Origin: Candidatus Hermodarchaeota archaeon
Lineage (GTDB): Archaea; Asgardarchaeota; Heimdallarchaeia; Hodarchaeales; Hodarchaeaceae
Assembly (NCBI GenBank): GCA_048886185.1
Contig: JBHLKY010000014.1
Coordinates: forward strand, 1 to 32,000
Length of the DNA: 32,000 nucleotides
Direction: 5' to 3'
Shown here: positions 1-32,000 of the stretch, in pieces
How the letters are laid out: the number at the start of each line of letters is the position of its first letter
Position numbering within the stretch: the stretch's first letter is position 1
The notes under the pieces: model-generated
What the model was told of the DNA's origin: nothing
Database searches by the model: none
The model's input: the letters and a program-made list of their open reading frames with translations, nothing else
Made by a program: the position numbers and the translations under genes

Positions 1-293
1 ATCAAATCCCCACTTGAGAATGTGATGTTGTACCCTTCAATTCGTATGGGATCATCAATTGTGCCATTGCCTGGATACCCCGAATTGTTTAGTTGAAAAT
101 CTGAAGTTATGGTTATTGGGCCATGTTCGATGTACGCTTGAGTGCTGGTTCCTTTTAGGGTAGGGTGAGCTATCATTTCATTCATGTGGTGTCTTTCTTT
201 CATGGATTGATGGTCATGTAGCCTTGCCTGATCATTCATTCCTATTAAAAGAAGAGCAAAAATCAAGATGAAGACTATTTTTTGTTTGGCTAT
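1..293 (-). CDS. Partial (runs off window edge) secreted or membrane-anchored NosD/CASH-like beta-helix protein, paralog of the 426..2168 gene; start ambiguous
   Basis: Not in the ORF track. Manual translation: IAKQKIVFILIFALLLIGMND...HGPITITSDFQLNNSGYPGNGTIDDPIRIEGYNITFSSGDL, which aligns with HDPILITSDSQFTELGFLGSGSMEDPYRIEGLEITATNGDL of the neighbour. An in-frame TGA lies just upstream of KKIAKQ, so the start is ATA(293), TTG(266), ATG(239), or GTG(303) with a 1-nt frameshift. Confidence 0.8.
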   Translation of the reverse strand, partial: MAKQKIVFILIFALLLIGMNDQARLHDHQSMKERHHMNEMIAHPTLKGTSTQAYIEHGPITITSDFQLNNSGYPGNGTIDDPIRIEGYNITFSSGDL

Positions 294-425
294 TTTCTTT
301 CACCTTCTAATAAGTGATCTGCGTGTTCTCCAGCTTGAAAGTTCTTATATTAGCAGTGTATTTTCCAATCTGGAAACTAGCCTTTTGCCTTTCAAGAACA
401 GTTGTGGATGTTTTTTTCATTCATT

Positions 426-2168
426 TCACATATAATAAGTGCCTTCTTTTTCTTTTAACCGTGTTATTGTGACTTTAAGTGTTTCTTTTAGGGTATACAG
501 CAAGTTAAATCCCTTTTGGGTGATGGTATAGTTTCTATAGCGGCCATCTCGAAGGACTTGGGATGATACATATGATTCGATATAATCTAGTTCCTTTAAT
601 TTCTTGATTTCTTTTGACAGAGTTGAGGCTGCGATATCTAAGCTTTGGGCTAATTTTGCTGGGTTGGTATCGCTTGGATCTTGATAAGCGATCTCAATCA
701 GTGTTAAGATGGTTCGCCATTTCATCCCTGACTGGAGGTCATTCTTTATATCAGAGGGAAAGAATTCGACCAGAGAGATCGGTTCAGCAGATTCTAAGAG
801 GGGGACTGTGATTGGTTGAGGTAGTACTCTTGTCTGTAGATTTTCAATTCCTACTACGAGTTTATCATAAATGGGTCTTATTCTCTCGATTTGTTCTGTT
901 GTATTTAATTCTGTAAAAGGTTCTTCTGACTCATCTTCATGTTTTTTCTCTCTTGACCTGAAGAGGTAATAACTTCCGCTGATGCTCCCTCCCAATGCTA
1001 CTAGAAGGATTCCAAGAAAGATTATAATCCCTAAATTATCGGGGGATTTTTGTGCATTCTCTATCGCATCAGGAGAATATTCTGCTAGTGGATATGGATC
1101 AGTATTATTGCTTTTGCCATCAAGTTGATACGACGTGTCTATGATCAAATCTTCATCCAGATCAAGAAGTGGCTGATCATCCCAATAATTATATTGAAAG
1201 ATATTATTGTTTCCGTCATCAACAGCTTGTGTTTCTCCTCCGTTATTTCCGGCAAAATTATTGAATTGGATTGAATTATCGTTTGAGCCTAGGGTGGCTA
1301 AGATCCCATACTCTTGATTGTCAGTAATATTATTGTAATTAAGCCTGTTTCTTGAGGCGTATTCTAGACGGATCCCATATTTTTGGTTCAGTTGGATGGT
1401 ATTATTTGTTATCGTGTTATCATGGGCCGAGTTTAGGAGATTAATCCCATAAATGCTTTTGAACAATTCATTTTCTGTTATCACGGTTTTGGAGGTATGA
1501 TCTAGGAGGATGTTGTTTTGAGTATGCTTTCCATCCTGATGGTCGTGAATGGAGTTATTACTAACTCTTATCGTCTGACTATTCTTTATGTGTATCCCAT
1601 TTCCATTATTTTTTTGGACAACATTAGATGTGATATTACTATTGATTACTCTCTCGAAAAATATCCCAAATTTATTGTTTAATGTGATGTTATTGTTTAT
1701 ACAAATAATTTCAGAGGTATTACTAACTCTTATTCCATCCTCACAATTACTGATTAGGTTTTTTTCTATTCTAGCGTGTTGAACATTTGAAAGGCGGATC
1801 CCTGATGATGCTGTGGTCGATCCATCCAGATAATTATTAATAATATGGAAAGTGACTGTTGTATTGTTGATTGATATTAAATCCCCGTTTGTTGCGGTGA
1901 TTTCGAGTCCTTCAATCCGATAGGGATCTTCCATACTCCCAGACCCTAAGAACCCGAGTTCTGTAAATTGGCTATCAGAGGTGATCAAAATGGGATCATG
2001 GGGAGTTTTTGTCTCAATTTTTCCTCTTTTTGTTTGTAATTCTTCCAATGGAATGACTGGATCACTAAGTTCACTAGTTTCCACCTTGATTCGGATATTT
2101 GTCTCATCACTTGTACCTATCATTATTATTATAATGAATATTGTGATTAACAGCTTATATTGACTCAA
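426..2168 (-). CDS. Membrane-anchored NosD-like right-handed beta-helix protein with a C-terminal cytoplasmic MarR-like winged helix
   Basis: TTG start; N-terminal hydrophobic signal (LLITIFIIIIMIG); Asn-rich beta-helix repeats (NNxIxxNxxxGI); NosD-type YWDD...DPYPL motif; TM LGIIIFLGILLVALGGSISGSYYLF followed by RSREKK; wHTH LAQSLDIAASTLSKEIKKLKELDYI...DGRYRNYTITQKG. Confidence 0.85.
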   Translation of the reverse strand: MSQYKLLITIFIIIIMIGTSDETNIRIKVETSELSDPVIPLEELQTKRGKIETKTPHDPILITSDSQFTELGFLGSGSMEDPYRIEGLEITATNGDLISINNTTVTFHIINNYLDGSTTASSGIRLSNVQHARIEKNLISNCEDGIRVSNTSEIICINNNITLNNKFGIFFERVINSNITSNVVQKNNGNGIHIKNSQTIRVSNNSIHDHQDGKHTQNNILLDHTSKTVITENELFKSIYGINLLNSAHDNTITNNTIQLNQKYGIRLEYASRNRLNYNNITDNQEYGILATLGSNDNSIQFNNFAGNNGGETQAVDDGNNNIFQYNYWDDQPLLDLDEDLIIDTSYQLDGKSNNTDPYPLAEYSPDAIENAQKSPDNLGIIIFLGILLVALGGSISGSYYLFRSREKKHEDESEEPFTELNTTEQIERIRPIYDKLVVGIENLQTRVLPQPITVPLLESAEPISLVEFFPSDIKNDLQSGMKWRTILTLIEIAYQDPSDTNPAKLAQSLDIAASTLSKEIKKLKELDYIESYVSSQVLRDGRYRNYTITQKGFNLLYTLKETLKVTITRLKEKEGTYYM

Positions 2169-2420
2169 TTTCCTTTTACCACTAATCTATAATCAAATTA
2201 TCAGAGGATACTCTTCTACAAAGAATTTTTCTTGTTTCTTGTGTTTTAATCAAGCAGGAAATTTTTCATATCTTTCTTTTTATGGATATCCTTTTGTCTG
2301 ATTCCTTTAGCATAACTTACTAAACCTCACACCCGCCTATGGTTTTTAACTCGTATTATGAGAAAATTGTTTTATTGAAATGCATTACATTTATTAACTA
2401 GGTATATAAAAATATAGTAA

Positions 2421-3143
2421 ATGTCCTTTATTCTTCCGAAAGTATGGATGCTATTGAAGCACATTCCTCCCAAAACTACTCAAACATTTACAGATCTTGA
2501 GAAACATGGGTTTAATCCGAGAACCCTTTCGAAGTACTTACAAATCGCTCAAAAAAGCAATCTTTTAATAAAACAGGGACAAGCTTATCTGTTAACAGAG
2601 CTGGGAATCCTTTACACCCATCTTGTGCGTCAACTCGAGGAATTAACCTCTTTTCTAGACATTCTAGAGAAAATTCCTCGGAGAGAGATTCATTCTTTTT
2701 TGCAGATTCATGTTCCCCTCTTAAAGAGGTATTATTCTAACCGATTGAAGGGCATCGTGTTATTTGGGTCATCAGCTACGACTGCGTGGCGGCCTGACAG
2801 TGATATTGACCTCTTTATTGTGGTTCAGGATTGGAACATGCCTACGTGGGAGCGAGCCACTGAATTGTATAAAATTCGTCTTGCAACATTGGACTTAATA
2901 GAGGATGTCTTTGATCTTCCTGTGTCTTACTATCCCTTGGATCAGGTAGAAACAGGTAGGTTCCACGCCATTTATCCTGATATTCAACGAAATGGCATCA
3001 TTCTCTGGCAAGAGGAGGATTTCATGCTGAGATTGTTTGATTCCATCCGAGAGGGATTGAAACAAGAAGATAAAATCCATATCACAACTCCTGATGGTGA
3101 GTCGCTATGGATCGCTCAAAAAATAATGTCGAGAGATATTTGA
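2421..3143 (+). CDS. Minimal nucleotidyltransferase (MNT, MntA-like antitoxin) with an N-terminal winged helix
   Basis: LFGSSATTAWRPDSDIDL matches the GSx10DxD motif; N-terminal NPRTLSKYLQIAQKSNLL...YLLTELG resembles a wHTH; overlaps the downstream HEPN gene. Confidence 0.85.
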   Translation: MSFILPKVWMLLKHIPPKTTQTFTDLEKHGFNPRTLSKYLQIAQKSNLLIKQGQAYLLTELGILYTHLVRQLEELTSFLDILEKIPRREIHSFLQIHVPLLKRYYSNRLKGIVLFGSSATTAWRPDSDIDLFIVVQDWNMPTWERATELYKIRLATLDLIEDVFDLPVSYYPLDQVETGRFHAIYPDIQRNGIILWQEEDFMLRLFDSIREGLKQEDKIHITTPDGESLWIAQKIMSRDI

Positions 3144-3565
3144 GGATCGCCAAGAAAGCCCAACAACGAGCTGCTGATTGGGTTCGTAATGCTGAAGTGG
3201 CATTGGAAGAAAACCGCTGGAATGATGTTGTATACAGTGCCCAGACGGCTGCTGAACAGTCCTTGAAGAGTATTTTGCTTGCCTTAGGAGTTTCCTATAA
3301 GAAGGTTCATGATATTAGTGTCCCCTTTCGTTTACTGAGGAATGAGGAGATTCTCTCTGAGCAGTTTCGCACTCGAATCCCGATCTTTGCCGAATGGCTT
3401 ATTCAATTGACTCATGAAAGACATTTAGCGGGATATGGTTTTGAGGAGGATCTGGAAGAGGACTACTTCAAAGACTATGCGCCTCAAAGTCTGGATAAAT
3501 GCAAGGAGATTCATAAGACCTGTATACTAGAGCTTGACAGAATTTCGAAAAGGTTGTTCAACTAA
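3107..3565 (+). CDS. HEPN domain protein (COG2250-like), partner of the MNT
   Basis: Typical HEPN N-terminus (AEVALEENRWNDVVYSAQTAAEQSLKSIL), KVHDI motif, ERHLAGYG in place of the RY motif; 37-nt overlap with the MNT gene. Confidence 0.85.
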   Translation: MDRSKNNVERYLRIAKKAQQRAADWVRNAEVALEENRWNDVVYSAQTAAEQSLKSILLALGVSYKKVHDISVPFRLLRNEEILSEQFRTRIPIFAEWLIQLTHERHLAGYGFEEDLEEDYFKDYAPQSLDKCKEIHKTCILELDRISKRLFN

Positions 3566-3570
3566 TTCCA

Positions 3571-3798
3571 TTGTCAGTGAACATTGCATTTGTTCCAACT
3601 GGTACAACAACGACTTGTTCATCTGAAGTTGCCCTTGTTATGGTTATGAATGTTCAACCACAACTTATAGTCCCGATTCATGGCAACAAACAAGATTTGA
3701 AGCAATTCGATGTCCTTGTGAAAAAAGTGTTATCAGATTTAGAGGTGATTGTTCTAACAAGTTTAGTACCTGTTAAAATCTCTTTAAATCGTGATTAA
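3571..3798 (+). pseudogene. 3' remnant of a metallo-beta-lactamase-fold hydrolase (COG2220/UPF0173-like)
   Basis: NIAFVPTG...ALVMVMNVQPQLIVPIHG...DLKQFDVLV...EVIVL resembles the D-I-A-F-x-P-I-G...PKxVIPMH C-terminus of this family. The HxHxDH half is absent and an in-frame TGA lies at 3535-3537. Confidence 0.6.
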
Positions 3799-3826
3799 CT
3801 TTATTGTCTTTAATCTAAGGTTAGTT

Positions 3827-4321
3827 CTAACTTTTTACACTAGGTTCTAACCATCTCGTTTCAATAAAGGAGATAGTATTTTTATCAGGATCTTGGATTG
3901 TAAACATTGATATCATATCTGGAATATCTATAATATCGGAAGTCTTAACTTTTTTTGTTTCCAAAACTGTTTTAATTTCTTCTAGATTAGTTGTTGTAAT
4001 ATTTAGTACGTTTACGGGAATAAATTCTTTTTTTCGAGACAAACTAATCCCTAAATATGCCCCTTTAACAGGAAGCTTGTATTCGCACCAGCCCATTTCC
4101 GCTGGAGCCTCAAAATTCTTTTCTAGTTCTAAGACTGTTTCATAAAACGTTTTTGCTCTTTCCATATCTGAAACAGGATGTACAGTGTATAAGGAATCAT
4201 TACCATATAATTTCGTTATCGGTTTAACTTTTGGTTTGTTAACTACTGTTTTTTTCGTGGTTGTTGTCTTTTTCTTAGTAGTAGCTTTTTTGGTTGAACT
4301 TACTCTTTTTTTTCGTGGCAT
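3827..4321 (-). CDS. VOC (glyoxalase/bleomycin-resistance) family protein with a Lys/Thr-rich N-terminal tail
   Basis: VSDMERAKTFYETVLEL and FTIQDPDKNTISFIE are VOC signatures; the first 37 aa contain 15 K/R and no acidic residues. Confidence 0.85.
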   Translation of the reverse strand: MPRKKRVSSTKKATTKKKTTTTKKTVVNKPKVKPITKLYGNDSLYTVHPVSDMERAKTFYETVLELEKNFEAPAEMGWCEYKLPVKGAYLGISLSRKKEFIPVNVLNITTTNLEEIKTVLETKKVKTSDIIDIPDMISMFTIQDPDKNTISFIETRWLEPSVKS

Positions 4322-4552
4322 ATTATTAATCTCCCTAAGACCTAGATTCTAAAGGATGTATATCACATTCTTCAATCAGTAATTAAATTCCTTCTTCTCT
4401 GAATATCGCTAAACCCGACATAAATAGTATCTGCTAAAAAAAAACATCTCACCGTTCCCTCATGTTTCTTACTCCATTTTCTTCTTCGATAGATAGCTAT
4501 TCGAAAAGCCCACAGAAGTAATATAAAATCAGGAATGTGGATCCAAAATGAA

Positions 4553-5494
4553 TTAACTCTTTTTTTTCCGATTGGTTGTTTTCTTGTATAGCTCTGCTAG
4601 ATCATCTAGATCAACATCATCTATTAAATCCTTGATTTCTTTATCAAGATTAGATTTCTTACTCACTGAAGAATTTGCTTTAATCTCATCTAGTACCGTT
4701 CTTAGTTCTTCTTCAAAGCTTCCTTTCACTAGCACAGAACTCTGTAATTTTGCTTGTCCCTTTTGAGTCAACCTGTAAACTTGATCGTGCTTGACAAATT
4801 CAATCTCCCCACTAGCTAATAATTGACGTAGAATTCTCATAATTTTATCTCTATCGTACTCCACTTGTCCTGTTTTCGAGATAATCTCTAATTGACCGAG
4901 TATTGATAAGATAGGCAGTCCCGTTTCATGACCATTAATCATATCCAAGATGTAAATGGTGAGGAACCTCGAGAGTCTGTCGGGTAGTGTTTGATCTTCT
5001 TCTGTTAACCGATTCTTGATCCAAGTAAGGACAAGTTCAAAATCCTGTGGTCTTTGTGCTGTACTCGAAAACACCCTATGTGGTCGATCAAGCCTGTTTA
5101 GGATATCTAACTGTTCGATAATGCCTGAAGGATGGACTTGAGCGATATCCTTCTTATGGAAAAGAATCGCCAAGGGTTTTCCTATTGAATGTGGGTGATT
5201 AAGTATTTTCTCAAATTCAGGGATTACTTCTGAAAACCTTCCTTCATCACTGCCATCAATGACGAAGATTATAGCCTCTACATATTCAATAAATTTCGAC
5301 ACAAAACCTCTTACTTCTTTTCTTCCCCCAACTTCTATGATATTGAAAGTTGTTGTATTAAGTGTAATTTCCGATGTATGTTGAGCTGTAGCAGGGGTTC
5401 CTTGAGTGAATAGTCCTTGCTGAAAAGAGTTAATCAAGGTAGATTTTCCACTTTTTTCTAATCCATATAATAGTACCTGAATAGAAATTGGCAG
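4553..5494 (-). CDS. Arf-like small GTPase fused to a C-terminal winged helix; start extended to CTG at 5494 (313 aa)
   Basis: The frame continues upstream of the ORF-track TTG (5437) as CTG CCA ATT TCT ATT CAG GTA CTA TTA TAT GGA TTA GAA AAA AGT GGA AAA TCT ACC = (M)PISIQVLLYGLEKSGKST (P-loop), bounded by TAG. G3 is IEVGG; IIFVIDGSD; G4 is FHKKD; wHTH DRDKIMRILRQLLASGEI...YRLTQKG. Confidence 0.85.
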   Translation of the reverse strand: MPISIQVLLYGLEKSGKSTLINSFQQGLFTQGTPATAQHTSEITLNTTTFNIIEVGGRKEVRGFVSKFIEYVEAIIFVIDGSDEGRFSEVIPEFEKILNHPHSIGKPLAILFHKKDIAQVHPSGIIEQLDILNRLDRPHRVFSSTAQRPQDFELVLTWIKNRLTEEDQTLPDRLSRFLTIYILDMINGHETGLPILSILGQLEIISKTGQVEYDRDKIMRILRQLLASGEIEFVKHDQVYRLTQKGQAKLQSSVLVKGSFEEELRTVLDEIKANSSVSKKSNLDKEIKDLIDDVDLDDLAELYKKTTNRKKKS

Positions 5495-5643
5495 TTTTGT
5501 CCCCTACTAATGAGGTATTATTAATTTATTATAAGAGGATTTATTTATTTTTAGTTTTTCTTTGTTACACTATAACATCCTAATCCTTTAAGTCATGAGA
5601 TTAAATCATGTTTAACAGTTAAGAACACCAGGGATAGAATCAT

Positions 5644-7818
5644 ATGTCTACAACAGATCAGGAAATTACATTTGGACATGCAACTATTCATCCTAAGAAT
5701 GATGTTGTCGCAGGAAGTTATGGAACTTGGATTCTGACCCTAACGGTTGGAACACATGGTATAGATGATGGAGGACACATTAGAATCGCGTGGAGAGACG
5801 TTTCTGATTGGAGAAGACCTCAATTCTCGAATCCAACTCTACCAAACTACACCACTGTTACCACAACAGGAAAAGCGGAATTGGATGTCTGTTTTGAGAA
5901 TAGAGGCTATATTCGTCCATGGAGGCCCTGTTTAACCATCACGATATATGATGGGTTTTTAGCGATGGGGGATACTGTAACTGTCATTTATGGGGATACC
6001 AGTGAAGGAGGACCTGGTTCCATGGCTCAAACGTTTGTAGAAGATAGTTTTGAGTTCCGAGTTCTTGTGGATCCTTTTGGAACGGGTCAATATGAAATAA
6101 TTGATGACTCCCCTGTTCTGGAAGTAGTTGCTGGGGAACCAGAGACACTCCAAGTAACAGCTCCATCAGAGACAGTAATTGAGAATCCCACGTGGTTTTC
6201 TATAAAAATAGAAGATAAATGGGGAAATCTCACGAAGAATTATACTGGAACAGTGACGTTTTCTTCCAGTGATCTCCAAGTAAGTCTTCCAAAGCCATAC
6301 ACTTTTAAATCTGAAGATAGGGGGAGTCATCGATTTGAGAATCTCACCTTCCACACCGCTGGGATTCATAACATCACTGTTTCTGATGTGAAAAGCAAAT
6401 TAATCACTATAAGTAACCCTGTTGTTGTTTATAAAGATCCAATGGAATTAAAGTTATACTGGGGAGACCTACATGGACAAACAGAAGAAACCATTGGCAC
6501 TGGAACAGTTGATCAATATTTTCGTTTTGCTCGGGATGCTGCGGCGCTTGATTTTGTATCTCATACAGGAAACGACTTTCAAATCACCAATGATCACTAT
6601 CAGGACACTCAAAGAATAGTAAAAAAATATCATGTCCCAGGAAGATTTATCACCTTTCTTGGCTATGAATGGTCAGGGAATACCCCATCAGGGGGAGACC
6701 ATAATGTCTACTTCTTTAAAGATGACCAATCTATACATCGAAGTAGTCATACTCAAATAAAGGATAAATCAGATATTGAAACTGATCGTTACCCTATTCC
6801 CCGACTATTTGATACTTTTCGTGGAAGAAATGATGTTTTGATTGTTCCACATGTCGGAGGACGCCATGCAGTTTTGGATTATTATGATTCTTCATTAACA
6901 CCATTTATCGAGATTTCATCTGTACATGGGCACTTTGAATGGTTTGCTCGAGATGCAATGAAGCGAGGGTTGAAAGTTGGTTTTATTGGAGGCAGTGATG
7001 ACCACACCGGCAGGCCTGGAGGAGCACGGCCCACTTCAATGGTTGAGGCTGTAATTGGTGGGCTGATGGCTACTTACGCAAGGAATTTAACTCGAGAATC
7101 CTTATGGGATGCCTTTCGAAAGCGTCATGTCTATGCTACTACTGGAAAAAGAATCATCTTGCGTGTTACGTGTGGTGATGCGATGATGGGAGACGAACTT
7201 ACCCTTAATCATCCTCCAACGATATTTGTGAAAGTATTTGGTACATCTGGTTTAGAAAAAGTAGAAATTATCAGGGGAACAGATGTTGTGTATGTCCATC
7301 AATTGAATCTGTCCAAAAAATTGCCTAATATGATCAAGATAGTGTGGAGTGGTGCTAGAGTAACTACCAGACGAAGAAACACTGATTGGAGTGGGGAATT
7401 CACAATCGAAAAGGGGAAAATTCTATCAGCCAAGGAGTTTGCTTTTGATCTTCCATGGGATGGAATCATTAAACAGACAGAACAGAGGGTGTGTTGGTCC
7501 TCAACAACTTCCGGGGATTCTGATGGAATTATTCTAAAAGTAGAGGCATCAGATGAGACTTGGATGACATTCAACACAGAAATTGCTCATATTTCCTTCC
7601 AACTAACCCAACTACAGAAACCATTGATCTTGGAAGCAGGAGGAATTGACCAAAAAGTGGAAATATCATATCTTTCAGAAAAACCAGCTTCAAATCATGT
7701 AACGTTTGAATATACTGATCGAGAGGTAAACCAAGGTGTCAACGCGTATTATGTAAGGGTTTTACAAGACGATGGAGAAAAAGCTTGGTCTAGTCCCATT
7801 TTTGTTAATTTTGAGTAA
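5644..7818 (+). CDS. DUF3604-family PHP-like metal-dependent hydrolase with Ig-like N-terminal domains
   Basis: YWGDLHGQT, GYEWS..GGDHNVYF, PHVGG, GFIGGSDDHTGRPG, YATTG and the terminal YYVRVLQDDGEKAWSSPI are characteristic of DUF3604. Confidence 0.85.
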   Translation: MSTTDQEITFGHATIHPKNDVVAGSYGTWILTLTVGTHGIDDGGHIRIAWRDVSDWRRPQFSNPTLPNYTTVTTTGKAELDVCFENRGYIRPWRPCLTITIYDGFLAMGDTVTVIYGDTSEGGPGSMAQTFVEDSFEFRVLVDPFGTGQYEIIDDSPVLEVVAGEPETLQVTAPSETVIENPTWFSIKIEDKWGNLTKNYTGTVTFSSSDLQVSLPKPYTFKSEDRGSHRFENLTFHTAGIHNITVSDVKSKLITISNPVVVYKDPMELKLYWGDLHGQTEETIGTGTVDQYFRFARDAAALDFVSHTGNDFQITNDHYQDTQRIVKKYHVPGRFITFLGYEWSGNTPSGGDHNVYFFKDDQSIHRSSHTQIKDKSDIETDRYPIPRLFDTFRGRNDVLIVPHVGGRHAVLDYYDSSLTPFIEISSVHGHFEWFARDAMKRGLKVGFIGGSDDHTGRPGGARPTSMVEAVIGGLMATYARNLTRESLWDAFRKRHVYATTGKRIILRVTCGDAMMGDELTLNHPPTIFVKVFGTSGLEKVEIIRGTDVVYVHQLNLSKKLPNMIKIVWSGARVTTRRRNTDWSGEFTIEKGKILSAKEFAFDLPWDGIIKQTEQRVCWSSTTSGDSDGIILKVEASDETWMTFNTEIAHISFQLTQLQKPLILEAGGIDQKVEISYLSEKPASNHVTFEYTDREVNQGVNAYYVRVLQDDGEKAWSSPIFVNFE

Positions 7819-7886
7819 AGAAGTTAGGTACTATTCTGTCAAAAGTCTCTAACTTCTATTTTGATCGATCTCTTTTATCCGAGGTA

Positions 7887-8204
7887 TTATTCCTCAATGC
7901 GCTCCATTTTAAAGATGACTGGTCGAATTCCATCCGTACAGCACGCTATCATCGTATCATCATCTTTCATCCAGTTCCATGAGTACGAACCGAAATTACC
8001 TCCAGTCATAAGGGCTAACAGGAGTCTATGAAGGTCATGCCAGGCATATCCACAAAATCCTTCAGGCATTTGCATGGGGCTTTCAGCTATGAACTCATCC
8101 CCTACTTTAAATTTTGTACATATTCCAGTCTTAGATTTACAATATTCATCAGCCAATTCCTGATTAACAGTAAGTTTTAACACACTTATTTTGCATTTAA
8201 CCAT
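7887..8204 (-). CDS. TIGR04076-family small Cys-containing protein (start moved to MVKCK, 105 aa)
   Basis: KCKISVLK...CTKFKVGDEF...PEGFCGYAWHDL...IACCTDGIRPVIFKMERIEE matches the family pattern; the upstream 34 codons of the ORF call look non-coding. Confidence 0.8.
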   Translation of the reverse strand: MVKCKISVLKLTVNQELADEYCKSKTGICTKFKVGDEFIAESPMQMPEGFCGYAWHDLHRLLLALMTGGNFGSYSWNWMKDDDTMIACCTDGIRPVIFKMERIEE

Positions 8205-8709
8205 TATTTTGTCCCCTATAGTGGAATGTAAAATTAATTTGAACGTTTTATCTAAAACTCTTTCTAAACTGGCAAAAAAATAATGTATTTTTTTGAAATT
8301 AAACACCCAATATTTAACTCTCTCCAGAATAACCCTTTGGATACTATCGACTTCTGTTTCTCAGTCAAACAACATTAAATTCTGGGACAATTGAAAATTT
8401 TCTTCCTATTTTATGTTTTTTTGTCATCTCACTCATTATAACCCCATTTTAACGAGTAACAAGATATATTATCAGACTAAAATTTAATGAAACAGAAAAT
8501 GGTCTTCAAGTGTTACAGAGGAAACTGTAATGTTTTTGTACGGTTATCTCCGCAAATTAGAGAATTTTTTCTTTTGAATAACTGCCTCTAGAGAAAAATT
8601 TTTAAAATTATGATTAACTGAGATTTACAAAACGGATTTTGACCATTTAGAAGGAGCTATCATTTCTTTAAGTGATCTCTCCAGATAGTATTTTTAATTT
8701 CAGAAGTGA

Positions 8710-9918
8710 TTGCGTATGTATAAGATAAGAAAGGGGGAAGAAAGGGACAGACATGCTGTAGTCGAAATGTTGAGTAGAGCATTAGGTGAACTAGAAACTT
8801 TTGAGGATTATTGGATTGATTCTTGGAGAGAATATTGGAATCGTCCTGAAAACGATGATTATGCGTATGTTGCAACTTATAACGACCATGTTGTTGCCAA
8901 TCTTGCTTTTTTTGTGAATGATGGCTTTAATTGTATAAGGGGAGGAGGCCTCAAATTTGGAGGAATCTGGGCAGTCGGGACTGAAGAAGCACATCGACGA
9001 AAAGGACTTCTTACACAATTGTTCTCAGAATCATTTCCAGCAATGAAGGAAAAAGGAGTTGTACTCTCAATCTTGGATCCTTCTCCTTATCATGGAGCTC
9101 AATTAGCTTATGAGAAGTCTGGCTATACACTTGCTGAAAAACGAGTAAAATATATTTTTCATCCTAGTACTCTACGGTTGACTAAAAGTGCTCAAAACAT
9201 AATATTTAGAAAATTGGAAGATTCTAGTGATTATCGTAAAATTTCTGAGCTTGAATTATCCATGAGTCGTTACGGTTCCCGAGTGTTCACTTGGCCATTA
9301 ATATTTCAACGTCAAATTGATTCTGGGCAGTTTTATGTATTCGATAGTGGTGGAAAAATAATTGCTTGTATTCGGATCACTCTTAGCAAGGAAAATGTCC
9401 TCAATATATCCTCGGCTTATTTTACTTCTTTAGATGTATTTCCAACTTTAATTAACTTCATTAAACAAAAATCCTCTGGACTAGAGCGGATTGAATGGGT
9501 TTGTGACCCACAAATTCCAATATGGAATTACCTTCAGAATATTTCCAGAGTTAATATTCAAAATAAAGGAACAATGATGATGAGGATTGTTGATTTTAGT
9601 GGATACTGTGATTCAATACGAGTAGCGGATGAAGTAGAAGATGAGGTCATATTAAGATTAGTGGATGACCAATGTCCTTGGAATGAAGGAATATACAGGC
9701 TCAATTCTTCAGAAGGGAAACTGGTAGCTGAAAAAATAGACATTAGAAAAGATTATGATATTGAACTCCTTCCGTTGCAGTTATCACAAATTACCTGTGG
9801 TTTAACTTCCTCAATGATACTCAGGGAACTTGGGGAGATCTCTTGTTCTCTTGAAACTGCGAAGAAGCTAGATTCAATGTTTCCAGCTGACTATTTCTTG
9901 TCATATTTCAGGTTTTAA
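8710..9918 (+). CDS. Eis-like GNAT acetyltransferase with a C-terminal SCP2-like domain
   Basis: VGTEEAHRRKGLLTQL acetyl-CoA motif, AYEKSGY, MMRIVDF, LRLVDDQCPWNEGIYRL, QLSQITCG. The real start may be ATG 8716. Confidence 0.85.
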   Translation: MRMYKIRKGEERDRHAVVEMLSRALGELETFEDYWIDSWREYWNRPENDDYAYVATYNDHVVANLAFFVNDGFNCIRGGGLKFGGIWAVGTEEAHRRKGLLTQLFSESFPAMKEKGVVLSILDPSPYHGAQLAYEKSGYTLAEKRVKYIFHPSTLRLTKSAQNIIFRKLEDSSDYRKISELELSMSRYGSRVFTWPLIFQRQIDSGQFYVFDSGGKIIACIRITLSKENVLNISSAYFTSLDVFPTLINFIKQKSSGLERIEWVCDPQIPIWNYLQNISRVNIQNKGTMMMRIVDFSGYCDSIRVADEVEDEVILRLVDDQCPWNEGIYRLNSSEGKLVAEKIDIRKDYDIELLPLQLSQITCGLTSSMILRELGEISCSLETAKKLDSMFPADYFLSYFRF

Positions 9919-9976
9919 CTAGCAATATCTATTAAGGAGATCATTTTTTCACCTTAAGTTAGGATGGTAACAGTTA

Positions 9977-11548
9977 ATGGCAGTAAAAAATTACCCGAGT
10001 ATTTTCAATGACGTTATAGGCCCAATAATGCGAGGACCGTCAAGTTCTCATTGTGCTGCTTCTGTTCGTATTGGTAACTTAGCGAGGGACATGATGGGTG
10101 GCACCATAAAAGAAATTCTGATAGAGTTTGATACAAAAGGTGCTTTAGCTACTACACATGAAAGCCAAGGTTCGGATATGGGATTGTTTGGAGGATTTCT
10201 TGGATGGAAAGCGTATGATGAACGATTAGTTGATTCTGTAAAAGCAATCAAGGAAGCAGGTATTAAAATAAGCATAGAGATAAAAGATATCGGCGCTAAA
10301 CATCCAAACACCTATAAATTAACTCTAAAAAATGATCAAGAAATCCATGAAATAGTAGCTATCTCGTCTGGAGGAGGAATGATAGAAATAGTTAAGATTG
10401 ACGACTTTAAAGTCTCAATGGTTGGAGACTATTATGAGACATTAATTTATACTACTGATCTTGGAGTTCTGAATTATTTACAAAGTATATTATCCAACGA
10501 TGAGATTTTAATTCACAGGGGTATGGACTCATTTCTTTTAGAAGTGAAAGCTCAGAGATTTTTGGGTGAAAGTACTCTCCAAAAAATTTACTCAGAGTTT
10601 AAAACATTGAATATTATCCAATTAAATCCTGTTCTGCCTGTGCTTTCTTGGAAAGGGATGAGAGTGCCATTTATAAATTATGATGAGATGCTTAAATATA
10701 ATGAGAATAAAAACATGGACTTATGGGAACTAGCTGTTCATTATGAAAGCCAAAGAGGTAACATTCCAATCGAAGATGTTATCAAAAAAATGAAGCATAT
10801 TGTTGAGATCATGGGAAAATCAATCTTAAGGGGAATAAAGGGGACTCATTACAAAGACAGGATATTGGATCACCAATCAGGCTTCTTTAAGACTAAAATG
10901 AAAAATAAGAATTTGCTTGATGGGGGAATCTTGAATCAAATGATTCTTTATATCACTGCAATGATGGAAATAAAGAGCTCCATGGGAGTAATAGTTGCTG
11001 CTCCGACTGCAGGTGCTTGTGGAACAATACCAGGGGCCCTTCTTGGAGCAGCTCATAGGATGATGCTTTCAGAAGATGAGGTAGTAAAAGCCATGTTTGC
11101 TGCAGGTATGATAGGAATATTCATTTCTAATAAAGCAACTTTCTCAGCTGAAATTGGAGGATGTCAAGCTGAATGTGGATCAGCCTCTGGAATGGCGGCT
11201 GCAGGTCTTGTAACTCTTATGAAGGGTAATACAAAACAAGCAGTTGATGCTGCATCAATGGCATTACAAAATATATTTGGTATGGTATGTGATCCTGTAG
11301 CAAATAGAGTAGAAGTTCCTTGTCTTGGGAAAAATGTATTGGCTGCAAGTAATGCACTTGCAGCAGCGAATATGGGTCTAGCAAATTTTGATGCAGTAAT
11401 ACCTTTGGGAGAGGTAATTGAAGCAATGAATGAGGTGGGACTAAGTATTCCATATGAATTGAGATGCACGGCCTTGGGTGGGTTATCTGTGACGAAGACA
11501 TCTAAAAGATTAGAGAAAAAGCTTAGAAACAATTTATTAATCGATTAG
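9977..11548 (+). CDS. sdaA: Iron-sulfur-dependent L-serine dehydratase, fused beta+alpha chains
   Basis: SIFNDVIGPIMRGPSSSHCA (beta chain), APTAGACGTIPG, GGCQAECGSA, CDPVANRVEVPC, ELRCTALGGL (alpha chain, with Fe-S cysteines). Confidence 0.9.
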   Translation: MAVKNYPSIFNDVIGPIMRGPSSSHCAASVRIGNLARDMMGGTIKEILIEFDTKGALATTHESQGSDMGLFGGFLGWKAYDERLVDSVKAIKEAGIKISIEIKDIGAKHPNTYKLTLKNDQEIHEIVAISSGGGMIEIVKIDDFKVSMVGDYYETLIYTTDLGVLNYLQSILSNDEILIHRGMDSFLLEVKAQRFLGESTLQKIYSEFKTLNIIQLNPVLPVLSWKGMRVPFINYDEMLKYNENKNMDLWELAVHYESQRGNIPIEDVIKKMKHIVEIMGKSILRGIKGTHYKDRILDHQSGFFKTKMKNKNLLDGGILNQMILYITAMMEIKSSMGVIVAAPTAGACGTIPGALLGAAHRMMLSEDEVVKAMFAAGMIGIFISNKATFSAEIGGCQAECGSASGMAAAGLVTLMKGNTKQAVDAASMALQNIFGMVCDPVANRVEVPCLGKNVLAASNALAAANMGLANFDAVIPLGEVIEAMNEVGLSIPYELRCTALGGLSVTKTSKRLEKKLRNNLLID

Positions 11549-12534
11549 ATCTCAACAATAATCCCTTTTTTCATTTCTTTTGCCTTCATATACGCCAATT
11601 TAGCTGCAGCAGCATCTTGAATTGCTAGCCCGACCGATTTAAAGAAAGTAATTTCTGATTCATTTTCCCTTCCTTTCTTTTTTCCACTTACAATTTCTCC
11701 AAGTTCCGCATAGATATGTTCTTTTGTTATAACACCCTCTTTAATAGGAATAATGAGATCACCAGCTTCATCAAGACAGGCACTTACTTGATCACACACA
11801 ATTTTTGCTTTTTGTATTGTTTCTGTATCCACTTCTCGTCTTTCTGGAGTGTAGGAACCAATAGCTGAAATATGAACTCCAGGTTCGAGCCACTTCCCTT
11901 TAAATACTGGATTTGGAGATGTTGTAGCTGTTAAGATTATGTCTGATCCTCTTACTGTCTCTTCCGCTGATTTAGCTATTTGAAAATCTGTTATACTTAG
12001 TTTCTTAGACATTTTTCGCTTAAAATCTTCTGCTATTTTTCTTTTAACATCATATACTTTACAAGTTTCTATACTAGGCCGAACCTCACATGCTGCCCAT
12101 AACTGAAATGTTCCCTGTACACCAGTACCAAAAAGGCCGACAGTTTTTGCATCTCTTTTTGCTAAATACTCTATTGCGCACCCTGAAACAGCTCCTGTAC
12201 GTATTGCCGTTAAATACCCTCCATCCATTATGGAAACGACGTCGCCTGTCTCAATATCTTGTAAGAGTACTTTTCCAAGAATGGTTGGTAACTTGAATTT
12301 CTCTGGATTGTGTTCAAATACAGTAACAACCTTCACAGCCATAGATTTCAATTGAGGAAGAAAAGCAGGCATATAAAGACTTGTTCCATCTTGTACTGGT
12401 ATTACAATTCGTTGTGGAAGAACAGCTGTCCCTTCTGATAGTTCCTTAAAGGCAGTTTCAATTACGTTAATTGTTTCTTTCATTGTGAGAACGGATTCAA
12501 CATCAGCTCTAGATAGCATCAAAACTTTACTCAT
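11545..12534 (-). CDS. Ornithine cyclodeaminase/mu-crystallin family protein (possibly archaeal alanine dehydrogenase)
   Basis: MDGGYLTAIRTGAVS, GLFGTGVQG, HISAIGS...REVD, EAGDL, FFKSVGLAIQD. Confidence 0.9.
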   Translation of the reverse strand: MSKVLMLSRADVESVLTMKETINVIETAFKELSEGTAVLPQRIVIPVQDGTSLYMPAFLPQLKSMAVKVVTVFEHNPEKFKLPTILGKVLLQDIETGDVVSIMDGGYLTAIRTGAVSGCAIEYLAKRDAKTVGLFGTGVQGTFQLWAACEVRPSIETCKVYDVKRKIAEDFKRKMSKKLSITDFQIAKSAEETVRGSDIILTATTSPNPVFKGKWLEPGVHISAIGSYTPERREVDTETIQKAKIVCDQVSACLDEAGDLIIPIKEGVITKEHIYAELGEIVSGKKKGRENESEITFFKSVGLAIQDAAAAKLAYMKAKEMKKGIIVEI

Positions 12535-12760
12535 AATTCAAACCACATCATTTTTGGATGAAAATATTTAATCTCGATTTTCGAATCTGGGTATGGGGTC
12601 GCTTAAAATAACTTTCTCTTTAATTAATGGATGTGTTCTAAAATTTTTGTAAAGAACTATAGGTTGGAGACTTAATCTCCTTACATGTTTTGTAACTTAA
12701 AGACCTACTAACTCCTCTATAGCAAGAATATTCTTAAAAGTGTTTTTTAACTGCCCAAAT

Positions 12761-13954
12761 ATGAAAGTTCTTCTTCTAGGAGTAGGATTACAAGGAAAGG
12801 TCGCCCTTCATGACCTTGAAACTAGTAATATGGTTAATCAGATCATTGCTGCAGATAGGGATATTGACTCTTTAAAACAATTAGTTGAAAGAAAACGGTA
12901 CACTAAAGTTCAATGTGAATTCTTAGATGCGAATGACCAAGATAATATCAACGAGCTAATGATGTTAAAACCTGATGTGGTTATTGATCTGCTTCCTATC
13001 CCGTTTGTGAATAAAATCGCTAAAACTGCCATTAACTACGGTGTAAATCTAATTAATACTCTCTCTCTTTCTCCCGAGGTGAAAAATTTAACGGGTGAAG
13101 CTGAGGCTAAAGAAATTACAGTTTTACCAGAATTTGGATTAGATCCTGGAATAGATCTTGTATTACTAGGACAAGCAATTAAAGGATTAGAAGACATTGA
13201 AGTAATTAATAGTTATGGAGCAGGAATTCCTACATTGGAAGCTGCTAATAATCCATTAAACTATAAAGTCACTTGGAGCCTTGAGGGAGTATTATCTACC
13301 TATTATCGGGCCGCCAAAGTTATAAAGAACGGAGAAATTGTTAAGATAAGAGAAAATGAATTATTTAATCCAGAGAATATTCATGAAATTATTATCGAGG
13401 ATGTGGGAAAATTGGAAGCATTTCCAAATGGGAATGCTCTCCGATACCTCCAATCAATTGGAATTGAACAACAATCTGACAAATTTAAAATGATTAATCA
13501 AATGGGGAGATATACTATGCGGTGGCCTGGTCATTGCGCATTTTGGAAAAAAATTGTGGATCTTCACCTTCTAGATGACGAACCTGTTGATATTAATGAC
13601 AACAAAATATCTCGTAGAAGCTTTCTAGCAAAGATAATTGAGCCTTACATTCAATTGGAAGAAGGCGAAAGAGACCTAGCGATCTTACATATTGAGGTGG
13701 TTGGGAAGAAAAATGGAGAAAAAGTACGCCAAGTGTATCAATTAATCGATAAACGCGATTTAACCACAGGTTTTACAGCAATGAGTCGTACCGTTGGGTA
13801 TACAGTAAGTATTGGTGCCCAACTGATAGTAAGCAAGAGAATTATAAAAAAAGGAATTCTTTCCCCTGTGACTGATATTCCTTATGGAATTTTCAAACAG
13901 GAATTAAAGGACCATGGTATCCTGATCAAATCAAAAACTGAACAAATCAAATGA
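12761..13954 (+). CDS. Saccharopine dehydrogenase / lysine 6-dehydrogenase family oxidoreductase
   Basis: MKVLLLGVGLQG Rossmann start (ATG 12761), GLDPGID, NPLNYKVTWSLEG, TMRWPGH, TAMSRTVG. Confidence 0.88.
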   Translation: MKVLLLGVGLQGKVALHDLETSNMVNQIIAADRDIDSLKQLVERKRYTKVQCEFLDANDQDNINELMMLKPDVVIDLLPIPFVNKIAKTAINYGVNLINTLSLSPEVKNLTGEAEAKEITVLPEFGLDPGIDLVLLGQAIKGLEDIEVINSYGAGIPTLEAANNPLNYKVTWSLEGVLSTYYRAAKVIKNGEIVKIRENELFNPENIHEIIIEDVGKLEAFPNGNALRYLQSIGIEQQSDKFKMINQMGRYTMRWPGHCAFWKKIVDLHLLDDEPVDINDNKISRRSFLAKIIEPYIQLEEGERDLAILHIEVVGKKNGEKVRQVYQLIDKRDLTTGFTAMSRTVGYTVSIGAQLIVSKRIIKKGILSPVTDIPYGIFKQELKDHGILIKSKTEQIK

Positions 13955-13969
13955 TGATTTTTCGTGTGT

Positions 13970-14773
13970 TTAGATATAGTATCCTGGACCTCTGTCCTTC
14001 TCCTCTTCTTCTCCTTGTTCTAAGACTTCTCGTGCTAAAGAAGTTATACGTTCATTCTTAACCTGTGCTTCTTCTATTGAAAGATCTAGATCTTTTAATT
14101 CTAATTTCAGCGGGTAGAGTTTGGCAAGTTTTTTCAAGAGTGCTTTACTAGCTTTGGGATCCGTTCCAGCTAGAGTGAGTTTTCCTAGCAATCCGAAACT
14201 TTTCAAGTTTCTTTCTGCTGCCAATGCAGAGAGTACTCCTACAGCTCCAGTCACTTCTCCTCCCTTTAAAAGAGTCACATCGTTTTTCTCTAGCCAATCT
14301 AACGTCTCCTTATCGTATCCGAATCCGGCTACTTCGGGGCCTTCTTCGTGGACTCGTAATCCTCCCAAACATATCAAAGTGTCTGCATTGAGCTCTATAA
14401 CATAATCAAGTACATTATTTAATACTTGGATAATCCCAATATCATGTGGTTGGGCGTCGCCTGTCAGAATTATCAAGTTAGGTGTGGATTTAGTAATCGC
14501 ATAGATTTCCATCCGTGCTAGCCTCCCTATACTTGTTTTACTGTCTATTTGTACTACTGGGGGAAAGAAAGAGCTGTAAATTCGTGCTATCTCTTGTGCT
14601 TCGAAATGATTGATTAAATAATTGGCTGCAATTTTTCCTATTAGACCCATTCCTGGTAATCCCTGAATAGCTACTGCGGGTGACTTAATCTTGACATCTG
14701 ATACCTTATGTAAATATGTAAATGTATTTCCATTACTTTGGCGCAATAATGACTCCTCAATTAACATTAACAT
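13970..14773 (-). CDS. PAC2-family proteasome assembly chaperone / activator (PbaA/B-like) with a C-terminal HbYX motif
   Basis: IQGLPGMGLIGKIAANYL, SSFFPPVV, ILTGDAQP, IICLGG, GAVGVLSA, DPKAS; ends in GPGYYI. Confidence 0.88.
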   Translation of the reverse strand: MLMLIEESLLRQSNGNTFTYLHKVSDVKIKSPAVAIQGLPGMGLIGKIAANYLINHFEAQEIARIYSSFFPPVVQIDSKTSIGRLARMEIYAITKSTPNLIILTGDAQPHDIGIIQVLNNVLDYVIELNADTLICLGGLRVHEEGPEVAGFGYDKETLDWLEKNDVTLLKGGEVTGAVGVLSALAAERNLKSFGLLGKLTLAGTDPKASKALLKKLAKLYPLKLELKDLDLSIEEAQVKNERITSLAREVLEQGEEEEKDRGPGYYI

Positions 14774-14879
14774 GGAAGTATTTTATTGACTAGCTTTCAA
14801 AAATAAGGAGTGAATCCAAATAAAATGATAAAAATAAAATGTATCTTGGGTTCATTACTTGATAATTATTGATCTTATC

Positions 14880-16895
14880 TCACTGATTGGCAATTTCTGA
14901 TGTTGGATTTACCCATGTTTCTTGAATTTTCTTCGCTTCCACCAGCCAGCTAGCTATCTGTGCATGTTCGATACGCTCTTGAATTGAGGCTTTTCTTTGT
15001 ATTAATTGATTCCATTTATCGAGTTCAGCTTGTACCGTTTCCTGTTCTGCTTTGATTTGTGTCAGTAGATTAACAAGTTTCTTCTCACTAGCTAATTTTT
15101 TAGCATTACTCAGTAGCTGACTTGCCTCTTCTACGTCTCCTTGTACCAATGCCAGTTTTGTTTGAAGTAAGAGTGACAGTATTGTCAATGAGGAGGATTG
15201 TTGACTGTTGGCAATAGTATGAAGCTGTGTTGAGAGCTGAATCACTTTATCAAGAAGTTCATCTGCTGTTTCAGAATATTTCATTTCTAGAATAAGCAAT
15301 TCACACAAATTCAACATCGATAAGACCGTGATATCATGACTGAAGATTTCCTCCTCAATAATTGCTTGAAATTTCTGTTGTGCTTGGAATTTCTCAGCCA
15401 TTCGTTTACTCATTTTCAAAACTATGGCTTCTGAAAACTGAATTCTTAATTTCACATATTTATTTTTGCTTGTTTGCTTAAGTTCTTGCATTTGTTTTAA
15501 ATAATCTTTTGCTAAATCTAGGGAATTGAGATTCTGGGCAACTAATATCAATTGAAGGAGAATATAAGAGACCCACAGACCCAAATTTGCCCCTATAATC
15601 GTTTCTTTTACTAATTTTATACCATCTTCTAAATATTTTATAGCCTGATCATATTCTCCTATAATTTTATAGATCCGACCAAGTTGAACATAAGAATTGG
15701 CAATTCCACCCTTTAGATCAAGTTTAGTGAAGATAGATTCACTTTCTTCAATATTTTTTAAAGCAGATTCGGGTTCACCACGTAAAATATTAGTCATTCC
15801 AATCCTAAGTAGGGTCCATGCAATCCCTGGATCACTTTCTGAGTCTTGAAATATTGACAAGCTTCTTTGATAATAATCTAAACCATGGCTAAGCTCCCCC
15901 TTCCAAATTGAATGAATATCACCAATGAAAATGGATATGAAAGCTTGAGAAATACGGTCACCAGTTTCTTCAGCAAGTAGTAAACTTTGGGTAAAATGTT
16001 GTTCAGCAAAAGATAGATTCCCTTTATAGGCATGAAGCCATCCGATATTGTTATGATTTATTATTAATGCTCGTTTATCGTCAAGTTCTTCAGAAATCGC
16101 TAAAGCTCGCTCTAAATAGTTCATTGTTAAATCATAATTTTCTTTTGCCCGATATACAAGAGAGATGTTATTATACAATCCTCCAATCCACTCTTTATTG
16201 TTGACGCTTTGATATAATGCAAGGCTCCTCTCAAAGTAAGATAGTGCTTCATCATAATTTTCTATCTGATGATAATAACAACCTAACCGATTAAGCGAGT
16301 GAGCAATCGCAGTGGGGTTTCCGAGTTTTTCACTGATTGCCAAACTTCGATTAAAAAGATCAAAGGCAAGATCCTGTTTCCCTGTTATATCTAAATGAAT
16401 GAACCCTATTGTAGTTAATGTTTCTACAACATCATGTTGGAATGGAAGGGCTTGTCTTATGATCAAGCTCTTTTCAAATAATTCTAATGCATGGTTAATA
16501 TTTCCTTTAGTCTCACTTATGGCTCCTTGTAAAAACGCTAGTGTTCCCTGACATTCTTGGAAAACATCATTTTTTACAAATTCAACTTGCGAAAAGAGGT
16601 GTTCTGCCTCTTGAAGGACTTTCGTTAATTCAGGAATATTTTGAAGGTTAAAATAAGCAGAACCCAAGCTTATCAATGCTTTTAGTACTTGTAACTCACT
16701 CCCAGAATCACGACACTCCGCGAGAATACTTTTTGCTTCAGCTAGGGCTTCTTTAGGATCCCCTTTTCGTTGTAATATTTGACTCTTGAGTATTATTCCA
16801 TCTAATCTCTTCTTTCCTTGTAACTCATCGATTGATTTTAGTGCTTGAGTGTATTTTCCTTGATCGATTAATTTTTTAATTTCTAGTATATCCAT
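14880..16895 (-). CDS. Tetratricopeptide-repeat protein
   Basis: Many TPR repeats (AHSLNRLGCYY...YDEALSYFERSLAL; GGLYNNISLVYRAKENYDLTMNYLERALAISEEL); likely start MDILEIKK at 16895. Confidence 0.85.
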   Translation of the reverse strand: MDILEIKKLIDQGKYTQALKSIDELQGKKRLDGIILKSQILQRKGDPKEALAEAKSILAECRDSGSELQVLKALISLGSAYFNLQNIPELTKVLQEAEHLFSQVEFVKNDVFQECQGTLAFLQGAISETKGNINHALELFEKSLIIRQALPFQHDVVETLTTIGFIHLDITGKQDLAFDLFNRSLAISEKLGNPTAIAHSLNRLGCYYHQIENYDEALSYFERSLALYQSVNNKEWIGGLYNNISLVYRAKENYDLTMNYLERALAISEELDDKRALIINHNNIGWLHAYKGNLSFAEQHFTQSLLLAEETGDRISQAFISIFIGDIHSIWKGELSHGLDYYQRSLSIFQDSESDPGIAWTLLRIGMTNILRGEPESALKNIEESESIFTKLDLKGGIANSYVQLGRIYKIIGEYDQAIKYLEDGIKLVKETIIGANLGLWVSYILLQLILVAQNLNSLDLAKDYLKQMQELKQTSKNKYVKLRIQFSEAIVLKMSKRMAEKFQAQQKFQAIIEEEIFSHDITVLSMLNLCELLILEMKYSETADELLDKVIQLSTQLHTIANSQQSSSLTILSLLLQTKLALVQGDVEEASQLLSNAKKLASEKKLVNLLTQIKAEQETVQAELDKWNQLIQRKASIQERIEHAQIASWLVEAKKIQETWVNPTSEIANQ

Positions 16896-17063
16896 GGCGG
16901 AAGTTCCGTTCCTTAATCGAAGGTTTGGTATCAAATATATTTCTGATATGAAAACTTTTCGTATATCTAGTGATTCAAGACCATTTTGAACAAGTCTATG
17001 ACAAGGTTTTTTCTTTTATTACCTAAGTCACGACATTAAAAGGCAGCTTCTGAAGAAGATTGA

Positions 17064-17972
17064 TTGGTTTTACAGATGCAAATAGTTTCACGTCCTTACA
17101 ACATTGATGAGGATTTTACCTCTGTTATGACTTTCTTATATGAAATCTTCAAGAAAACTAATTCTTATCAAAATTGGTTTCCTGATCGCTTTGAAAACAA
17201 CCATGATGATTATAAAGCTGATATTAGGATCTGGGAAGAAAAAACAGATTCAAAGATTGTTGCTGTTGCTAATCCAGAGACATCAAATATTTATTATATC
17301 CAAATTGACCCTACATATAATTTTCTCGAGCAAGAGATCGTGAAATGGATTGAAAAGCACTTCATGGCGAAGAAAAAAGATATTGAGACAAAAGGGAAGC
17401 TCATCATCAAAACTGTTGAGGGAAATCCCACTAGGGAATCATTACTTGCAGAGCTTGGCTATCAAAAAGCAGAGAAAATAGATTGTTATGTCAGAATACG
17501 TCCTAAAGACATGCCTGTTCCAGAAATCGAGTGTCCTGAGGGCATTGAGATTAGGAATGTGAAGGGAGAGGCTGATTATGAGCAACTAGCTCGGTTAATA
17601 CGATTAATATTCGGCCACGGCGAATGGTTTACACCGGAAATACTAGAAGGGATAGCTCGTTGTTCTTTCTATAAACAAGACCTCGACCTAGTTGCTGTTT
17701 CTGAAGATGGTACTTTTGCTTCGTTTTGTATGTTCAGAGTAGATCCTATGAGTAAGATCACCCAACTCGAACCAATGGCAACGCATCCAAACTTTAGGAA
17801 ATTAGGTTTGGCTAAAACACTCATATATGAAGGCCTCAGACGTGCGATGAAATACGACCCTTTGTTTTTCTATATTGGCGGGGCTGCTAATACTCCTGCT
17901 GCCAACCGATTATATGATTCAGTTGGATTTGTTGAGAAATTAGCCGAGTACACCTGGTACAAAGGGATTTAG
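17064..17972 (+). CDS. Tandem-GNAT N-acetyltransferase
   Basis: LEPMATHPNFRKLGLAKTLI and AANRLYDSVGF; N-terminal degenerate GNAT domain; alternative start ATG 17076. Confidence 0.85.
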   Translation: MVLQMQIVSRPYNIDEDFTSVMTFLYEIFKKTNSYQNWFPDRFENNHDDYKADIRIWEEKTDSKIVAVANPETSNIYYIQIDPTYNFLEQEIVKWIEKHFMAKKKDIETKGKLIIKTVEGNPTRESLLAELGYQKAEKIDCYVRIRPKDMPVPEIECPEGIEIRNVKGEADYEQLARLIRLIFGHGEWFTPEILEGIARCSFYKQDLDLVAVSEDGTFASFCMFRVDPMSKITQLEPMATHPNFRKLGLAKTLIYEGLRRAMKYDPLFFYIGGAANTPAANRLYDSVGFVEKLAEYTWYKGI

Positions 17973-18008
17973 AGCCATTTTGAAGAAAAAAAAGGACAAA
18001 AGACATTA

Positions 18009-20291
18009 TTATTTCTTATGTCTTCTTCTAAGAATAACTAAACTGATGAAAAGCAAAGGAATAATAAATATACTTGGAAATGTACTTTTTCTTGGGAGAC
18101 TTTCTGCTGATGAAGTAGTTTCCAGTGTTGATTTAGTATCTTCTTTTGATGTTATGGTTGAGGGTATTATCGTTGTTATTTCAGTCTGTTCTGGACAAAC
18201 TGGAGACGTAATGGAGGGAATGAGGAAAGTTGAAATCAGACGACTTATATCAGCTCCTTCTGATGTATAGACCACCACAATATCAAGTTCAGGGATTATA
18301 TATATTTTCTGAGTGTTAAATCCCCATGCAAAGTAACTTTTAATGTTACAATCAGTGAACGATGTGAACCACACTTGATAACCATATTGATTCGTGCTTC
18401 CTAGGTGAGGATTACTTCTTGTAGCATTCTGTATCCATTCCGAGGACACGATTTGTTTCCCATTAAAGGGCCATGTTCCATTTTGTAGATATAAATATCC
18501 AATTTTTGCCATGTCTTGGGGTGTTAAATAGAGCCCTGAACCTCCACGTGCAACCCCTGATGGATCCAAAAACCATAAAACATCCCCTGCTGTAATATTT
18601 AGCGGATCAAAAAGATATTCTTGAGCGAAAGAAAGAGTTGTACGCCCTGTTACTTTCTGGATGATAACAGACAATAGATGAGACCCACCTGTGTTATAAT
18701 TAAATACCGTCCCTGGGTCAAAATCCATTGGACGATCAAGAACATATTGGGCCCAATCAGGACTTTCAACCATTAAACGATATGAGTTTCCTGGATCACT
18801 AGTTGCAATGTTCCATTCTGCCCAGTTCATCCCCGAAGTCATAGTGAGTAAGTGTTCGAGGGTCAGTGCCTCCTTTCGAGAGTCTATGTTCGAGATATTG
18901 CGATCAGGGAAAAAATCTAAGACTTTCTGATGCACACTGTCAATATATCCCATTTCAATGGCGATTCCCACTAGTAGTGAGGTTATACTCTTAGTACAAG
19001 AGTAAATGTAATGTTTGCAATCTCTAGTATAAATGTGATTATTGGTCTGATAATATTGTTCTGCAACGAGATACCCATTGCGTAGGACAAGAAAACTATG
19101 AGCCAGAGGATTATATTGTTGTATATAATCAGTCATATCGTTTATTAATGCTGAATTCATTCCTTGAGCCTCCGGACTAGTTGTTTGCCAGAAGGAAGCT
19201 CTTGGAGGGATTAGTGGATTGTCCCCCCAGAGCTTGATTGTCCAGTCCTCACTACCTGAAGCCAGTATAGAACCGTCAGGAGAAAAATCTAGACTCTTAA
19301 TAGAATTAGTATGACCTGATAAAGTCCACAGATTTTCACCAGTCGTAATATTCCAAATTTTAATATTAGCATTATTTAGAGGCCATGGAGAAAACTTACC
19401 TCCACCAGAAGCCAACAAACCAGTTGGTGAAAAACTAACAGATAGAACAACGTCTTCTTGACTCTCTAAGGTATCAATGAGAGTACCTGTCGATGTATTC
19501 CATATTTTGATTGTCCCATCCCTACTTGCTGAAGCGAGATTCTTCCCATCAGGTGAGAATGCGATTCCTTTCACTGCAGCTGTATGGTTTACCATTTCTC
19601 TTAATTCCTCACCTGTTGACATGTTCCAGAACTTGATGCTACTATCTCCACAGGCTGTGGCTAACACATTACTATCAATGGGAGACAAGGCTACTGCATT
19701 CACCATGTCATTATGTGTTAAATTTTGGATAATCAGTCCGTTTGTTAAGTCCCAGATTCGGACTGAACCAGAAATACCAATTTTTCCTTCTCCAGAGATT
19801 AGTAACTTGCCATCAGGTGAAAATCTAATTTCATTACCCATTTCTTCTTGTATTGGTAATGTTTGTAATATGGTTTCTGTAGTAATATTCCAAATTCTAA
19901 TGGTCCCGTCTCGGGCTGTAGAGGCTAAAAGACCCTCCTCGGAAAAACATACACCATAAACGAAATTTGTATGTCCGTAAAGGACACTGACAAAAGAACC
20001 ATCACTTGTATTCCAAATCCGGATAGTCCCGTCAAATCCTCCAGCGGAAGCTAGATATTTTCCATCAGAAGAAAAAGCAATATCATTAACCCCAGCGCCA
20101 TGTCCTTTTAGTGTGGCGAAATTATTAAACTCATTAAAGCTTCCAATTTGTGATCTGGTTTTGACGTCAGTTTCATTTACTATCATACTATTGTGGTTAT
20201 TTCCATTTTGTACTATTACAACAGGAATAATTATAAGAATGATAGCTATTGCTATCAATGTAGAGGCGAACTTTTTCTTATTAAATATCAT
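18009..20291 (-). CDS. Surface protein: signal/TM, 7-blade WD40 propeller, AmpC/beta-lactamase-like serine hydrolase, Thr/Ser stalk, C-terminal TM
   Basis: KKKFASTLIAIAIILIIIPVVIV; seven GH...IW(N/D/G) repeats; SxxK (YSCTKS), FNYNTGG, LTPQDMAKIGYLYLQNGTW, AWGFNTQKIYIIPELDIVVV; tail FPSIFIIPLLFISLVILRRRHKK. Start taken at MIFNKKK. Confidence 0.88.
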   Translation of the reverse strand: MIFNKKKFASTLIAIAIILIIIPVVIVQNGNNHNSMIVNETDVKTRSQIGSFNEFNNFATLKGHGAGVNDIAFSSDGKYLASAGGFDGTIRIWNTSDGSFVSVLYGHTNFVYGVCFSEEGLLASTARDGTIRIWNITTETILQTLPIQEEMGNEIRFSPDGKLLISGEGKIGISGSVRIWDLTNGLIIQNLTHNDMVNAVALSPIDSNVLATACGDSSIKFWNMSTGEELREMVNHTAAVKGIAFSPDGKNLASASRDGTIKIWNTSTGTLIDTLESQEDVVLSVSFSPTGLLASGGGKFSPWPLNNANIKIWNITTGENLWTLSGHTNSIKSLDFSPDGSILASGSEDWTIKLWGDNPLIPPRASFWQTTSPEAQGMNSALINDMTDYIQQYNPLAHSFLVLRNGYLVAEQYYQTNNHIYTRDCKHYIYSCTKSITSLLVGIAIEMGYIDSVHQKVLDFFPDRNISNIDSRKEALTLEHLLTMTSGMNWAEWNIATSDPGNSYRLMVESPDWAQYVLDRPMDFDPGTVFNYNTGGSHLLSVIIQKVTGRTTLSFAQEYLFDPLNITAGDVLWFLDPSGVARGGSGLYLTPQDMAKIGYLYLQNGTWPFNGKQIVSSEWIQNATRSNPHLGSTNQYGYQVWFTSFTDCNIKSYFAWGFNTQKIYIIPELDIVVVYTSEGADISRLISTFLIPSITSPVCPEQTEITTIIPSTITSKEDTKSTLETTSSAESLPRKSTFPSIFIIPLLFISLVILRRRHKK
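19225..20105 (-). repeat. Seven WD40 repeats (protein-level repeat)
   Basis: Seven ~42-aa units, most containing FSPDG or FS-x-x-G and ending I(R/K)(I/F/L)W; boundaries approximate. Confidence 0.85.
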
Positions 20292-20359
20292 AACTACCAA
20301 TTCCATCGTAATTTGAATATAAAACATGTTAATGATATCTATTATAAAAATGTTTTCAT

Positions 20360-20378
20360 AAAAATTATAATAATTTTT
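20360..20378. promoter_or_regulatory. Inverted repeat in the AT-rich divergent intergenic region; possible operator
   Basis: AAAAATTA-TAA-TAATTTTT (8-bp arms) between the WD40 gene and the TrmB-like regulator. The region is very AT-rich, so chance is plausible. Confidence 0.3.
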
Positions 20379-20449
20379 TTATAATACCAATATTATTTTA
20401 AAGTAATGTAATAACTCAATTTTAACTATCAAATTCGGTTGAATGAATC

Positions 20450-21607
20450 TTGGAAAGGTTATCACAAGAGATAGAAGAAATTTTCACTTTTGAACCACTC
20501 ATTATGGATGCCTTAAACCATAGCGTTACAGATCAACATGTTCGTGTTTTAGCGATGATGTTCAAACTTGGTGGTTATACCACTCTAAATGTTTTAACAA
20601 AAAAATTAGCCATCGCACAACCAACCGTTAGTAAGAGAGTAGCAGAGCTAGAAGACATGGGATTTATCAGAAAAAATTCAGAATTGAAACCTAAAGTGCT
20701 TGTTCTCCTTCTAACTGTTGAAGATCTTAAAACCAGATTAAATCTGAAGATTACTTCTCAACGGGCTGCTTCATCCTTCTTGCAAGAAATCTCACAAATC
20801 AAAGATAAACAGGCAATAATAGATGCTTTTAACAAAGCAATAAAGCTACTCTATCCCAATGAAGAATTGATAGCAAAAATGATTGTTTTTACTTATCTTC
20901 ATGGTACGATTCAGAGAAATGATCTAATCAAATTAATAGATCCCTCGGGAAAGACTATAATGAAATTAAATCGTGATATAGATGTAATATTGACGCTATA
21001 TCCAACGATCTTTAATACAATTTATTATAAATACCAAAAATCAAGTACATTTATTCAACCACGCCTCCCTCTGGATTCCTTTGCGAAAGCTCGGCTTATA
21101 CTTCTTGAATCAATACATTATAATCAAAATCTACTATTAGAGAGAATCGGTCAATTCATTGGGATTGAATTTGATGCAATTATTCCTCATCAACCATTAC
21201 CAAGTATTCCTGACATTGAACACCGAATAAATACCTGTTTAAAATATTATGAGACAGTAAAAATTATAGATAACTCTATTTATCAAAATAGATTTGTAAA
21301 TGGAGGATTATTAGAACTAATAGCATCAAGTAATCATTTTACAAATAATCACAACTTAAAAATGTTAACAAACCATTCCATTAGCATACCGTCAAATATG
21401 ATCTTGTCACAGATTAAACAAAAGCCTATAACAGAACCTATTAATCGCGACTACATTACACGTGATTTTATTATCTTTGAAGAACATGGATGTCTAGTTA
21501 TCCCTTCTAAAGTTAGTAGTCCTCCCTATTATCATATTGCACCTAAATTTACAAAAACTATTTCAAATATCTTTAACACAAATTGGAGGAGTACTAATGC
21601 TGTCTGA
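20450..21607 (+). CDS. TrmB-like transcriptional regulator with two wHTH/coiled-coil modules and a C-terminal PLD-like effector domain
   Basis: LTKKLAIAQPTVSKRVAELEDMGFI (HTH); a second, degenerate module ending FIQPRLPLDSFAKARL; C-terminal RDFIIFEEHGCLVIP...APKFTKTISNIFNTNW as in TrmB effector domains; TTG start. Confidence 0.7.
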   Translation: MERLSQEIEEIFTFEPLIMDALNHSVTDQHVRVLAMMFKLGGYTTLNVLTKKLAIAQPTVSKRVAELEDMGFIRKNSELKPKVLVLLLTVEDLKTRLNLKITSQRAASSFLQEISQIKDKQAIIDAFNKAIKLLYPNEELIAKMIVFTYLHGTIQRNDLIKLIDPSGKTIMKLNRDIDVILTLYPTIFNTIYYKYQKSSTFIQPRLPLDSFAKARLILLESIHYNQNLLLERIGQFIGIEFDAIIPHQPLPSIPDIEHRINTCLKYYETVKIIDNSIYQNRFVNGGLLELIASSNHFTNNHNLKMLTNHSISIPSNMILSQIKQKPITEPINRDYITRDFIIFEEHGCLVIPSKVSSPPYYHIAPKFTKTISNIFNTNWRSTNAV

Positions 21608-22181
21608 ATTTTTAAGAATGATTAAAGGCTTTTTATTAGTAATTGGCCCAACTAAAGCTGGGAAAACAAGCATTTTGAGACGACTGGTAACGGGGGAATT
21701 TACAGATCAAGAACCAACACTCGGATTTCGTGAAGAAACCATAGCAAAAGTTAGAATTATAGAGATTGGAGGACAGAGAGATTTTAAAAAGTATTGGACT
21801 GAAGCCCTTAATCAGAACCCAGTACACATTTTTTTTGTTATTGATGTGACAAGTAAAACCGATTTTAACGACTTTAATATTTTTGTTAAGGAAAATCAGA
21901 AGAGATTCCCCGAAATATTAGAACATACAATCTTAATTGTAAATAAAATGGATTTAGTCTCTGCATTGCCACCTTATATCCTTAAAAACAATCAAATTAT
22001 CGAATGCAGTGCTAAAACGGGGGAAGGTTTACTCGATTTATTGGAACTAATAGCTAATTTCAAGGATGTAGCTGAAGCTAAGATTTTAATCAACCATAGC
22101 GAGAGAGAAGATAAAATAAGTGAAAATGAAGATAAAGAAATAGCTAAAGCTATTTTAAAAAAGTATGAAGGGAAATTTTAA
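21597..22181 (+). CDS. Arf-like small GTPase (start moved to ATG 21597, 194 aa)
   Basis: GPTKAGKT (G1), EPTLGF (G2/switch I), IEIGGQ...YW (G3 variant), FFVIDV, NKMD (G4), CSAK (G5). GGAGG Shine-Dalgarno 6 nt before the ATG; 11-nt overlap with the upstream regulator. Confidence 0.9.
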   Translation: MLSEFLRMIKGFLLVIGPTKAGKTSILRRLVTGEFTDQEPTLGFREETIAKVRIIEIGGQRDFKKYWTEALNQNPVHIFFVIDVTSKTDFNDFNIFVKENQKRFPEILEHTILIVNKMDLVSALPPYILKNNQIIECSAKTGEGLLDLLELIANFKDVAEAKILINHSEREDKISENEDKEIAKAILKKYEGKF

Positions 22182-22213
22182 TATTACCACTCTCTTTTAC
22201 AATATTAAGATTT

Positions 22214-24505
22214 TCATGTTTTTGATAGTTCAGAAGTTAGAGATTCCAAGATTATTTCTTGGATTTGTTCTAATTGGTTGATTTTTATATCTGGTATTCC
22301 TTTAATCTTAATAAATATAGATTTGAGGTAATTTGAAACAAAGTTTTTACTTAGTAACATCATTGAATCGAACTGTTTAGGATAGATGAATAGAAAAATC
22401 GCTGGAACCCTTCCTCCCCTACTAATTATTCTTTTATCTGTCATAGATTCATCTTTTAATCTTACTCCATAGGTTATATAATGCCACTCAACGCGTTTTG
22501 CTCCATATATCAACGGTTGAGGAAATGGCCCATAAAAAGTTTCTAATTCACCTTGTTGATACAATACGCCAGAATATTCCAGAATTGAACGAAGTTGCTT
22601 TTCATTCAATGGACATGATTCAGTTTTCTTTTGAATAATCCACCCCTGATCTGAAAATGAACCGAGACATACCTCGACACTAATTTTCTTCTGCTTGAAT
22701 AATCTAATGATCTCTGCTTCACTGAGGTAGAATCTATTATGAATCATTCGCCCAACCATTGATAATAAATAGGTAGATTCTACCGTTTCAGTCATAGGAA
22801 TTTCCTGTTCCTTTAGCTTTTCTAGTTCCCTAATTGGGTACTGTTCTGCTAAGATCTGTTGCTCTAAAGCAATTATATTAGCTAATCGGTTTAAATTCTT
22901 ATTTTTTGCAATATTCCATGCTTTCTCTAAAAGATCTTGTGATTCTATGATTTTCATTTCAATTAAGGATAATTTTGATTGGAGTAAATAGGATTCAGCA
23001 AGTAGAGAAAAAGAATTTTTTTCCTGCGCAATTTTTTCTAGCTTATTTAGCCATTCATAAGCATCAAGTAAGATTTCTTCACTTCTATAGTGATGAAATT
23101 CGTCAATCAATAGCTCAATCACATTTAGAATTGCATCAACAGTAAGTTCAAAATCGATGATTTCTTCTTCAGCCACTTGTTTAAACAGTTTTTGGGCTTC
23201 TCCCCTTTGGATAGCTCTATTTTTTGCTTTTAATAAAGTTGCATATCCTAAAATATAAGTTTGATTCAGCCATTTACTCTTTTCCTCCTCATTAATTTGT
23301 TTTAGTTGTTGAAGATAATCATGCGCATGTTCTAAGTTATTTAAATCGATACTTAACTTGATTAGATTATAATGTGGAAGATAACTGAATCCTCGAAAAG
23401 GATGTGGAGAAATTTTTATCTTTGAGATGTTTTCTAAACATTTCTTATAGAACTTAGAAGCCTGTTTAAATTCTCCCCGAGCATGAAAGATTCTTCCAAT
23501 TTTATTATATGCTTGAGCAGTATTAAATCGACGTATTGCTGGAAAAGTTTCCAAATTTTTCAATGTTTCTTGATAATACTCTAGAGCTTTCTGCAATTCC
23601 CCTTTAATATGATAAATGTCTCCCAATTTATCTAATGATAAAGCGATAAAGTATTTTCTATCATGTTCTTTGTAAATGCTTATACTTTTTTCAAAATAAT
23701 TTAAAGCCTGAGAAAGATCCCCCTTTTGGACACATAATCTACCTAGTGTACCATATGAATGGGCTGTAATTTCTTGATGACCTATTTCCTCACTGATTCT
23801 CTTGCTTTTCTTCAAATAATCAAATGCTAGGTCAACATCCCCCCTATAAAGAAAAATTTCACTAAGCTTCCAGTTTGTGTGCGCAATCCCCCATTTGTTT
23901 TTTATTTCTTTAAAAGTCTGAAGATTTCTTAAATATGTTTGAAGTGCTAAATCTATTTTTCCATCTGAAGCATATATTTCTCCGATAAGATCACCATTTA
24001 GTGCAATCCCAAACTTATTATTGAATTTTCTGAATAATGAATCTGCTTCTTGAACAAATTCTAGGGCTTTTTGATAATCATCGTAGTAATACGTGTAATT
24101 TCTACCTTTGTGATGCATTATCCAGGCTTTTATTCTTTCTTTTTCAGAGGCTAGATCGTTAGGTATTGTTTCGAGTAATTCCTCTGCTTCTTTAATGCTA
24201 TTGAGGCTTTCAGAGTAGTTTTCTGTTATCCAACATGCTAATGCATATTCCCCTAGTGCTTCTATAACCTTTAATGTATTTCCGATTTCTTTCGTTTTCT
24301 GAATCACAGATGGAGTGAAGTTGAAAAGTCGTTTGAATTCTCCCATATCCTTTAAGAGATCTATTTTTTGGAATTGAATGTCTAGAGAGATTTTGTCAGG
24401 TATTCCATTTAGTTTTTCGAGATTTTTCAGGAGAGAGAATGCTTTTTGGTGGTAGCCATCAGTCACTAGTTGTTTTATTCGATCTAATTCCTCTGAAAAG
24501 TTCAT
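22214..24505 (-). CDS. TPR protein with an additional C-terminal alpha/beta domain (longin/uDENN-like)
   Basis: TPR repeats (AHSYGTLGRLCVQKGDLSQALNYFEKS; ALSLDKLGDIYHIKGELQKALEYYQET); shares the AQxxFxxIxEEEI...LNxxELLI segment with the 14880 TPR protein; extra ~160-aa C-terminal domain. Confidence 0.82.
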   Translation of the reverse strand: MNFSEELDRIKQLVTDGYHQKAFSLLKNLEKLNGIPDKISLDIQFQKIDLLKDMGEFKRLFNFTPSVIQKTKEIGNTLKVIEALGEYALACWITENYSESLNSIKEAEELLETIPNDLASEKERIKAWIMHHKGRNYTYYYDDYQKALEFVQEADSLFRKFNNKFGIALNGDLIGEIYASDGKIDLALQTYLRNLQTFKEIKNKWGIAHTNWKLSEIFLYRGDVDLAFDYLKKSKRISEEIGHQEITAHSYGTLGRLCVQKGDLSQALNYFEKSISIYKEHDRKYFIALSLDKLGDIYHIKGELQKALEYYQETLKNLETFPAIRRFNTAQAYNKIGRIFHARGEFKQASKFYKKCLENISKIKISPHPFRGFSYLPHYNLIKLSIDLNNLEHAHDYLQQLKQINEEEKSKWLNQTYILGYATLLKAKNRAIQRGEAQKLFKQVAEEEIIDFELTVDAILNVIELLIDEFHHYRSEEILLDAYEWLNKLEKIAQEKNSFSLLAESYLLQSKLSLIEMKIIESQDLLEKAWNIAKNKNLNRLANIIALEQQILAEQYPIRELEKLKEQEIPMTETVESTYLLSMVGRMIHNRFYLSEAEIIRLFKQKKISVEVCLGSFSDQGWIIQKKTESCPLNEKQLRSILEYSGVLYQQGELETFYGPFPQPLIYGAKRVEWHYITYGVRLKDESMTDKRIISRGGRVPAIFLFIYPKQFDSMMLLSKNFVSNYLKSIFIKIKGIPDIKINQLEQIQEIILESLTSELSKT

Positions 24506-24542
24506 TCATTAAATTTCTCCAGAATACGCTGAATATTGTTAT

Positions 24543-25505
24543 TCAATAATCCAGTGGTGGTCCGTCTCGTATCCCTTGTGGTGTTATATGGAACACTGCT
24601 TCCCGTTCCGCCAATTCAGGAGAATCGAAAACTCTGGCTATACGGATTGTCCCTCGTGATTTTCGTAGTAATATTCGATGTGTTGGTCGGTGTCCCCACG
24701 CAAATCCTAGTGCTGGTTCAAGGCTGCTGGTTCCAGAGAAAATGCTGTCTGGATTACTGAGGATTTGGTTCGTTGTCATTATCGCAAGTTCATAGGATTC
24801 AGCCAAACGTTGTAATGTTTCCGCATGAGCCATTAGCATCTGTTGTCTACGAGGTAGATTGTCCTTCCCTGGGAATTCTGCCCGAAAATGTGAAGCCATT
24901 GAATCAACTATGACCAATCGTATATTATTACTTTCAATCAATCTGTCAGCTTTTTGAACAATTTGTATCTGATGATCTGCATTATATGCTCTGCTAACAA
25001 ATATATTTTTTAGAAAGATTTTTGGATCCTCTGTAAATGAATAACTCATTTCAGCAACGCGTGCAGGGGAAAATGTGTTTTCGGTATCGATAAAAAGTGC
25101 TTTTCCTTCAAGTCCTCCTTCTTCAAGGGGCCGTTGCACATTAATACATAATTGGAAGGCTAGTTGAGTTTTTCCAGTAGCAAAGGCTCCACTAAATTCA
25201 GTCAATGCGCCTACGGTTATCCCTCCACCTAGAATTTCATCTAATTGTTGGGATGAGGTAGTAATCCGGGGTTTTGCCACTTTTTTTTCAAGAAGTTCAG
25301 CAGCAGTAACTGGTTCTGTCATACCAAGTAGTTTTCGTGCCTGATTCACGGCTCTTTCTGCAGATGATTTATTTATCTCGCAGCGACGTACTACTTCCTC
25401 TGGTGGAGTTGTTGCGAGAGCCATGAGTGTCGGGAATTGTTCTTGTATCCTTTCTTTTGTATCGCTGGCAATTTTTAAGGAAGTAAAGTCATCTTTCTTT
25501 GCCAT
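24543..25505 (-). CDS. radA: RadA/Rad51-family recombinase, probably a divergent paralog
   Basis: N-terminal helical domain, SQQLDEILGGGI, GAFATGKTQ, LFIDTENTFSP, LVIVDS..SHFRAEF, GHRPTHRILLRK, RIARVFDSPELAEREAVFHIT. Start is MAKKDD (25505) or the ORF-track start 25526. Confidence 0.8.
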   Translation of the reverse strand: MAKKDDFTSLKIASDTKERIQEQFPTLMALATTPPEEVVRRCEINKSSAERAVNQARKLLGMTEPVTAAELLEKKVAKPRITTSSQQLDEILGGGITVGALTEFSGAFATGKTQLAFQLCINVQRPLEEGGLEGKALFIDTENTFSPARVAEMSYSFTEDPKIFLKNIFVSRAYNADHQIQIVQKADRLIESNNIRLVIVDSMASHFRAEFPGKDNLPRRQQMLMAHAETLQRLAESYELAIMTTNQILSNPDSIFSGTSSLEPALGFAWGHRPTHRILLRKSRGTIRIARVFDSPELAEREAVFHITPQGIRDGPPLDY

Positions 25506-25619
25506 GATCATCCCATTTGGCGGCATTCTATTTTTCGCACTACATTCCTAATGTCTGATACTGGCGTTTGCTAGAACTCACTTTTTAACATTTATTATGT
25601 TTTCGACAAACCAAATGTT

Positions 25620-26525
25620 TCATTGGCGAATCTTCACAAGAAGATAATCCACGATGTTTTTAGCAACATTACAATCTGGATGCGCCTGCTCGAATGCTTT
25701 CCATCCGGGGCATGCATTTACCTCAAGTAGAAATAATCCTCTATTTGTAGGAAATAGATCGATTCCCGCTACTTCGATATCAATTCGCTCAACAATGCGC
25801 ATCACTAGTTCTTCATCTTCTTCACTTAATTTGTGCGGTACACAAGTAGCCCCTTGAGCATAATTTGTTCTCCATTCACCTTTAGGGGCAATTCGTCGCA
25901 TTGCTCCCAGTATTGATCGTCCAACCACGAGAACTCTAATGTCTTCAATGAGATCCTTCCCGTTATAAGACAATCCTCTCAAGTATTCTTGTATCATAAC
26001 TGATGTATCATAACGTAAGAATAAGGCTTCTACAACTTCTCGGGCTACCTGTCTACTAGGAGCGAGTATTGTTCCCACCCCTTGTGTAGCGTCTGGTATT
26101 TTAATCACGACTGGAAATTTAAAGTTAGTCATTAACTCATCAAACAAATAGGAATTATTTACTAATACTGTCTTAGGTACTTGGACACCTGAGACACGGA
26201 GCAATGTCTGGTAACATCGGAATTTATCCCGGGCGATATATAATGCTTGGGAAGAAATCGTTGTGGGAATATTCATTAATTCAAATTGCTGGAGGCATAG
26301 TACTCCTATTTCGGTTTGAGTACGACCTATTCTTGGGATAATCCCGTTAAGGCTTTTTAATGATTGATTCGCAAACAAAACATCTATAGAGTCATTTTTA
26401 AGGAAGGGGGATAAAAAACGAGAAGATAAAAACACACCGTGAACGTTTCTTCGTTGTGCGATGTCATTCAATAGCTGAGTCGTGGGGAAAAACTCACGAT
26501 TCTTGCTTAAAACACCCAAATTCAT
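25620..26525 (-). CDS. rimK: RimK-family ATP-grasp alpha-L-glutamate ligase
   Basis: IIPRIG, ARDKFRC, VPKTVLV, FPVVIKIPDATQGVG, MIQEYL, DIRVLVVG, EWRTNYAQG, AGIDL, LEVNACPGW. The substrate (protein or cofactor) cannot be determined from sequence. Confidence 0.85.
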   Translation of the reverse strand: MNLGVLSKNREFFPTTQLLNDIAQRRNVHGVFLSSRFLSPFLKNDSIDVLFANQSLKSLNGIIPRIGRTQTEIGVLCLQQFELMNIPTTISSQALYIARDKFRCYQTLLRVSGVQVPKTVLVNNSYLFDELMTNFKFPVVIKIPDATQGVGTILAPSRQVAREVVEALFLRYDTSVMIQEYLRGLSYNGKDLIEDIRVLVVGRSILGAMRRIAPKGEWRTNYAQGATCVPHKLSEEDEELVMRIVERIDIEVAGIDLFPTNRGLFLLEVNACPGWKAFEQAHPDCNVAKNIVDYLLVKIRQ

Positions 26526-26674
26526 TGATATCTCTCGTTTATGATACTAGAAGACACAATATTTTTCTACTCTTCTTTTAACTTAAAAAAAGTTTGCATT
26601 GATCTCAAGAGGTGTAGCGTTAGAAAACACTACGTTAATAATATGGGGACTTTCAGAGAAAATAAAAATAGATA

Positions 26675-26781
26675 TAGCCCCGCTCAGATTCGAACTGAGG
26701 TCAGAGGATTTCACCACGTATTTCACTTCATCGAAAATGCGTTCCAGAGTCCTCTATGATGGACCACTACACTACGGGGCT
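26675..26781 (-). tRNA. tRNA-Gln (anticodon CUG) with a 34-nt intron at position 37/38
   Basis: Reverse complement: AGCCCCG TA GTGTAGTGGTCCATCAT A GAGGA CT-CTG-G [intron] A TCCTC TGAC CTCAG TTCGAAT CTGAG CGGGGCT A. Perfect acceptor, anticodon and T stems; A1-U72 pair typical of archaeal tRNA-Gln; 73 nt mature length; CCA not encoded. Confidence 0.95.
26710..26743 (-). other. tRNA intron with a relaxed bulge-helix-bulge
   Basis: AACGCATTTTCGATGAAGTGAAATACGTGGTGAA. Its ends pair (ACG/CGT, ATTT/AAAT), and GGTG pairs with C32-U35 with one U-U mismatch. Confidence 0.85.
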
Positions 26782-26785
26782 AGTG

Positions 26786-26989
26786 TTAGCGAGTGGGACT
26801 TGAGAAAGTGAGGATGTTATCAATCAATTCAACGTGTGTAATCAACATTCGACGACAACAATAGCGTGTAAGCCCAAATGAATCTAGTAGCTCTTTTGGA
26901 TCTTTCCCCTCCTTTATTCCTTGAACATAATCATCGTATAAGTGGGCAATTACCTTACCACATGTATAACAACGAATGGGAATCATCAT
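26786..26989 (-). CDS. rpoN: DNA-directed RNA polymerase subunit N (Rpo10)
   Basis: MIPIRCYTCGKVI...LGxxRYCCRRML-type signature (FGLTRYCCRRMLITHVELID). Confidence 0.97.
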   Translation of the reverse strand: MMIPIRCYTCGKVIAHLYDDYVQGIKEGKDPKELLDSFGLTRYCCRRMLITHVELIDNILTFSSPTR

Positions 26990-27007
26990 TTGACTTAATC
27001 ACCTAGT

Positions 27008-27667
27008 TTAATATCCTCCATCACTAGCGGGAGTGGGTCTACGCCCTCTTGGGGCGCGGAAATGCTCAACCCGCAATTGGGCATCCCTTTCTGGGGTCAA
27101 TTCACCCTTTTCCTTTAGAAATTCTTTTGTGAGGAGCCAAAAAATCATCGCAAGAGAATTTCGACCCTTATTGTTGCAGGGAATTGCTAAATCAATAAAT
27201 CTAGTTACATTATCGGTGTCTACTAGGGATATGACGGGAATCCCTACTCTTGCTGCTTCTTTCAATGCTTGCCGATCGAAGTGAGGATCAGTAATTAAAA
27301 CAGCAGTTGGTTCAAGGTAATCATAGCGGCCTTTAATATTAGGATTAGTAAAAATCCCAGGGATAAACCGACCTGTAATTGGTGTTGCTCCTGTTACTTT
27401 ACAAAACATTTCAACAGGGAAAATACCATATGCTCGAACACTACAAGCAACAACTTGTTCTGCATTTTGCCGAGCAAGAAATTGGGCGGCAACACGTATC
27501 CGTTCATCAGTTTTATGGACATCTAACACATAGAGGCCATCACTGCGAGTGCGATATATTGCCCATTCCATGCTTTTCATACCAGATGATGTCCCGATGT
27601 GAACACCCGCCTTCAAATAATCTTCAAGGGGTGCAAGCAAATCCCCTTCGATCCCTGGTTGTTCCAT
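27008..27667 (-). CDS. rps2: 30S ribosomal protein S2 (uS2)
   Basis: YLKAGVHIGT, RSDGLYVLDV, TGRFIPGIFTNP, EPTAVLITDP, IPVISLVDTDN, DLAIPCNNKGRNSLAMIFWLLTKE. Confidence 0.97.
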   Translation of the reverse strand: MEQPGIEGDLLAPLEDYLKAGVHIGTSSGMKSMEWAIYRTRSDGLYVLDVHKTDERIRVAAQFLARQNAEQVVACSVRAYGIFPVEMFCKVTGATPITGRFIPGIFTNPNIKGRYDYLEPTAVLITDPHFDRQALKEAARVGIPVISLVDTDNVTRFIDLAIPCNNKGRNSLAMIFWLLTKEFLKEKGELTPERDAQLRVEHFRAPRGRRPTPASDGGY

Positions 27668-27714
27668 GATCGTCTTTTCCTGCTTTAAGAATCAATGAAG
27701 GTTCATAACTCAAA

Positions 27715-27730
27715 GGTTAAGAAGTTTTGG
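27715..27730 (-). promoter_or_regulatory. Candidate BRE/TATA promoter for rps2-rpoN-tRNA
   Basis: Minus strand CCAAAACTTCTTAACC about 50 nt upstream of the rps2 ATG; imperfect TATA. Confidence 0.35.
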
Positions 27731-27747
27731 AGTATTTTTTCAGGTAG

Positions 27748-28527
27748 TTAGACATAATGGAATTCAATAGTCTTCCGTTCAGAATCTGCCCACGAAGCTC
27801 GTTTTGATTCGACCATCAGTTTCATGAGCATATTGATGTCTGAGGGAGGCAAAGATGACCATGATTGCTCCATTTTAACAATATCAAACGCAGTAACCAT
27901 GTCATAACCATTCTGAAACGCATATATGAACAACTCATCAGCATGCGATTTTAATGTCTTCCAATAAACTCGTAAACGTGTTTTTTCATCGTCCCACCAT
28001 TTTGCGCGTTCTATTTCGATAAGATATTCAGAAATTAAAATAAGTTGAGGATGGGTTAACTTTTTCTTCAAAAGTGGATTTTGAAATGGATAGACTAATG
28101 CCACTTCTTGGAGATCGAGAATATGGAAATTTAAAACTCTTGCAAAGTCTAATAGGAATTCTGACCAAGTTATTAACCATTGCTTCTTTAACTGGGGATC
28201 AGCAGGCACCATCCAACGCCATGGTTTTCCTACCCAGGCAGGAAGGATGGATTTTACTCGTGGATCAACAACTCCAGGTTGAAGTTTAGCTTCCAGAGAT
28301 GGTTTCACTGGTTTAGTAACAGGGGTCGTCTGTACTGTTGGTATGGATTGTTCTTGGACATCAGTTGAACTTGGGCGTGATTGGGAAACTTCTGCACCTA
28401 TCTGTTGCAAATTAAGAGGTGTTGTTTTATGTTCCTCTTTTGTAACCTCATCTAGGATAGTTCCGAGAACATCTACTGACTCTGTTTTTTTCCTTTCTTT
28501 CTCTCTTTTACGCTGCATTTCAGCCAT
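27748..28527 (-). CDS. vps25: ESCRT-II Vps25-like protein with a ~95-aa N-terminal extension
   Basis: KKQWLITWSEFLLDF...PFQNPLLKKKL...LIEIERAKWWDDEKTRLRVYWKTLKSHADELF...SSLPPSDINMLMKLMVE parallels the tandem winged helices of eukaryotic Vps25; located in the ESCRT cluster. Confidence 0.85.
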   Translation of the reverse strand: MAEMQRKREKERKKTESVDVLGTILDEVTKEEHKTTPLNLQQIGAEVSQSRPSSTDVQEQSIPTVQTTPVTKPVKPSLEAKLQPGVVDPRVKSILPAWVGKPWRWMVPADPQLKKQWLITWSEFLLDFARVLNFHILDLQEVALVYPFQNPLLKKKLTHPQLILISEYLIEIERAKWWDDEKTRLRVYWKTLKSHADELFIYAFQNGYDMVTAFDIVKMEQSWSSLPPSDINMLMKLMVESKRASWADSERKTIEFHYV

Positions 28528-28568
28528 GAAATCTCAACTTACCAGGTTACATAGCTTACTCCAACTGA

Positions 28569-29714
28569 TTATCCCCCAAATTGATCTTTCCATTCCTCAT
28601 AACGTGCTAGCTCCTGGGGTGACACAGAGGGTTTTATACTCTCCATACCAACAAGAAAATCCTTAAGACCTGGGGCACGAGGTTGAATACTCACATCTTT
28701 CAGGGCTCCTTCAGCATCAAGTTCCCGAATGGGGTACATTAATGCCTCTCGACAGAGAAGAGCAATATCTGCAGCGGTGTATCCAGCTGTATACTTTGCT
28801 AGTTCTTCAAAACTAACATCAGTATCCAAAGTGACTCCACGAGTATGAATCTGAAACATTTTCCTTCGAGCTTTTGGTGTTGGCATTGAGACGTAAACTC
28901 GACGTTCAAATCGACGTCGCATTGCCGCATCAATGTCCCACGGGGTGTTAGTGGCTCCCACTGTTACTAATAGTTCTTCCCCTGTTCCAAATCCCTCAAC
29001 TGCTTGTAATAATTGTGTTTTAACACGTCGCATAGCCTCTCCTTCAGAACTTCCACCTCTTGCGCCTGCTAAAGAATCTATTTCGTCAAAAAATATTATA
29101 GAGGGGGATTCTTCAACAGCACGGTCATAAAGTTCCTTAACTAATTTTTCGGACTCTCCCAACCATTTACTAATCAAATTAGCTGCACTTACTGAAAAAA
29201 AAGTTGAATCAACCTCTGATGCAACAGCTTTACAAAGATAGGTCTTCCCACAGCCTGGAGGACCATACATCAAGATACCTTTCCACGGTTTTCGAGCCCC
29301 TTTGAATAGATCTGGCCGGGACATTGGAAGAATGATGGCTTCACGAAGAGCGCGCTTTGCTCCTTCCATCCCAGCAACATCTTCCCATTTAACATTGGGT
29401 TTTTCCCGAACAATGACACTAGAGATTGCTCCCTCAATCTCATCCTCTTGTTGTGATGCTGCAGCTGAAGAACGAGGTTTAGCTTCGGAAGACTCCACAA
29501 TCCCACGAATCTCTTTTACTCGCAAAACATATTCCATAGCTTTACGATAGTACAAATTTTTCATGTTGGGGTCGTCAGTAAAATTAATTAGTTTCTGCAA
29601 TTGTTCAGCAGCATTTACATAATAACGAACTGCTTGTTGTGATTGTCCACTTTGATCAAGTTTGTAAGCTGTGGCTGCATTCTTCTTGGCAGCATCAAAT
29701 AATGGGGAGCTCAT
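28569..29714 (-). CDS. vps4: Vps4 AAA+ ATPase with N-terminal MIT domain
   Basis: MIT (AATAYKLD...AVRYYVNAAEQL...KAMEYVLRVKEI), GPPGCGKT, SKWLGESEK, FFDEIDS, GATNTPWDIDAAMRRRFERR, C-terminal helix PSVSPQELARYEEWKDQFG. Confidence 0.95.
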   Translation of the reverse strand: MSSPLFDAAKKNAATAYKLDQSGQSQQAVRYYVNAAEQLQKLINFTDDPNMKNLYYRKAMEYVLRVKEIRGIVESSEAKPRSSAAASQQEDEIEGAISSVIVREKPNVKWEDVAGMEGAKRALREAIILPMSRPDLFKGARKPWKGILMYGPPGCGKTYLCKAVASEVDSTFFSVSAANLISKWLGESEKLVKELYDRAVEESPSIIFFDEIDSLAGARGGSSEGEAMRRVKTQLLQAVEGFGTGEELLVTVGATNTPWDIDAAMRRRFERRVYVSMPTPKARRKMFQIHTRGVTLDTDVSFEELAKYTAGYTAADIALLCREALMYPIRELDAEGALKDVSIQPRAPGLKDFLVGMESIKPSVSPQELARYEEWKDQFGG

Positions 29715-29774
29715 GATTTAATCTCCAGAAAGTACTTAATTAAGAAATTAGAGAGAATTAGAAGTAAGTTGTTT

Positions 29775-30389
29775 CTACCCCTTCTTGATTTTCTCCAATT
29801 CTTTTTGAAGCTCTTGGGAGCGAATATCGGGTGTAGGAAGTCCTAAATCGGCCGCAGCTGCTTTAGAAGCGCTTAATTCCCCTATTATCCTGTCTACCAT
29901 TTCATCCTCTTCAATGTCAGAAGTCATCATCTCAAAACCCTCATCCATGGCTTCGGTAGCCATATCGACTCTTTCAGTTTCAATCTCCATTTGTTGAAGG
30001 ACACCTTCAAGTTGAGGAATTTTCAGTTGCCTATTCATGGTATGAAGGGTTTTGACAAGTCCTTTGAGATCCTGACCTATCGCTTGGGTGGCTGCAGCTT
30101 GCTCCAACTTAAATTTAATACCTTTTACACGACTTGCCATTTGTTGGCATCCACGAGCCATGGTTCGATTTTTCGCAACATCTTTAGCTAATAATCGTGC
30201 AGTGGTCATGTCACCAGCTTCTATGGATCTTTCAACTTCTTTAAGCATCTGCTTTTCTTCTTTGAGGAGCTTATTTCGCTGACGATTCATGCGTTTTTCG
30301 ACCATACGAAGCCTGACGATCCACTTACGAGTAGACCTAGAATCGCTCCCTCCGCCTTTTAACCAATTACCAAATTTATCAAAGACCAC
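29775..30389 (-). CDS. ESCRT-III subunit, Vps2/24/46 (CHMP1-3) class
   Basis: GTG start; Snf7-fold helical hairpin, ARLLAKDVAK, MASRVKGIKFKLEQA; C-terminal MIM1-like ELQKELEKIKKG. Confidence 0.9.
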   Translation of the reverse strand: MVFDKFGNWLKGGGSDSRSTRKWIVRLRMVEKRMNRQRNKLLKEEKQMLKEVERSIEAGDMTTARLLAKDVAKNRTMARGCQQMASRVKGIKFKLEQAAATQAIGQDLKGLVKTLHTMNRQLKIPQLEGVLQQMEIETERVDMATEAMDEGFEMMTSDIEEDEMVDRIIGELSASKAAAADLGLPTPDIRSQELQKELEKIKKG

Positions 30390-30391
30390 TT

Positions 30392-31051
30392 TTAGGACCT
30401 CAATCCTTCTTCAATCTGTCGTCTCATTTCATCAAGTTTCTTTTTCTCAGCTTCACGTTTATCAGGAGTTTCCGAGACAGGTGTGACAGGGGTTCGTGTT
30501 TCAGCAGTTGTTCCTGGTAAGGAACTAGTGGTTAATTCTGCTTCTAACTCAGCCATTTGTTTAGCGATACGATCATCTGCTTCAACATCCATCCCGATTT
30601 CAGTAATTGAAGTATCCGTTAATGCTTCCTCCATTCCCGAAACCATCTCTATAGAGTCCTCCAACGCCATCATTACCTCCTCGGTTTTTTCGGGAGATGC
30701 AGCCTCAATATTAGAATCAATAGCTAGTTGAGCAGAAGCTAAGGTTTCAGTTAAAGTAACATTATCAGCAGATACATCCAGGGTATCAATCGTTCGTTGT
30801 AGGTTAGCAATTTTATTGTGAGTATTGGAAACCTGAGTTAAATAGAGTTCCCGTCGTTTTAATGCCTGCTGTGCGCCCATCTTATTTCCTGATTTCATCA
30901 ACGTTCGAGCAAGCTCATATTGTTCATCAGCTTGGCGTTGATAATTTCGGATCTTAACTTCCATTTGGTTGATGGTACGTTTGAGCTTGGCTTTGGTTTC
31001 AGTGGAGCTAGAGGGTTTGCTGCCAGTTAAAAAACCTCTTAATCGTTTCAA
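30392..31051 (-). CDS. ESCRT-III subunit, Vps20/32/60 (Snf7/CHMP4-6) class
   Basis: TTG start; GNKMGAQQALKRRELY, IDTLD...NVTLTETL, PEKTEEVM, MAELEAEL; Pro/Thr-rich MIM2-like SLPGT...TPVTP. Confidence 0.9.
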   Translation of the reverse strand: MKRLRGFLTGSKPSSSTETKAKLKRTINQMEVKIRNYQRQADEQYELARTLMKSGNKMGAQQALKRRELYLTQVSNTHNKIANLQRTIDTLDVSADNVTLTETLASAQLAIDSNIEAASPEKTEEVMMALEDSIEMVSGMEEALTDTSITEIGMDVEADDRIAKQMAELEAELTTSSLPGTTAETRTPVTPVSETPDKREAEKKKLDEMRRQIEEGLRS

Positions 31052-31103
31052 CGGTTAAATCATCTCATTAAATTTATTGATGTATAATTATCAAACTTAT
31101 CAG

Positions 31104-31116
31104 TTATAAAGTCTTC
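31104..31116 (-). promoter_or_regulatory. Candidate BRE/TATA promoter for the ESCRT-III/Vps4/Vps25 block
   Basis: Minus strand GAAGAC-TTTATAA about 53 nt upstream of the TTG start at 31051. Confidence 0.45.
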
Positions 31117-31265
31117 AGATGTACCTTAAGTTAGAAATACTTAAATCTTTCCCATAAGTACCCCTTGACGGCTTCTGATGGTTTAAAAATGATGATATAC
31201 GTGTTTTAATTGTAAGTTCTGAAAGAATATAGTCTAAATAAACTATTCTTCTTTCAAGGAAGGTA

Positions 31266-31979
31266 TTAAACCCCTGGAAAAGAAATAACAATTCCATCCA
31301 GAGTCTCACTTCTAATAGCGATTTTTTGTTGAATTAATTGCATAATTGCTTGATTAACACGTTCCATTGTCCATGATGTCTCACGAACCAATTCAGTTAA
31401 ACTCATCTGGCCGTGAAAGCGAGCTGCCAATTCTAAGATGACTTGATGATCTTGGGTTAAGTTAGGATCAATGAAAACCACTATATTCATCCCTCCGATT
31501 TGCCTGATATCATGAATCATCCTATTCTTCTTAAGTAAATTGAGGGCTGTAGTGATATCATTGATTGAGGTTGTAATGCCTTGACTTTCATCTCCTAGCT
31601 TTAATGCTAATTCAGAGACACTAAGGAGCCCCCCCGTCTCATTTCGGATTTCCTTACCAATTTCAAGTATACGTAGAGCCAGAAAATTGTGATAATCATT
31701 CTTTCCTTTTCTCTTCGGTGTTCCGACATCATAAACTCCGATTGCACGAGGAAGGCCTAATTCCTCCCGTACAGCCATTAATCGCTGAGCAAGTGCTGGA
31801 TTTTTCTTGAGATCATCCTCATATCTTTTCTCCAGCTTATGTAAATCAGAATGCAGCTCTTTAACCTTAGCTGCCATTGTATCTAATGATTTTAAGGCAT
31901 ATTGAGCCCCCTTACGCCTCATCTCAGCTTCTTTGGTTAGTTTCTCTTCAATTTTCCTGATTCCCATGATATTGGCCAT
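31266..31979 (-). CDS. ESCRT-II Vps22/36-like (EAP30 domain) protein
   Basis: MGIRKIEE, LKSLDTMAAKVKEL, NPALAQRLMAVREELG, DYHNFLALRILEI...TGGLLSVSEL, then a second wHTH (WTMERVNQAIMQL); no GLUE domain. Confidence 0.9.
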   Translation of the reverse strand: MANIMGIRKIEEKLTKEAEMRRKGAQYALKSLDTMAAKVKELHSDLHKLEKRYEDDLKKNPALAQRLMAVREELGLPRAIGVYDVGTPKRKGKNDYHNFLALRILEIGKEIRNETGGLLSVSELALKLGDESQGITTSINDITTALNLLKKNRMIHDIRQIGGMNIVVFIDPNLTQDHQVILELAARFHGQMSLTELVRETSWTMERVNQAIMQLIQQKIAIRSETLDGIVISFPGV

Positions 31980-32000
31980 CCTATGATGCTTTCATATTGT

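Follow-up and report, generated by a model that had tools for sequence, protein, structure and literature searches.

How might an archaeal cell join a large extracellular beta-helix to a cytoplasmic winged helix-turn-helix (wHTH) domain in one polypeptide, and which gene would such a protein control? The question is raised by a 580-residue protein encoded near the end of a contig from a Hodarchaeales genome (Candidatus Hermodarchaeota archaeon, contig JBHLKY010000014.1), of which a 32,000-nucleotide stretch, here called the window, was analysed. Experiments have so far hardly touched signal transduction in Asgard archaea. The features assembled below make it moderately likely that this protein is at once a type-I single-pass receptor and a transmembrane transcription regulator, with the promoter beside its gene as target.

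The order of domains is an N-terminal hydrophobic signal, a beta-helix ectodomain, a transmembrane (TM) helix and a cytoplasmic MarR-like domain (Table 1). Hydropathy identifies only two hydrophobic segments, residues 1-25 and 379-403, and the cytoplasmic half of the second carries a conserved small-residue motif, S-x-[GS]-x-G-Y-x-x-Y. Because an N-terminal signal is combined with a positive-inside TM helix, the beta-helix is predicted to lie outside the cell and the MarR-like domain inside it. An initial annotation had described a signal peptide, a beta-helix and one TM helix with a positive-inside RSREKK, all of which hydropathy and Pfam bear out, with the N-terminal segment predicted as signal peptide or signal anchor; the C-terminal region, preceded by the TM helix and then RSREKK, is likewise predicted to be on the cytoplasmic side. 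It had also pointed to several N-x-S/T sequons. Nine are indeed present in the ectodomain, but 8.1 are expected from its Asn, Ser and Thr content, and because this is the chance frequency they add nothing to the case for export and were dropped as evidence for it. With a predicted DNA-binding domain (MarR-like, residues 466-572) and at least one TM helix (379-403) in one polypeptide, the protein falls within the class of transmembrane transcription regulators (TTRs). Since architecture and topology hold, the earlier reading of a membrane-tethered one-component regulator is supported, and the MarR fold, the pairing of TM helix and module, and a palindrome at the neighbouring promoter support it as well.

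Table 1. Features of the regulator locus, with positions in the window
Feature	Position	Strand	Basis or remark
Downstream paralogous beta-helix surface-protein gene (start only; contig end cuts gene)	3..293	minus	full-length counterparts in other loci
Shine-Dalgarno (SD) sequence GGTGA of downstream gene	300-304	minus	sequence
TATA-like box TAATATAAG, putative promoter of next gene	344..352	minus	sequence; 6 nt downstream of palindrome
21-bp palindrome, candidate operator	359-379	not applicable	minus strand reads TAGTTTCC-AGATT-GGAAAATA
Regulator gene, 580 aa (P0001)	426..2168	minus	TTG start, single unbroken frame
MarR-like wHTH core and long C-terminal helix, aa 466-572	453..773	minus	sequence profile, model, Foldseek
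Conserved Pro-rich loop, aa 445-465	774..836	minus	conservation; low model confidence
Conserved cytoplasmic helix, aa 417-444	837..920	minus	54% mean identity; K and G invariant
Positive-inside patch R-S-R-E-K-K, aa 404-409	942..959	minus	R/K column conserved in A1
TM helix, single, aa 379-403	960..1034	minus	hydropathy
Right-handed parallel beta-helix ectodomain, aa 56-362	1083..2003	minus	Pfam, AF2, Foldseek
Signal peptide or signal anchor (predicted), aa 1-25	2094..2168	minus	hydropathy; kept in orthologues with complete N-terminus

Over residues about 83-330 the ectodomain matches two Pfam families, NosD with E 1.4e-25 and Beta_helix with E 5.7e-22, and the pLDDT of the AF2 model exceeds 90 over residues about 56-330. 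Its Foldseek neighbours are carbohydrate-active beta-helices, including AlgE4/AlgG epimerases, PL6 lyases, tailspikes and NosD, and the fold is predicted to be carbohydrate-active-enzyme-like, of a type that binds or modifies polysaccharides. At a paralogous locus, the downstream surface protein has an N-terminal stretch to which the ectodomain is 28% identical (E 7e-29), in an alignment that is collinear from the signal peptide onward. More distant beta-helix homologues are ordinary archaeal surface proteins in which a C-terminal TM helix precedes a short basic tail, and to judge from these relationships it is evidently from a surface protein of this kind that the regulator family arose.

The C-terminal wHTH of the initial annotation holds up as a predicted fold that matches MarR-family regulators, though its sequence scores are sub-threshold. 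All wHTH matches in Pfam and NCBIfam (MarR_2, MarR, HTH_34 and HTH_27) lie below the curated cut-offs, and the gathering thresholds of PF01047/PF12802 are not reached (MarR_2 21-24.5 bits versus 27; MarR 15-19 versus 24.6). A MarR_2/MarR-type Pfam match at E 1e-3 or better is found in only 17 of 75 family members, and a family profile compared with PDB chains finds the MarR family weakly (E 0.003). The weak matches are nevertheless consistent in kind (MarR_2, HTH_27, HTH_34, FabT, HsmR). The AF2 model contains, in the right order, the elements of a MarR fold, namely a helix, a three-helix HTH, a two-strand wing and the C-terminal helix that in this fold packs with the first. When the part from the TM helix to the C-terminus (pLDDT 74.5) is compared with the PDB by Foldseek, 49 of the top 50 matches are chains of the MarR family and the other is CzrA, of the ArsR family, with probabilities of 0.99-1.00, E from 2e-4 and TM-scores by target of 0.5-0.6 over 100-155 columns; several of the MarR matches are DNA complexes (MepR, ZitR, AbfR, HpaR, FabT).

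Conservation is concentrated in the same region. The MarR core is the best-conserved part of the protein, with a mean identity of 75% (53% in the beta-helix). The sequence carries the wing motif D-x-R...[LI]-T-x-x-G along with a polar/basic recognition helix; in the form D-x-R...I-T-x-K-G, residues D541, R543 and G553 never vary among 75 members, and T550 and K552 hardly ever do. The recognition helix follows the pattern S-T-L-S-K-E-I-K, which is invariant or nearly so in the 32-75 family members compared. The linker of about 75 residues noted earlier between TM helix and wHTH is present, but it is not a plain spacer. It holds the conserved helix 417-444, which is likely the counterpart of the MarR N-terminal dimerisation helix, and the Pro-rich loop 445-465, the conservation of which exceeds what a flexible tether needs and leaves room for processing or a partner protein. 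The MarR-like domain is presumably dimeric; a homodimer prediction with two copies of the cytoplasmic domain scored 0.10 and counts neither for nor against this.

The TM-plus-MarR-like module is C-terminal in every case, and in 74 of 79 cluster representatives a strongly hydrophobic segment stands immediately before it; this pairing across the family points to an obligate tether. The ectodomains joined to it vary: beta-helices in 32 of 75 members, WD40 propellers in five and ligand-binding ANF_receptor/Peripla_BP_6 domains in three, and the module is also found behind domains with 6-8 TM helices. Because the same module sits behind different ectodomains, the arrangement follows the logic of a receptor.

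Downstream of the regulator gene there are usually one or two larger paralogous genes for surface-anchored beta-helix proteins. In 10 of the 13 family loci for which neighbours were read (the window and C31, C52 and C8 of the same genome, together with L006, L007, L008, L010, L036 and L037), the products of the next gene or genes on the same strand have a signal peptide and beta-helix or SBBP-propeller domains, and a C-terminal anchor is present in all six downstream proteins checked. The start of the downstream gene in the window is likely a near-cognate ATA at 291-293.

Between this gene and the regulator, 46 nt past the regulator stop codon, lies a palindrome with the consensus TAKTTTCC-N5-GGAAAMTA. 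The copy in the window is the sole 16/16 match in the 4.84-Mb genome, which has eight sites that score at least 14/16; in an intergenic background of 1,557 segments, 0.39% score at least 14 and 3.4% at least 13. The palindrome occurs at the matching position in the orthologous loci L006, L007, L036, L037 and L039, and three orthologous loci outside the motif definition have it at the same offset (44-45 nt past the stop) with a spacer of 5 and scores of 14, 14 and 13, counts that are to be read in light of the palindrome having been partly defined from loci where it was then counted and of orthologous loci not being independent. Across the orthologous loci the arms are conserved and the spacer is variable, and in a strain about 96% identical the 90-nt intergenic stretch contains nine substitutions, none of them in the palindrome. 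A TATA-like box, matched by equivalent AT-rich boxes in the orthologous loci, follows 6-10 nt past the palindrome, and is itself followed by an SD sequence and the start codon. By way of this conserved palindrome, the regulator probably controls the neighbouring surface-protein gene; the palindrome could also serve a different factor as its binding site, or form a weak RNA hairpin at the end of the regulator transcript. A good palindrome is absent from the orthologue L038, from the C2 paralogue in this genome and from most members with other ectodomains.

Autoregulation via the same palindrome was considered and rejected, as no matching site occurs upstream of the regulator gene itself, where the best score (11/16) is at background level. 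Weak look-alikes upstream of the C31 and C52 paralogues (11-12/16) are not significant. Elsewhere in the genome, one of the sites scoring at least 14/16, C56 (15/16), abuts the start of a gene for an 832-residue signal-peptide protein without a Pfam domain; the remaining ones are inside genes or beside unrelated genes, and no regulon is definable from these sites. A scan for sigma-70 promoters and intrinsic terminators, with models not suited to an archaeon, gave results not above shuffles.

A mechanism can be proposed in which the MarR-like domain, probably as a dimer, would bind the 21-bp palindrome, which immediately precedes the BRE/TATA region of the downstream gene; through this site the regulator would govern one or two larger beta-helix proteins, its surface-anchored paralogues. 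We infer DNA binding by the MarR-like domain, the assignment of the operator and the direction of regulation. Dimerisation may draw on the juxtamembrane and C-terminal helices as well as on the small-residue motif of the TM helix. Because the ectodomain is a shorter paralogue of the target proteins, the sensed signal would most likely be either the very extracellular polymer on which those proteins act or the state of their assembly at the cell surface. In solved MarR-DNA complexes, the N-terminal helix lies opposite the DNA-binding face. Since the tether enters at this helix of the MarR fold, and since the cell has no nuclear envelope, the regulator would most likely act while still anchored in the membrane.

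It may instead be that the domain is released by regulated proteolysis, following the logic of SREBP, Notch or RsgI, so that a signal leads to cleavage in or near the membrane and a soluble MarR-like domain reaches the DNA. We consider this unlikely, although several features are compatible with it: the conserved cytoplasmic half of the TM helix is Gly/Ser-rich and helix-destabilising, the conserved Pro-rich loop separates the juxtamembrane helix from the MarR core, and metagenomes contain a few short members or fragments that lack a TM helix. However, dimerisation of the TM helices explains a small-xxx-small motif equally well, and release is needless in a cell without a nuclear envelope. The co-occurring proteases that the initial annotation suggested looking for are present in part. 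The genome has genes for one rhomboid and for about five site-2-type proteases of the M50 kind, but as M50 and rhomboid genes are found in all 14 control genomes their presence is uninformative; neither lies beside any of the five paralogues, no protease recurs in the neighbourhoods read, and a presenilin-like protease (PF06550) was not found in the genome, which is 96% complete. A broader version, in which Hodarchaeales have diversified type-I receptors whose MarR-like domain is freed by proteolysis at the Gly/Ser-rich TM half or the Pro-rich loop, in a Notch/SREBP-like pathway with an ectodomain that would read the cell's own beta-helix coat or an external polysaccharide, seems rather unlikely.

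It is distinctly improbable that the protein is no transcription factor at all, but chiefly a surface-anchored beta-helix enzyme or adhesin whose winged helix would serve to anchor the protein or to bind other proteins, linking it to a cytoplasmic partner. Winged helices do serve as protein-interaction modules in ESCRT-II and cullins, and Asgard archaea have ones with non-DNA roles (ESCRT-II). The sub-threshold wHTH scores and the apparent origin of the family among ordinary surface proteins would fit such a role. Against it, the Foldseek similarity extends beyond a generic winged helix to whole MarR regulators with their flanking helices, the most invariant positions are those of the DNA-contacting D-x-R wing motif and the recognition helix, and a rare conserved palindrome lies at the adjacent promoter. 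The occurrence of the module behind ANF_receptor/Peripla_BP_6 sensors and 6-8-TM domains also fits signalling better than anchoring.

There is next to no chance that the fusion is an artefact of assembly, as the initial annotation had cautioned, or of gene calling, joining a surface-protein gene to a separate MarR gene: apart from the general ground for caution that the window is at a contig end, nothing was found in its favour, and it is excluded by the single uninterrupted frame, by 24 full-length orthologues collinear over all domains in independent assemblies (one a closed 4.9-Mb genome), by four further paralogues in the same genome, and by contigs of separate runs that bridge the beta-helix, TM and wHTH coding parts (431-1846 and 432-2600).

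The class to which a membrane-anchored regulator of this sort would belong is already known from ToxR, CadC and ArnR. Like the protein described here, the bacterial TTRs ToxR, TcpP and CadC are single polypeptides in which a TM helix joins a sensor outside the cytoplasm to a DNA-binding winged helix inside it (PMC10269533), and are presumed to control nearby genes directly from the membrane. There is no sequence relationship, however, and in ToxR and CadC an OmpR-type wHTH stands at the N-terminus and the orientation is type II, whereas this protein is type I, gives no Trans_reg_C match and has a C-terminal, presumably dimeric MarR-like domain. The statement in the initial annotation that no characterised archaeal example was known is not supported, as ArnR and ArnR1 of Sulfolobus acidocaldarius are characterised membrane-bound one-component regulators of cell-surface structures (PMC6396743), and a census lists 1,384 archaeal TTRs (Demey et al. 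2023, PMC10269533). ArnR and ArnR1 show that transcription factors of archaea are able to act from the membrane (PMC6396743), but in ArnR the wHTH comes first and the TM helices are C-terminal, and it lacks a large ectodomain and belongs to another family in another phylum; the protein here has the reverse domain order and no match to the ArnR-type wHTH (PF22166). In the RsgI anti-sigma factors of Clostridium thermocellum, which are also single-pass, the sensing domain is related to the polysaccharide-active proteins of the controlled genes (PMC10328401). These bacterial proteins differ in holding a sigma factor rather than binding DNA, in their opposite orientation and in signalling by autoproteolysis (PMC10328401).

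Soluble MarR regulators (MepR, ZitR, AbfR, HpaR, FabT, MexR) share the fold, as found by structure search, the wing motif D-x-R...[LI]-T-x-x-G and a promoter palindrome of about 20 bp as target, which for the present regulator is a candidate only. They are soluble, about 140-150 residues long, and bind small ligands at the dimer interface, whereas the domain described here is preceded by an ectodomain and a TM helix, falls short of the Pfam thresholds and contains, past its first helix, a conserved Pro-rich insertion. Archaea have soluble MarR-family regulators as well, such as BldR and ST1710. Notch is similarly a type-I receptor with a cytoplasmic transcriptional effector, but Notch, SREBP and ATF6 depend on regulated proteolysis and on import into the nucleus, and a MarR domain is absent from all three. 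A literature search found no paper on this TM-plus-MarR-like receptor family, and it is the family and its type-I layout with a C-terminal MarR domain that appear to be new.

If the tethered-regulator reading is true, the locus would show how these cells couple the composition or sensing of a surface coat to transcription, and that type-I designs in which the receptor equals the transcription factor exist outside eukaryotes. It would also mean that censuses by domain overlook such regulators, because the DNA-binding domain scores below family thresholds. The ectodomain, TM helix, DNA-binding domain, candidate operator and candidate promoter all fall within about 2 kb, and the swappable ectodomains (beta-helix, WD40, periplasmic-binding type) are possible parts for synthetic sensors.

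Hodarchaeales are among the closest known archaeal relatives of eukaryotes, and the family offers a compact, testable input-output device in that lineage. The names of metagenome-assembled genomes that carry the module (Thor-, Odin-, Hermod- and Promethearchaeota) hinted at a pan-Asgard family, but a census of the architecture, which the initial annotation had proposed and which was run on Asgard genomes, disagrees: the module is nearly confined to one Hodarchaeales family, where it occurs in 16 of 20 genomes, versus one of about 280 other Asgard genomes sampled.

The regulator's residues ~83-330 match the Pfam families NosD (E 1.4e-25) and Beta_helix (E 5.7e-22), and by fold the ectodomain comes closest to alginate epimerases and lyases, tailspikes and NosD. 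A hydropathy scan finds only two hydrophobic segments, at residues 1-25 and 379-403, the latter followed directly by R-S-R-E-K-K. By the positive-inside rule, the regulator would thus be a type-I membrane protein, with the beta-helix predicted outside the cell and the C-terminal 177 residues inside. The architecture proposed in the initial annotation (signal peptide, beta-helix, single transmembrane (TM) helix, positive-inside flank) is borne out by these features; the N-x-S/T sequons it cited carry no weight, because the Asn-rich composition of the ectodomain would by itself yield 8.1 of them, against nine observed.

From sequence alone, the case for a MarR-like C-terminus is weak. Residues 480-565 match MarR_2, HTH_34, HTH_27, Fe_dep_repress, HTH_45 and MarR in Pfam, and there are matches to FabT, AdcR and HpaR in NCBIfam, all under the curated cut-offs, and the protein is therefore not assigned to Pfam MarR. 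A PDB search with a profile built from 32 members of the window's protein family yields the MarR-family chain HsmR at E 0.003, with MepR, FabT and PadR lower down. The predicted structure gives a clearer answer. In the AF2 model running from TM helix to C-terminus (pLDDT 74.5), the TM helix is followed by a cytoplasmic helix and a disordered Pro-rich loop, after which come a helix, a helix-turn-helix, a wing of two strands and a long helix at the C-terminus. Among its top 50 Foldseek matches in the PDB (probability 0.99-1.00; TM-score by target 0.5-0.6 across 100-155 aligned columns), 49 are MarR-family regulators, several in DNA complexes, and the remaining one is CzrA, of the ArsR family. 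Two elements define DNA binding in MarR proteins, the wing motif D-x-R...I-T-x-K-G and the recognition helix S-T-L-S-K-E-I-K; across 32 to 75 members their positions vary little or not at all, and the MarR core is the best-conserved part of the regulator (mean identity 75%, versus 53% for the beta-helix). Given these fold matches, conserved positions and core conservation, the winged helix of the initial annotation can be accepted as a MarR-like fold that very probably binds DNA.

The regulator gene forms a conserved pair with its downstream neighbour. In 10 of the 13 loci with neighbours read, the next same-strand gene or genes encode larger signal-peptide proteins with a beta-helix or SBBP-propeller domain (the exceptions are the paralog on contig C2 and loci L009 and L038), and all six checked for a C-terminal TM anchor have one. 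The regulator's ectodomain is 28% identical to the neighbouring protein (E 7e-29) and collinear with it from the signal peptide on, the regulator being the shorter paralog. It thus looks as if the family arose from a surface protein that gained a MarR domain as an extension of its C-terminal anchor.

Features of the regulator locus and related loci (C, contigs of the window's genome; L, fetched loci)
Feature	Location	Strand	Remarks
Regulator gene	window 426..2168	-	first complete gene; TTG start, 580 aa
Palindrome TAGTTTCC-AGATT-GGAAAATA	window 379 down to 359		46 nt past regulator stop codon
TATA-like box TAATATAAG			6 nt beyond palindrome
GGTGA, then next gene's start			~40 nt beyond TATA-like box
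Downstream surface-protein gene	window locus		broken off at contig end
Start region of downstream beta-helix gene	window 266-304; L006 ~9860-9900	- (window)	ATA at window 293-291; TTG at 268-266
Two tightly spaced beta-helix genes	C31 and C52 loci		two at each
SBBP protein gene	C8 locus		downstream
Surface-protein gene(s)	L006, L007, L008, L010, L036, L037		downstream; other genomes
Proteins with sorting-signal-like tails	L032:3454-5850; L033:3557-5719; L006:9977-12424; L037:3234-5555		downstream proteins
Second-best palindrome	C56:2548-2568 (L031)		15/16
Nucleotidyltransferase/HEPN pair	window 2421-3565	+	overlapping genes
SAVED-domain and HTH neighbours	L007:4207-5409; L009:7940-8494; L036/L039 ~2040-2810

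Between the paired genes lies a candidate operator. Scored against TAKTTTCC-N4/5-GGAAAMTA (16 positions), the window palindrome alone reaches 16/16 in the 4.84-Mb genome, where only eight sites score at least 14; in 1,557 intergenic background segments, 0.39% score at least 14 and 3.4% at least 13. In the orthologous loci L006 and L007 it stands at an unchanged offset, arms kept and spacers differing, and orthologs obtained after the motif was fixed (L036, L039, L037) score 14, 14 and 13 at offsets 44-45, counts to be read with the motif having been defined partly on the same loci and the orthologs not being independent. It is not present in a fourth later ortholog, L038. Related sites also occur in the paralog groups of C31 and C52, in each group at a conserved offset of its own; many members with other ectodomains are without a good site. 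In a ~96%-identical strain, the nine substitutions across 90 nt of intergenic sequence all fall outside the palindrome (P ~0.1), which is no more than suggestive. The palindrome abuts the expected BRE, and could therefore recruit or occlude TFB/TBP. The genome's second-best site lies right where an 832-aa protein with a signal peptide and no Pfam domain is annotated to begin; this protein is a possible further target.

The MarR-like domain probably binds the palindrome as a dimer and in this way regulates the surface-protein operon next to it; the ectodomain would sense either the polymer acted on by these beta-helix proteins or the condition of the surface coat. The regulator probably works while still membrane-anchored. 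In MarR-DNA complexes such as those of MepR and OhrR, the N-terminal helix is distal to the DNA-binding face; since the tether enters at that helix, anchored action is sterically plausible. Release of the domain by proteolysis is a less likely alternative, which the Pro-rich loop and the conserved Gly/Ser-rich half of the TM helix would suit. The helix motif S-x-[GS]-x-G-Y-x-x-Y, followed by K/R and conserved in the family, is unusual for a plain anchor and fits helix-helix packing or, alternatively, protease recognition. Nothing in the genome speaks positively for proteolytic release: the initial annotation advised a look for co-occurring site-2 and rhomboid proteases, and M50 and rhomboid genes are present but unlinked, and occur in every control genome.

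The anchored arrangement recurs throughout the family. A profile search for the MarR-like module, run exhaustively over 1.84 billion cluster representatives, finds 148 clusters (84 at E <1e-30). The module is always C-terminal, and its TM tether is obligate, with a strongly hydrophobic segment immediately upstream in 74 of the 79 longer representatives. Ectodomains are exchanged: among 75, beta-helices account for 32, WD40 propellers for five and ANF_receptor/Peripla_BP_6 ligand-binding domains for three, the remainder having small beta-sandwich domains with an Asp box or no recognisable domain. In remoter matches the MarR-like domain is C-terminal behind a signal peptide and TM helix, or behind a 6-8-TM domain; the latter polytopic type (P0188, P0194, P0198, P0202 and P0214, from Hodarchaeales where named) adds a second type of membrane-embedded MarR-like protein to this lineage. 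An assembly artefact is ruled out as the source of the fusion: 24 full-length orthologs (43-64% identity) from independent assemblies, one in a closed 4.9-Mb genome, are collinear across signal, beta-helix, TM and MarR-like parts, four more paralogs occur in the window's genome, and contigs from separate sediment runs cover window 431-1846 and 432-2600.

All named members are from Heimdallarchaeia, mostly Hodarchaeales. The architecture census proposed initially, run on 301 Asgard genomes, finds the module nearly confined to the window's taxonomic family (16 of 20 genomes, 1-6 copies apiece); the ~280 others include one carrier, of a different family in the same class, and it was found in none of the ~270 non-Heimdallarchaeia genomes sampled. 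Orthologs 47-64% identical (P0005, P0013, P0017, P0022, P0025) come from metagenome-assembled genomes labelled Thor-, Odin-, Hermod- and Promethearchaeota. These labels are probably loose, since the sample does not bear out 'Thor', 'Odin' or 'Promethearchaeota'.

Transmembrane transcription regulators are a recognised, widespread class, with 1,384 counted in 367 archaeal species (PMC10269533), and ArnR/ArnR1 are characterised archaeal examples (PMC6396743); the earlier statement that no characterised one was known from archaea is thus too strong. Unlike known members, the window's family is type-I with a large, exchangeable ectodomain, has a C-terminal MarR-like rather than an N-terminal OmpR- or ArnR-type domain, and is largely restricted to Hodarchaeales. 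The paralogy of its ectodomain to the putative targets recalls the logic of clostridial RsgI (PMC10328401). A literature search found no paper on this regulator family.

Close to the membrane, the C2 and C8 paralogs (L004, L005) and many members (as seen in a consensus) have a beta-sandwich-like domain of ~100 aa that bears the Asp-box-like motif Y-S-x-D-x-G-x-x-W and has no Pfam match; it also occurs in the downstream surface proteins. At L032, L033, L006 and L037, these surface proteins finish with a Ser/Thr-rich stalk followed by a P-G-[MI]-T-like motif, a TM helix and a basic tail of short length, resembling PGF-CTERM/archaeosortase-type sorting signals; the P-G-[MI]-T-like motif is absent from the regulator's own TM region. 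In the window and L006, no ATG, GTG or TTG is placed so as to keep whole the signal peptide that the downstream beta-helix gene encodes. The frame of this gene opens 6 nt past the SD GGTGA with ATA (window) or ATT (L006), likely a near-cognate start codon, where orthologs L036, L037 and L039 have GTG; the earliest canonical start, a TTG, would shorten the signal peptide.

Other neighbours, including a SAVED-domain protein and small or TM-associated HTH proteins (HTH_20/HTH_5, MarR_2/DUF7343), are not conserved between orthologous loci. Running divergently from the regulator gene is an MNT-HEPN toxin-antitoxin-like module, which consists of a nucleotidyltransferase (NTP_transf_2/Polbeta, extended at its N-terminus by a wHTH-like part) and a HEPN protein.

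Follow-up and report, generated by a model that had tools for sequence, protein, structure and literature searches.

A gene for a protein that is TrmB-like by predicted fold (R) and a gene for a divergent Arf-family GTPase (GTPase B) make up a conserved Hodarchaeales operon with translational coupling. A third gene, whose product ends in a domain without a named family (the T-domain), is a conserved part of the same module and usually lies beside the pair. The operon was analyzed in a window of 32,000 nucleotides of Candidatus Hermodarchaeota archaeon DNA (contig JBHLKY010000014.1, positions 1 to 32,000), which also encodes a second Arf-like GTPase, GTPase A. The fusion of its G domain to a winged helix constitutes a conserved protein family, and GTPase A is a separate conserved protein outside the R-B neighbourhood (Table 1). 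The third gene with its T-domain next to R-B, and an operon on contig 63 of the same genome that repeats the layout, are new here.

Table 1. Features of the R-B module and of GTPase A in the window.
Feature	Residues	Positions	Strand	Description
GTPase A		4553..5494	minus	313 codons counted from CTG 5494
GTPase A, Arf-like G domain	1-168	4991..5494	minus	G3 EVGGR; HKKD
GTPase A, winged helix	170-258	4721..4987	minus	predicted fold
GTPase A, C-terminal part	259-313	4556..4720	minus	linker, then conserved acidic helix and basic tail
AT-rich intergenic region		20328..20449		presumed promoter, between R and divergent WD40/beta-lactamase gene
Gene R		20450..21607	plus	385 aa, TTG start, TrmB/TrmBL2-like by fold
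R, wH1	22-90	20513..20719	plus	winged helix, AlphaFold2 model
R, wH2	136-207	20855..21070	plus	winged helix, AlphaFold2 model
R, long helix	208-237		plus	AlphaFold2 model
R, PLD-like domain	244-385	21179..21604	plus	non-catalytic, AlphaFold2 model
GTPase B		21597..22181	plus	194 aa, divergent Arf-family GTPase
TPR + T-domain protein		22214..24505	minus	763 aa, convergent to R-B
TPR + T-domain protein, TPR repeats	about 100-440		minus	Pfam
TPR + T-domain protein, T-domain	about 600-763	22217..22714	minus	about 150 residues, C-terminal, no named family

GTPase B starts with an ATG at 21597, preceded by GGAGG, and R ends with a TGA at 21605-21607, so the two genes overlap by 11 nt, as the first-pass annotation of this DNA had stated. 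The linkage recurs, which that annotation had made a condition of its proposal: B directly follows R in all 11 other loci of the genus and in 15 of 15 full-length loci from named records, either with a 4-11 nt overlap or within about 20 nt. The same order is found again at one further locus (L078); at another (L008) only one TGA separates R from B, and the two share a reading frame. Three genomes carry two R-B copies each, which indicates joint duplication of R and B, and opposite-strand genes flank the operon on both sides. Within the genus, 13 of 21 other genomes were found to have R; beyond it, the order yielded only one match, a weak one (G070; E 1.7e-9, 25% identity), which marks R-B as a lineage-specific module. 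Neither tblastn nor profile searches found a paralog of R in the genome.

The presumed promoter region contains a 23-nt tandem pair and TTATAA-type palindromes. A word count across 16 loci found no shared operator upstream of R except TATA-like words; the best word occurred in 8 of the 16 loci, a count reached by 6 of 100 shuffles. Sequencing runs listed as containing the window DNA include none of RNA and comprise only four sediment DNA runs from one study, possibly its source. Co-folding of B with R, a check proposed at the outset, gave a score of 0.46 against 0.00 for the best control, and runs with own alignments shared at least 79% of contacts with a partner pLDDT of at least 73. Among solved complexes, 58 of 80 attained the same mark, as did 2 of 110 mismatched pairs; only 7 of those 80 complexes, and both of the mismatches, attained it with a score of 0.60 or under. 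The models lend weak support to contact between R and B. We consider an R-B partnership likely.

The AlphaFold2 model of R (pLDDT 87.6) places two winged helices ahead of a long helix and a PLD-like domain that lacks the catalytic HKD motif. Its residues 119-385 align with TrmB (3qph; Z 11.3, 220 aligned, rmsd 18.9), and R also aligns with the TrmB sugar domain (2f5t; Z 11.0, 127 aligned, rmsd 3.5) and TrmBL2 (5bpd; Z 10.4, 230 aligned, rmsd 16.0), the last of which was matched by Foldseek as well (E 1.8e-5). At the level of fold only, R thus unites in a single chain the winged helix, long helix and PLD-like effector domain of TrmB, and in this sense the label given in the first-pass annotation holds. 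Among Pfam families, MarR_2 matches residues 1-110 (29.2 bits, cut-off 27), TrmB (PF01978) falls under its cut-off (E 0.024, 14.9 bits, cut-off 25.6), and Regulator_TrmB (PF11495) finds nothing in residues 100-385 at E up to 10; a PF11495 profile search of the genome itself matches C18 and C11, not C14. Like TrmB and TrmBL2 of Thermococcales, R is predicted to join a winged helix, a long dimerising helix and a PLD-like domain. It differs in its extra N-terminal MarR-like winged helix and in lacking a Regulator_TrmB match and a second sugar-binding subdomain. R is paired with a GTPase gene and not with sugar-metabolism genes.

For GTPase B, Arf is the best Pfam family (55.8 bits, cut-off 22.3), and the best PDB matches of its family profile are Arl3, Arl1 and Arf1 (E about 1e-14). 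The protein carries G1 GPTKAGKT, G3 EIGGQ...W, G4 NKMD and G5 SAK, and its acidic tail ends in GKF. In the G3/switch II segment, EIGGQRDFKKYW, Glu replaces Asp while the Gln and Trp are retained, so that the full Arf signature DxGGQxxxRxxW is broken at the Asp; EIGG[QH] is present in 83 of 83 relatives. An amphipathic helix, MLSEFLRMIKGF, precedes strand 1 as in Arf proteins, with muH of 0.72-0.73, higher than 99% of shuffles, and its MLSDFLRLIKGF is conserved across relatives. The suggestion that such GTPases act on transcription factors rather than on membranes is unsupported in its second half, since B retains this conserved Arf-type N-terminus; moreover, the third partner is usually membrane-anchored.

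This third partner is a 763-aa protein in the window, in which TPR repeats precede the T-domain and a single hydrophobic segment is borderline. The T-domain adjoins R-B in 12 of 20 further loci, and two of only three T-domain copies in the genome adjoin the R-B and contig-63 operons. Worldwide it forms 135 representative clusters. Often the domain is cytoplasmic, with an extracellular beta-helix/FN3 part and a membrane helix immediately ahead of it, and elsewhere its genes lie in operons with canonical Arf-like GTPases and no R-like gene. Searches with 80 members gave no Pfam family, there was no PDB sequence match or DENN similarity, and an hhalign comparison with the Roadblock proteins of the same genome reached a probability of 0.9%. 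Sequence searches thus tie the T-domain to no known GTPase regulator; language-model features gave an NPR2 cluster (0.85) and a Robl cluster (0.79) as leads only. The operon on contig 63 repeats the R-B-like layout, including a neighbouring T-domain gene, its pair is conserved in 10 loci, and the T-domain lies beside operons of this type in 8 of 11 loci. Its 514-aa protein shows a weak resemblance to R wH1 (hhalign over 91 columns, E 1.4e-3, probability 17%), and 'TrmB-like' is a lead only as a label for this protein.

GTPase A likewise has Arf as its best Pfam family (PF00025; 83.9 bits, cut-off 22.3), and the best structural matches of its model are Arf6, Arl13B and Sar1 (Z 24.2-21.5), led by Arf6 3lvr (Z 24.2, rmsd 1.8, 163 aligned). 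The fusion to a wHTH proposed in the first-pass annotation is borne out by a winged helix predicted at residues 173-251, with AlphaFold2 pLDDT of 80-91 across residues 171-250 (H173-187, H195-207, H215-228, E231-234, E239-242). At fold level this part follows the H1-S1-H2-H3-S2-W-S3 order with a PadR/HTH_45-like pattern (Y.LT.KG), and its structural neighbours in the ESM Atlas are PadR, DUF4364 and HTH_45 (TM 0.63-0.79 by query). HTH_45 is the sole sequence-level match, under cut-off (E 0.03), and the median net charge of the winged helix is 0. About 70 protein clusters share the full-length build, and in 18 of 20 genomes from the genus the gene occurs once. The G3/switch II segment, EVGGRKEVRGFV, departs from the Arf signature, as Asp is replaced by Glu, the catalytic Gln by Arg, and the Trp is missing; with only 3-4 residues before strand 1, the Arf N-terminal amphipathic helix is absent. 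No ATG, GTG or TTG precedes the P-loop in this frame, which contains a TAG at 5506-5504, the CTG at 5494 and ATT at 5488 and 5482, so that the start is non-canonical or the gene is damaged at its 5' end. Neighbours vary between loci, where only an M20 peptidase gene convergent with A recurs (7 of 11 loci), and no T-domain lies close to GTPase A in 12 loci.

From gene linkage, folds and motifs, we infer complex formation between R and B, a direction of signalling and DNA binding by R. At just short of an even chance, we read the pair as a GTPase switch close to the membrane that acts on a TrmB-like regulator, with GTPase A separate. At the membrane, the T-domain protein would determine which nucleotide the GTPase carries; B in its GTP form would bind R, most probably on the PLD-like domain, which in TrmB is the site of sugar binding; and this binding would alter DNA binding by R or keep R at the membrane. 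The E. coli repressor Mlc is held at the membrane by PtsG, and offers a working analogy only, as a DNA-binding regulator bound there by a signalling protein; it has no homology to R-B and involves no GTPase. Winged helices serve protein-protein contacts too, and R may be no transcription factor but a TrmB-like descendant reused as a scaffold, effector or GTPase regulator (GEF, GAP or GDI-like), its winged helices contacting proteins as in ESCRT-II and the module lying wholly on the membrane side, for example in a trafficking or surface-protein function. We regard this as doubtful but arguable: the Arf membrane helix of B, the usual membrane anchor and extracellular domains of the third partner, the pairing of T-domain genes elsewhere with Arf-like GTPases in the absence of an R-like gene, the lack of a shared operator in 16 loci and of an above-cut-off Pfam TrmB match in R, and the alignment of R wH1 to a winged helix of ESCRT-II (3cuq; Z 8.3, 63 aligned, rmsd 1.6) are all consistent with it. 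Against it, wH1 passes MarR_2, the recognition helix QPTVSxRV is invariant among relatives of 37-71% identity, as is typical for DNA-reading helices, median net charges are positive on wH2 (+4) and the PLD-like domain (+6), and the entire build matches the DNA-binding TrmB and TrmBL2. It is decidedly unlikely that R is a plain autoregulated repressor of its own operon, with the GTPase as cargo and no R-B contact. Many archaeal wHTH repressors do stand first in the operons they control, and the co-fold support is weak, but overlaps of 4-11 nt imply coupled translation and fixed ratios, the pair was kept as a unit through duplication in three genomes, R has a large conserved PLD-like domain of sensor type with no small-molecule family match, and the three-part layout repeats on contig 63 with a distantly similar partner.

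GTPase A, in which a related G domain is joined to a PadR-like winged helix, could represent a version of this switch within one chain. We think it unlikely that Hodarchaeales possess a three-part pathway from a membrane-anchored T-domain sensor through an Arf-like GTPase to a TrmB-like transcription factor, with A as its single-chain form. There is an even chance that A and R-B are unrelated, the winged helix of A binding protein or RNA and the G3 Glu having arisen twice. The first-pass annotation had joined the two by Rosetta-stone logic, which fails because the winged helix of A has no detectable profile similarity to R (hhalign probability 0.2%) and none of 34 R-family clusters, all 223-395 aa and without an Arf domain, is a fusion with a GTPase. 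The N-x-D-K-E-I tail motif that it saw in both proteins falls in variable linkers of the two families and is not conserved. The unconserved neighbourhood of A with no T-domain nearby, its distance of 192 kb from R-B in the closed genome of a relative (G058), and its lack of the N-terminal helix, the switch-II Trp and the catalytic Gln also argue for independence, as does an identity of 25% over 84 residues between the G domains. On the other side, the ExxG form of G3 noted in both GTPases (EVGGR in A, EIGGQ in B) is confined to these two among the 66 Arf-Pfam small-GTPase paralogs of the genome, 60 of which have Asp, and the Glu is invariant in the A family (E54 of the alignment) as in that of B. 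The taxonomic ranges of the two families are almost equal, and a tree constrained to unite A and B was 8.5 log-likelihood units better than a quick free tree (p-AU 0.73). A single clade, on which the original proposal depended, is thus not rejected, but the grouping may be an artefact as both lie on long branches. Membership of the G3E family (SIMIBI), hinted at by the G3 Glu, is excluded by the profile matches of A and B to Arf, and for A by the predicted fold as well.

Asgard genomes encode dozens of small GTPases whose partners can rarely be assigned. The R-B locus supplies a matched set for a Hodarchaeales Arf-family GTPase, namely a TrmB-like protein that is strictly inherited with it and an unnamed domain that recurs, and R, B and the T-domain are all small enough for expression and testing. 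If the GTPase controls a DNA-binding protein, an Arf-like switch would be used beyond membrane traffic; if R instead works as an effector on the membrane side, Arf GTPases would have a partner of a new kind; and either outcome would inform what Arf ancestors did before eukaryotes. Were the three-part pathway true, part of the Arf radiation would have signalled to DNA before, or beside, membrane traffic.

The Asgard ArfR/AArf GTPases share with A and B an Arf-family G domain and an occurrence in Heimdallarchaeia/Hodarchaeales. HodArfR1 has an N-terminal amphipathic helix without Gly2 and binds membranes in yeast (Vargova et al., bioRxiv 10.1101/2024.02.28.582541; Nat Commun 2025, PMC11914678), and GTPase B has a helix of the same kind, also without Gly2. 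Unlike in those GTPases, G3 carries Glu for Asp in both A and B, and the catalytic Gln of A is replaced by Arg; a text search of the two Vargova et al. papers and of PMC10933270 gave nothing on winged-helix fusions, winged-helix or TrmB-like partners, or operon links. In bacteria, group 3 MglA is encoded beside a predicted receiver-like/wHTH protein and a link to transcription has been proposed (Wuichet and Sogaard-Andersen, 2014, PMC4316618). There too a prokaryotic Ras-superfamily GTPase gene adjoins a predicted wHTH gene, but the partner is of receiver and wHTH type with no T-domain, whereas R-B combines an Arf-like GTPase with a predicted double winged helix and PLD-like domain. An Asgard operon of a Roadblock/LAMTOR1-like protein, a Rab-like GTPase and a DENN protein (bioRxiv 10.1101/2020.10.19.343400) is likewise a conserved match of a small GTPase with candidate regulators; its partners are Roadblock and DENN proteins, those of R-B a TrmB-like protein and an unnamed domain. 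In MK-D1, GTPase genes generally lie outside the operons of their regulators (PMC10933270). With 66 paralogs in the 4.84-Mb genome studied here, two GTPases in 32 kb are not in themselves unusual. No Pfam wHTH occurs among the 18 tightly linked same-strand neighbours of its other GTPases, which are Roadblock, RagA-like, metallophosphatase, KaiC, HEAT, gelsolin or unnamed proteins.

Probable partners of GTPase B and other features of the window
Feature	Coordinates	Strand	Remarks
NosD/beta-helix protein, 580 aa	426..2168	minus	weak MarR_2/HTH_24 match near C-terminus (contig 14, 573-731)
GTPase A	4553..5494	minus	Arf-like G domain with GLEKSGKS, EVGGR, HKKD
WD40 beta-propeller + beta-lactamase/transpeptidase-like fusion, 772 aa	18009..20327	minus	divergent from R
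R	20450..21607	plus	directly upstream of GTPase B
GTPase B	21597..22181	plus	
TPR protein with C-terminal T-domain, 763 aa	22214..24505	minus	convergent with R-B
ESCRT cluster	27748..31979	minus	window's right end; ESCRT-II (Vps25-like), Vps4, two Snf7, EAP30/Vps22-36 genes
Vps4 with MIT domain	28569..29714	minus	member of ESCRT cluster

The putative regulator upstream of GTPase B, R (385 aa), had been called TrmB-like, and this holds at the level of fold. Its model (pLDDT 87.6) comprises, in order, a first winged helix (wH1), a helix, a second winged helix, a long helix and an alpha/beta domain, and is closest to TrmB (3qph, Z 11.3) and the TrmB effector domain (2f5t, Z 11.0, rmsd 3.5, 127 aligned). 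It also matches TrmBL2 (5bpd, Z 10.4; Foldseek E 1.8e-5) and PLD-fold nucleases, the HKD motif being absent from R. Scanned alone, wH1 passes MarR_2, and its helix QPTVSxRV is invariant.

The ATG of GTPase B (21597) lies behind GGAGG and ahead of the end of R (21607), confirming the 11-nt overlap reported in the first-pass annotation, which is repeated at another locus (L078). R is present in 13/21 other genomes of the genus and gave one weak match only outside it, within the order (G070, E 1.7e-9). The proposed survey of other genomes bore the linkage out, with B encoded downstream of R in the same orientation, either overlapping or adjoining it, in 11/11 fetched loci, and directly after R in all 15 full-length loci of named records, three of these genomes having two copies each. 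Co-folding R with B, also proposed, lent weak support, scoring 0.46 against 0.00 for the best control; that mark was reached by 58/80 solved complexes and 2/110 mismatched pairs, of which 7/80 and both mismatches scored at or below 0.60. A partnership between R and B is well supported, and control by the GTPase of a putative DNA-binding activity of R would be a plausible, if tentative, reading of the sequences. The Rosetta-stone signal drawn from fusion in A and linkage in B falls away: none of the 34 R clusters is fused to B, and hhalign detected no similarity between the winged helices of A and R. In one relative (L008:2620-2640), R and B share a reading frame with only TGA AGT before B's ATG, where stop readthrough would yield an R-B fusion.

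It had further been suggested that such GTPases act on transcription factors rather than on membranes, which for B is not supported. Arf is its best-matching family, and its profile matches Arl3, Arl1 and Arf1. All members of this sharply bounded family of 83 clusters carry EIGG[QH], with MLSDFLRLIKGF at the N-terminus and xGKF at the C-terminus. A muH of 0.72 marks this N-terminus as strongly amphipathic, as is that of HodArfR1, which binds membranes in yeast (bioRxiv 10.1101/2024.02.28.582541; PMC11914678). Rather than being excluded, the membrane probably takes part in the mechanism. A text search of Asgard small-GTPase papers (the same two records and PMC10933270) found no mention of winged-helix partners. 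A wHTH neighbour is shared with bacterial group 3 MglA, for which a link to transcription has been proposed (Wuichet and Sogaard-Andersen; PMC4316618).

A third component recurs beside R-B, namely the ~150-residue T-domain at the C-terminal end of the 763-aa TPR protein. In the window's genome its profile finds three genes only: this one, one on contig 11, and one that lies divergently to a second GTPase operon, located on contig 63. With a deeper profile it was detected at 12/20 further R-B loci, 8/11 contig-63-type loci and 0/12 A loci. In most R-B loci a hydrophobic helix and basic stretch precede it, and in some it follows NosD/beta-helix and FN3 parts. Worldwide, 135 representative clusters carry it, their N-termini being TPR or beta-helix; in other lineages its genes share operons with Arf-like GTPases of the canonical DVGGQ type. 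No Pfam family covering it was found, and sequence searches against the PDB and Roadblock proteins gave no match. In one Hodarchaeota genome (L067:5219-5458, minus), the T-domain protein beside R-B has an extra wHTH-like C-terminal tail (…TLDEIAQEAEYDLSATEKNLQTLIELGYVK…), which aligns in register with wH1 (hhalign E 0.025, probability 2%). On contig 63, a 514-aa protein is followed 7 nt downstream by an Arf-like GTPase, a pair kept in 10 loci. The 514-aa family can be aligned with wH1 and the helix after it across 91 columns (E 1.4e-3, probability 17%), and archaeal HTH regulators are its neighbours by language model, at 0.90; kinship with R may be taken as a lead, not proof.

That GTPase A is fused to a wHTH was upheld: residues 173-251 form a winged helix in the AlphaFold2 model (pLDDT 80, pTM 0.75), and the full-length build is common to most of the 71 matching database clusters (majority 283-341 aa, 42-71% identity, 90-100% of query covered). 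The G domain is closest to Arf6 (Z 24.2, rmsd 1.8, 163 aligned), Arl13B and Sar1, and Glu54, Gly56, Gly57 and Arg58 are invariant in the family. The winged helix, of net charge ~0, has PadR, DUF4364 and HTH_45 as Atlas structural neighbours (TM 0.63-0.79) and a sub-threshold HTH_45 match in sequence (E 0.03). The C-terminal half occurs once per genome in 18/20 genomes of the genus and was not found beyond it in 301 phylum genomes, bar one weak match (G151, E 2.3e-4). The genes around A are not conserved from locus to locus. The C-terminal end, a conserved acidic helix and basic tail (LDELAELYKKTT-RKRK), may loosely recall MIT-interacting motifs; the window holds an ESCRT cluster with a Vps4 MIT domain.

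The start of A at CTG 5494 is uncertain. On the minus strand (5480..5510), GGG ACA AAA CTG CCA ATT TCT ATT comes directly after a TAG (5506-5504) located 12 nt upstream of the CTG. Relatives start 3-4 residues ahead of strand 1. Because no ATG, GTG or TTG precedes the P-loop and a 99% identical cluster representative (P0004) has Met at the second ATT, the start codon is probably non-canonical, ATT or CTG.

Glu in place of Asp in G3, noted for both GTPases, was verified (EVGGR in A) and is confined to these two among the 66 Pfam Arf matches of the genome. The two share 25% identity over 84 residues directly and 97% probability profile to profile. In the tree, each family branches off on a long stem within the Arf-like half. 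A topology keeping the two together was not rejected and outscored the quick free tree (p-AU 0.73); long-branch pull may lie behind this grouping. In one genome (G058) A and R-B lie 192 kb apart.

The window spans bases 1-32000 of contig 14, and its genome (4.84 Mb, 75 contigs) is 96% complete. Close relatives appear in named records as Candidatus Hodarchaeota/Hodarchaeales and Heimdallarchaeota B3_Heim, with some labelled Promethearchaeota, Thorarchaeota or Odinarchaeota. Only the closest relative (L070) likewise has the WD40/beta-lactamase-like gene adjoining R. The 580-aa NosD/beta-helix protein is a further surface-type protein with a putative cytoplasmic wHTH. A nucleotidyltransferase (2421..3143) and a HEPN gene (3107..3565) overlap on the plus strand in the usual MNT-HEPN toxin-antitoxin layout. 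On contig 30 (7592..11322, minus), a further GTPase operon is suggested by a run of five same-strand genes: two for Rag/Arf-like GTPases (309 and 334 aa), one for a RagA-like protein of 318 aa and two for unnamed proteins of 264 aa and 183 aa.

Follow-up and report, generated by a model that had tools for sequence, protein, structure and literature searches.

Asgard archaea encode large and mostly uncharacterized expansions of small GTPases, and the question of what they regulate lies at the heart of ideas on the origin of eukaryotic cell organization. The closest described relatives of the protein reported here, in both G-domain fold and sequence family, are Arf6, Arl3, Arl8, and Sar1, together with the Asgard ArfR proteins HodArfR1 and GerdArfR1 (8OUK, 8OUL, and 8OUM). 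Within this family, Arl13B lacks the catalytic glutamine and hydrolyzes GTP very slowly; it works in its GTP-bound form and needs a C-terminal helical extension for its exchange factor activity (PMC4868535). In the Roc domain of LRRK2, Arg1398 occupies the position equivalent to Q61 of Ras and has been reported to be a gamma-phosphate sensor, LRRK2 being the only one of 20 Roco proteins surveyed to carry an arginine at the catalytic glutamine position (PMC13345514). Among winged-helix regulators, PadR uses Tyr20, Tyr42, and Lys67 as DNA hot-spot residues, and AspA, a short-winged archaeal PadR-like protein, binds DNA via alpha-3 (PMC5728393).

The window analyzed here, a stretch of 32,000 nucleotides, encodes on its minus strand a 313-amino-acid protein (positions 4553 to 5494; 313 codons, translated from 5494 to 4556, plus a TAA stop) in which an Arf-family G domain is followed by a 146-residue C-terminal extension containing a winged helix. 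This extension sets it apart from the Arf family and ArfR, and so does its confinement to one genus-level lineage. Indeed, when the same architecture was sought in Asgard genomes, a single-copy gene turned up in 19 of 21 further species belonging to one GTDB genus, whereas 379 other genomes sampled from the phylum all lacked it. About 70 clusters of full-length homologues were found, and the winged helix is retained in every orthologue. Non-synonymous differences (0.14 to 0.30) were low compared to near-saturated synonymous ones (0.5 to 0.9) in each of three parts: G domain, winged helix, and tail. Given these ratios and the number of homologue clusters, the gene is not a chance open reading frame. 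Judged from the substitution patterns, purifying selection acts on all three of these parts, the acidic helix of the tail having a pN of 0.13 to 0.31; selection looks looser over residues 251 to 288 (omega of 0.13 to 0.5, and 0.3 to 0.5 in most pairs). The gene is thus intact, conserved, and limited to one Hodarchaeales-type Asgard lineage. Two papers on Asgard Arf proteins contain no description of this family.

The G domain (residues 1 to 167; positions 4994 to 5494) matched Pfam Arf (PF00025) over residues 5 to 162 with 83.9 bits against a curated cut-off of 22.3 (E value of 1.2e-23). Its predicted fold was closest to Arf, Arl, and Sar proteins, with Z scores of 24.8 for Arf6 (rmsd of 1.7 over 163 aligned residues), 22.5 for Arl13B, and 22.1 for Sar1, and a Foldseek E value of 6e-15. 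This is in good agreement with the Arf-like assignment made in a preliminary description from the DNA letters. The best PDB sequence match was Chlamydomonas Arl13B (3.7e-18). HodArfR1 also matched (Z of 16.6, E value of 4e-13), more weakly in sequence than Arl13B, Arl3, and Arl8 (52 versus 56 to 69 bits). The P-loop GLEKSGKS (G1, residues 11 to 18; positions 5441 to 5464) follows the G-L-[DE]-x-x-G-K-[ST] pattern common to this protein and the Arf/ArfR group, and all relatives covering it conform to G[LMF]ExSGK[ST]. The switch-I threonine of G2, Thr36 (positions 5387 to 5389), was assigned by alignment to the Arf family and is invariant in 36 sequences. G5 reads T-A-Q (residues 145 to 147; positions 5054 to 5062), the family consensus from alignment and motif counts being S/T-A-K. 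The N-terminal amphipathic helix of Arf proteins, with the Gly2 that serves for myristoylation in eukaryotes, is not present; beta-1 begins about 5 residues past the start codon with a stop upstream, which leaves no space for such a helix.

The G4 motif is HKKD (residues 113 to 116; positions 5147 to 5158), and the preliminary description had taken its departure from NKxD as a change that might alter nucleotide specificity. The family as a whole does not support this. Among 71 relatives, HKx[DE] occurred in 49, NKxD in 20, and SKQD in 2, so that HKKD is not a family trait. Among the 36 aligned sequences, the lysine (K114) never varies and the aspartate (D116) hardly does, and guanine specificity is therefore probably unchanged. 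Since the nucleotide-binding residues of G1, G2, G4, and G5 are all kept, a guanine nucleotide is most likely bound.

The situation is different for G3. Instead of the canonical D-x-x-G-Q with its catalytic glutamine (D-x-G-G-Q in Arf and ArfR), the protein has EVGGR (residues 54 to 58; positions 5321 to 5335), in which glutamate replaces the usual aspartate and arginine replaces the glutamine. The arginine had been pointed out before, and it proved to be a property of nearly the whole family: E[VI]GGR was found in 59 of the 60 relatives covering this region, and neither E54 nor R58 varies among the 36 aligned sequences. EVGGR aligns with DLGGG of Arl13B (4M9Q and 5DI3). Like our protein, Arl13B lacks the catalytic glutamine and has a functional helical C-terminal extension after its G domain. 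However, it carries a glycine rather than an arginine at this position, its extension is a coiled coil and a proline-rich region without a winged helix, and it is a ciliary eukaryotic protein only 26 to 28% identical to ours. With LRRK2 Roc-COR, the family shares the arginine at the Q61 position and a G domain coupled to the next domain within one chain. Nevertheless, the Pfam Roc score (24.8 bits) lies below the cut-off of 27, no COR match was obtained, and the structural alignment with LRRK2 was confined to the G domain (Z of 15.8). The resemblance to Roc thus looks like convergence rather than membership, and the family represents an independent natural example of an arginine at the catalytic glutamine position that could inform how non-canonical GTPases sense and hydrolyze GTP. 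By analogy with Arl13B and LRRK2 Roc, intrinsic GTP hydrolysis would be slow or partner dependent, and Arg58 may help to read the gamma-phosphate and to order switch II. A wide VIA search for a solved two-domain analogue, such as Roc-COR or a SelB-like protein, gave no chain aligning past the G domain. The nearest matches outside the family in a library of 1.8 billion proteins (P0074 to P0078) were uninformative, being tandem Arf-domain proteins that score high because their two Arf domains add up.

The C-terminal part was modeled by AlphaFold with the topology of a winged helix (residues 170 to 250; positions 4745 to 4987; pLDDT of 82 to 93), comprising H1 (173 to 187), H2 (195 to 206), H3 (215 to 228), and a beta-hairpin wing (229 to 243). 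The winged helix proposed earlier from the motifs ILRQLLASGEIEF (residues 221 to 233) and YRLTQKG (residues 240 to 246) is thereby upheld. Foldseek top matches of this domain were winged-helix proteins throughout. VIA gave a Z of 11.0 to the PadR-like proteins 7wjp and 3elk over 93 to 95 residues including the C-terminal helix. These alignments reach model residue ~107, which is protein residue ~272, and they include the post-wing helices (residues 244 to 275; positions 4670 to 4765), the counterpart of the helix with which small PadR proteins end. Similarly, hhalign matched PadR with a probability of 91 to 93% (E values of 3e-7 to 1e-6), compared to 2% for MarR, 0.4% for TrmB, and 26% for HTH_45 used as controls. 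The domain has in common with PadR subfamily 2 (LmrR, 7WJP, and 3ELK) the winged helix with its C-terminal helix, the layout of H2, a long loop, and H3, and a similar Y/W-x-[IL]-T-x-K-G motif after the wing; RTP and Sso10a are similar in architecture to these PadR-like winged helices. Unlike PadR proteins, it is not free-standing and is fused to a GTPase, and none of 36 members matched Pfam PadR (PF03551) at E values up to 1. Pfam returned only weak, sub-threshold winged-helix matches for this region (HTH_45, Mrr_N, and ANAPC2), the ANAPC2 match occurring in 3 of 36 members with a best value of 5.8e-5. The C-terminal profile found nothing significant among PDB sequences (best E value of 0.041), nothing usable came from a feature search of the ESM Atlas, and a search of 400 genomes of the phylum returned only weak generic winged-helix matches (E values of 2e-5 to 7e-4). 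No stand-alone or otherwise fused version of the module was found, six shorter matches being truncated members of the same family.

The winged helix is followed by a variable linker (residues 276 to 288; positions 4631 to 4669) with gaps and length variation in the 36-sequence alignment and a low pLDDT of ~50. Beyond it lies a conserved acidic amphipathic helix (residues 289 to 303; positions 4586 to 4630; consensus E-x-L-D-E-F-D-L-D-E-L-A-E-L-Y) with a net charge of -7, and then a basic tail of the K-K-T-T-x-R-K-R-K type (residues 304 to 313; positions 4556 to 4585) with a net charge of +6 here and a family mean of +4.2, as the preliminary description had indicated in outline. The tail motif is confined to this gene, with no second occurrence elsewhere in the genome. 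An additional match, in the genome G070, proved to be a short leftover of the 3' end of this very gene. A reading of the acidic helix as a MIM1-like motif of the ESCRT-III kind fitted the consensus only in part when compared by eye, and we dropped it as unsupported. Judged from pTM (0.76 for the full-length model) and pLDDT, the G domain and the winged helix may be packed in a fixed arrangement. A prediction with two copies and the 36-sequence alignment scored 0.00, a value that gives no verdict for or against a homodimer.

We tentatively propose, at somewhat under an even chance, that the family is a lineage-specific single-chain GTPase in which a slow or regulated GTP switch is coupled to a winged helix serving mainly protein or intramolecular contacts. 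A short conserved linker joins the G domain to the winged helix, whose ancestors would be PadR-type regulators. This winged helix would act mainly as a protein-contact, dimerization, or intramolecular output module and not as a PadR-style operator reader. The acidic amphipathic helix and the basic tail on their variable linker could form a tethered motif that either recruits a partner or folds back onto the basic face of H3. This view of the winged helix is based on its loss of the PadR DNA signature and on its short, acidic wing. In the hhalign alignment, Tyr20 of PadR corresponds to Leu193 (leucine in 28 of 36 sequences), Tyr42 to position 219 (M, L, I, or V), and Lys67 to a gap or Gln238 (glutamine in 29 of 36), in a remote profile alignment (91% probability) that may be off by 1 to 2 residues. 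The wing is six residues shorter than that of PadR, with an acidic tip (net -2). Furthermore, winged helices that bind proteins are nearly as similar in structure: the WHB domains of cullin and APC2 gave Z scores of 9.1 to 9.6 (APC2 with an rmsd of 1.7 over 70 residues), and Rpa2 gave 8.3. In these cases, too, the Pfam matches are sub-threshold and the protein lacks a cullin or RPA context, and the likeness may be no more than that expected of any two winged helices. The preliminary description had proposed a GTP-sensing DNA-binding protein. The fusion of the two domains stands, while its DNA-binding part is weakened and unproven, as the sequence evidence leans against it; the protein-interaction winged helix that it named as an alternative appears at least as likely. 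With switch and output module joined in one chain, the family offers a compact setting where a single recombinant protein allows a direct test of their coupling.

In the strongest rival, the winged helix is a DNA-binding domain, or an RNA-binding one like that of SelB, and its binding is switched by the nucleotide state of the G domain, perhaps with the acidic helix taking part as a nucleic-acid mimic; the protein would then be a one-component GTP-dependent regulator. We regard this GTP-gated nucleic-acid binding as less likely, yet as a live alternative. By fold and by profile, the C-terminal domain is closest to PadR-type regulators that are bona fide DNA binders, and the superfamily from which it stems is a DNA-binding one. 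H3, which in the model takes the position of a recognition helix (positions 4811 to 4852), has a net charge of +3 and conserved residues R215, D216, K217, R223, and K224. The four basic ones among these and the basic tail may suit a nucleic-acid mode different from that of PadR, and AspA provides a precedent for a short wing on a protein that nevertheless binds DNA (PMC5728393). Additionally, a second Arf-like GTPase gene in the window overlaps a gene for a MarR/TrmB-like winged-helix protein, which hints at a recurrent pairing of the two modules. On the other hand, beyond the loss of the PadR hot spots and the shape of the wing, the domain carries a net charge of only about +1, within a protein that is acidic overall. 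Those polar residues that never vary map to H1, H2, and the H2-H3 loop rather than to the outer face of H3, a pattern that suits a protein interface better. Gene neighborhoods favored neither side: the flanks are wholly different among the window and the orthologous loci L004, L005, L006, and L007, so that these five loci offered neither a conserved neighboring target gene nor, for the protein-contact proposal, a conserved neighborhood or identified partner. Two candidate neighbors were discarded. The equal-sized 164-amino-acid proteins encoded next to the gene in the window and in L005 proved unrelated, and a long Arf-like neighbor in L004 is a Rag/Gtr-type GTPase instead of a paralogue.

In the fullest form of the nucleic-acid reading, the protein would be a one-component GTP-gated regulator in which the nucleotide state read by Arg58 controls DNA or RNA binding by the winged helix and the acidic helix is a built-in competitor. 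In this complete form we find it rather doubtful. To our knowledge, no characterized small GTPase has such a design, and if it were true, its home would be the archaeal order regarded as the nearest to eukaryotes.

An improbable third explanation is that the protein is a regulator of the Arl13B type, the G domain and C-terminal helices forming an exchange factor or scaffold for another Arf-like GTPase. Both the sequence search and Foldseek put Arl13B first among PDB entries, Arl13B likewise lacks the glutamine and needs its helical extension for exchange factor activity (PMC4868535), and candidate client GTPases exist, since the genome holds 62 matches to the Arf model. However, Arf6 and Sar1 are at least as good a match in fold, and no co-localized or co-distributed client GTPase was identified, in addition to the low identity to Arl13B and its coiled coil in place of the winged helix.

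The 5' end of the gene required separate consideration. The minus-strand frame is open between a double TAG (5509 to 5504) and the TAA stop (4555 to 4553), and in between, no ATG, GTG, or TTG precedes the P-loop in frame. The first such codon is a TTG at residue 20, downstream of the P-loop. The NCBI annotation of the same genome has a 313-amino-acid protein starting at the non-canonical CTG at 5494, identical to ours except for the initiator residue, while in three sister MAGs, whose DNA at the 5' end is identical, the annotated protein begins with an ATT at 5482; altogether, public records give the same gene three different N termini. Since no canonical start precedes the P-loop and orthologues have an NTG codon at this place, translation probably initiates at the CUG (positions 5492 to 5494). 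In the orthologues, ATG, TTG, or CTG is found at or adjoining the homologous position, 3 to 5 codons ahead of the conserved beta-1 isoleucine, and in the orthologous locus L009 a stop codon lies immediately 5' of the CTG. A putative Shine-Dalgarno-like GGGGA (positions 5500 to 5504) is located 5 nucleotides upstream of the CTG, and most orthologous loci have a GGGGA, GAGGA, or GGAG-type motif about 4 to 10 nucleotides 5' of the NTG. A scan with sigma-70 promoter and terminator models, which are not relevant to archaea, gave background level only. The stretch was found in four sediment-metagenome DNA runs, all of one study, and no RNA data set was listed. That the gene is decaying or misannotated, truncated at its 5' end with its product not made, is very improbable and already largely refuted: the lack of a canonical start before the P-loop and the split between annotators would fit it, but the family conserves the P-loop and beta-1, which lie 5' of the first canonical start, orthologues have an NTG at this place with a purine-rich motif ahead of it, purifying selection extends over the whole length, and the gene is present as a single copy in nearly all species of the genus. 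An apparent CUG start that alternates with AUG and UUG among orthologues bears on gene calling in Asgard genomes.

An open frame on the minus strand of the window runs from a double TAG (5509-5504) to a TAA (4555-4553). Its translation gives 313 residues, in which we found all motifs quoted in the preliminary description: the P-loop GLEKSGKS (residues 11-18), the G3 motif EVGGR (54-58), the G4 motif HKKD (113-116), the helix-turn-helix-like stretch ILRQLLASGEIEF (221-233), YRLTQKG after the wing (240-246), and an acidic segment (289-303, net charge -7) directly followed by a basic one (304-313, +6). In the automated ORF call, the frame does not open until the TTG of residue 20, which would cost the protein strand beta-1 and the P-loop. 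The sequence separating the upstream stops from the P-loop offers just three candidate initiators, a CTG (5494) and two ATT codons. The NCBI protein (P0222) begins at the CTG, and the second ATT is the annotated start in three sister MAGs whose 5' DNA is identical to that of the window. We compared 14 distinct orthologous loci. The start-site codon lies at or adjoining the position of the window's CTG, 3 to 5 codons (mostly 4) ahead of the conserved beta-1 Ile, and is ATG in L004 (genome CP070760.1), L011 and, one codon earlier, L010, TTG in six loci, and CTG in the window, L005, L008, L009, L012 and L016. Most loci carry a purine-rich motif (GGGGA, GAGGA or alike) 4 to 10 nt 5' of this codon, as does the window (GGGGA at 5504-5500), and in L009 a stop codon immediately precedes the CTG. 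The ATT chosen by PGAP is the codon of the conserved beta-1 Ile and is also found in orthologs with an ATG further upstream. Because NTG codons and purine-rich motifs recur at the homologous site, the gene most likely starts at the CUG, and the 5' coordinate first proposed, 5494, is most likely right.

The C-terminal region had been described as a winged helix, and this proved correct. An AlphaFold model built with a 36-sequence alignment (mean pLDDT 80.5, pTM 0.76) placed helices H1, H2 and H3 at residues 173-187, 195-206 and 215-228, followed by a beta-hairpin (231-242) and further helices, and the C-terminal part modeled alone adopted the same fold. Pfam gave no above-threshold match for this region. 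The top Foldseek matches in the PDB were all winged-helix proteins (PadR-like, RTP, LmrR, MarR and BlaI; E ~1e-2). A VIA structure search, independent of Foldseek, aligned the PadR-like structures 7wjp and 3elk (Z 11.0) over 93-95 residues, including the post-wing helix. Lower scores went to the WHB domains of cullin and APC2 (Z 9.1-9.6) and to the winged helix of Rpa2 (Z 8.3). ESM Atlas neighbors belonged to the PadR, HTH_45 and DUF4364 families. In profile-profile comparisons, using control alignments of domains from the window's genome and its relatives, the family matched PadR with 91-93% probability (E 3e-7 to 1e-6), against 26% for HTH_45, 2% for MarR and 0.4% for TrmB. From these structure searches and controlled profile comparisons, PadR-type proteins are the nearest kin of this winged helix.

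One rival reading is GTP-gated nucleic acid binding; the preliminary description had proposed a GTP-sensing DNA-binding protein. In favor of DNA binding, H3 retains R215, K217, R223 and K224, the protein ends in a basic tail, and AspA binds DNA by means of alpha-3 despite its short wing (PMC5728393). However, the conserved DNA-binding hot spot of the PadR family, Tyr20, Tyr42 and Lys67 (PMC5728393), is replaced in the profile alignment: Tyr20 by Leu193 (Leu in 28/36), Tyr42 by Met, Leu, Ile or Val at position 219, and Lys67 by a deletion or Gln238 (Gln in 29/36). Furthermore, the wing, which adds to DNA binding in the PadR-DNA structure (PMC5728393), is six residues shorter than in PadR and has an acidic tip (net -2), and the whole winged helix carries a net charge of only about +1. 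The invariant polar residues R176, D184, G192, Q201, G209-Q210 and R215-D216 are grouped on H1, H2 and the loop joining H2 to H3. Taken with the high model pTM, their placement points to a surface that may contact the G domain or a partner. On balance, we place a protein or intramolecular role above the classical DNA reading by a small margin.

Beyond the winged helix, omega across residues 251-288 is 0.13-0.5 (mostly 0.3-0.5), and the linker at 276-288 is variable and gap-rich. Then come an acidic amphipathic helix, which is strongly conserved, and a Lys/Arg tail; together they form a motif with no second occurrence in the window's genome. Partner-binding motifs and autoinhibitory elements usually take the shape of a conserved peptide on a flexible tether, and the tail may be either. 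In a related species, a short remnant of the 3' end of the gene, encoding the acidic helix and basic tail (G070:C56, ~20273-20392, minus strand), lies ~4.4 kb from the intact gene and looks like the leftover of a partial duplication.

The assignment of the G domain to the Arf family was upheld both by Pfam (Arf, 1.2e-23, 83.9 bits, residues 5-162; Gtr1/RagA, SRPRB, Roc and Ras scored far weaker) and by structural ranking, with Arf6 (Z 24.8, rmsd 1.7, 163 residues) ahead of Arl13B (22.5), Sar1 (22.1) and the Asgard HodArfR1 (16.6). No N-terminal amphipathic helix was found. Alignment of 36 full-length relatives shows the P-loop, Thr36 (G2) and Lys114 (G4) to be invariant and Asp116 (G4) almost so; most members keep the S/T-A-K of G5. 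The arginine at the catalytic glutamine position turned out to be a family trait: G3 is E[VI]GGR in 59 of the 60 relatives covering the motif. The family is therefore defined by its G3 changes, Glu for Asp and Arg for Gln. The histidine of HKKD is no such marker, since G4 varies among 71 relatives (HKx[DE] in 49, NKxD in 20, SKQD in 2). The preliminary description had considered that the G3 and G4 changes may alter nucleotide specificity; the guanine-specifying Asp is kept, and base specificity is probably unchanged. As for catalysis, Arl13B lacks the catalytic Gln and hydrolyzes GTP very slowly (PMC4868535), and the LRRK2 Roc domain has Arg1398 at the equivalent position, reported to be a sensor of the gamma-phosphate; LRRK2 is the sole Roco protein among 20 examined with Arg at this position (PMC13345514, preprint). 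By these precedents, hydrolysis may be altered here.

The closest solved structure by sequence is Chlamydomonas Arl13B (3.7e-18), followed by Arl3 and Arl8, and a rival reading is that the protein is an Arl13B-like regulator of another GTPase. The best-supported reading is that of a lineage-specific Arf-type switch in which catalysis would be altered and which would form a rigid unit with a winged helix derived from PadR, with the charged motif tethered to this body. Family members appear in public records as "ADP-ribosylation factor-like protein" or "GTP-binding protein", and the Asgard Arf papers searched make no mention of a fusion to a winged helix or of this set of motifs.

A word-indexed protein search returned 70 clusters of relatives (42-99% identity over 62-100% of the query), ~300 aa where complete, the shorter members being truncated or partial calls; one further match, P0072 (192 aa, E 1.4e-12), covered the G domain only. 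Named sources were Hodarchaeota/Hodarchaeales, Heimdallarchaeota (including B3_Heim) and several Thor-/Promethearchaeota MAGs. In a library of 1.8 billion representatives, only three passed 1e-30, and the next matches were ordinary or tandem Arf proteins (20-31% identity). When 400 genomes of the phylum were surveyed with the C-terminal profile, 19 of the 21 other species of the window's GTDB genus each gave a single strong match (1e-57 to 1e-67), and none comparable occurred in the remaining 379 genomes. No stand-alone shorter form of the C-terminal module was present in the protein collection searched. This is a new architecture on the Arf theme, and its restriction to one genus-level lineage means that it is not an ancestor-of-eukaryotes feature. 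Non-synonymous differences (0.14-0.30) are far below synonymous ones (0.5-0.9), indicating purifying selection on the G domain, winged helix and tail. A dead gene is essentially excluded.

No conserved gene neighborhood was found in the loci compared. Directly downstream on the same strand, a 164-aa glyoxalase/VOC-fold protein (3827-4321; Pfam Glyoxalase 4.6e-4), whose N-terminal tail is rich in Lys and Thr, is kept only in sister MAGs, and the divergently transcribed gene for a 724-aa DUF3604 protein (5644-7818, plus strand; Pfam 5e-19) adjoins only in the closest MAGs. Overlapping nucleotidyltransferase (NTP_transf_2/Polbeta) and HEPN genes (2421-3143 and 3107-3565, plus strand; Pfam from sister loci) form what we take to be the usual MNT-HEPN toxin-antitoxin-like module. 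A 580-aa protein (426-2168, minus strand) has NosD/beta-helix repeats (Pfam from sister locus L003), a hydrophobic segment and a C-terminal stretch that is winged helix-turn-helix-like by eye and closes with a motif resembling Y-T-I-T-Q-K-G; the protein may be a regulator tethered to the membrane.

Elsewhere in the window, a 385-aa protein whose N-terminal part is a MarR/HTH_24-like winged helix (20450-21607, plus strand; sub-threshold to borderline Pfam) is encoded with an 11-nt overlap next to a 194-aa Arf-like GTPase (21597-22181, plus strand; Pfam Arf 4e-15, EIGGQ, possible N-terminal amphipathic helix). The two G domains share only 25% identity, and the pair may represent the GTPase-winged helix pairing in unfused form. 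Searching the window's genome with the Arf model gave 62 matches, among them several long proteins of 318-416 aa (C17:28773-29762, C6:87723-88676, C4:29676-30725 and C12:46238-47485) whose non-G part, by eye, looks alpha/beta (perhaps roadblock- or longin-like) rather than like a winged helix. Fusion of Arf-like switches to varied output domains seems to recur in this genome. At locus L004, in the complete Heimdall-type genome CP070760.1, a Rag/Gtr-type GTPase (L004 4184-5086, minus strand; Gtr1_RagA 2e-38) and a 179-aa Arf-like GTPase (L004 5548-6086, plus strand) adjoin the ortholog, so that three small GTPase genes are clustered there.

Follow-up and report, generated by a model that had tools for sequence, protein, structure and literature searches.

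A C-terminal longin domain on a TPR protein as a candidate regulator of the adjacent Arf-like GTPase in a Heimdallarchaeial genome

The last ~160 residues of a 763-residue TPR protein (P0001), encoded in the 32,000-nucleotide stretch of Hodarchaeales DNA that was analyzed here (the window), are, according to an alignment-based structural model, a longin domain of the folliculin/NPRL2/SMCR8-C9orf72/Lst4 structural type. This domain, termed LX, belongs to a longin sequence family that is not yet catalogued and is nearly confined to Heimdallarchaeia. We consider it reasonably probable that LX docks on the nucleotide face of the GTPase encoded convergently with P0001 and controls its nucleotide state, most likely as a GAP with R692 as the arginine finger.

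Small GTPases number in the dozens in Asgard archaea, alongside many longin or roadblock proteins, and to our knowledge their regulatory pairings have yet to be worked out. Zhu et al. 2025 (PMC11914678) sought look-alikes of Arf GEFs and GAPs in 52 Asgard proteomes and concluded that the Asgard Arf regulators still await identification. Tran et al. 2024 (PMC10933270) reported that genome layout was of no help in matching GTPases with regulators in MK-D1. In the present work, one unannotated longin family is connected with particular Arf-like GTPases in Heimdallarchaeia: the genes stay adjacent, a surface patch is conserved and an interface with the switch regions is predicted. This makes the longin of P0001 a candidate native regulator of an Asgard Arf GTPase that can be put to the test.

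Architecture and fold of the C-terminal domain

In P0001, TPR repeats are followed by a helical linker and then by an α/β domain at the C-terminus (aa ~603-763); this domain, together with the stop codon, occupies nucleotides 22214-22700 (Table 1). The orthologues of P0001 in congeneric genomes are 760-764 aa long; a representative one (P0005, 762 aa) shows 76% identity to P0001 in the domain. The linker had no match in Pfam. The strings quoted in the earlier note (VEVCLGSFSDQGWIIQKK, YGPFPQP, WHYITYGVRLKDESMTDKRI and PAIFLFIYP) were all found within the last ~160 residues of the open reading frame. The TPR protein at 14880, described in that note as a paralogue without the domain, is a true paralogue (P0004, 14880-16934, minus strand; 28% identity over 472 aa, E 4e-39 by BLASTP); its alignment stops at residue 582 of P0001, and it gave no match to the domain profile.

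Table 1. Positions of the genes and protein regions in the window; residue counts are from the alignment of 45 LX homologues.
Feature	Position	Strand	Remarks
TrmB/MarR-like winged-helix protein	20450..21607	+	weak Pfam MarR_2, HTH_24 and TrmB matches; overlaps start of GTPase gene
Arf-family small GTPase	21597..22181	+	194 aa from ATG at 21597; Pfam Arf 5.3e-15
Spacer between the two convergent stop codons	22182..22213	.	32 nt; GTPase ORF ends at 22181, TPR ORF stop starts at 22214
TPR-longin protein P0001	22214..24505	-	763 aa; open frame without internal stops
LX longin domain, aa 598-763	22217..22714	-	C-terminal; stop codon at 22214-22216
D690-K691-R692	22430..22438	-	β4-β5 loop; D 42/45, R 40/45; R692 is the candidate arginine finger
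G659-P660-F661-P662	22520..22531	-	LX family signature at start of β3; G 45/45, P 41/45, P 45/45
G621 codon	22643..22645	-	invariant glycine of β1-β2 hairpin, 45/45; position of the GP-motif G, followed by W in P0001
Helical linker, aa ~441-597	22715..23185	-	also present in P0004 (BLASTP alignment to residue 582)
TPR repeat region, aa ~100-440	23186..24208	-	Pfam TPR_12 2.8e-32, TPR_MalT 3.6e-21 and further TPR models; common to P0001 and P0004

An AF2 model of residues 560-763 built from the single sequence had a pLDDT of 42.8 and was not usable, and the prediction was therefore repeated with an alignment of 45 homologues of the domain. The resulting model (pLDDT 92.7, pTM 0.87) revealed a longin topology, with strands at model residues 14-21, 24-30, 60-70, 73-87 and 102-112 and helices at 38-54, 113-136 and 145-165. 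These elements form a five-stranded antiparallel sheet in the order β1-β2-α1-β3-β4-β5-α2-α3 with no N-terminal helix, which agrees with the β-β-α-β-β-β-α order that had been read from the sequence. In particular, the arrangement differs from the α-β-β-α-β-β-β order of Roadblock/LC7 (MglB-like) domains, which have an N-terminal helix and lack additional C-terminal helices. Nor does P0001 contain core or downstream DENN parts of the uDENN-cDENN-dDENN arrangement, as nothing follows the longin in the protein.

The structure searches showed significant similarity of the whole domain to solved longin domains. With Foldseek, longins were the top matches but weak ones (best E 1.5e-3, TM 0.4-0.5), intermixed with PAS and LOV chains; the exhaustive VIA-align search favored longins over PAS and LOV chains. 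A shape search of the Atlas returned first a Heimdallarchaeial cluster in which 23% of the members carry PF11704 (Folliculin), followed by Asgard Arf-longin fusions, C9orf72 and Npr2p. The model and the searches thus agree on the longin-like domain that the earlier note had thought probable at this C-terminus. Compared with the FLCN/Lst4-type longins, the DENN-domain Rab GEFs, in which uDENN is a longin (DENND1A/Rab35), were clearly less similar to LX.

Sequence relationships and conserved residues

Neither the domain nor any of 45 homologous domains matched a Pfam family, even at E<=5; the Pfam scan included PF11704 and PF06218, so that sequence membership in the Folliculin, NPR2 or C9orf72-like families was not found. 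Searches of the PDB sequences with phmmer and with a profile returned no longin and gave only chance helical matches (E >= 0.15). An ESM feature search yielded nothing beyond a 19% share of NPR2 in one neighboring cluster, and Pfam NPR2 had no match in the window's own genome. When the LX family was compared with the Asgard PF11704 longins by hhalign, the region from β4 to α3 aligned in register over 85 columns (E 2.6e-4, probability 42%), and the DxR loop of LX fell on the "ARG" loop of these folliculin-type longins. Because Pfam and the PDB gave no sequence match, the link of LX to the FLCN-type longins rests on the fold and this one weak profile alignment (42%). Likewise, since the profile of the Asgard PF11704 longins did not reach the FLCN chains in the PDB, the mapping of R692 to R164 of human FLCN depends on the hhalign comparison with the Asgard PF11704 family.

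At E<=1e-3, 51 representative homologues of the domain were found. LX occurs in 79 of 301 Asgard genomes; judged by the source names of the homologues, almost all of these are Heimdallarchaeia, the class of the window's genome. The F-x-x-x-G and D...R elements pointed out previously are conserved in the family (F617, 32 of 45 sequences; G621, D690 and R692 as in Table 1), which indicates that the domain is a genuine conserved unit rather than a pattern that arose by chance. From the longin strand order 2-1-5-4-3, the β1-β2 hairpin, the GPxP segment and the β4-β5 loop are expected to cluster at one end of the sheet. A GP motif located just ahead of β2 or at its start has been proposed as a mark of GAP longins (PMC12290439). 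Only half of this motif is present in the 45 LX sequences: G621 is invariant, but it is followed by M, L, W or I in most of them, and GP was seen in a single sequence (P0030).

Gene linkage and the adjacent GTPase

In 20 of the 23 best-scoring LX loci of other genomes, a small GTPase gene was found within 2.3 kb, as compared with a background of 8.9% in the window's own genome (ORFs of 250 aa or more); the genomic association is conserved beyond chance. The GTPase-linked loci belong to five families (f1, f2, f3, f7 and f14), and the two genes are convergent, divergent or overlapping on the same strand. Within one syntenic slot, the LX protein may begin with a TPR region, a NosD β-helix or a short unannotated region, while the longin is constant. 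In a lower-scoring branch of ~355-aa proteins (family f3), by comparison, none of 15 loci had a GTPase within 7 kb. Tandem pairs of LX genes were present in seven related loci (L038, L040-L043, L050 and L054); the window itself has no second LX gene. A second Arf-like GTPase is encoded in the window at 4553-5437.

The ORF ends (22181 and 22214) bear out the 32-nt convergent spacing given in the earlier note. As the genes of P0001 and the GTPase are convergent, they are not co-transcribed. The GTPase gene forms a two-gene operon with the TrmB/MarR-like gene, which also lies directly upstream of the GTPase in 14 of the related loci. The GTPase contains an N-terminal amphipathic helix, a P-loop (GPTKAGKT), a switch II GGQ with the catalytic Gln, and the NKMD and SAK motifs, and a profile search of the PDB with this protein returned Arl3, Arl1, Arf1 and Arf6 at the top. 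If it resembles eukaryotic Arfs in this respect, the GTPase presumably has no arginine of its own and would require one in trans. The conserved C-terminal tail of the GTPase was considered as a TPR-specific ligand and rejected, as the tail is equally present beside β-helix neighbors.

Predicted interface and comparison with known longin regulators

The longin was co-folded with the G domain, GTP and Mg. The pair scored 0.63, as compared with 0.35 for the best control, and at least 98% of the contacts agreed between the runs, with a partner pLDDT of at least 88. In the calibration, 58 of 80 solved complexes attained this mark, as did 2 of 110 mismatched pairs; unlike that set, our runs used custom alignments and a riding ligand, and the pass may reflect memory of solved longin-GTPase complexes. 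The predicted interface comprised longin residues 20, 22-25, 42-53, 93, 95-96 and 98-99 and GTPase residues 19-20 (P-loop), 37-45 (switch I) and 60-63 (switch II). Longin residues 22-25 contacted switch II residues 60-63, and residues 93 and 95-96 contacted switch I residue 40. In this arrangement, the conserved G621, D690 and R692 are placed on the P-loop and switches I and II. Together with the linkage across Heimdallarchaeial families in which the scaffold is swapped, the co-fold supports, but does not prove, the previous proposal that P0001 is a TPR-scaffolded regulator of the adjacent GTPase.

From these data, we infer binding, a catalytic role for R692 and regulation in the GAP rather than the GEF direction. 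A conserved patch at one end of the LX β-sheet, made up of the β1-β2 hairpin with the invariant G621, the GPxP start of β3 and the β4-β5 loop with D690 and R692, would dock on the P-loop, switch I and switch II, and the docked domain would control the nucleotide state of the GTPase encoded 32 nt away. GTPase activation would be the most likely activity, with R692 acting as the arginine finger; this residue is well conserved, contacts switch I in the listed pairs of the co-fold and lies in the loop that aligns with the ARG loop at the hhalign probability given above. D690 and R692 could also simply form a structural salt bridge. The half-present GP motif, the absence of a second LX gene from the window, the convergent gene order and the ~355-aa branch with no GTPase nearby speak against this reading. 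The TPR solenoid would serve as an exchangeable scaffold or adaptor that ties the GTPase switch to another partner.

The same docking is also compatible with nucleotide exchange, with the Mg/P-loop site being perturbed by D690 or by the hairpin; most eukaryotic longin/DENN modules are in fact GEFs (DENN, Mon1-Ccz1 and the TRAPP core), and we nevertheless regard this direction as unlikely for LX. Somewhat less probable again is a non-catalytic platform, that is, an effector, dimerization module or adaptor that recruits the TPR or β-helix scaffold to the GTPase in its GTP-bound form, or to some other partner, and leaves the nucleotide state unchanged. Longins are used in this way in SNAREs, AP sigma/mu subunits and SRP receptors, and an effector role would fit the GTPase linkage as well; however, the most conserved residues lie at the predicted switch contact and not at the sheet edge, and the tight, repeated linkage of the closest relatives is hard to explain unless the GTPase is the partner. 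That LX is a PAS/GAF-like small-molecule sensor on a TPR protein, unrelated to GTPases and only incidentally adjacent to one, seems very improbable, although PAS, LOV and GAF-like chains occur among the Foldseek matches and further down the VIA-align ranking.

The preferred GAP reading can be set against known systems. Eukaryotic longin GAPs, which act as longin heterodimers, include FLCN-FNIP (Lst7-Lst4) on RagC/Gtr2, the NPRL2-NPRL3 pair of GATOR1 (Npr2-Npr3) on RagA/Gtr1 and C9orf72-SMCR8 on Arf1. Compared with these, LX lacks detectable sequence membership (PF11704, PF06218), has a hydrophobic residue in place of the GP-motif Pro and carries the GPxP signature as its own. Whereas their longins are N-terminal to a DENN-like domain, LX is C-terminal to a TPR or β-helix solenoid, and no paired second longin is encoded at the P0001 locus. 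P0001 and its GTPase, with point mutants at R692, D690 and G621, offer a concrete pair with which to ask directly whether longin-based GTPase regulation, by the logic of FLCN, GATOR1 and C9orf72, predates eukaryotes.

Asgard "Folliculin/SMCR8-type" longins with a GP motif and an arginine finger have been described (PMC12290439), and the window's genome encodes one of the PF11704 type (contig C6, L075:625-1938:-). LX resembles them in lineage (Hodarchaeales/Heimdallarchaeia), fold class and weak β4-α3 profile similarity, and both are candidate regulators of Asgard Arf/Rag GTPases. In contrast, the Asgard PF11704 longins have a Pfam Folliculin match, HGP and D-P-x-A-R-G motifs, a length of ~430 aa and an N-terminal longin, all of which LX lacks, while LX and not these proteins is physically linked to Arf-like GTPase genes. 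The conserved linkage also differs from the layout in MK-D1, where operons generally do not combine GTPase genes with longin genes (PMC10933270).

More speculatively, and with low confidence, LX may represent the native GAPs of Heimdallarchaeial Arf-family GTPases and an archaeal sister or precursor of the FLCN/NPRL2/SMCR8 longin GAPs, already coupled to exchangeable solenoids (TPR, β-helix and WD40). If so, a pre-eukaryotic building plan resembling coat/adaptor logic would have combined an Arf switch with a longin GAP and a solenoid adaptor, and in Hodarchaeales this plan would be further wired to a TrmB-like DNA-binding protein.

In the Lokiarchaeal Roadblock-Longin (PDB 8yqg) and the Asgard GTPase-longin/roadblock fusions (PMC10933270; PDB 9m28, LokiRagM), the longin is partnered with a roadblock or GTPase domain, whereas the partner of LX is a TPR or β-helix region. 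Separately, proteins of 350-460 aa with an N-terminal LX have C-terminal halves with no Pfam match, one of which was likened by the ESM feature search to Asgard Arf/Rag-longin fusions (0.90), an observation that we take only as a lead.

The C-terminal longin domain of P0001

In P0001, the TPR protein beside the Arf-like GTPase gene, a Pfam scan identified TPR repeats at residues ~100-440 and gave no match for the last 170 residues, which contain the sequence strings quoted in the earlier note. The two genes are convergent, and the ORF ends confirmed the 32-nt distance between their stops. A second TPR protein in the window is a paralogue of P0001 (28% identity over 472 residues, E 4e-39), related to it through the TPR and helical regions. 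The alignment stops at P0001 residue 582, and the C-terminal domain profile gave no match to the paralogue, in agreement with the earlier claim that it lacks the domain. The window also encodes an ESCRT cluster (Vps4, ESCRT-II and Snf7), RadA and two Arf-family GTPases; the source genome, that of an Asgard archaeon, measures 4.84 Mb at 96% completeness, and the source names of the window's homologues are Hodarchaeales or Heimdallarchaeota.

Coordinates of features in the window and on contigs C6, C30 and C63 of the same genome (L075, fetched locus on C6)
Feature	Position	Strand	Properties
P0001	22214-24505	-	ORF, 763 aa
Arf-like GTPase	21597 (ATG)-22181	+	N-terminal amphipathic helix; P-loop GPTKAGKT; switch-I Thr; switch II GGQ; NKMD; SAK
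GTPase C-terminal tail	22100-22181		conserved ...[IL][LI]K[KE][YF]x[GD]KF-COOH after a variable acidic, Ser-rich linker
P0001 paralogue	14880-16934	-	TPR protein
NosD-type β-helix protein	426-2168	-	MarR-like winged helix at its end
Weaker LX-like ORF	C30:8539-9336	-	overlaps a same-strand 325-aa GTPase ORF
Weaker LX-like ORF	C63:1963-2916	-	1.7 kb from a divergent Arf-like GTPase
Folliculin-type longin	C6:~93400-94700 (L075:625-1938)	-	437 aa; Pfam Folliculin 29.1 bits, above cut-off
ORF adjoining the Folliculin-type longin	L075:2508-2984	-	158 aa; roadblock-like by eye

HMMER, run exhaustively with P0001 residues 585-763 against 1.84 billion representatives, revealed 51 homologues of the domain (termed LX) at E<=1e-3, 31 of them at <=1e-10. 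Every one was named 'hypothetical protein' at source, and all came from Hodarchaeales, Heimdallarchaeota, Hermodarchaeota or Promethearchaeota. LX was located at the C-terminus of TPR proteins (6 representatives), NosD β-helix proteins (9) and WD40 proteins (2) and also behind an Ig-like region; it stood nearly alone in some proteins of 174-240 aa and was N-terminal in some of 350-460 aa.

The AF2 prediction from the single sequence was useless (pLDDT 42.8). With A1, a 45-sequence LX alignment, the pLDDT was 92.7 and the pTM 0.87, and the predicted order of elements, β1-β2-α1-β3-β4-β5-α2-α3, is that of longins and not that of roadblock domains. The Foldseek comparison proposed earlier placed longin-containing chains of the PDB first but weakly (best E 1.5e-3), led by the SEA complex Npr2/3, the Lokiarchaeal longin 8yqg, FLCN/FNIP2 and GATOR1, with PAS/LOV chains mixed among them. 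In contrast, an exhaustive VIA-align search was clear, as the best 20 entries were all longin proteins or longin-containing chains: Lst4 longin (11.7), 8yqg (11.4), FLCN (10.1), Npr2/3 (9.6), NPRL (9.3), C9orf72-SMCR8 (9.2), VAMP7 (9.0), sedlin (8.8) and FNIP2 (8.6) scored above roadblock chains (6.2-6.9) and DENND1A (6.5). An ESM-Atlas shape search ranked first a Heimdallarchaeial cluster with Pfam Folliculin in 23% of its members, followed by Asgard Arf-longin fusions, C9orf72, Avl9 and Npr2p. Judged from the predicted structure, the nearest longin neighbours of LX are the GAP-type ones (FLCN/Lst4/NPRL/SMCR8 structural type). We conclude that the C-terminal domain of P0001 is a real, conserved longin domain belonging to a sequence family without annotation. 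The earlier description as longin/uDENN-like therefore stood for the longin; a uDENN is itself a longin, and that label applies only to this extent, since nothing DENN-like follows the domain.

Strongly conserved positions were few: in A1, G621, G659 and P662 were found in 45/45 sequences, D690 in 42/45, P660 in 41/45 and R692 in 40/45. The strand order in a longin sheet is 2-1-5-4-3, which brings the β1-β2 hairpin, the start of β3 and the β4-β5 loop to the same sheet end, and on this topology the conserved residues should therefore make one patch.

Conserved linkage of LX to Arf-like GTPase genes

Among 301 genomes sampled from the phylum, 79 had a match to the LX profile, including every genome of the unnamed families f1 (20/20), f2 (2/2), f3 (29/29), f6 (3/3) and f7 (11/11). 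Elsewhere, it was present in few genomes (f27, 5/7; f14, 1/68; f11, 0/76). Forty LX loci with ~7 kb flanks were annotated with HMMs for LX, the TrmB-like protein and small GTPases, the last built on the window's own genome. A small GTPase lay within 2.3 kb in 20 of the 23 best-scoring loci (L035-L057), against a background of 8.9% for ORFs of 250 aa or more in the own genome (such a GTPase within 2.5 kb). The three loci without one were L047 (8.7 kb contig), L049 (2.3 kb contig) and L048 (12-kb stretch of a long contig). The 16 lower-scoring loci (L058-L073) had no small GTPase within 7 kb; they thus serve as an internal control and also indicate that not every LX branch is GTPase-linked. Fifteen of these 16 represent a ~355-aa subfamily in f3, whose partners and role may differ. 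Its proteins (L059-L073, mostly genus g7) are well conserved, with LX at the N-terminus.

The window's genus, g1 (Hodarchaeales according to source names), typically had the arrangement seen in the window, a TrmB-like gene followed by the GTPase and then a convergent LX gene; in two loci the LX genes were divergent from the operon. A divergent GTPase/LX pair was found in one f2 genome (G286), where no TrmB-like gene was detected. In f3 and f7, the gene for a 350-365 aa protein starting with LX was directly preceded on its own strand by that of a second Arf-like GTPase subfamily, the two genes abutting or overlapping. These loci (L051-L053, L055 and L056) encode a GTPase N-terminus of the form MSWLxRIFxRK..., and Pfam models left the C-terminal half of their LX-first proteins unmatched. 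By ESM features, one of these proteins resembled Asgard Arf/Rag-longin fusions (score 0.90). These results show that the linkage of LX to Arf-like GTPase genes is conserved.

LX proteins in the conserved slot carried TPR, a NosD β-helix or a short unannotated region at the N-terminus, depending on the genome; therefore, the longin is what stays beside the GTPase. The NosD scaffold also present in the window fills the slot of the TPR protein in sister genomes and is fused to LX in the nine representatives from elsewhere. LX often occurred as two tandem genes in g1 loci, whereas the window's own locus has one. Such pairs beside the TrmB-like/GTPase operon (L038, L040-L043, L050 and L054, Hodarchaeales) recall the longin heterodimers FLCN-FNIP, NPRL2-NPRL3 and C9orf72-SMCR8.

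Predicted contact with the GTPase and candidate function

The longin (A1) was co-folded with the G domain of the adjacent GTPase (residues 1-168, with an alignment of its relatives), GTP and Mg. Three concordant runs scored 0.63, compared with 0.00, 0.35 and 0.00 for controls, with contact agreement of at least 98% and partner pLDDT of at least 88. The calibration, made without the own alignments and ligand used here, had 58 of 80 solved complexes and 2 of 110 mismatched pairs reaching this mark. Because structures of longin-GTPase complexes have been solved, prior exposure of the model to the fold class may account for part of the pass. The predicted interface comprised, in the longin, residues 20 and 22-25 (F617 and D619-W622, including G621), helix α1 residues 42-53, and residues 93, 95-96 and 98-99 (D690, R692, I693, S695 and R696), and in the GTPase, residues 19-20 (P-loop), 37-45 (switch I) and 60-63 (switch II, including the catalytic Gln). 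The contact predicted with the nucleotide face thus falls on the conserved patch of LX, and the model supports binding of the adjacent GTPase by the P0001 longin through this predicted switch-face interface.

GAP longins have been defined by a GP motif just before β2 plus an arginine finger, common to FLCN, NPRL2, SMCR8, C9orf72 and one Asgard longin class annotated as Folliculin/SMCR8-type (PMC12290439). The Folliculin-type longin of the same genome, with motifs HGP and D-P-E-A-R-G-R-N-R, belongs to this class and is distinct from LX; its family is widespread among Hodarchaeales. LX had no match to Pfam Folliculin or NPR2. Unlike the Folliculin-type Asgard longins, LX has a hydrophobic residue, not proline, after its invariant hairpin glycine, and a GPxP at the start of β3 is its own signature. 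Upon hhalign comparison with PF11704 Asgard longins, the two were in register from β4 to α3 (85 columns, E 2.6e-4, probability 42%), and the D-x-R loop of LX was inserted exactly at their A-R-G loop.

The profile of the GTPase and its syntenic relatives first matched Arl3, Arl1, Arf1 and Arf6 in the PDB; its switch-I Thr is conserved, and its catalytic Gln is conserved to 90% or more. By extrapolation from eukaryotic Arfs, such GTPases would have no arginine of their own and would need one in trans. We infer that P0001 binds and regulates its neighbour, and the earlier reading of a TPR-scaffolded regulator holds in this form, given the conserved gene linkage and the switch-face co-fold. A GAP with R692 as arginine finger is favoured, because the closest folds are GAP longins, the loop has a single conserved Arg set against the folliculin-type ARG loop, and the client GTPase has a catalytic Gln. 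A GEF is the less probable reading, in favour of which stand the incomplete GP motif of LX and the fact that longins in general tend to act as GEFs; a non-catalytic platform is slightly less probable again. The TPR part, swappable for a β-helix or WD40, most likely connects the switch with a further partner.

The pair is a concrete, testable GTPase and putative regulator from the archaea most closely related to eukaryotes. We classify LX of P0001 as a candidate longin-based small-GTPase regulator, a variant of a kind already known. Asgard longins, including FLCN/SMCR8-like ones, have been described (PMC12290439; PMC10933270), and TPR-bearing multidomain longin proteins are mentioned in an ESCRT context (PMC10936438). 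In the literature searched, we found no account of the LX family, its motif set or its conserved pairing with Arf-like GTPases, and the ArfR preprint does not discuss neighbourhoods or operons. According to Zhu et al. (PMC11914678), the identities of Asgard Arf regulators are still to be established; Tran et al. (PMC10933270) reported that genome layout did not reveal GTPase-regulator pairs in MK-D1.

The conserved C-terminal tail of the GTPase was also observed on the Hodarchaeales-type Arf-like GTPases of L037, L039-L046, L050 and L054. It is kept whether the neighbouring longin protein has TPR or β-helix, which makes a role as a TPR-specific ligand improbable. Candidate binding partners are instead the TrmB-like protein, the longin or a membrane.
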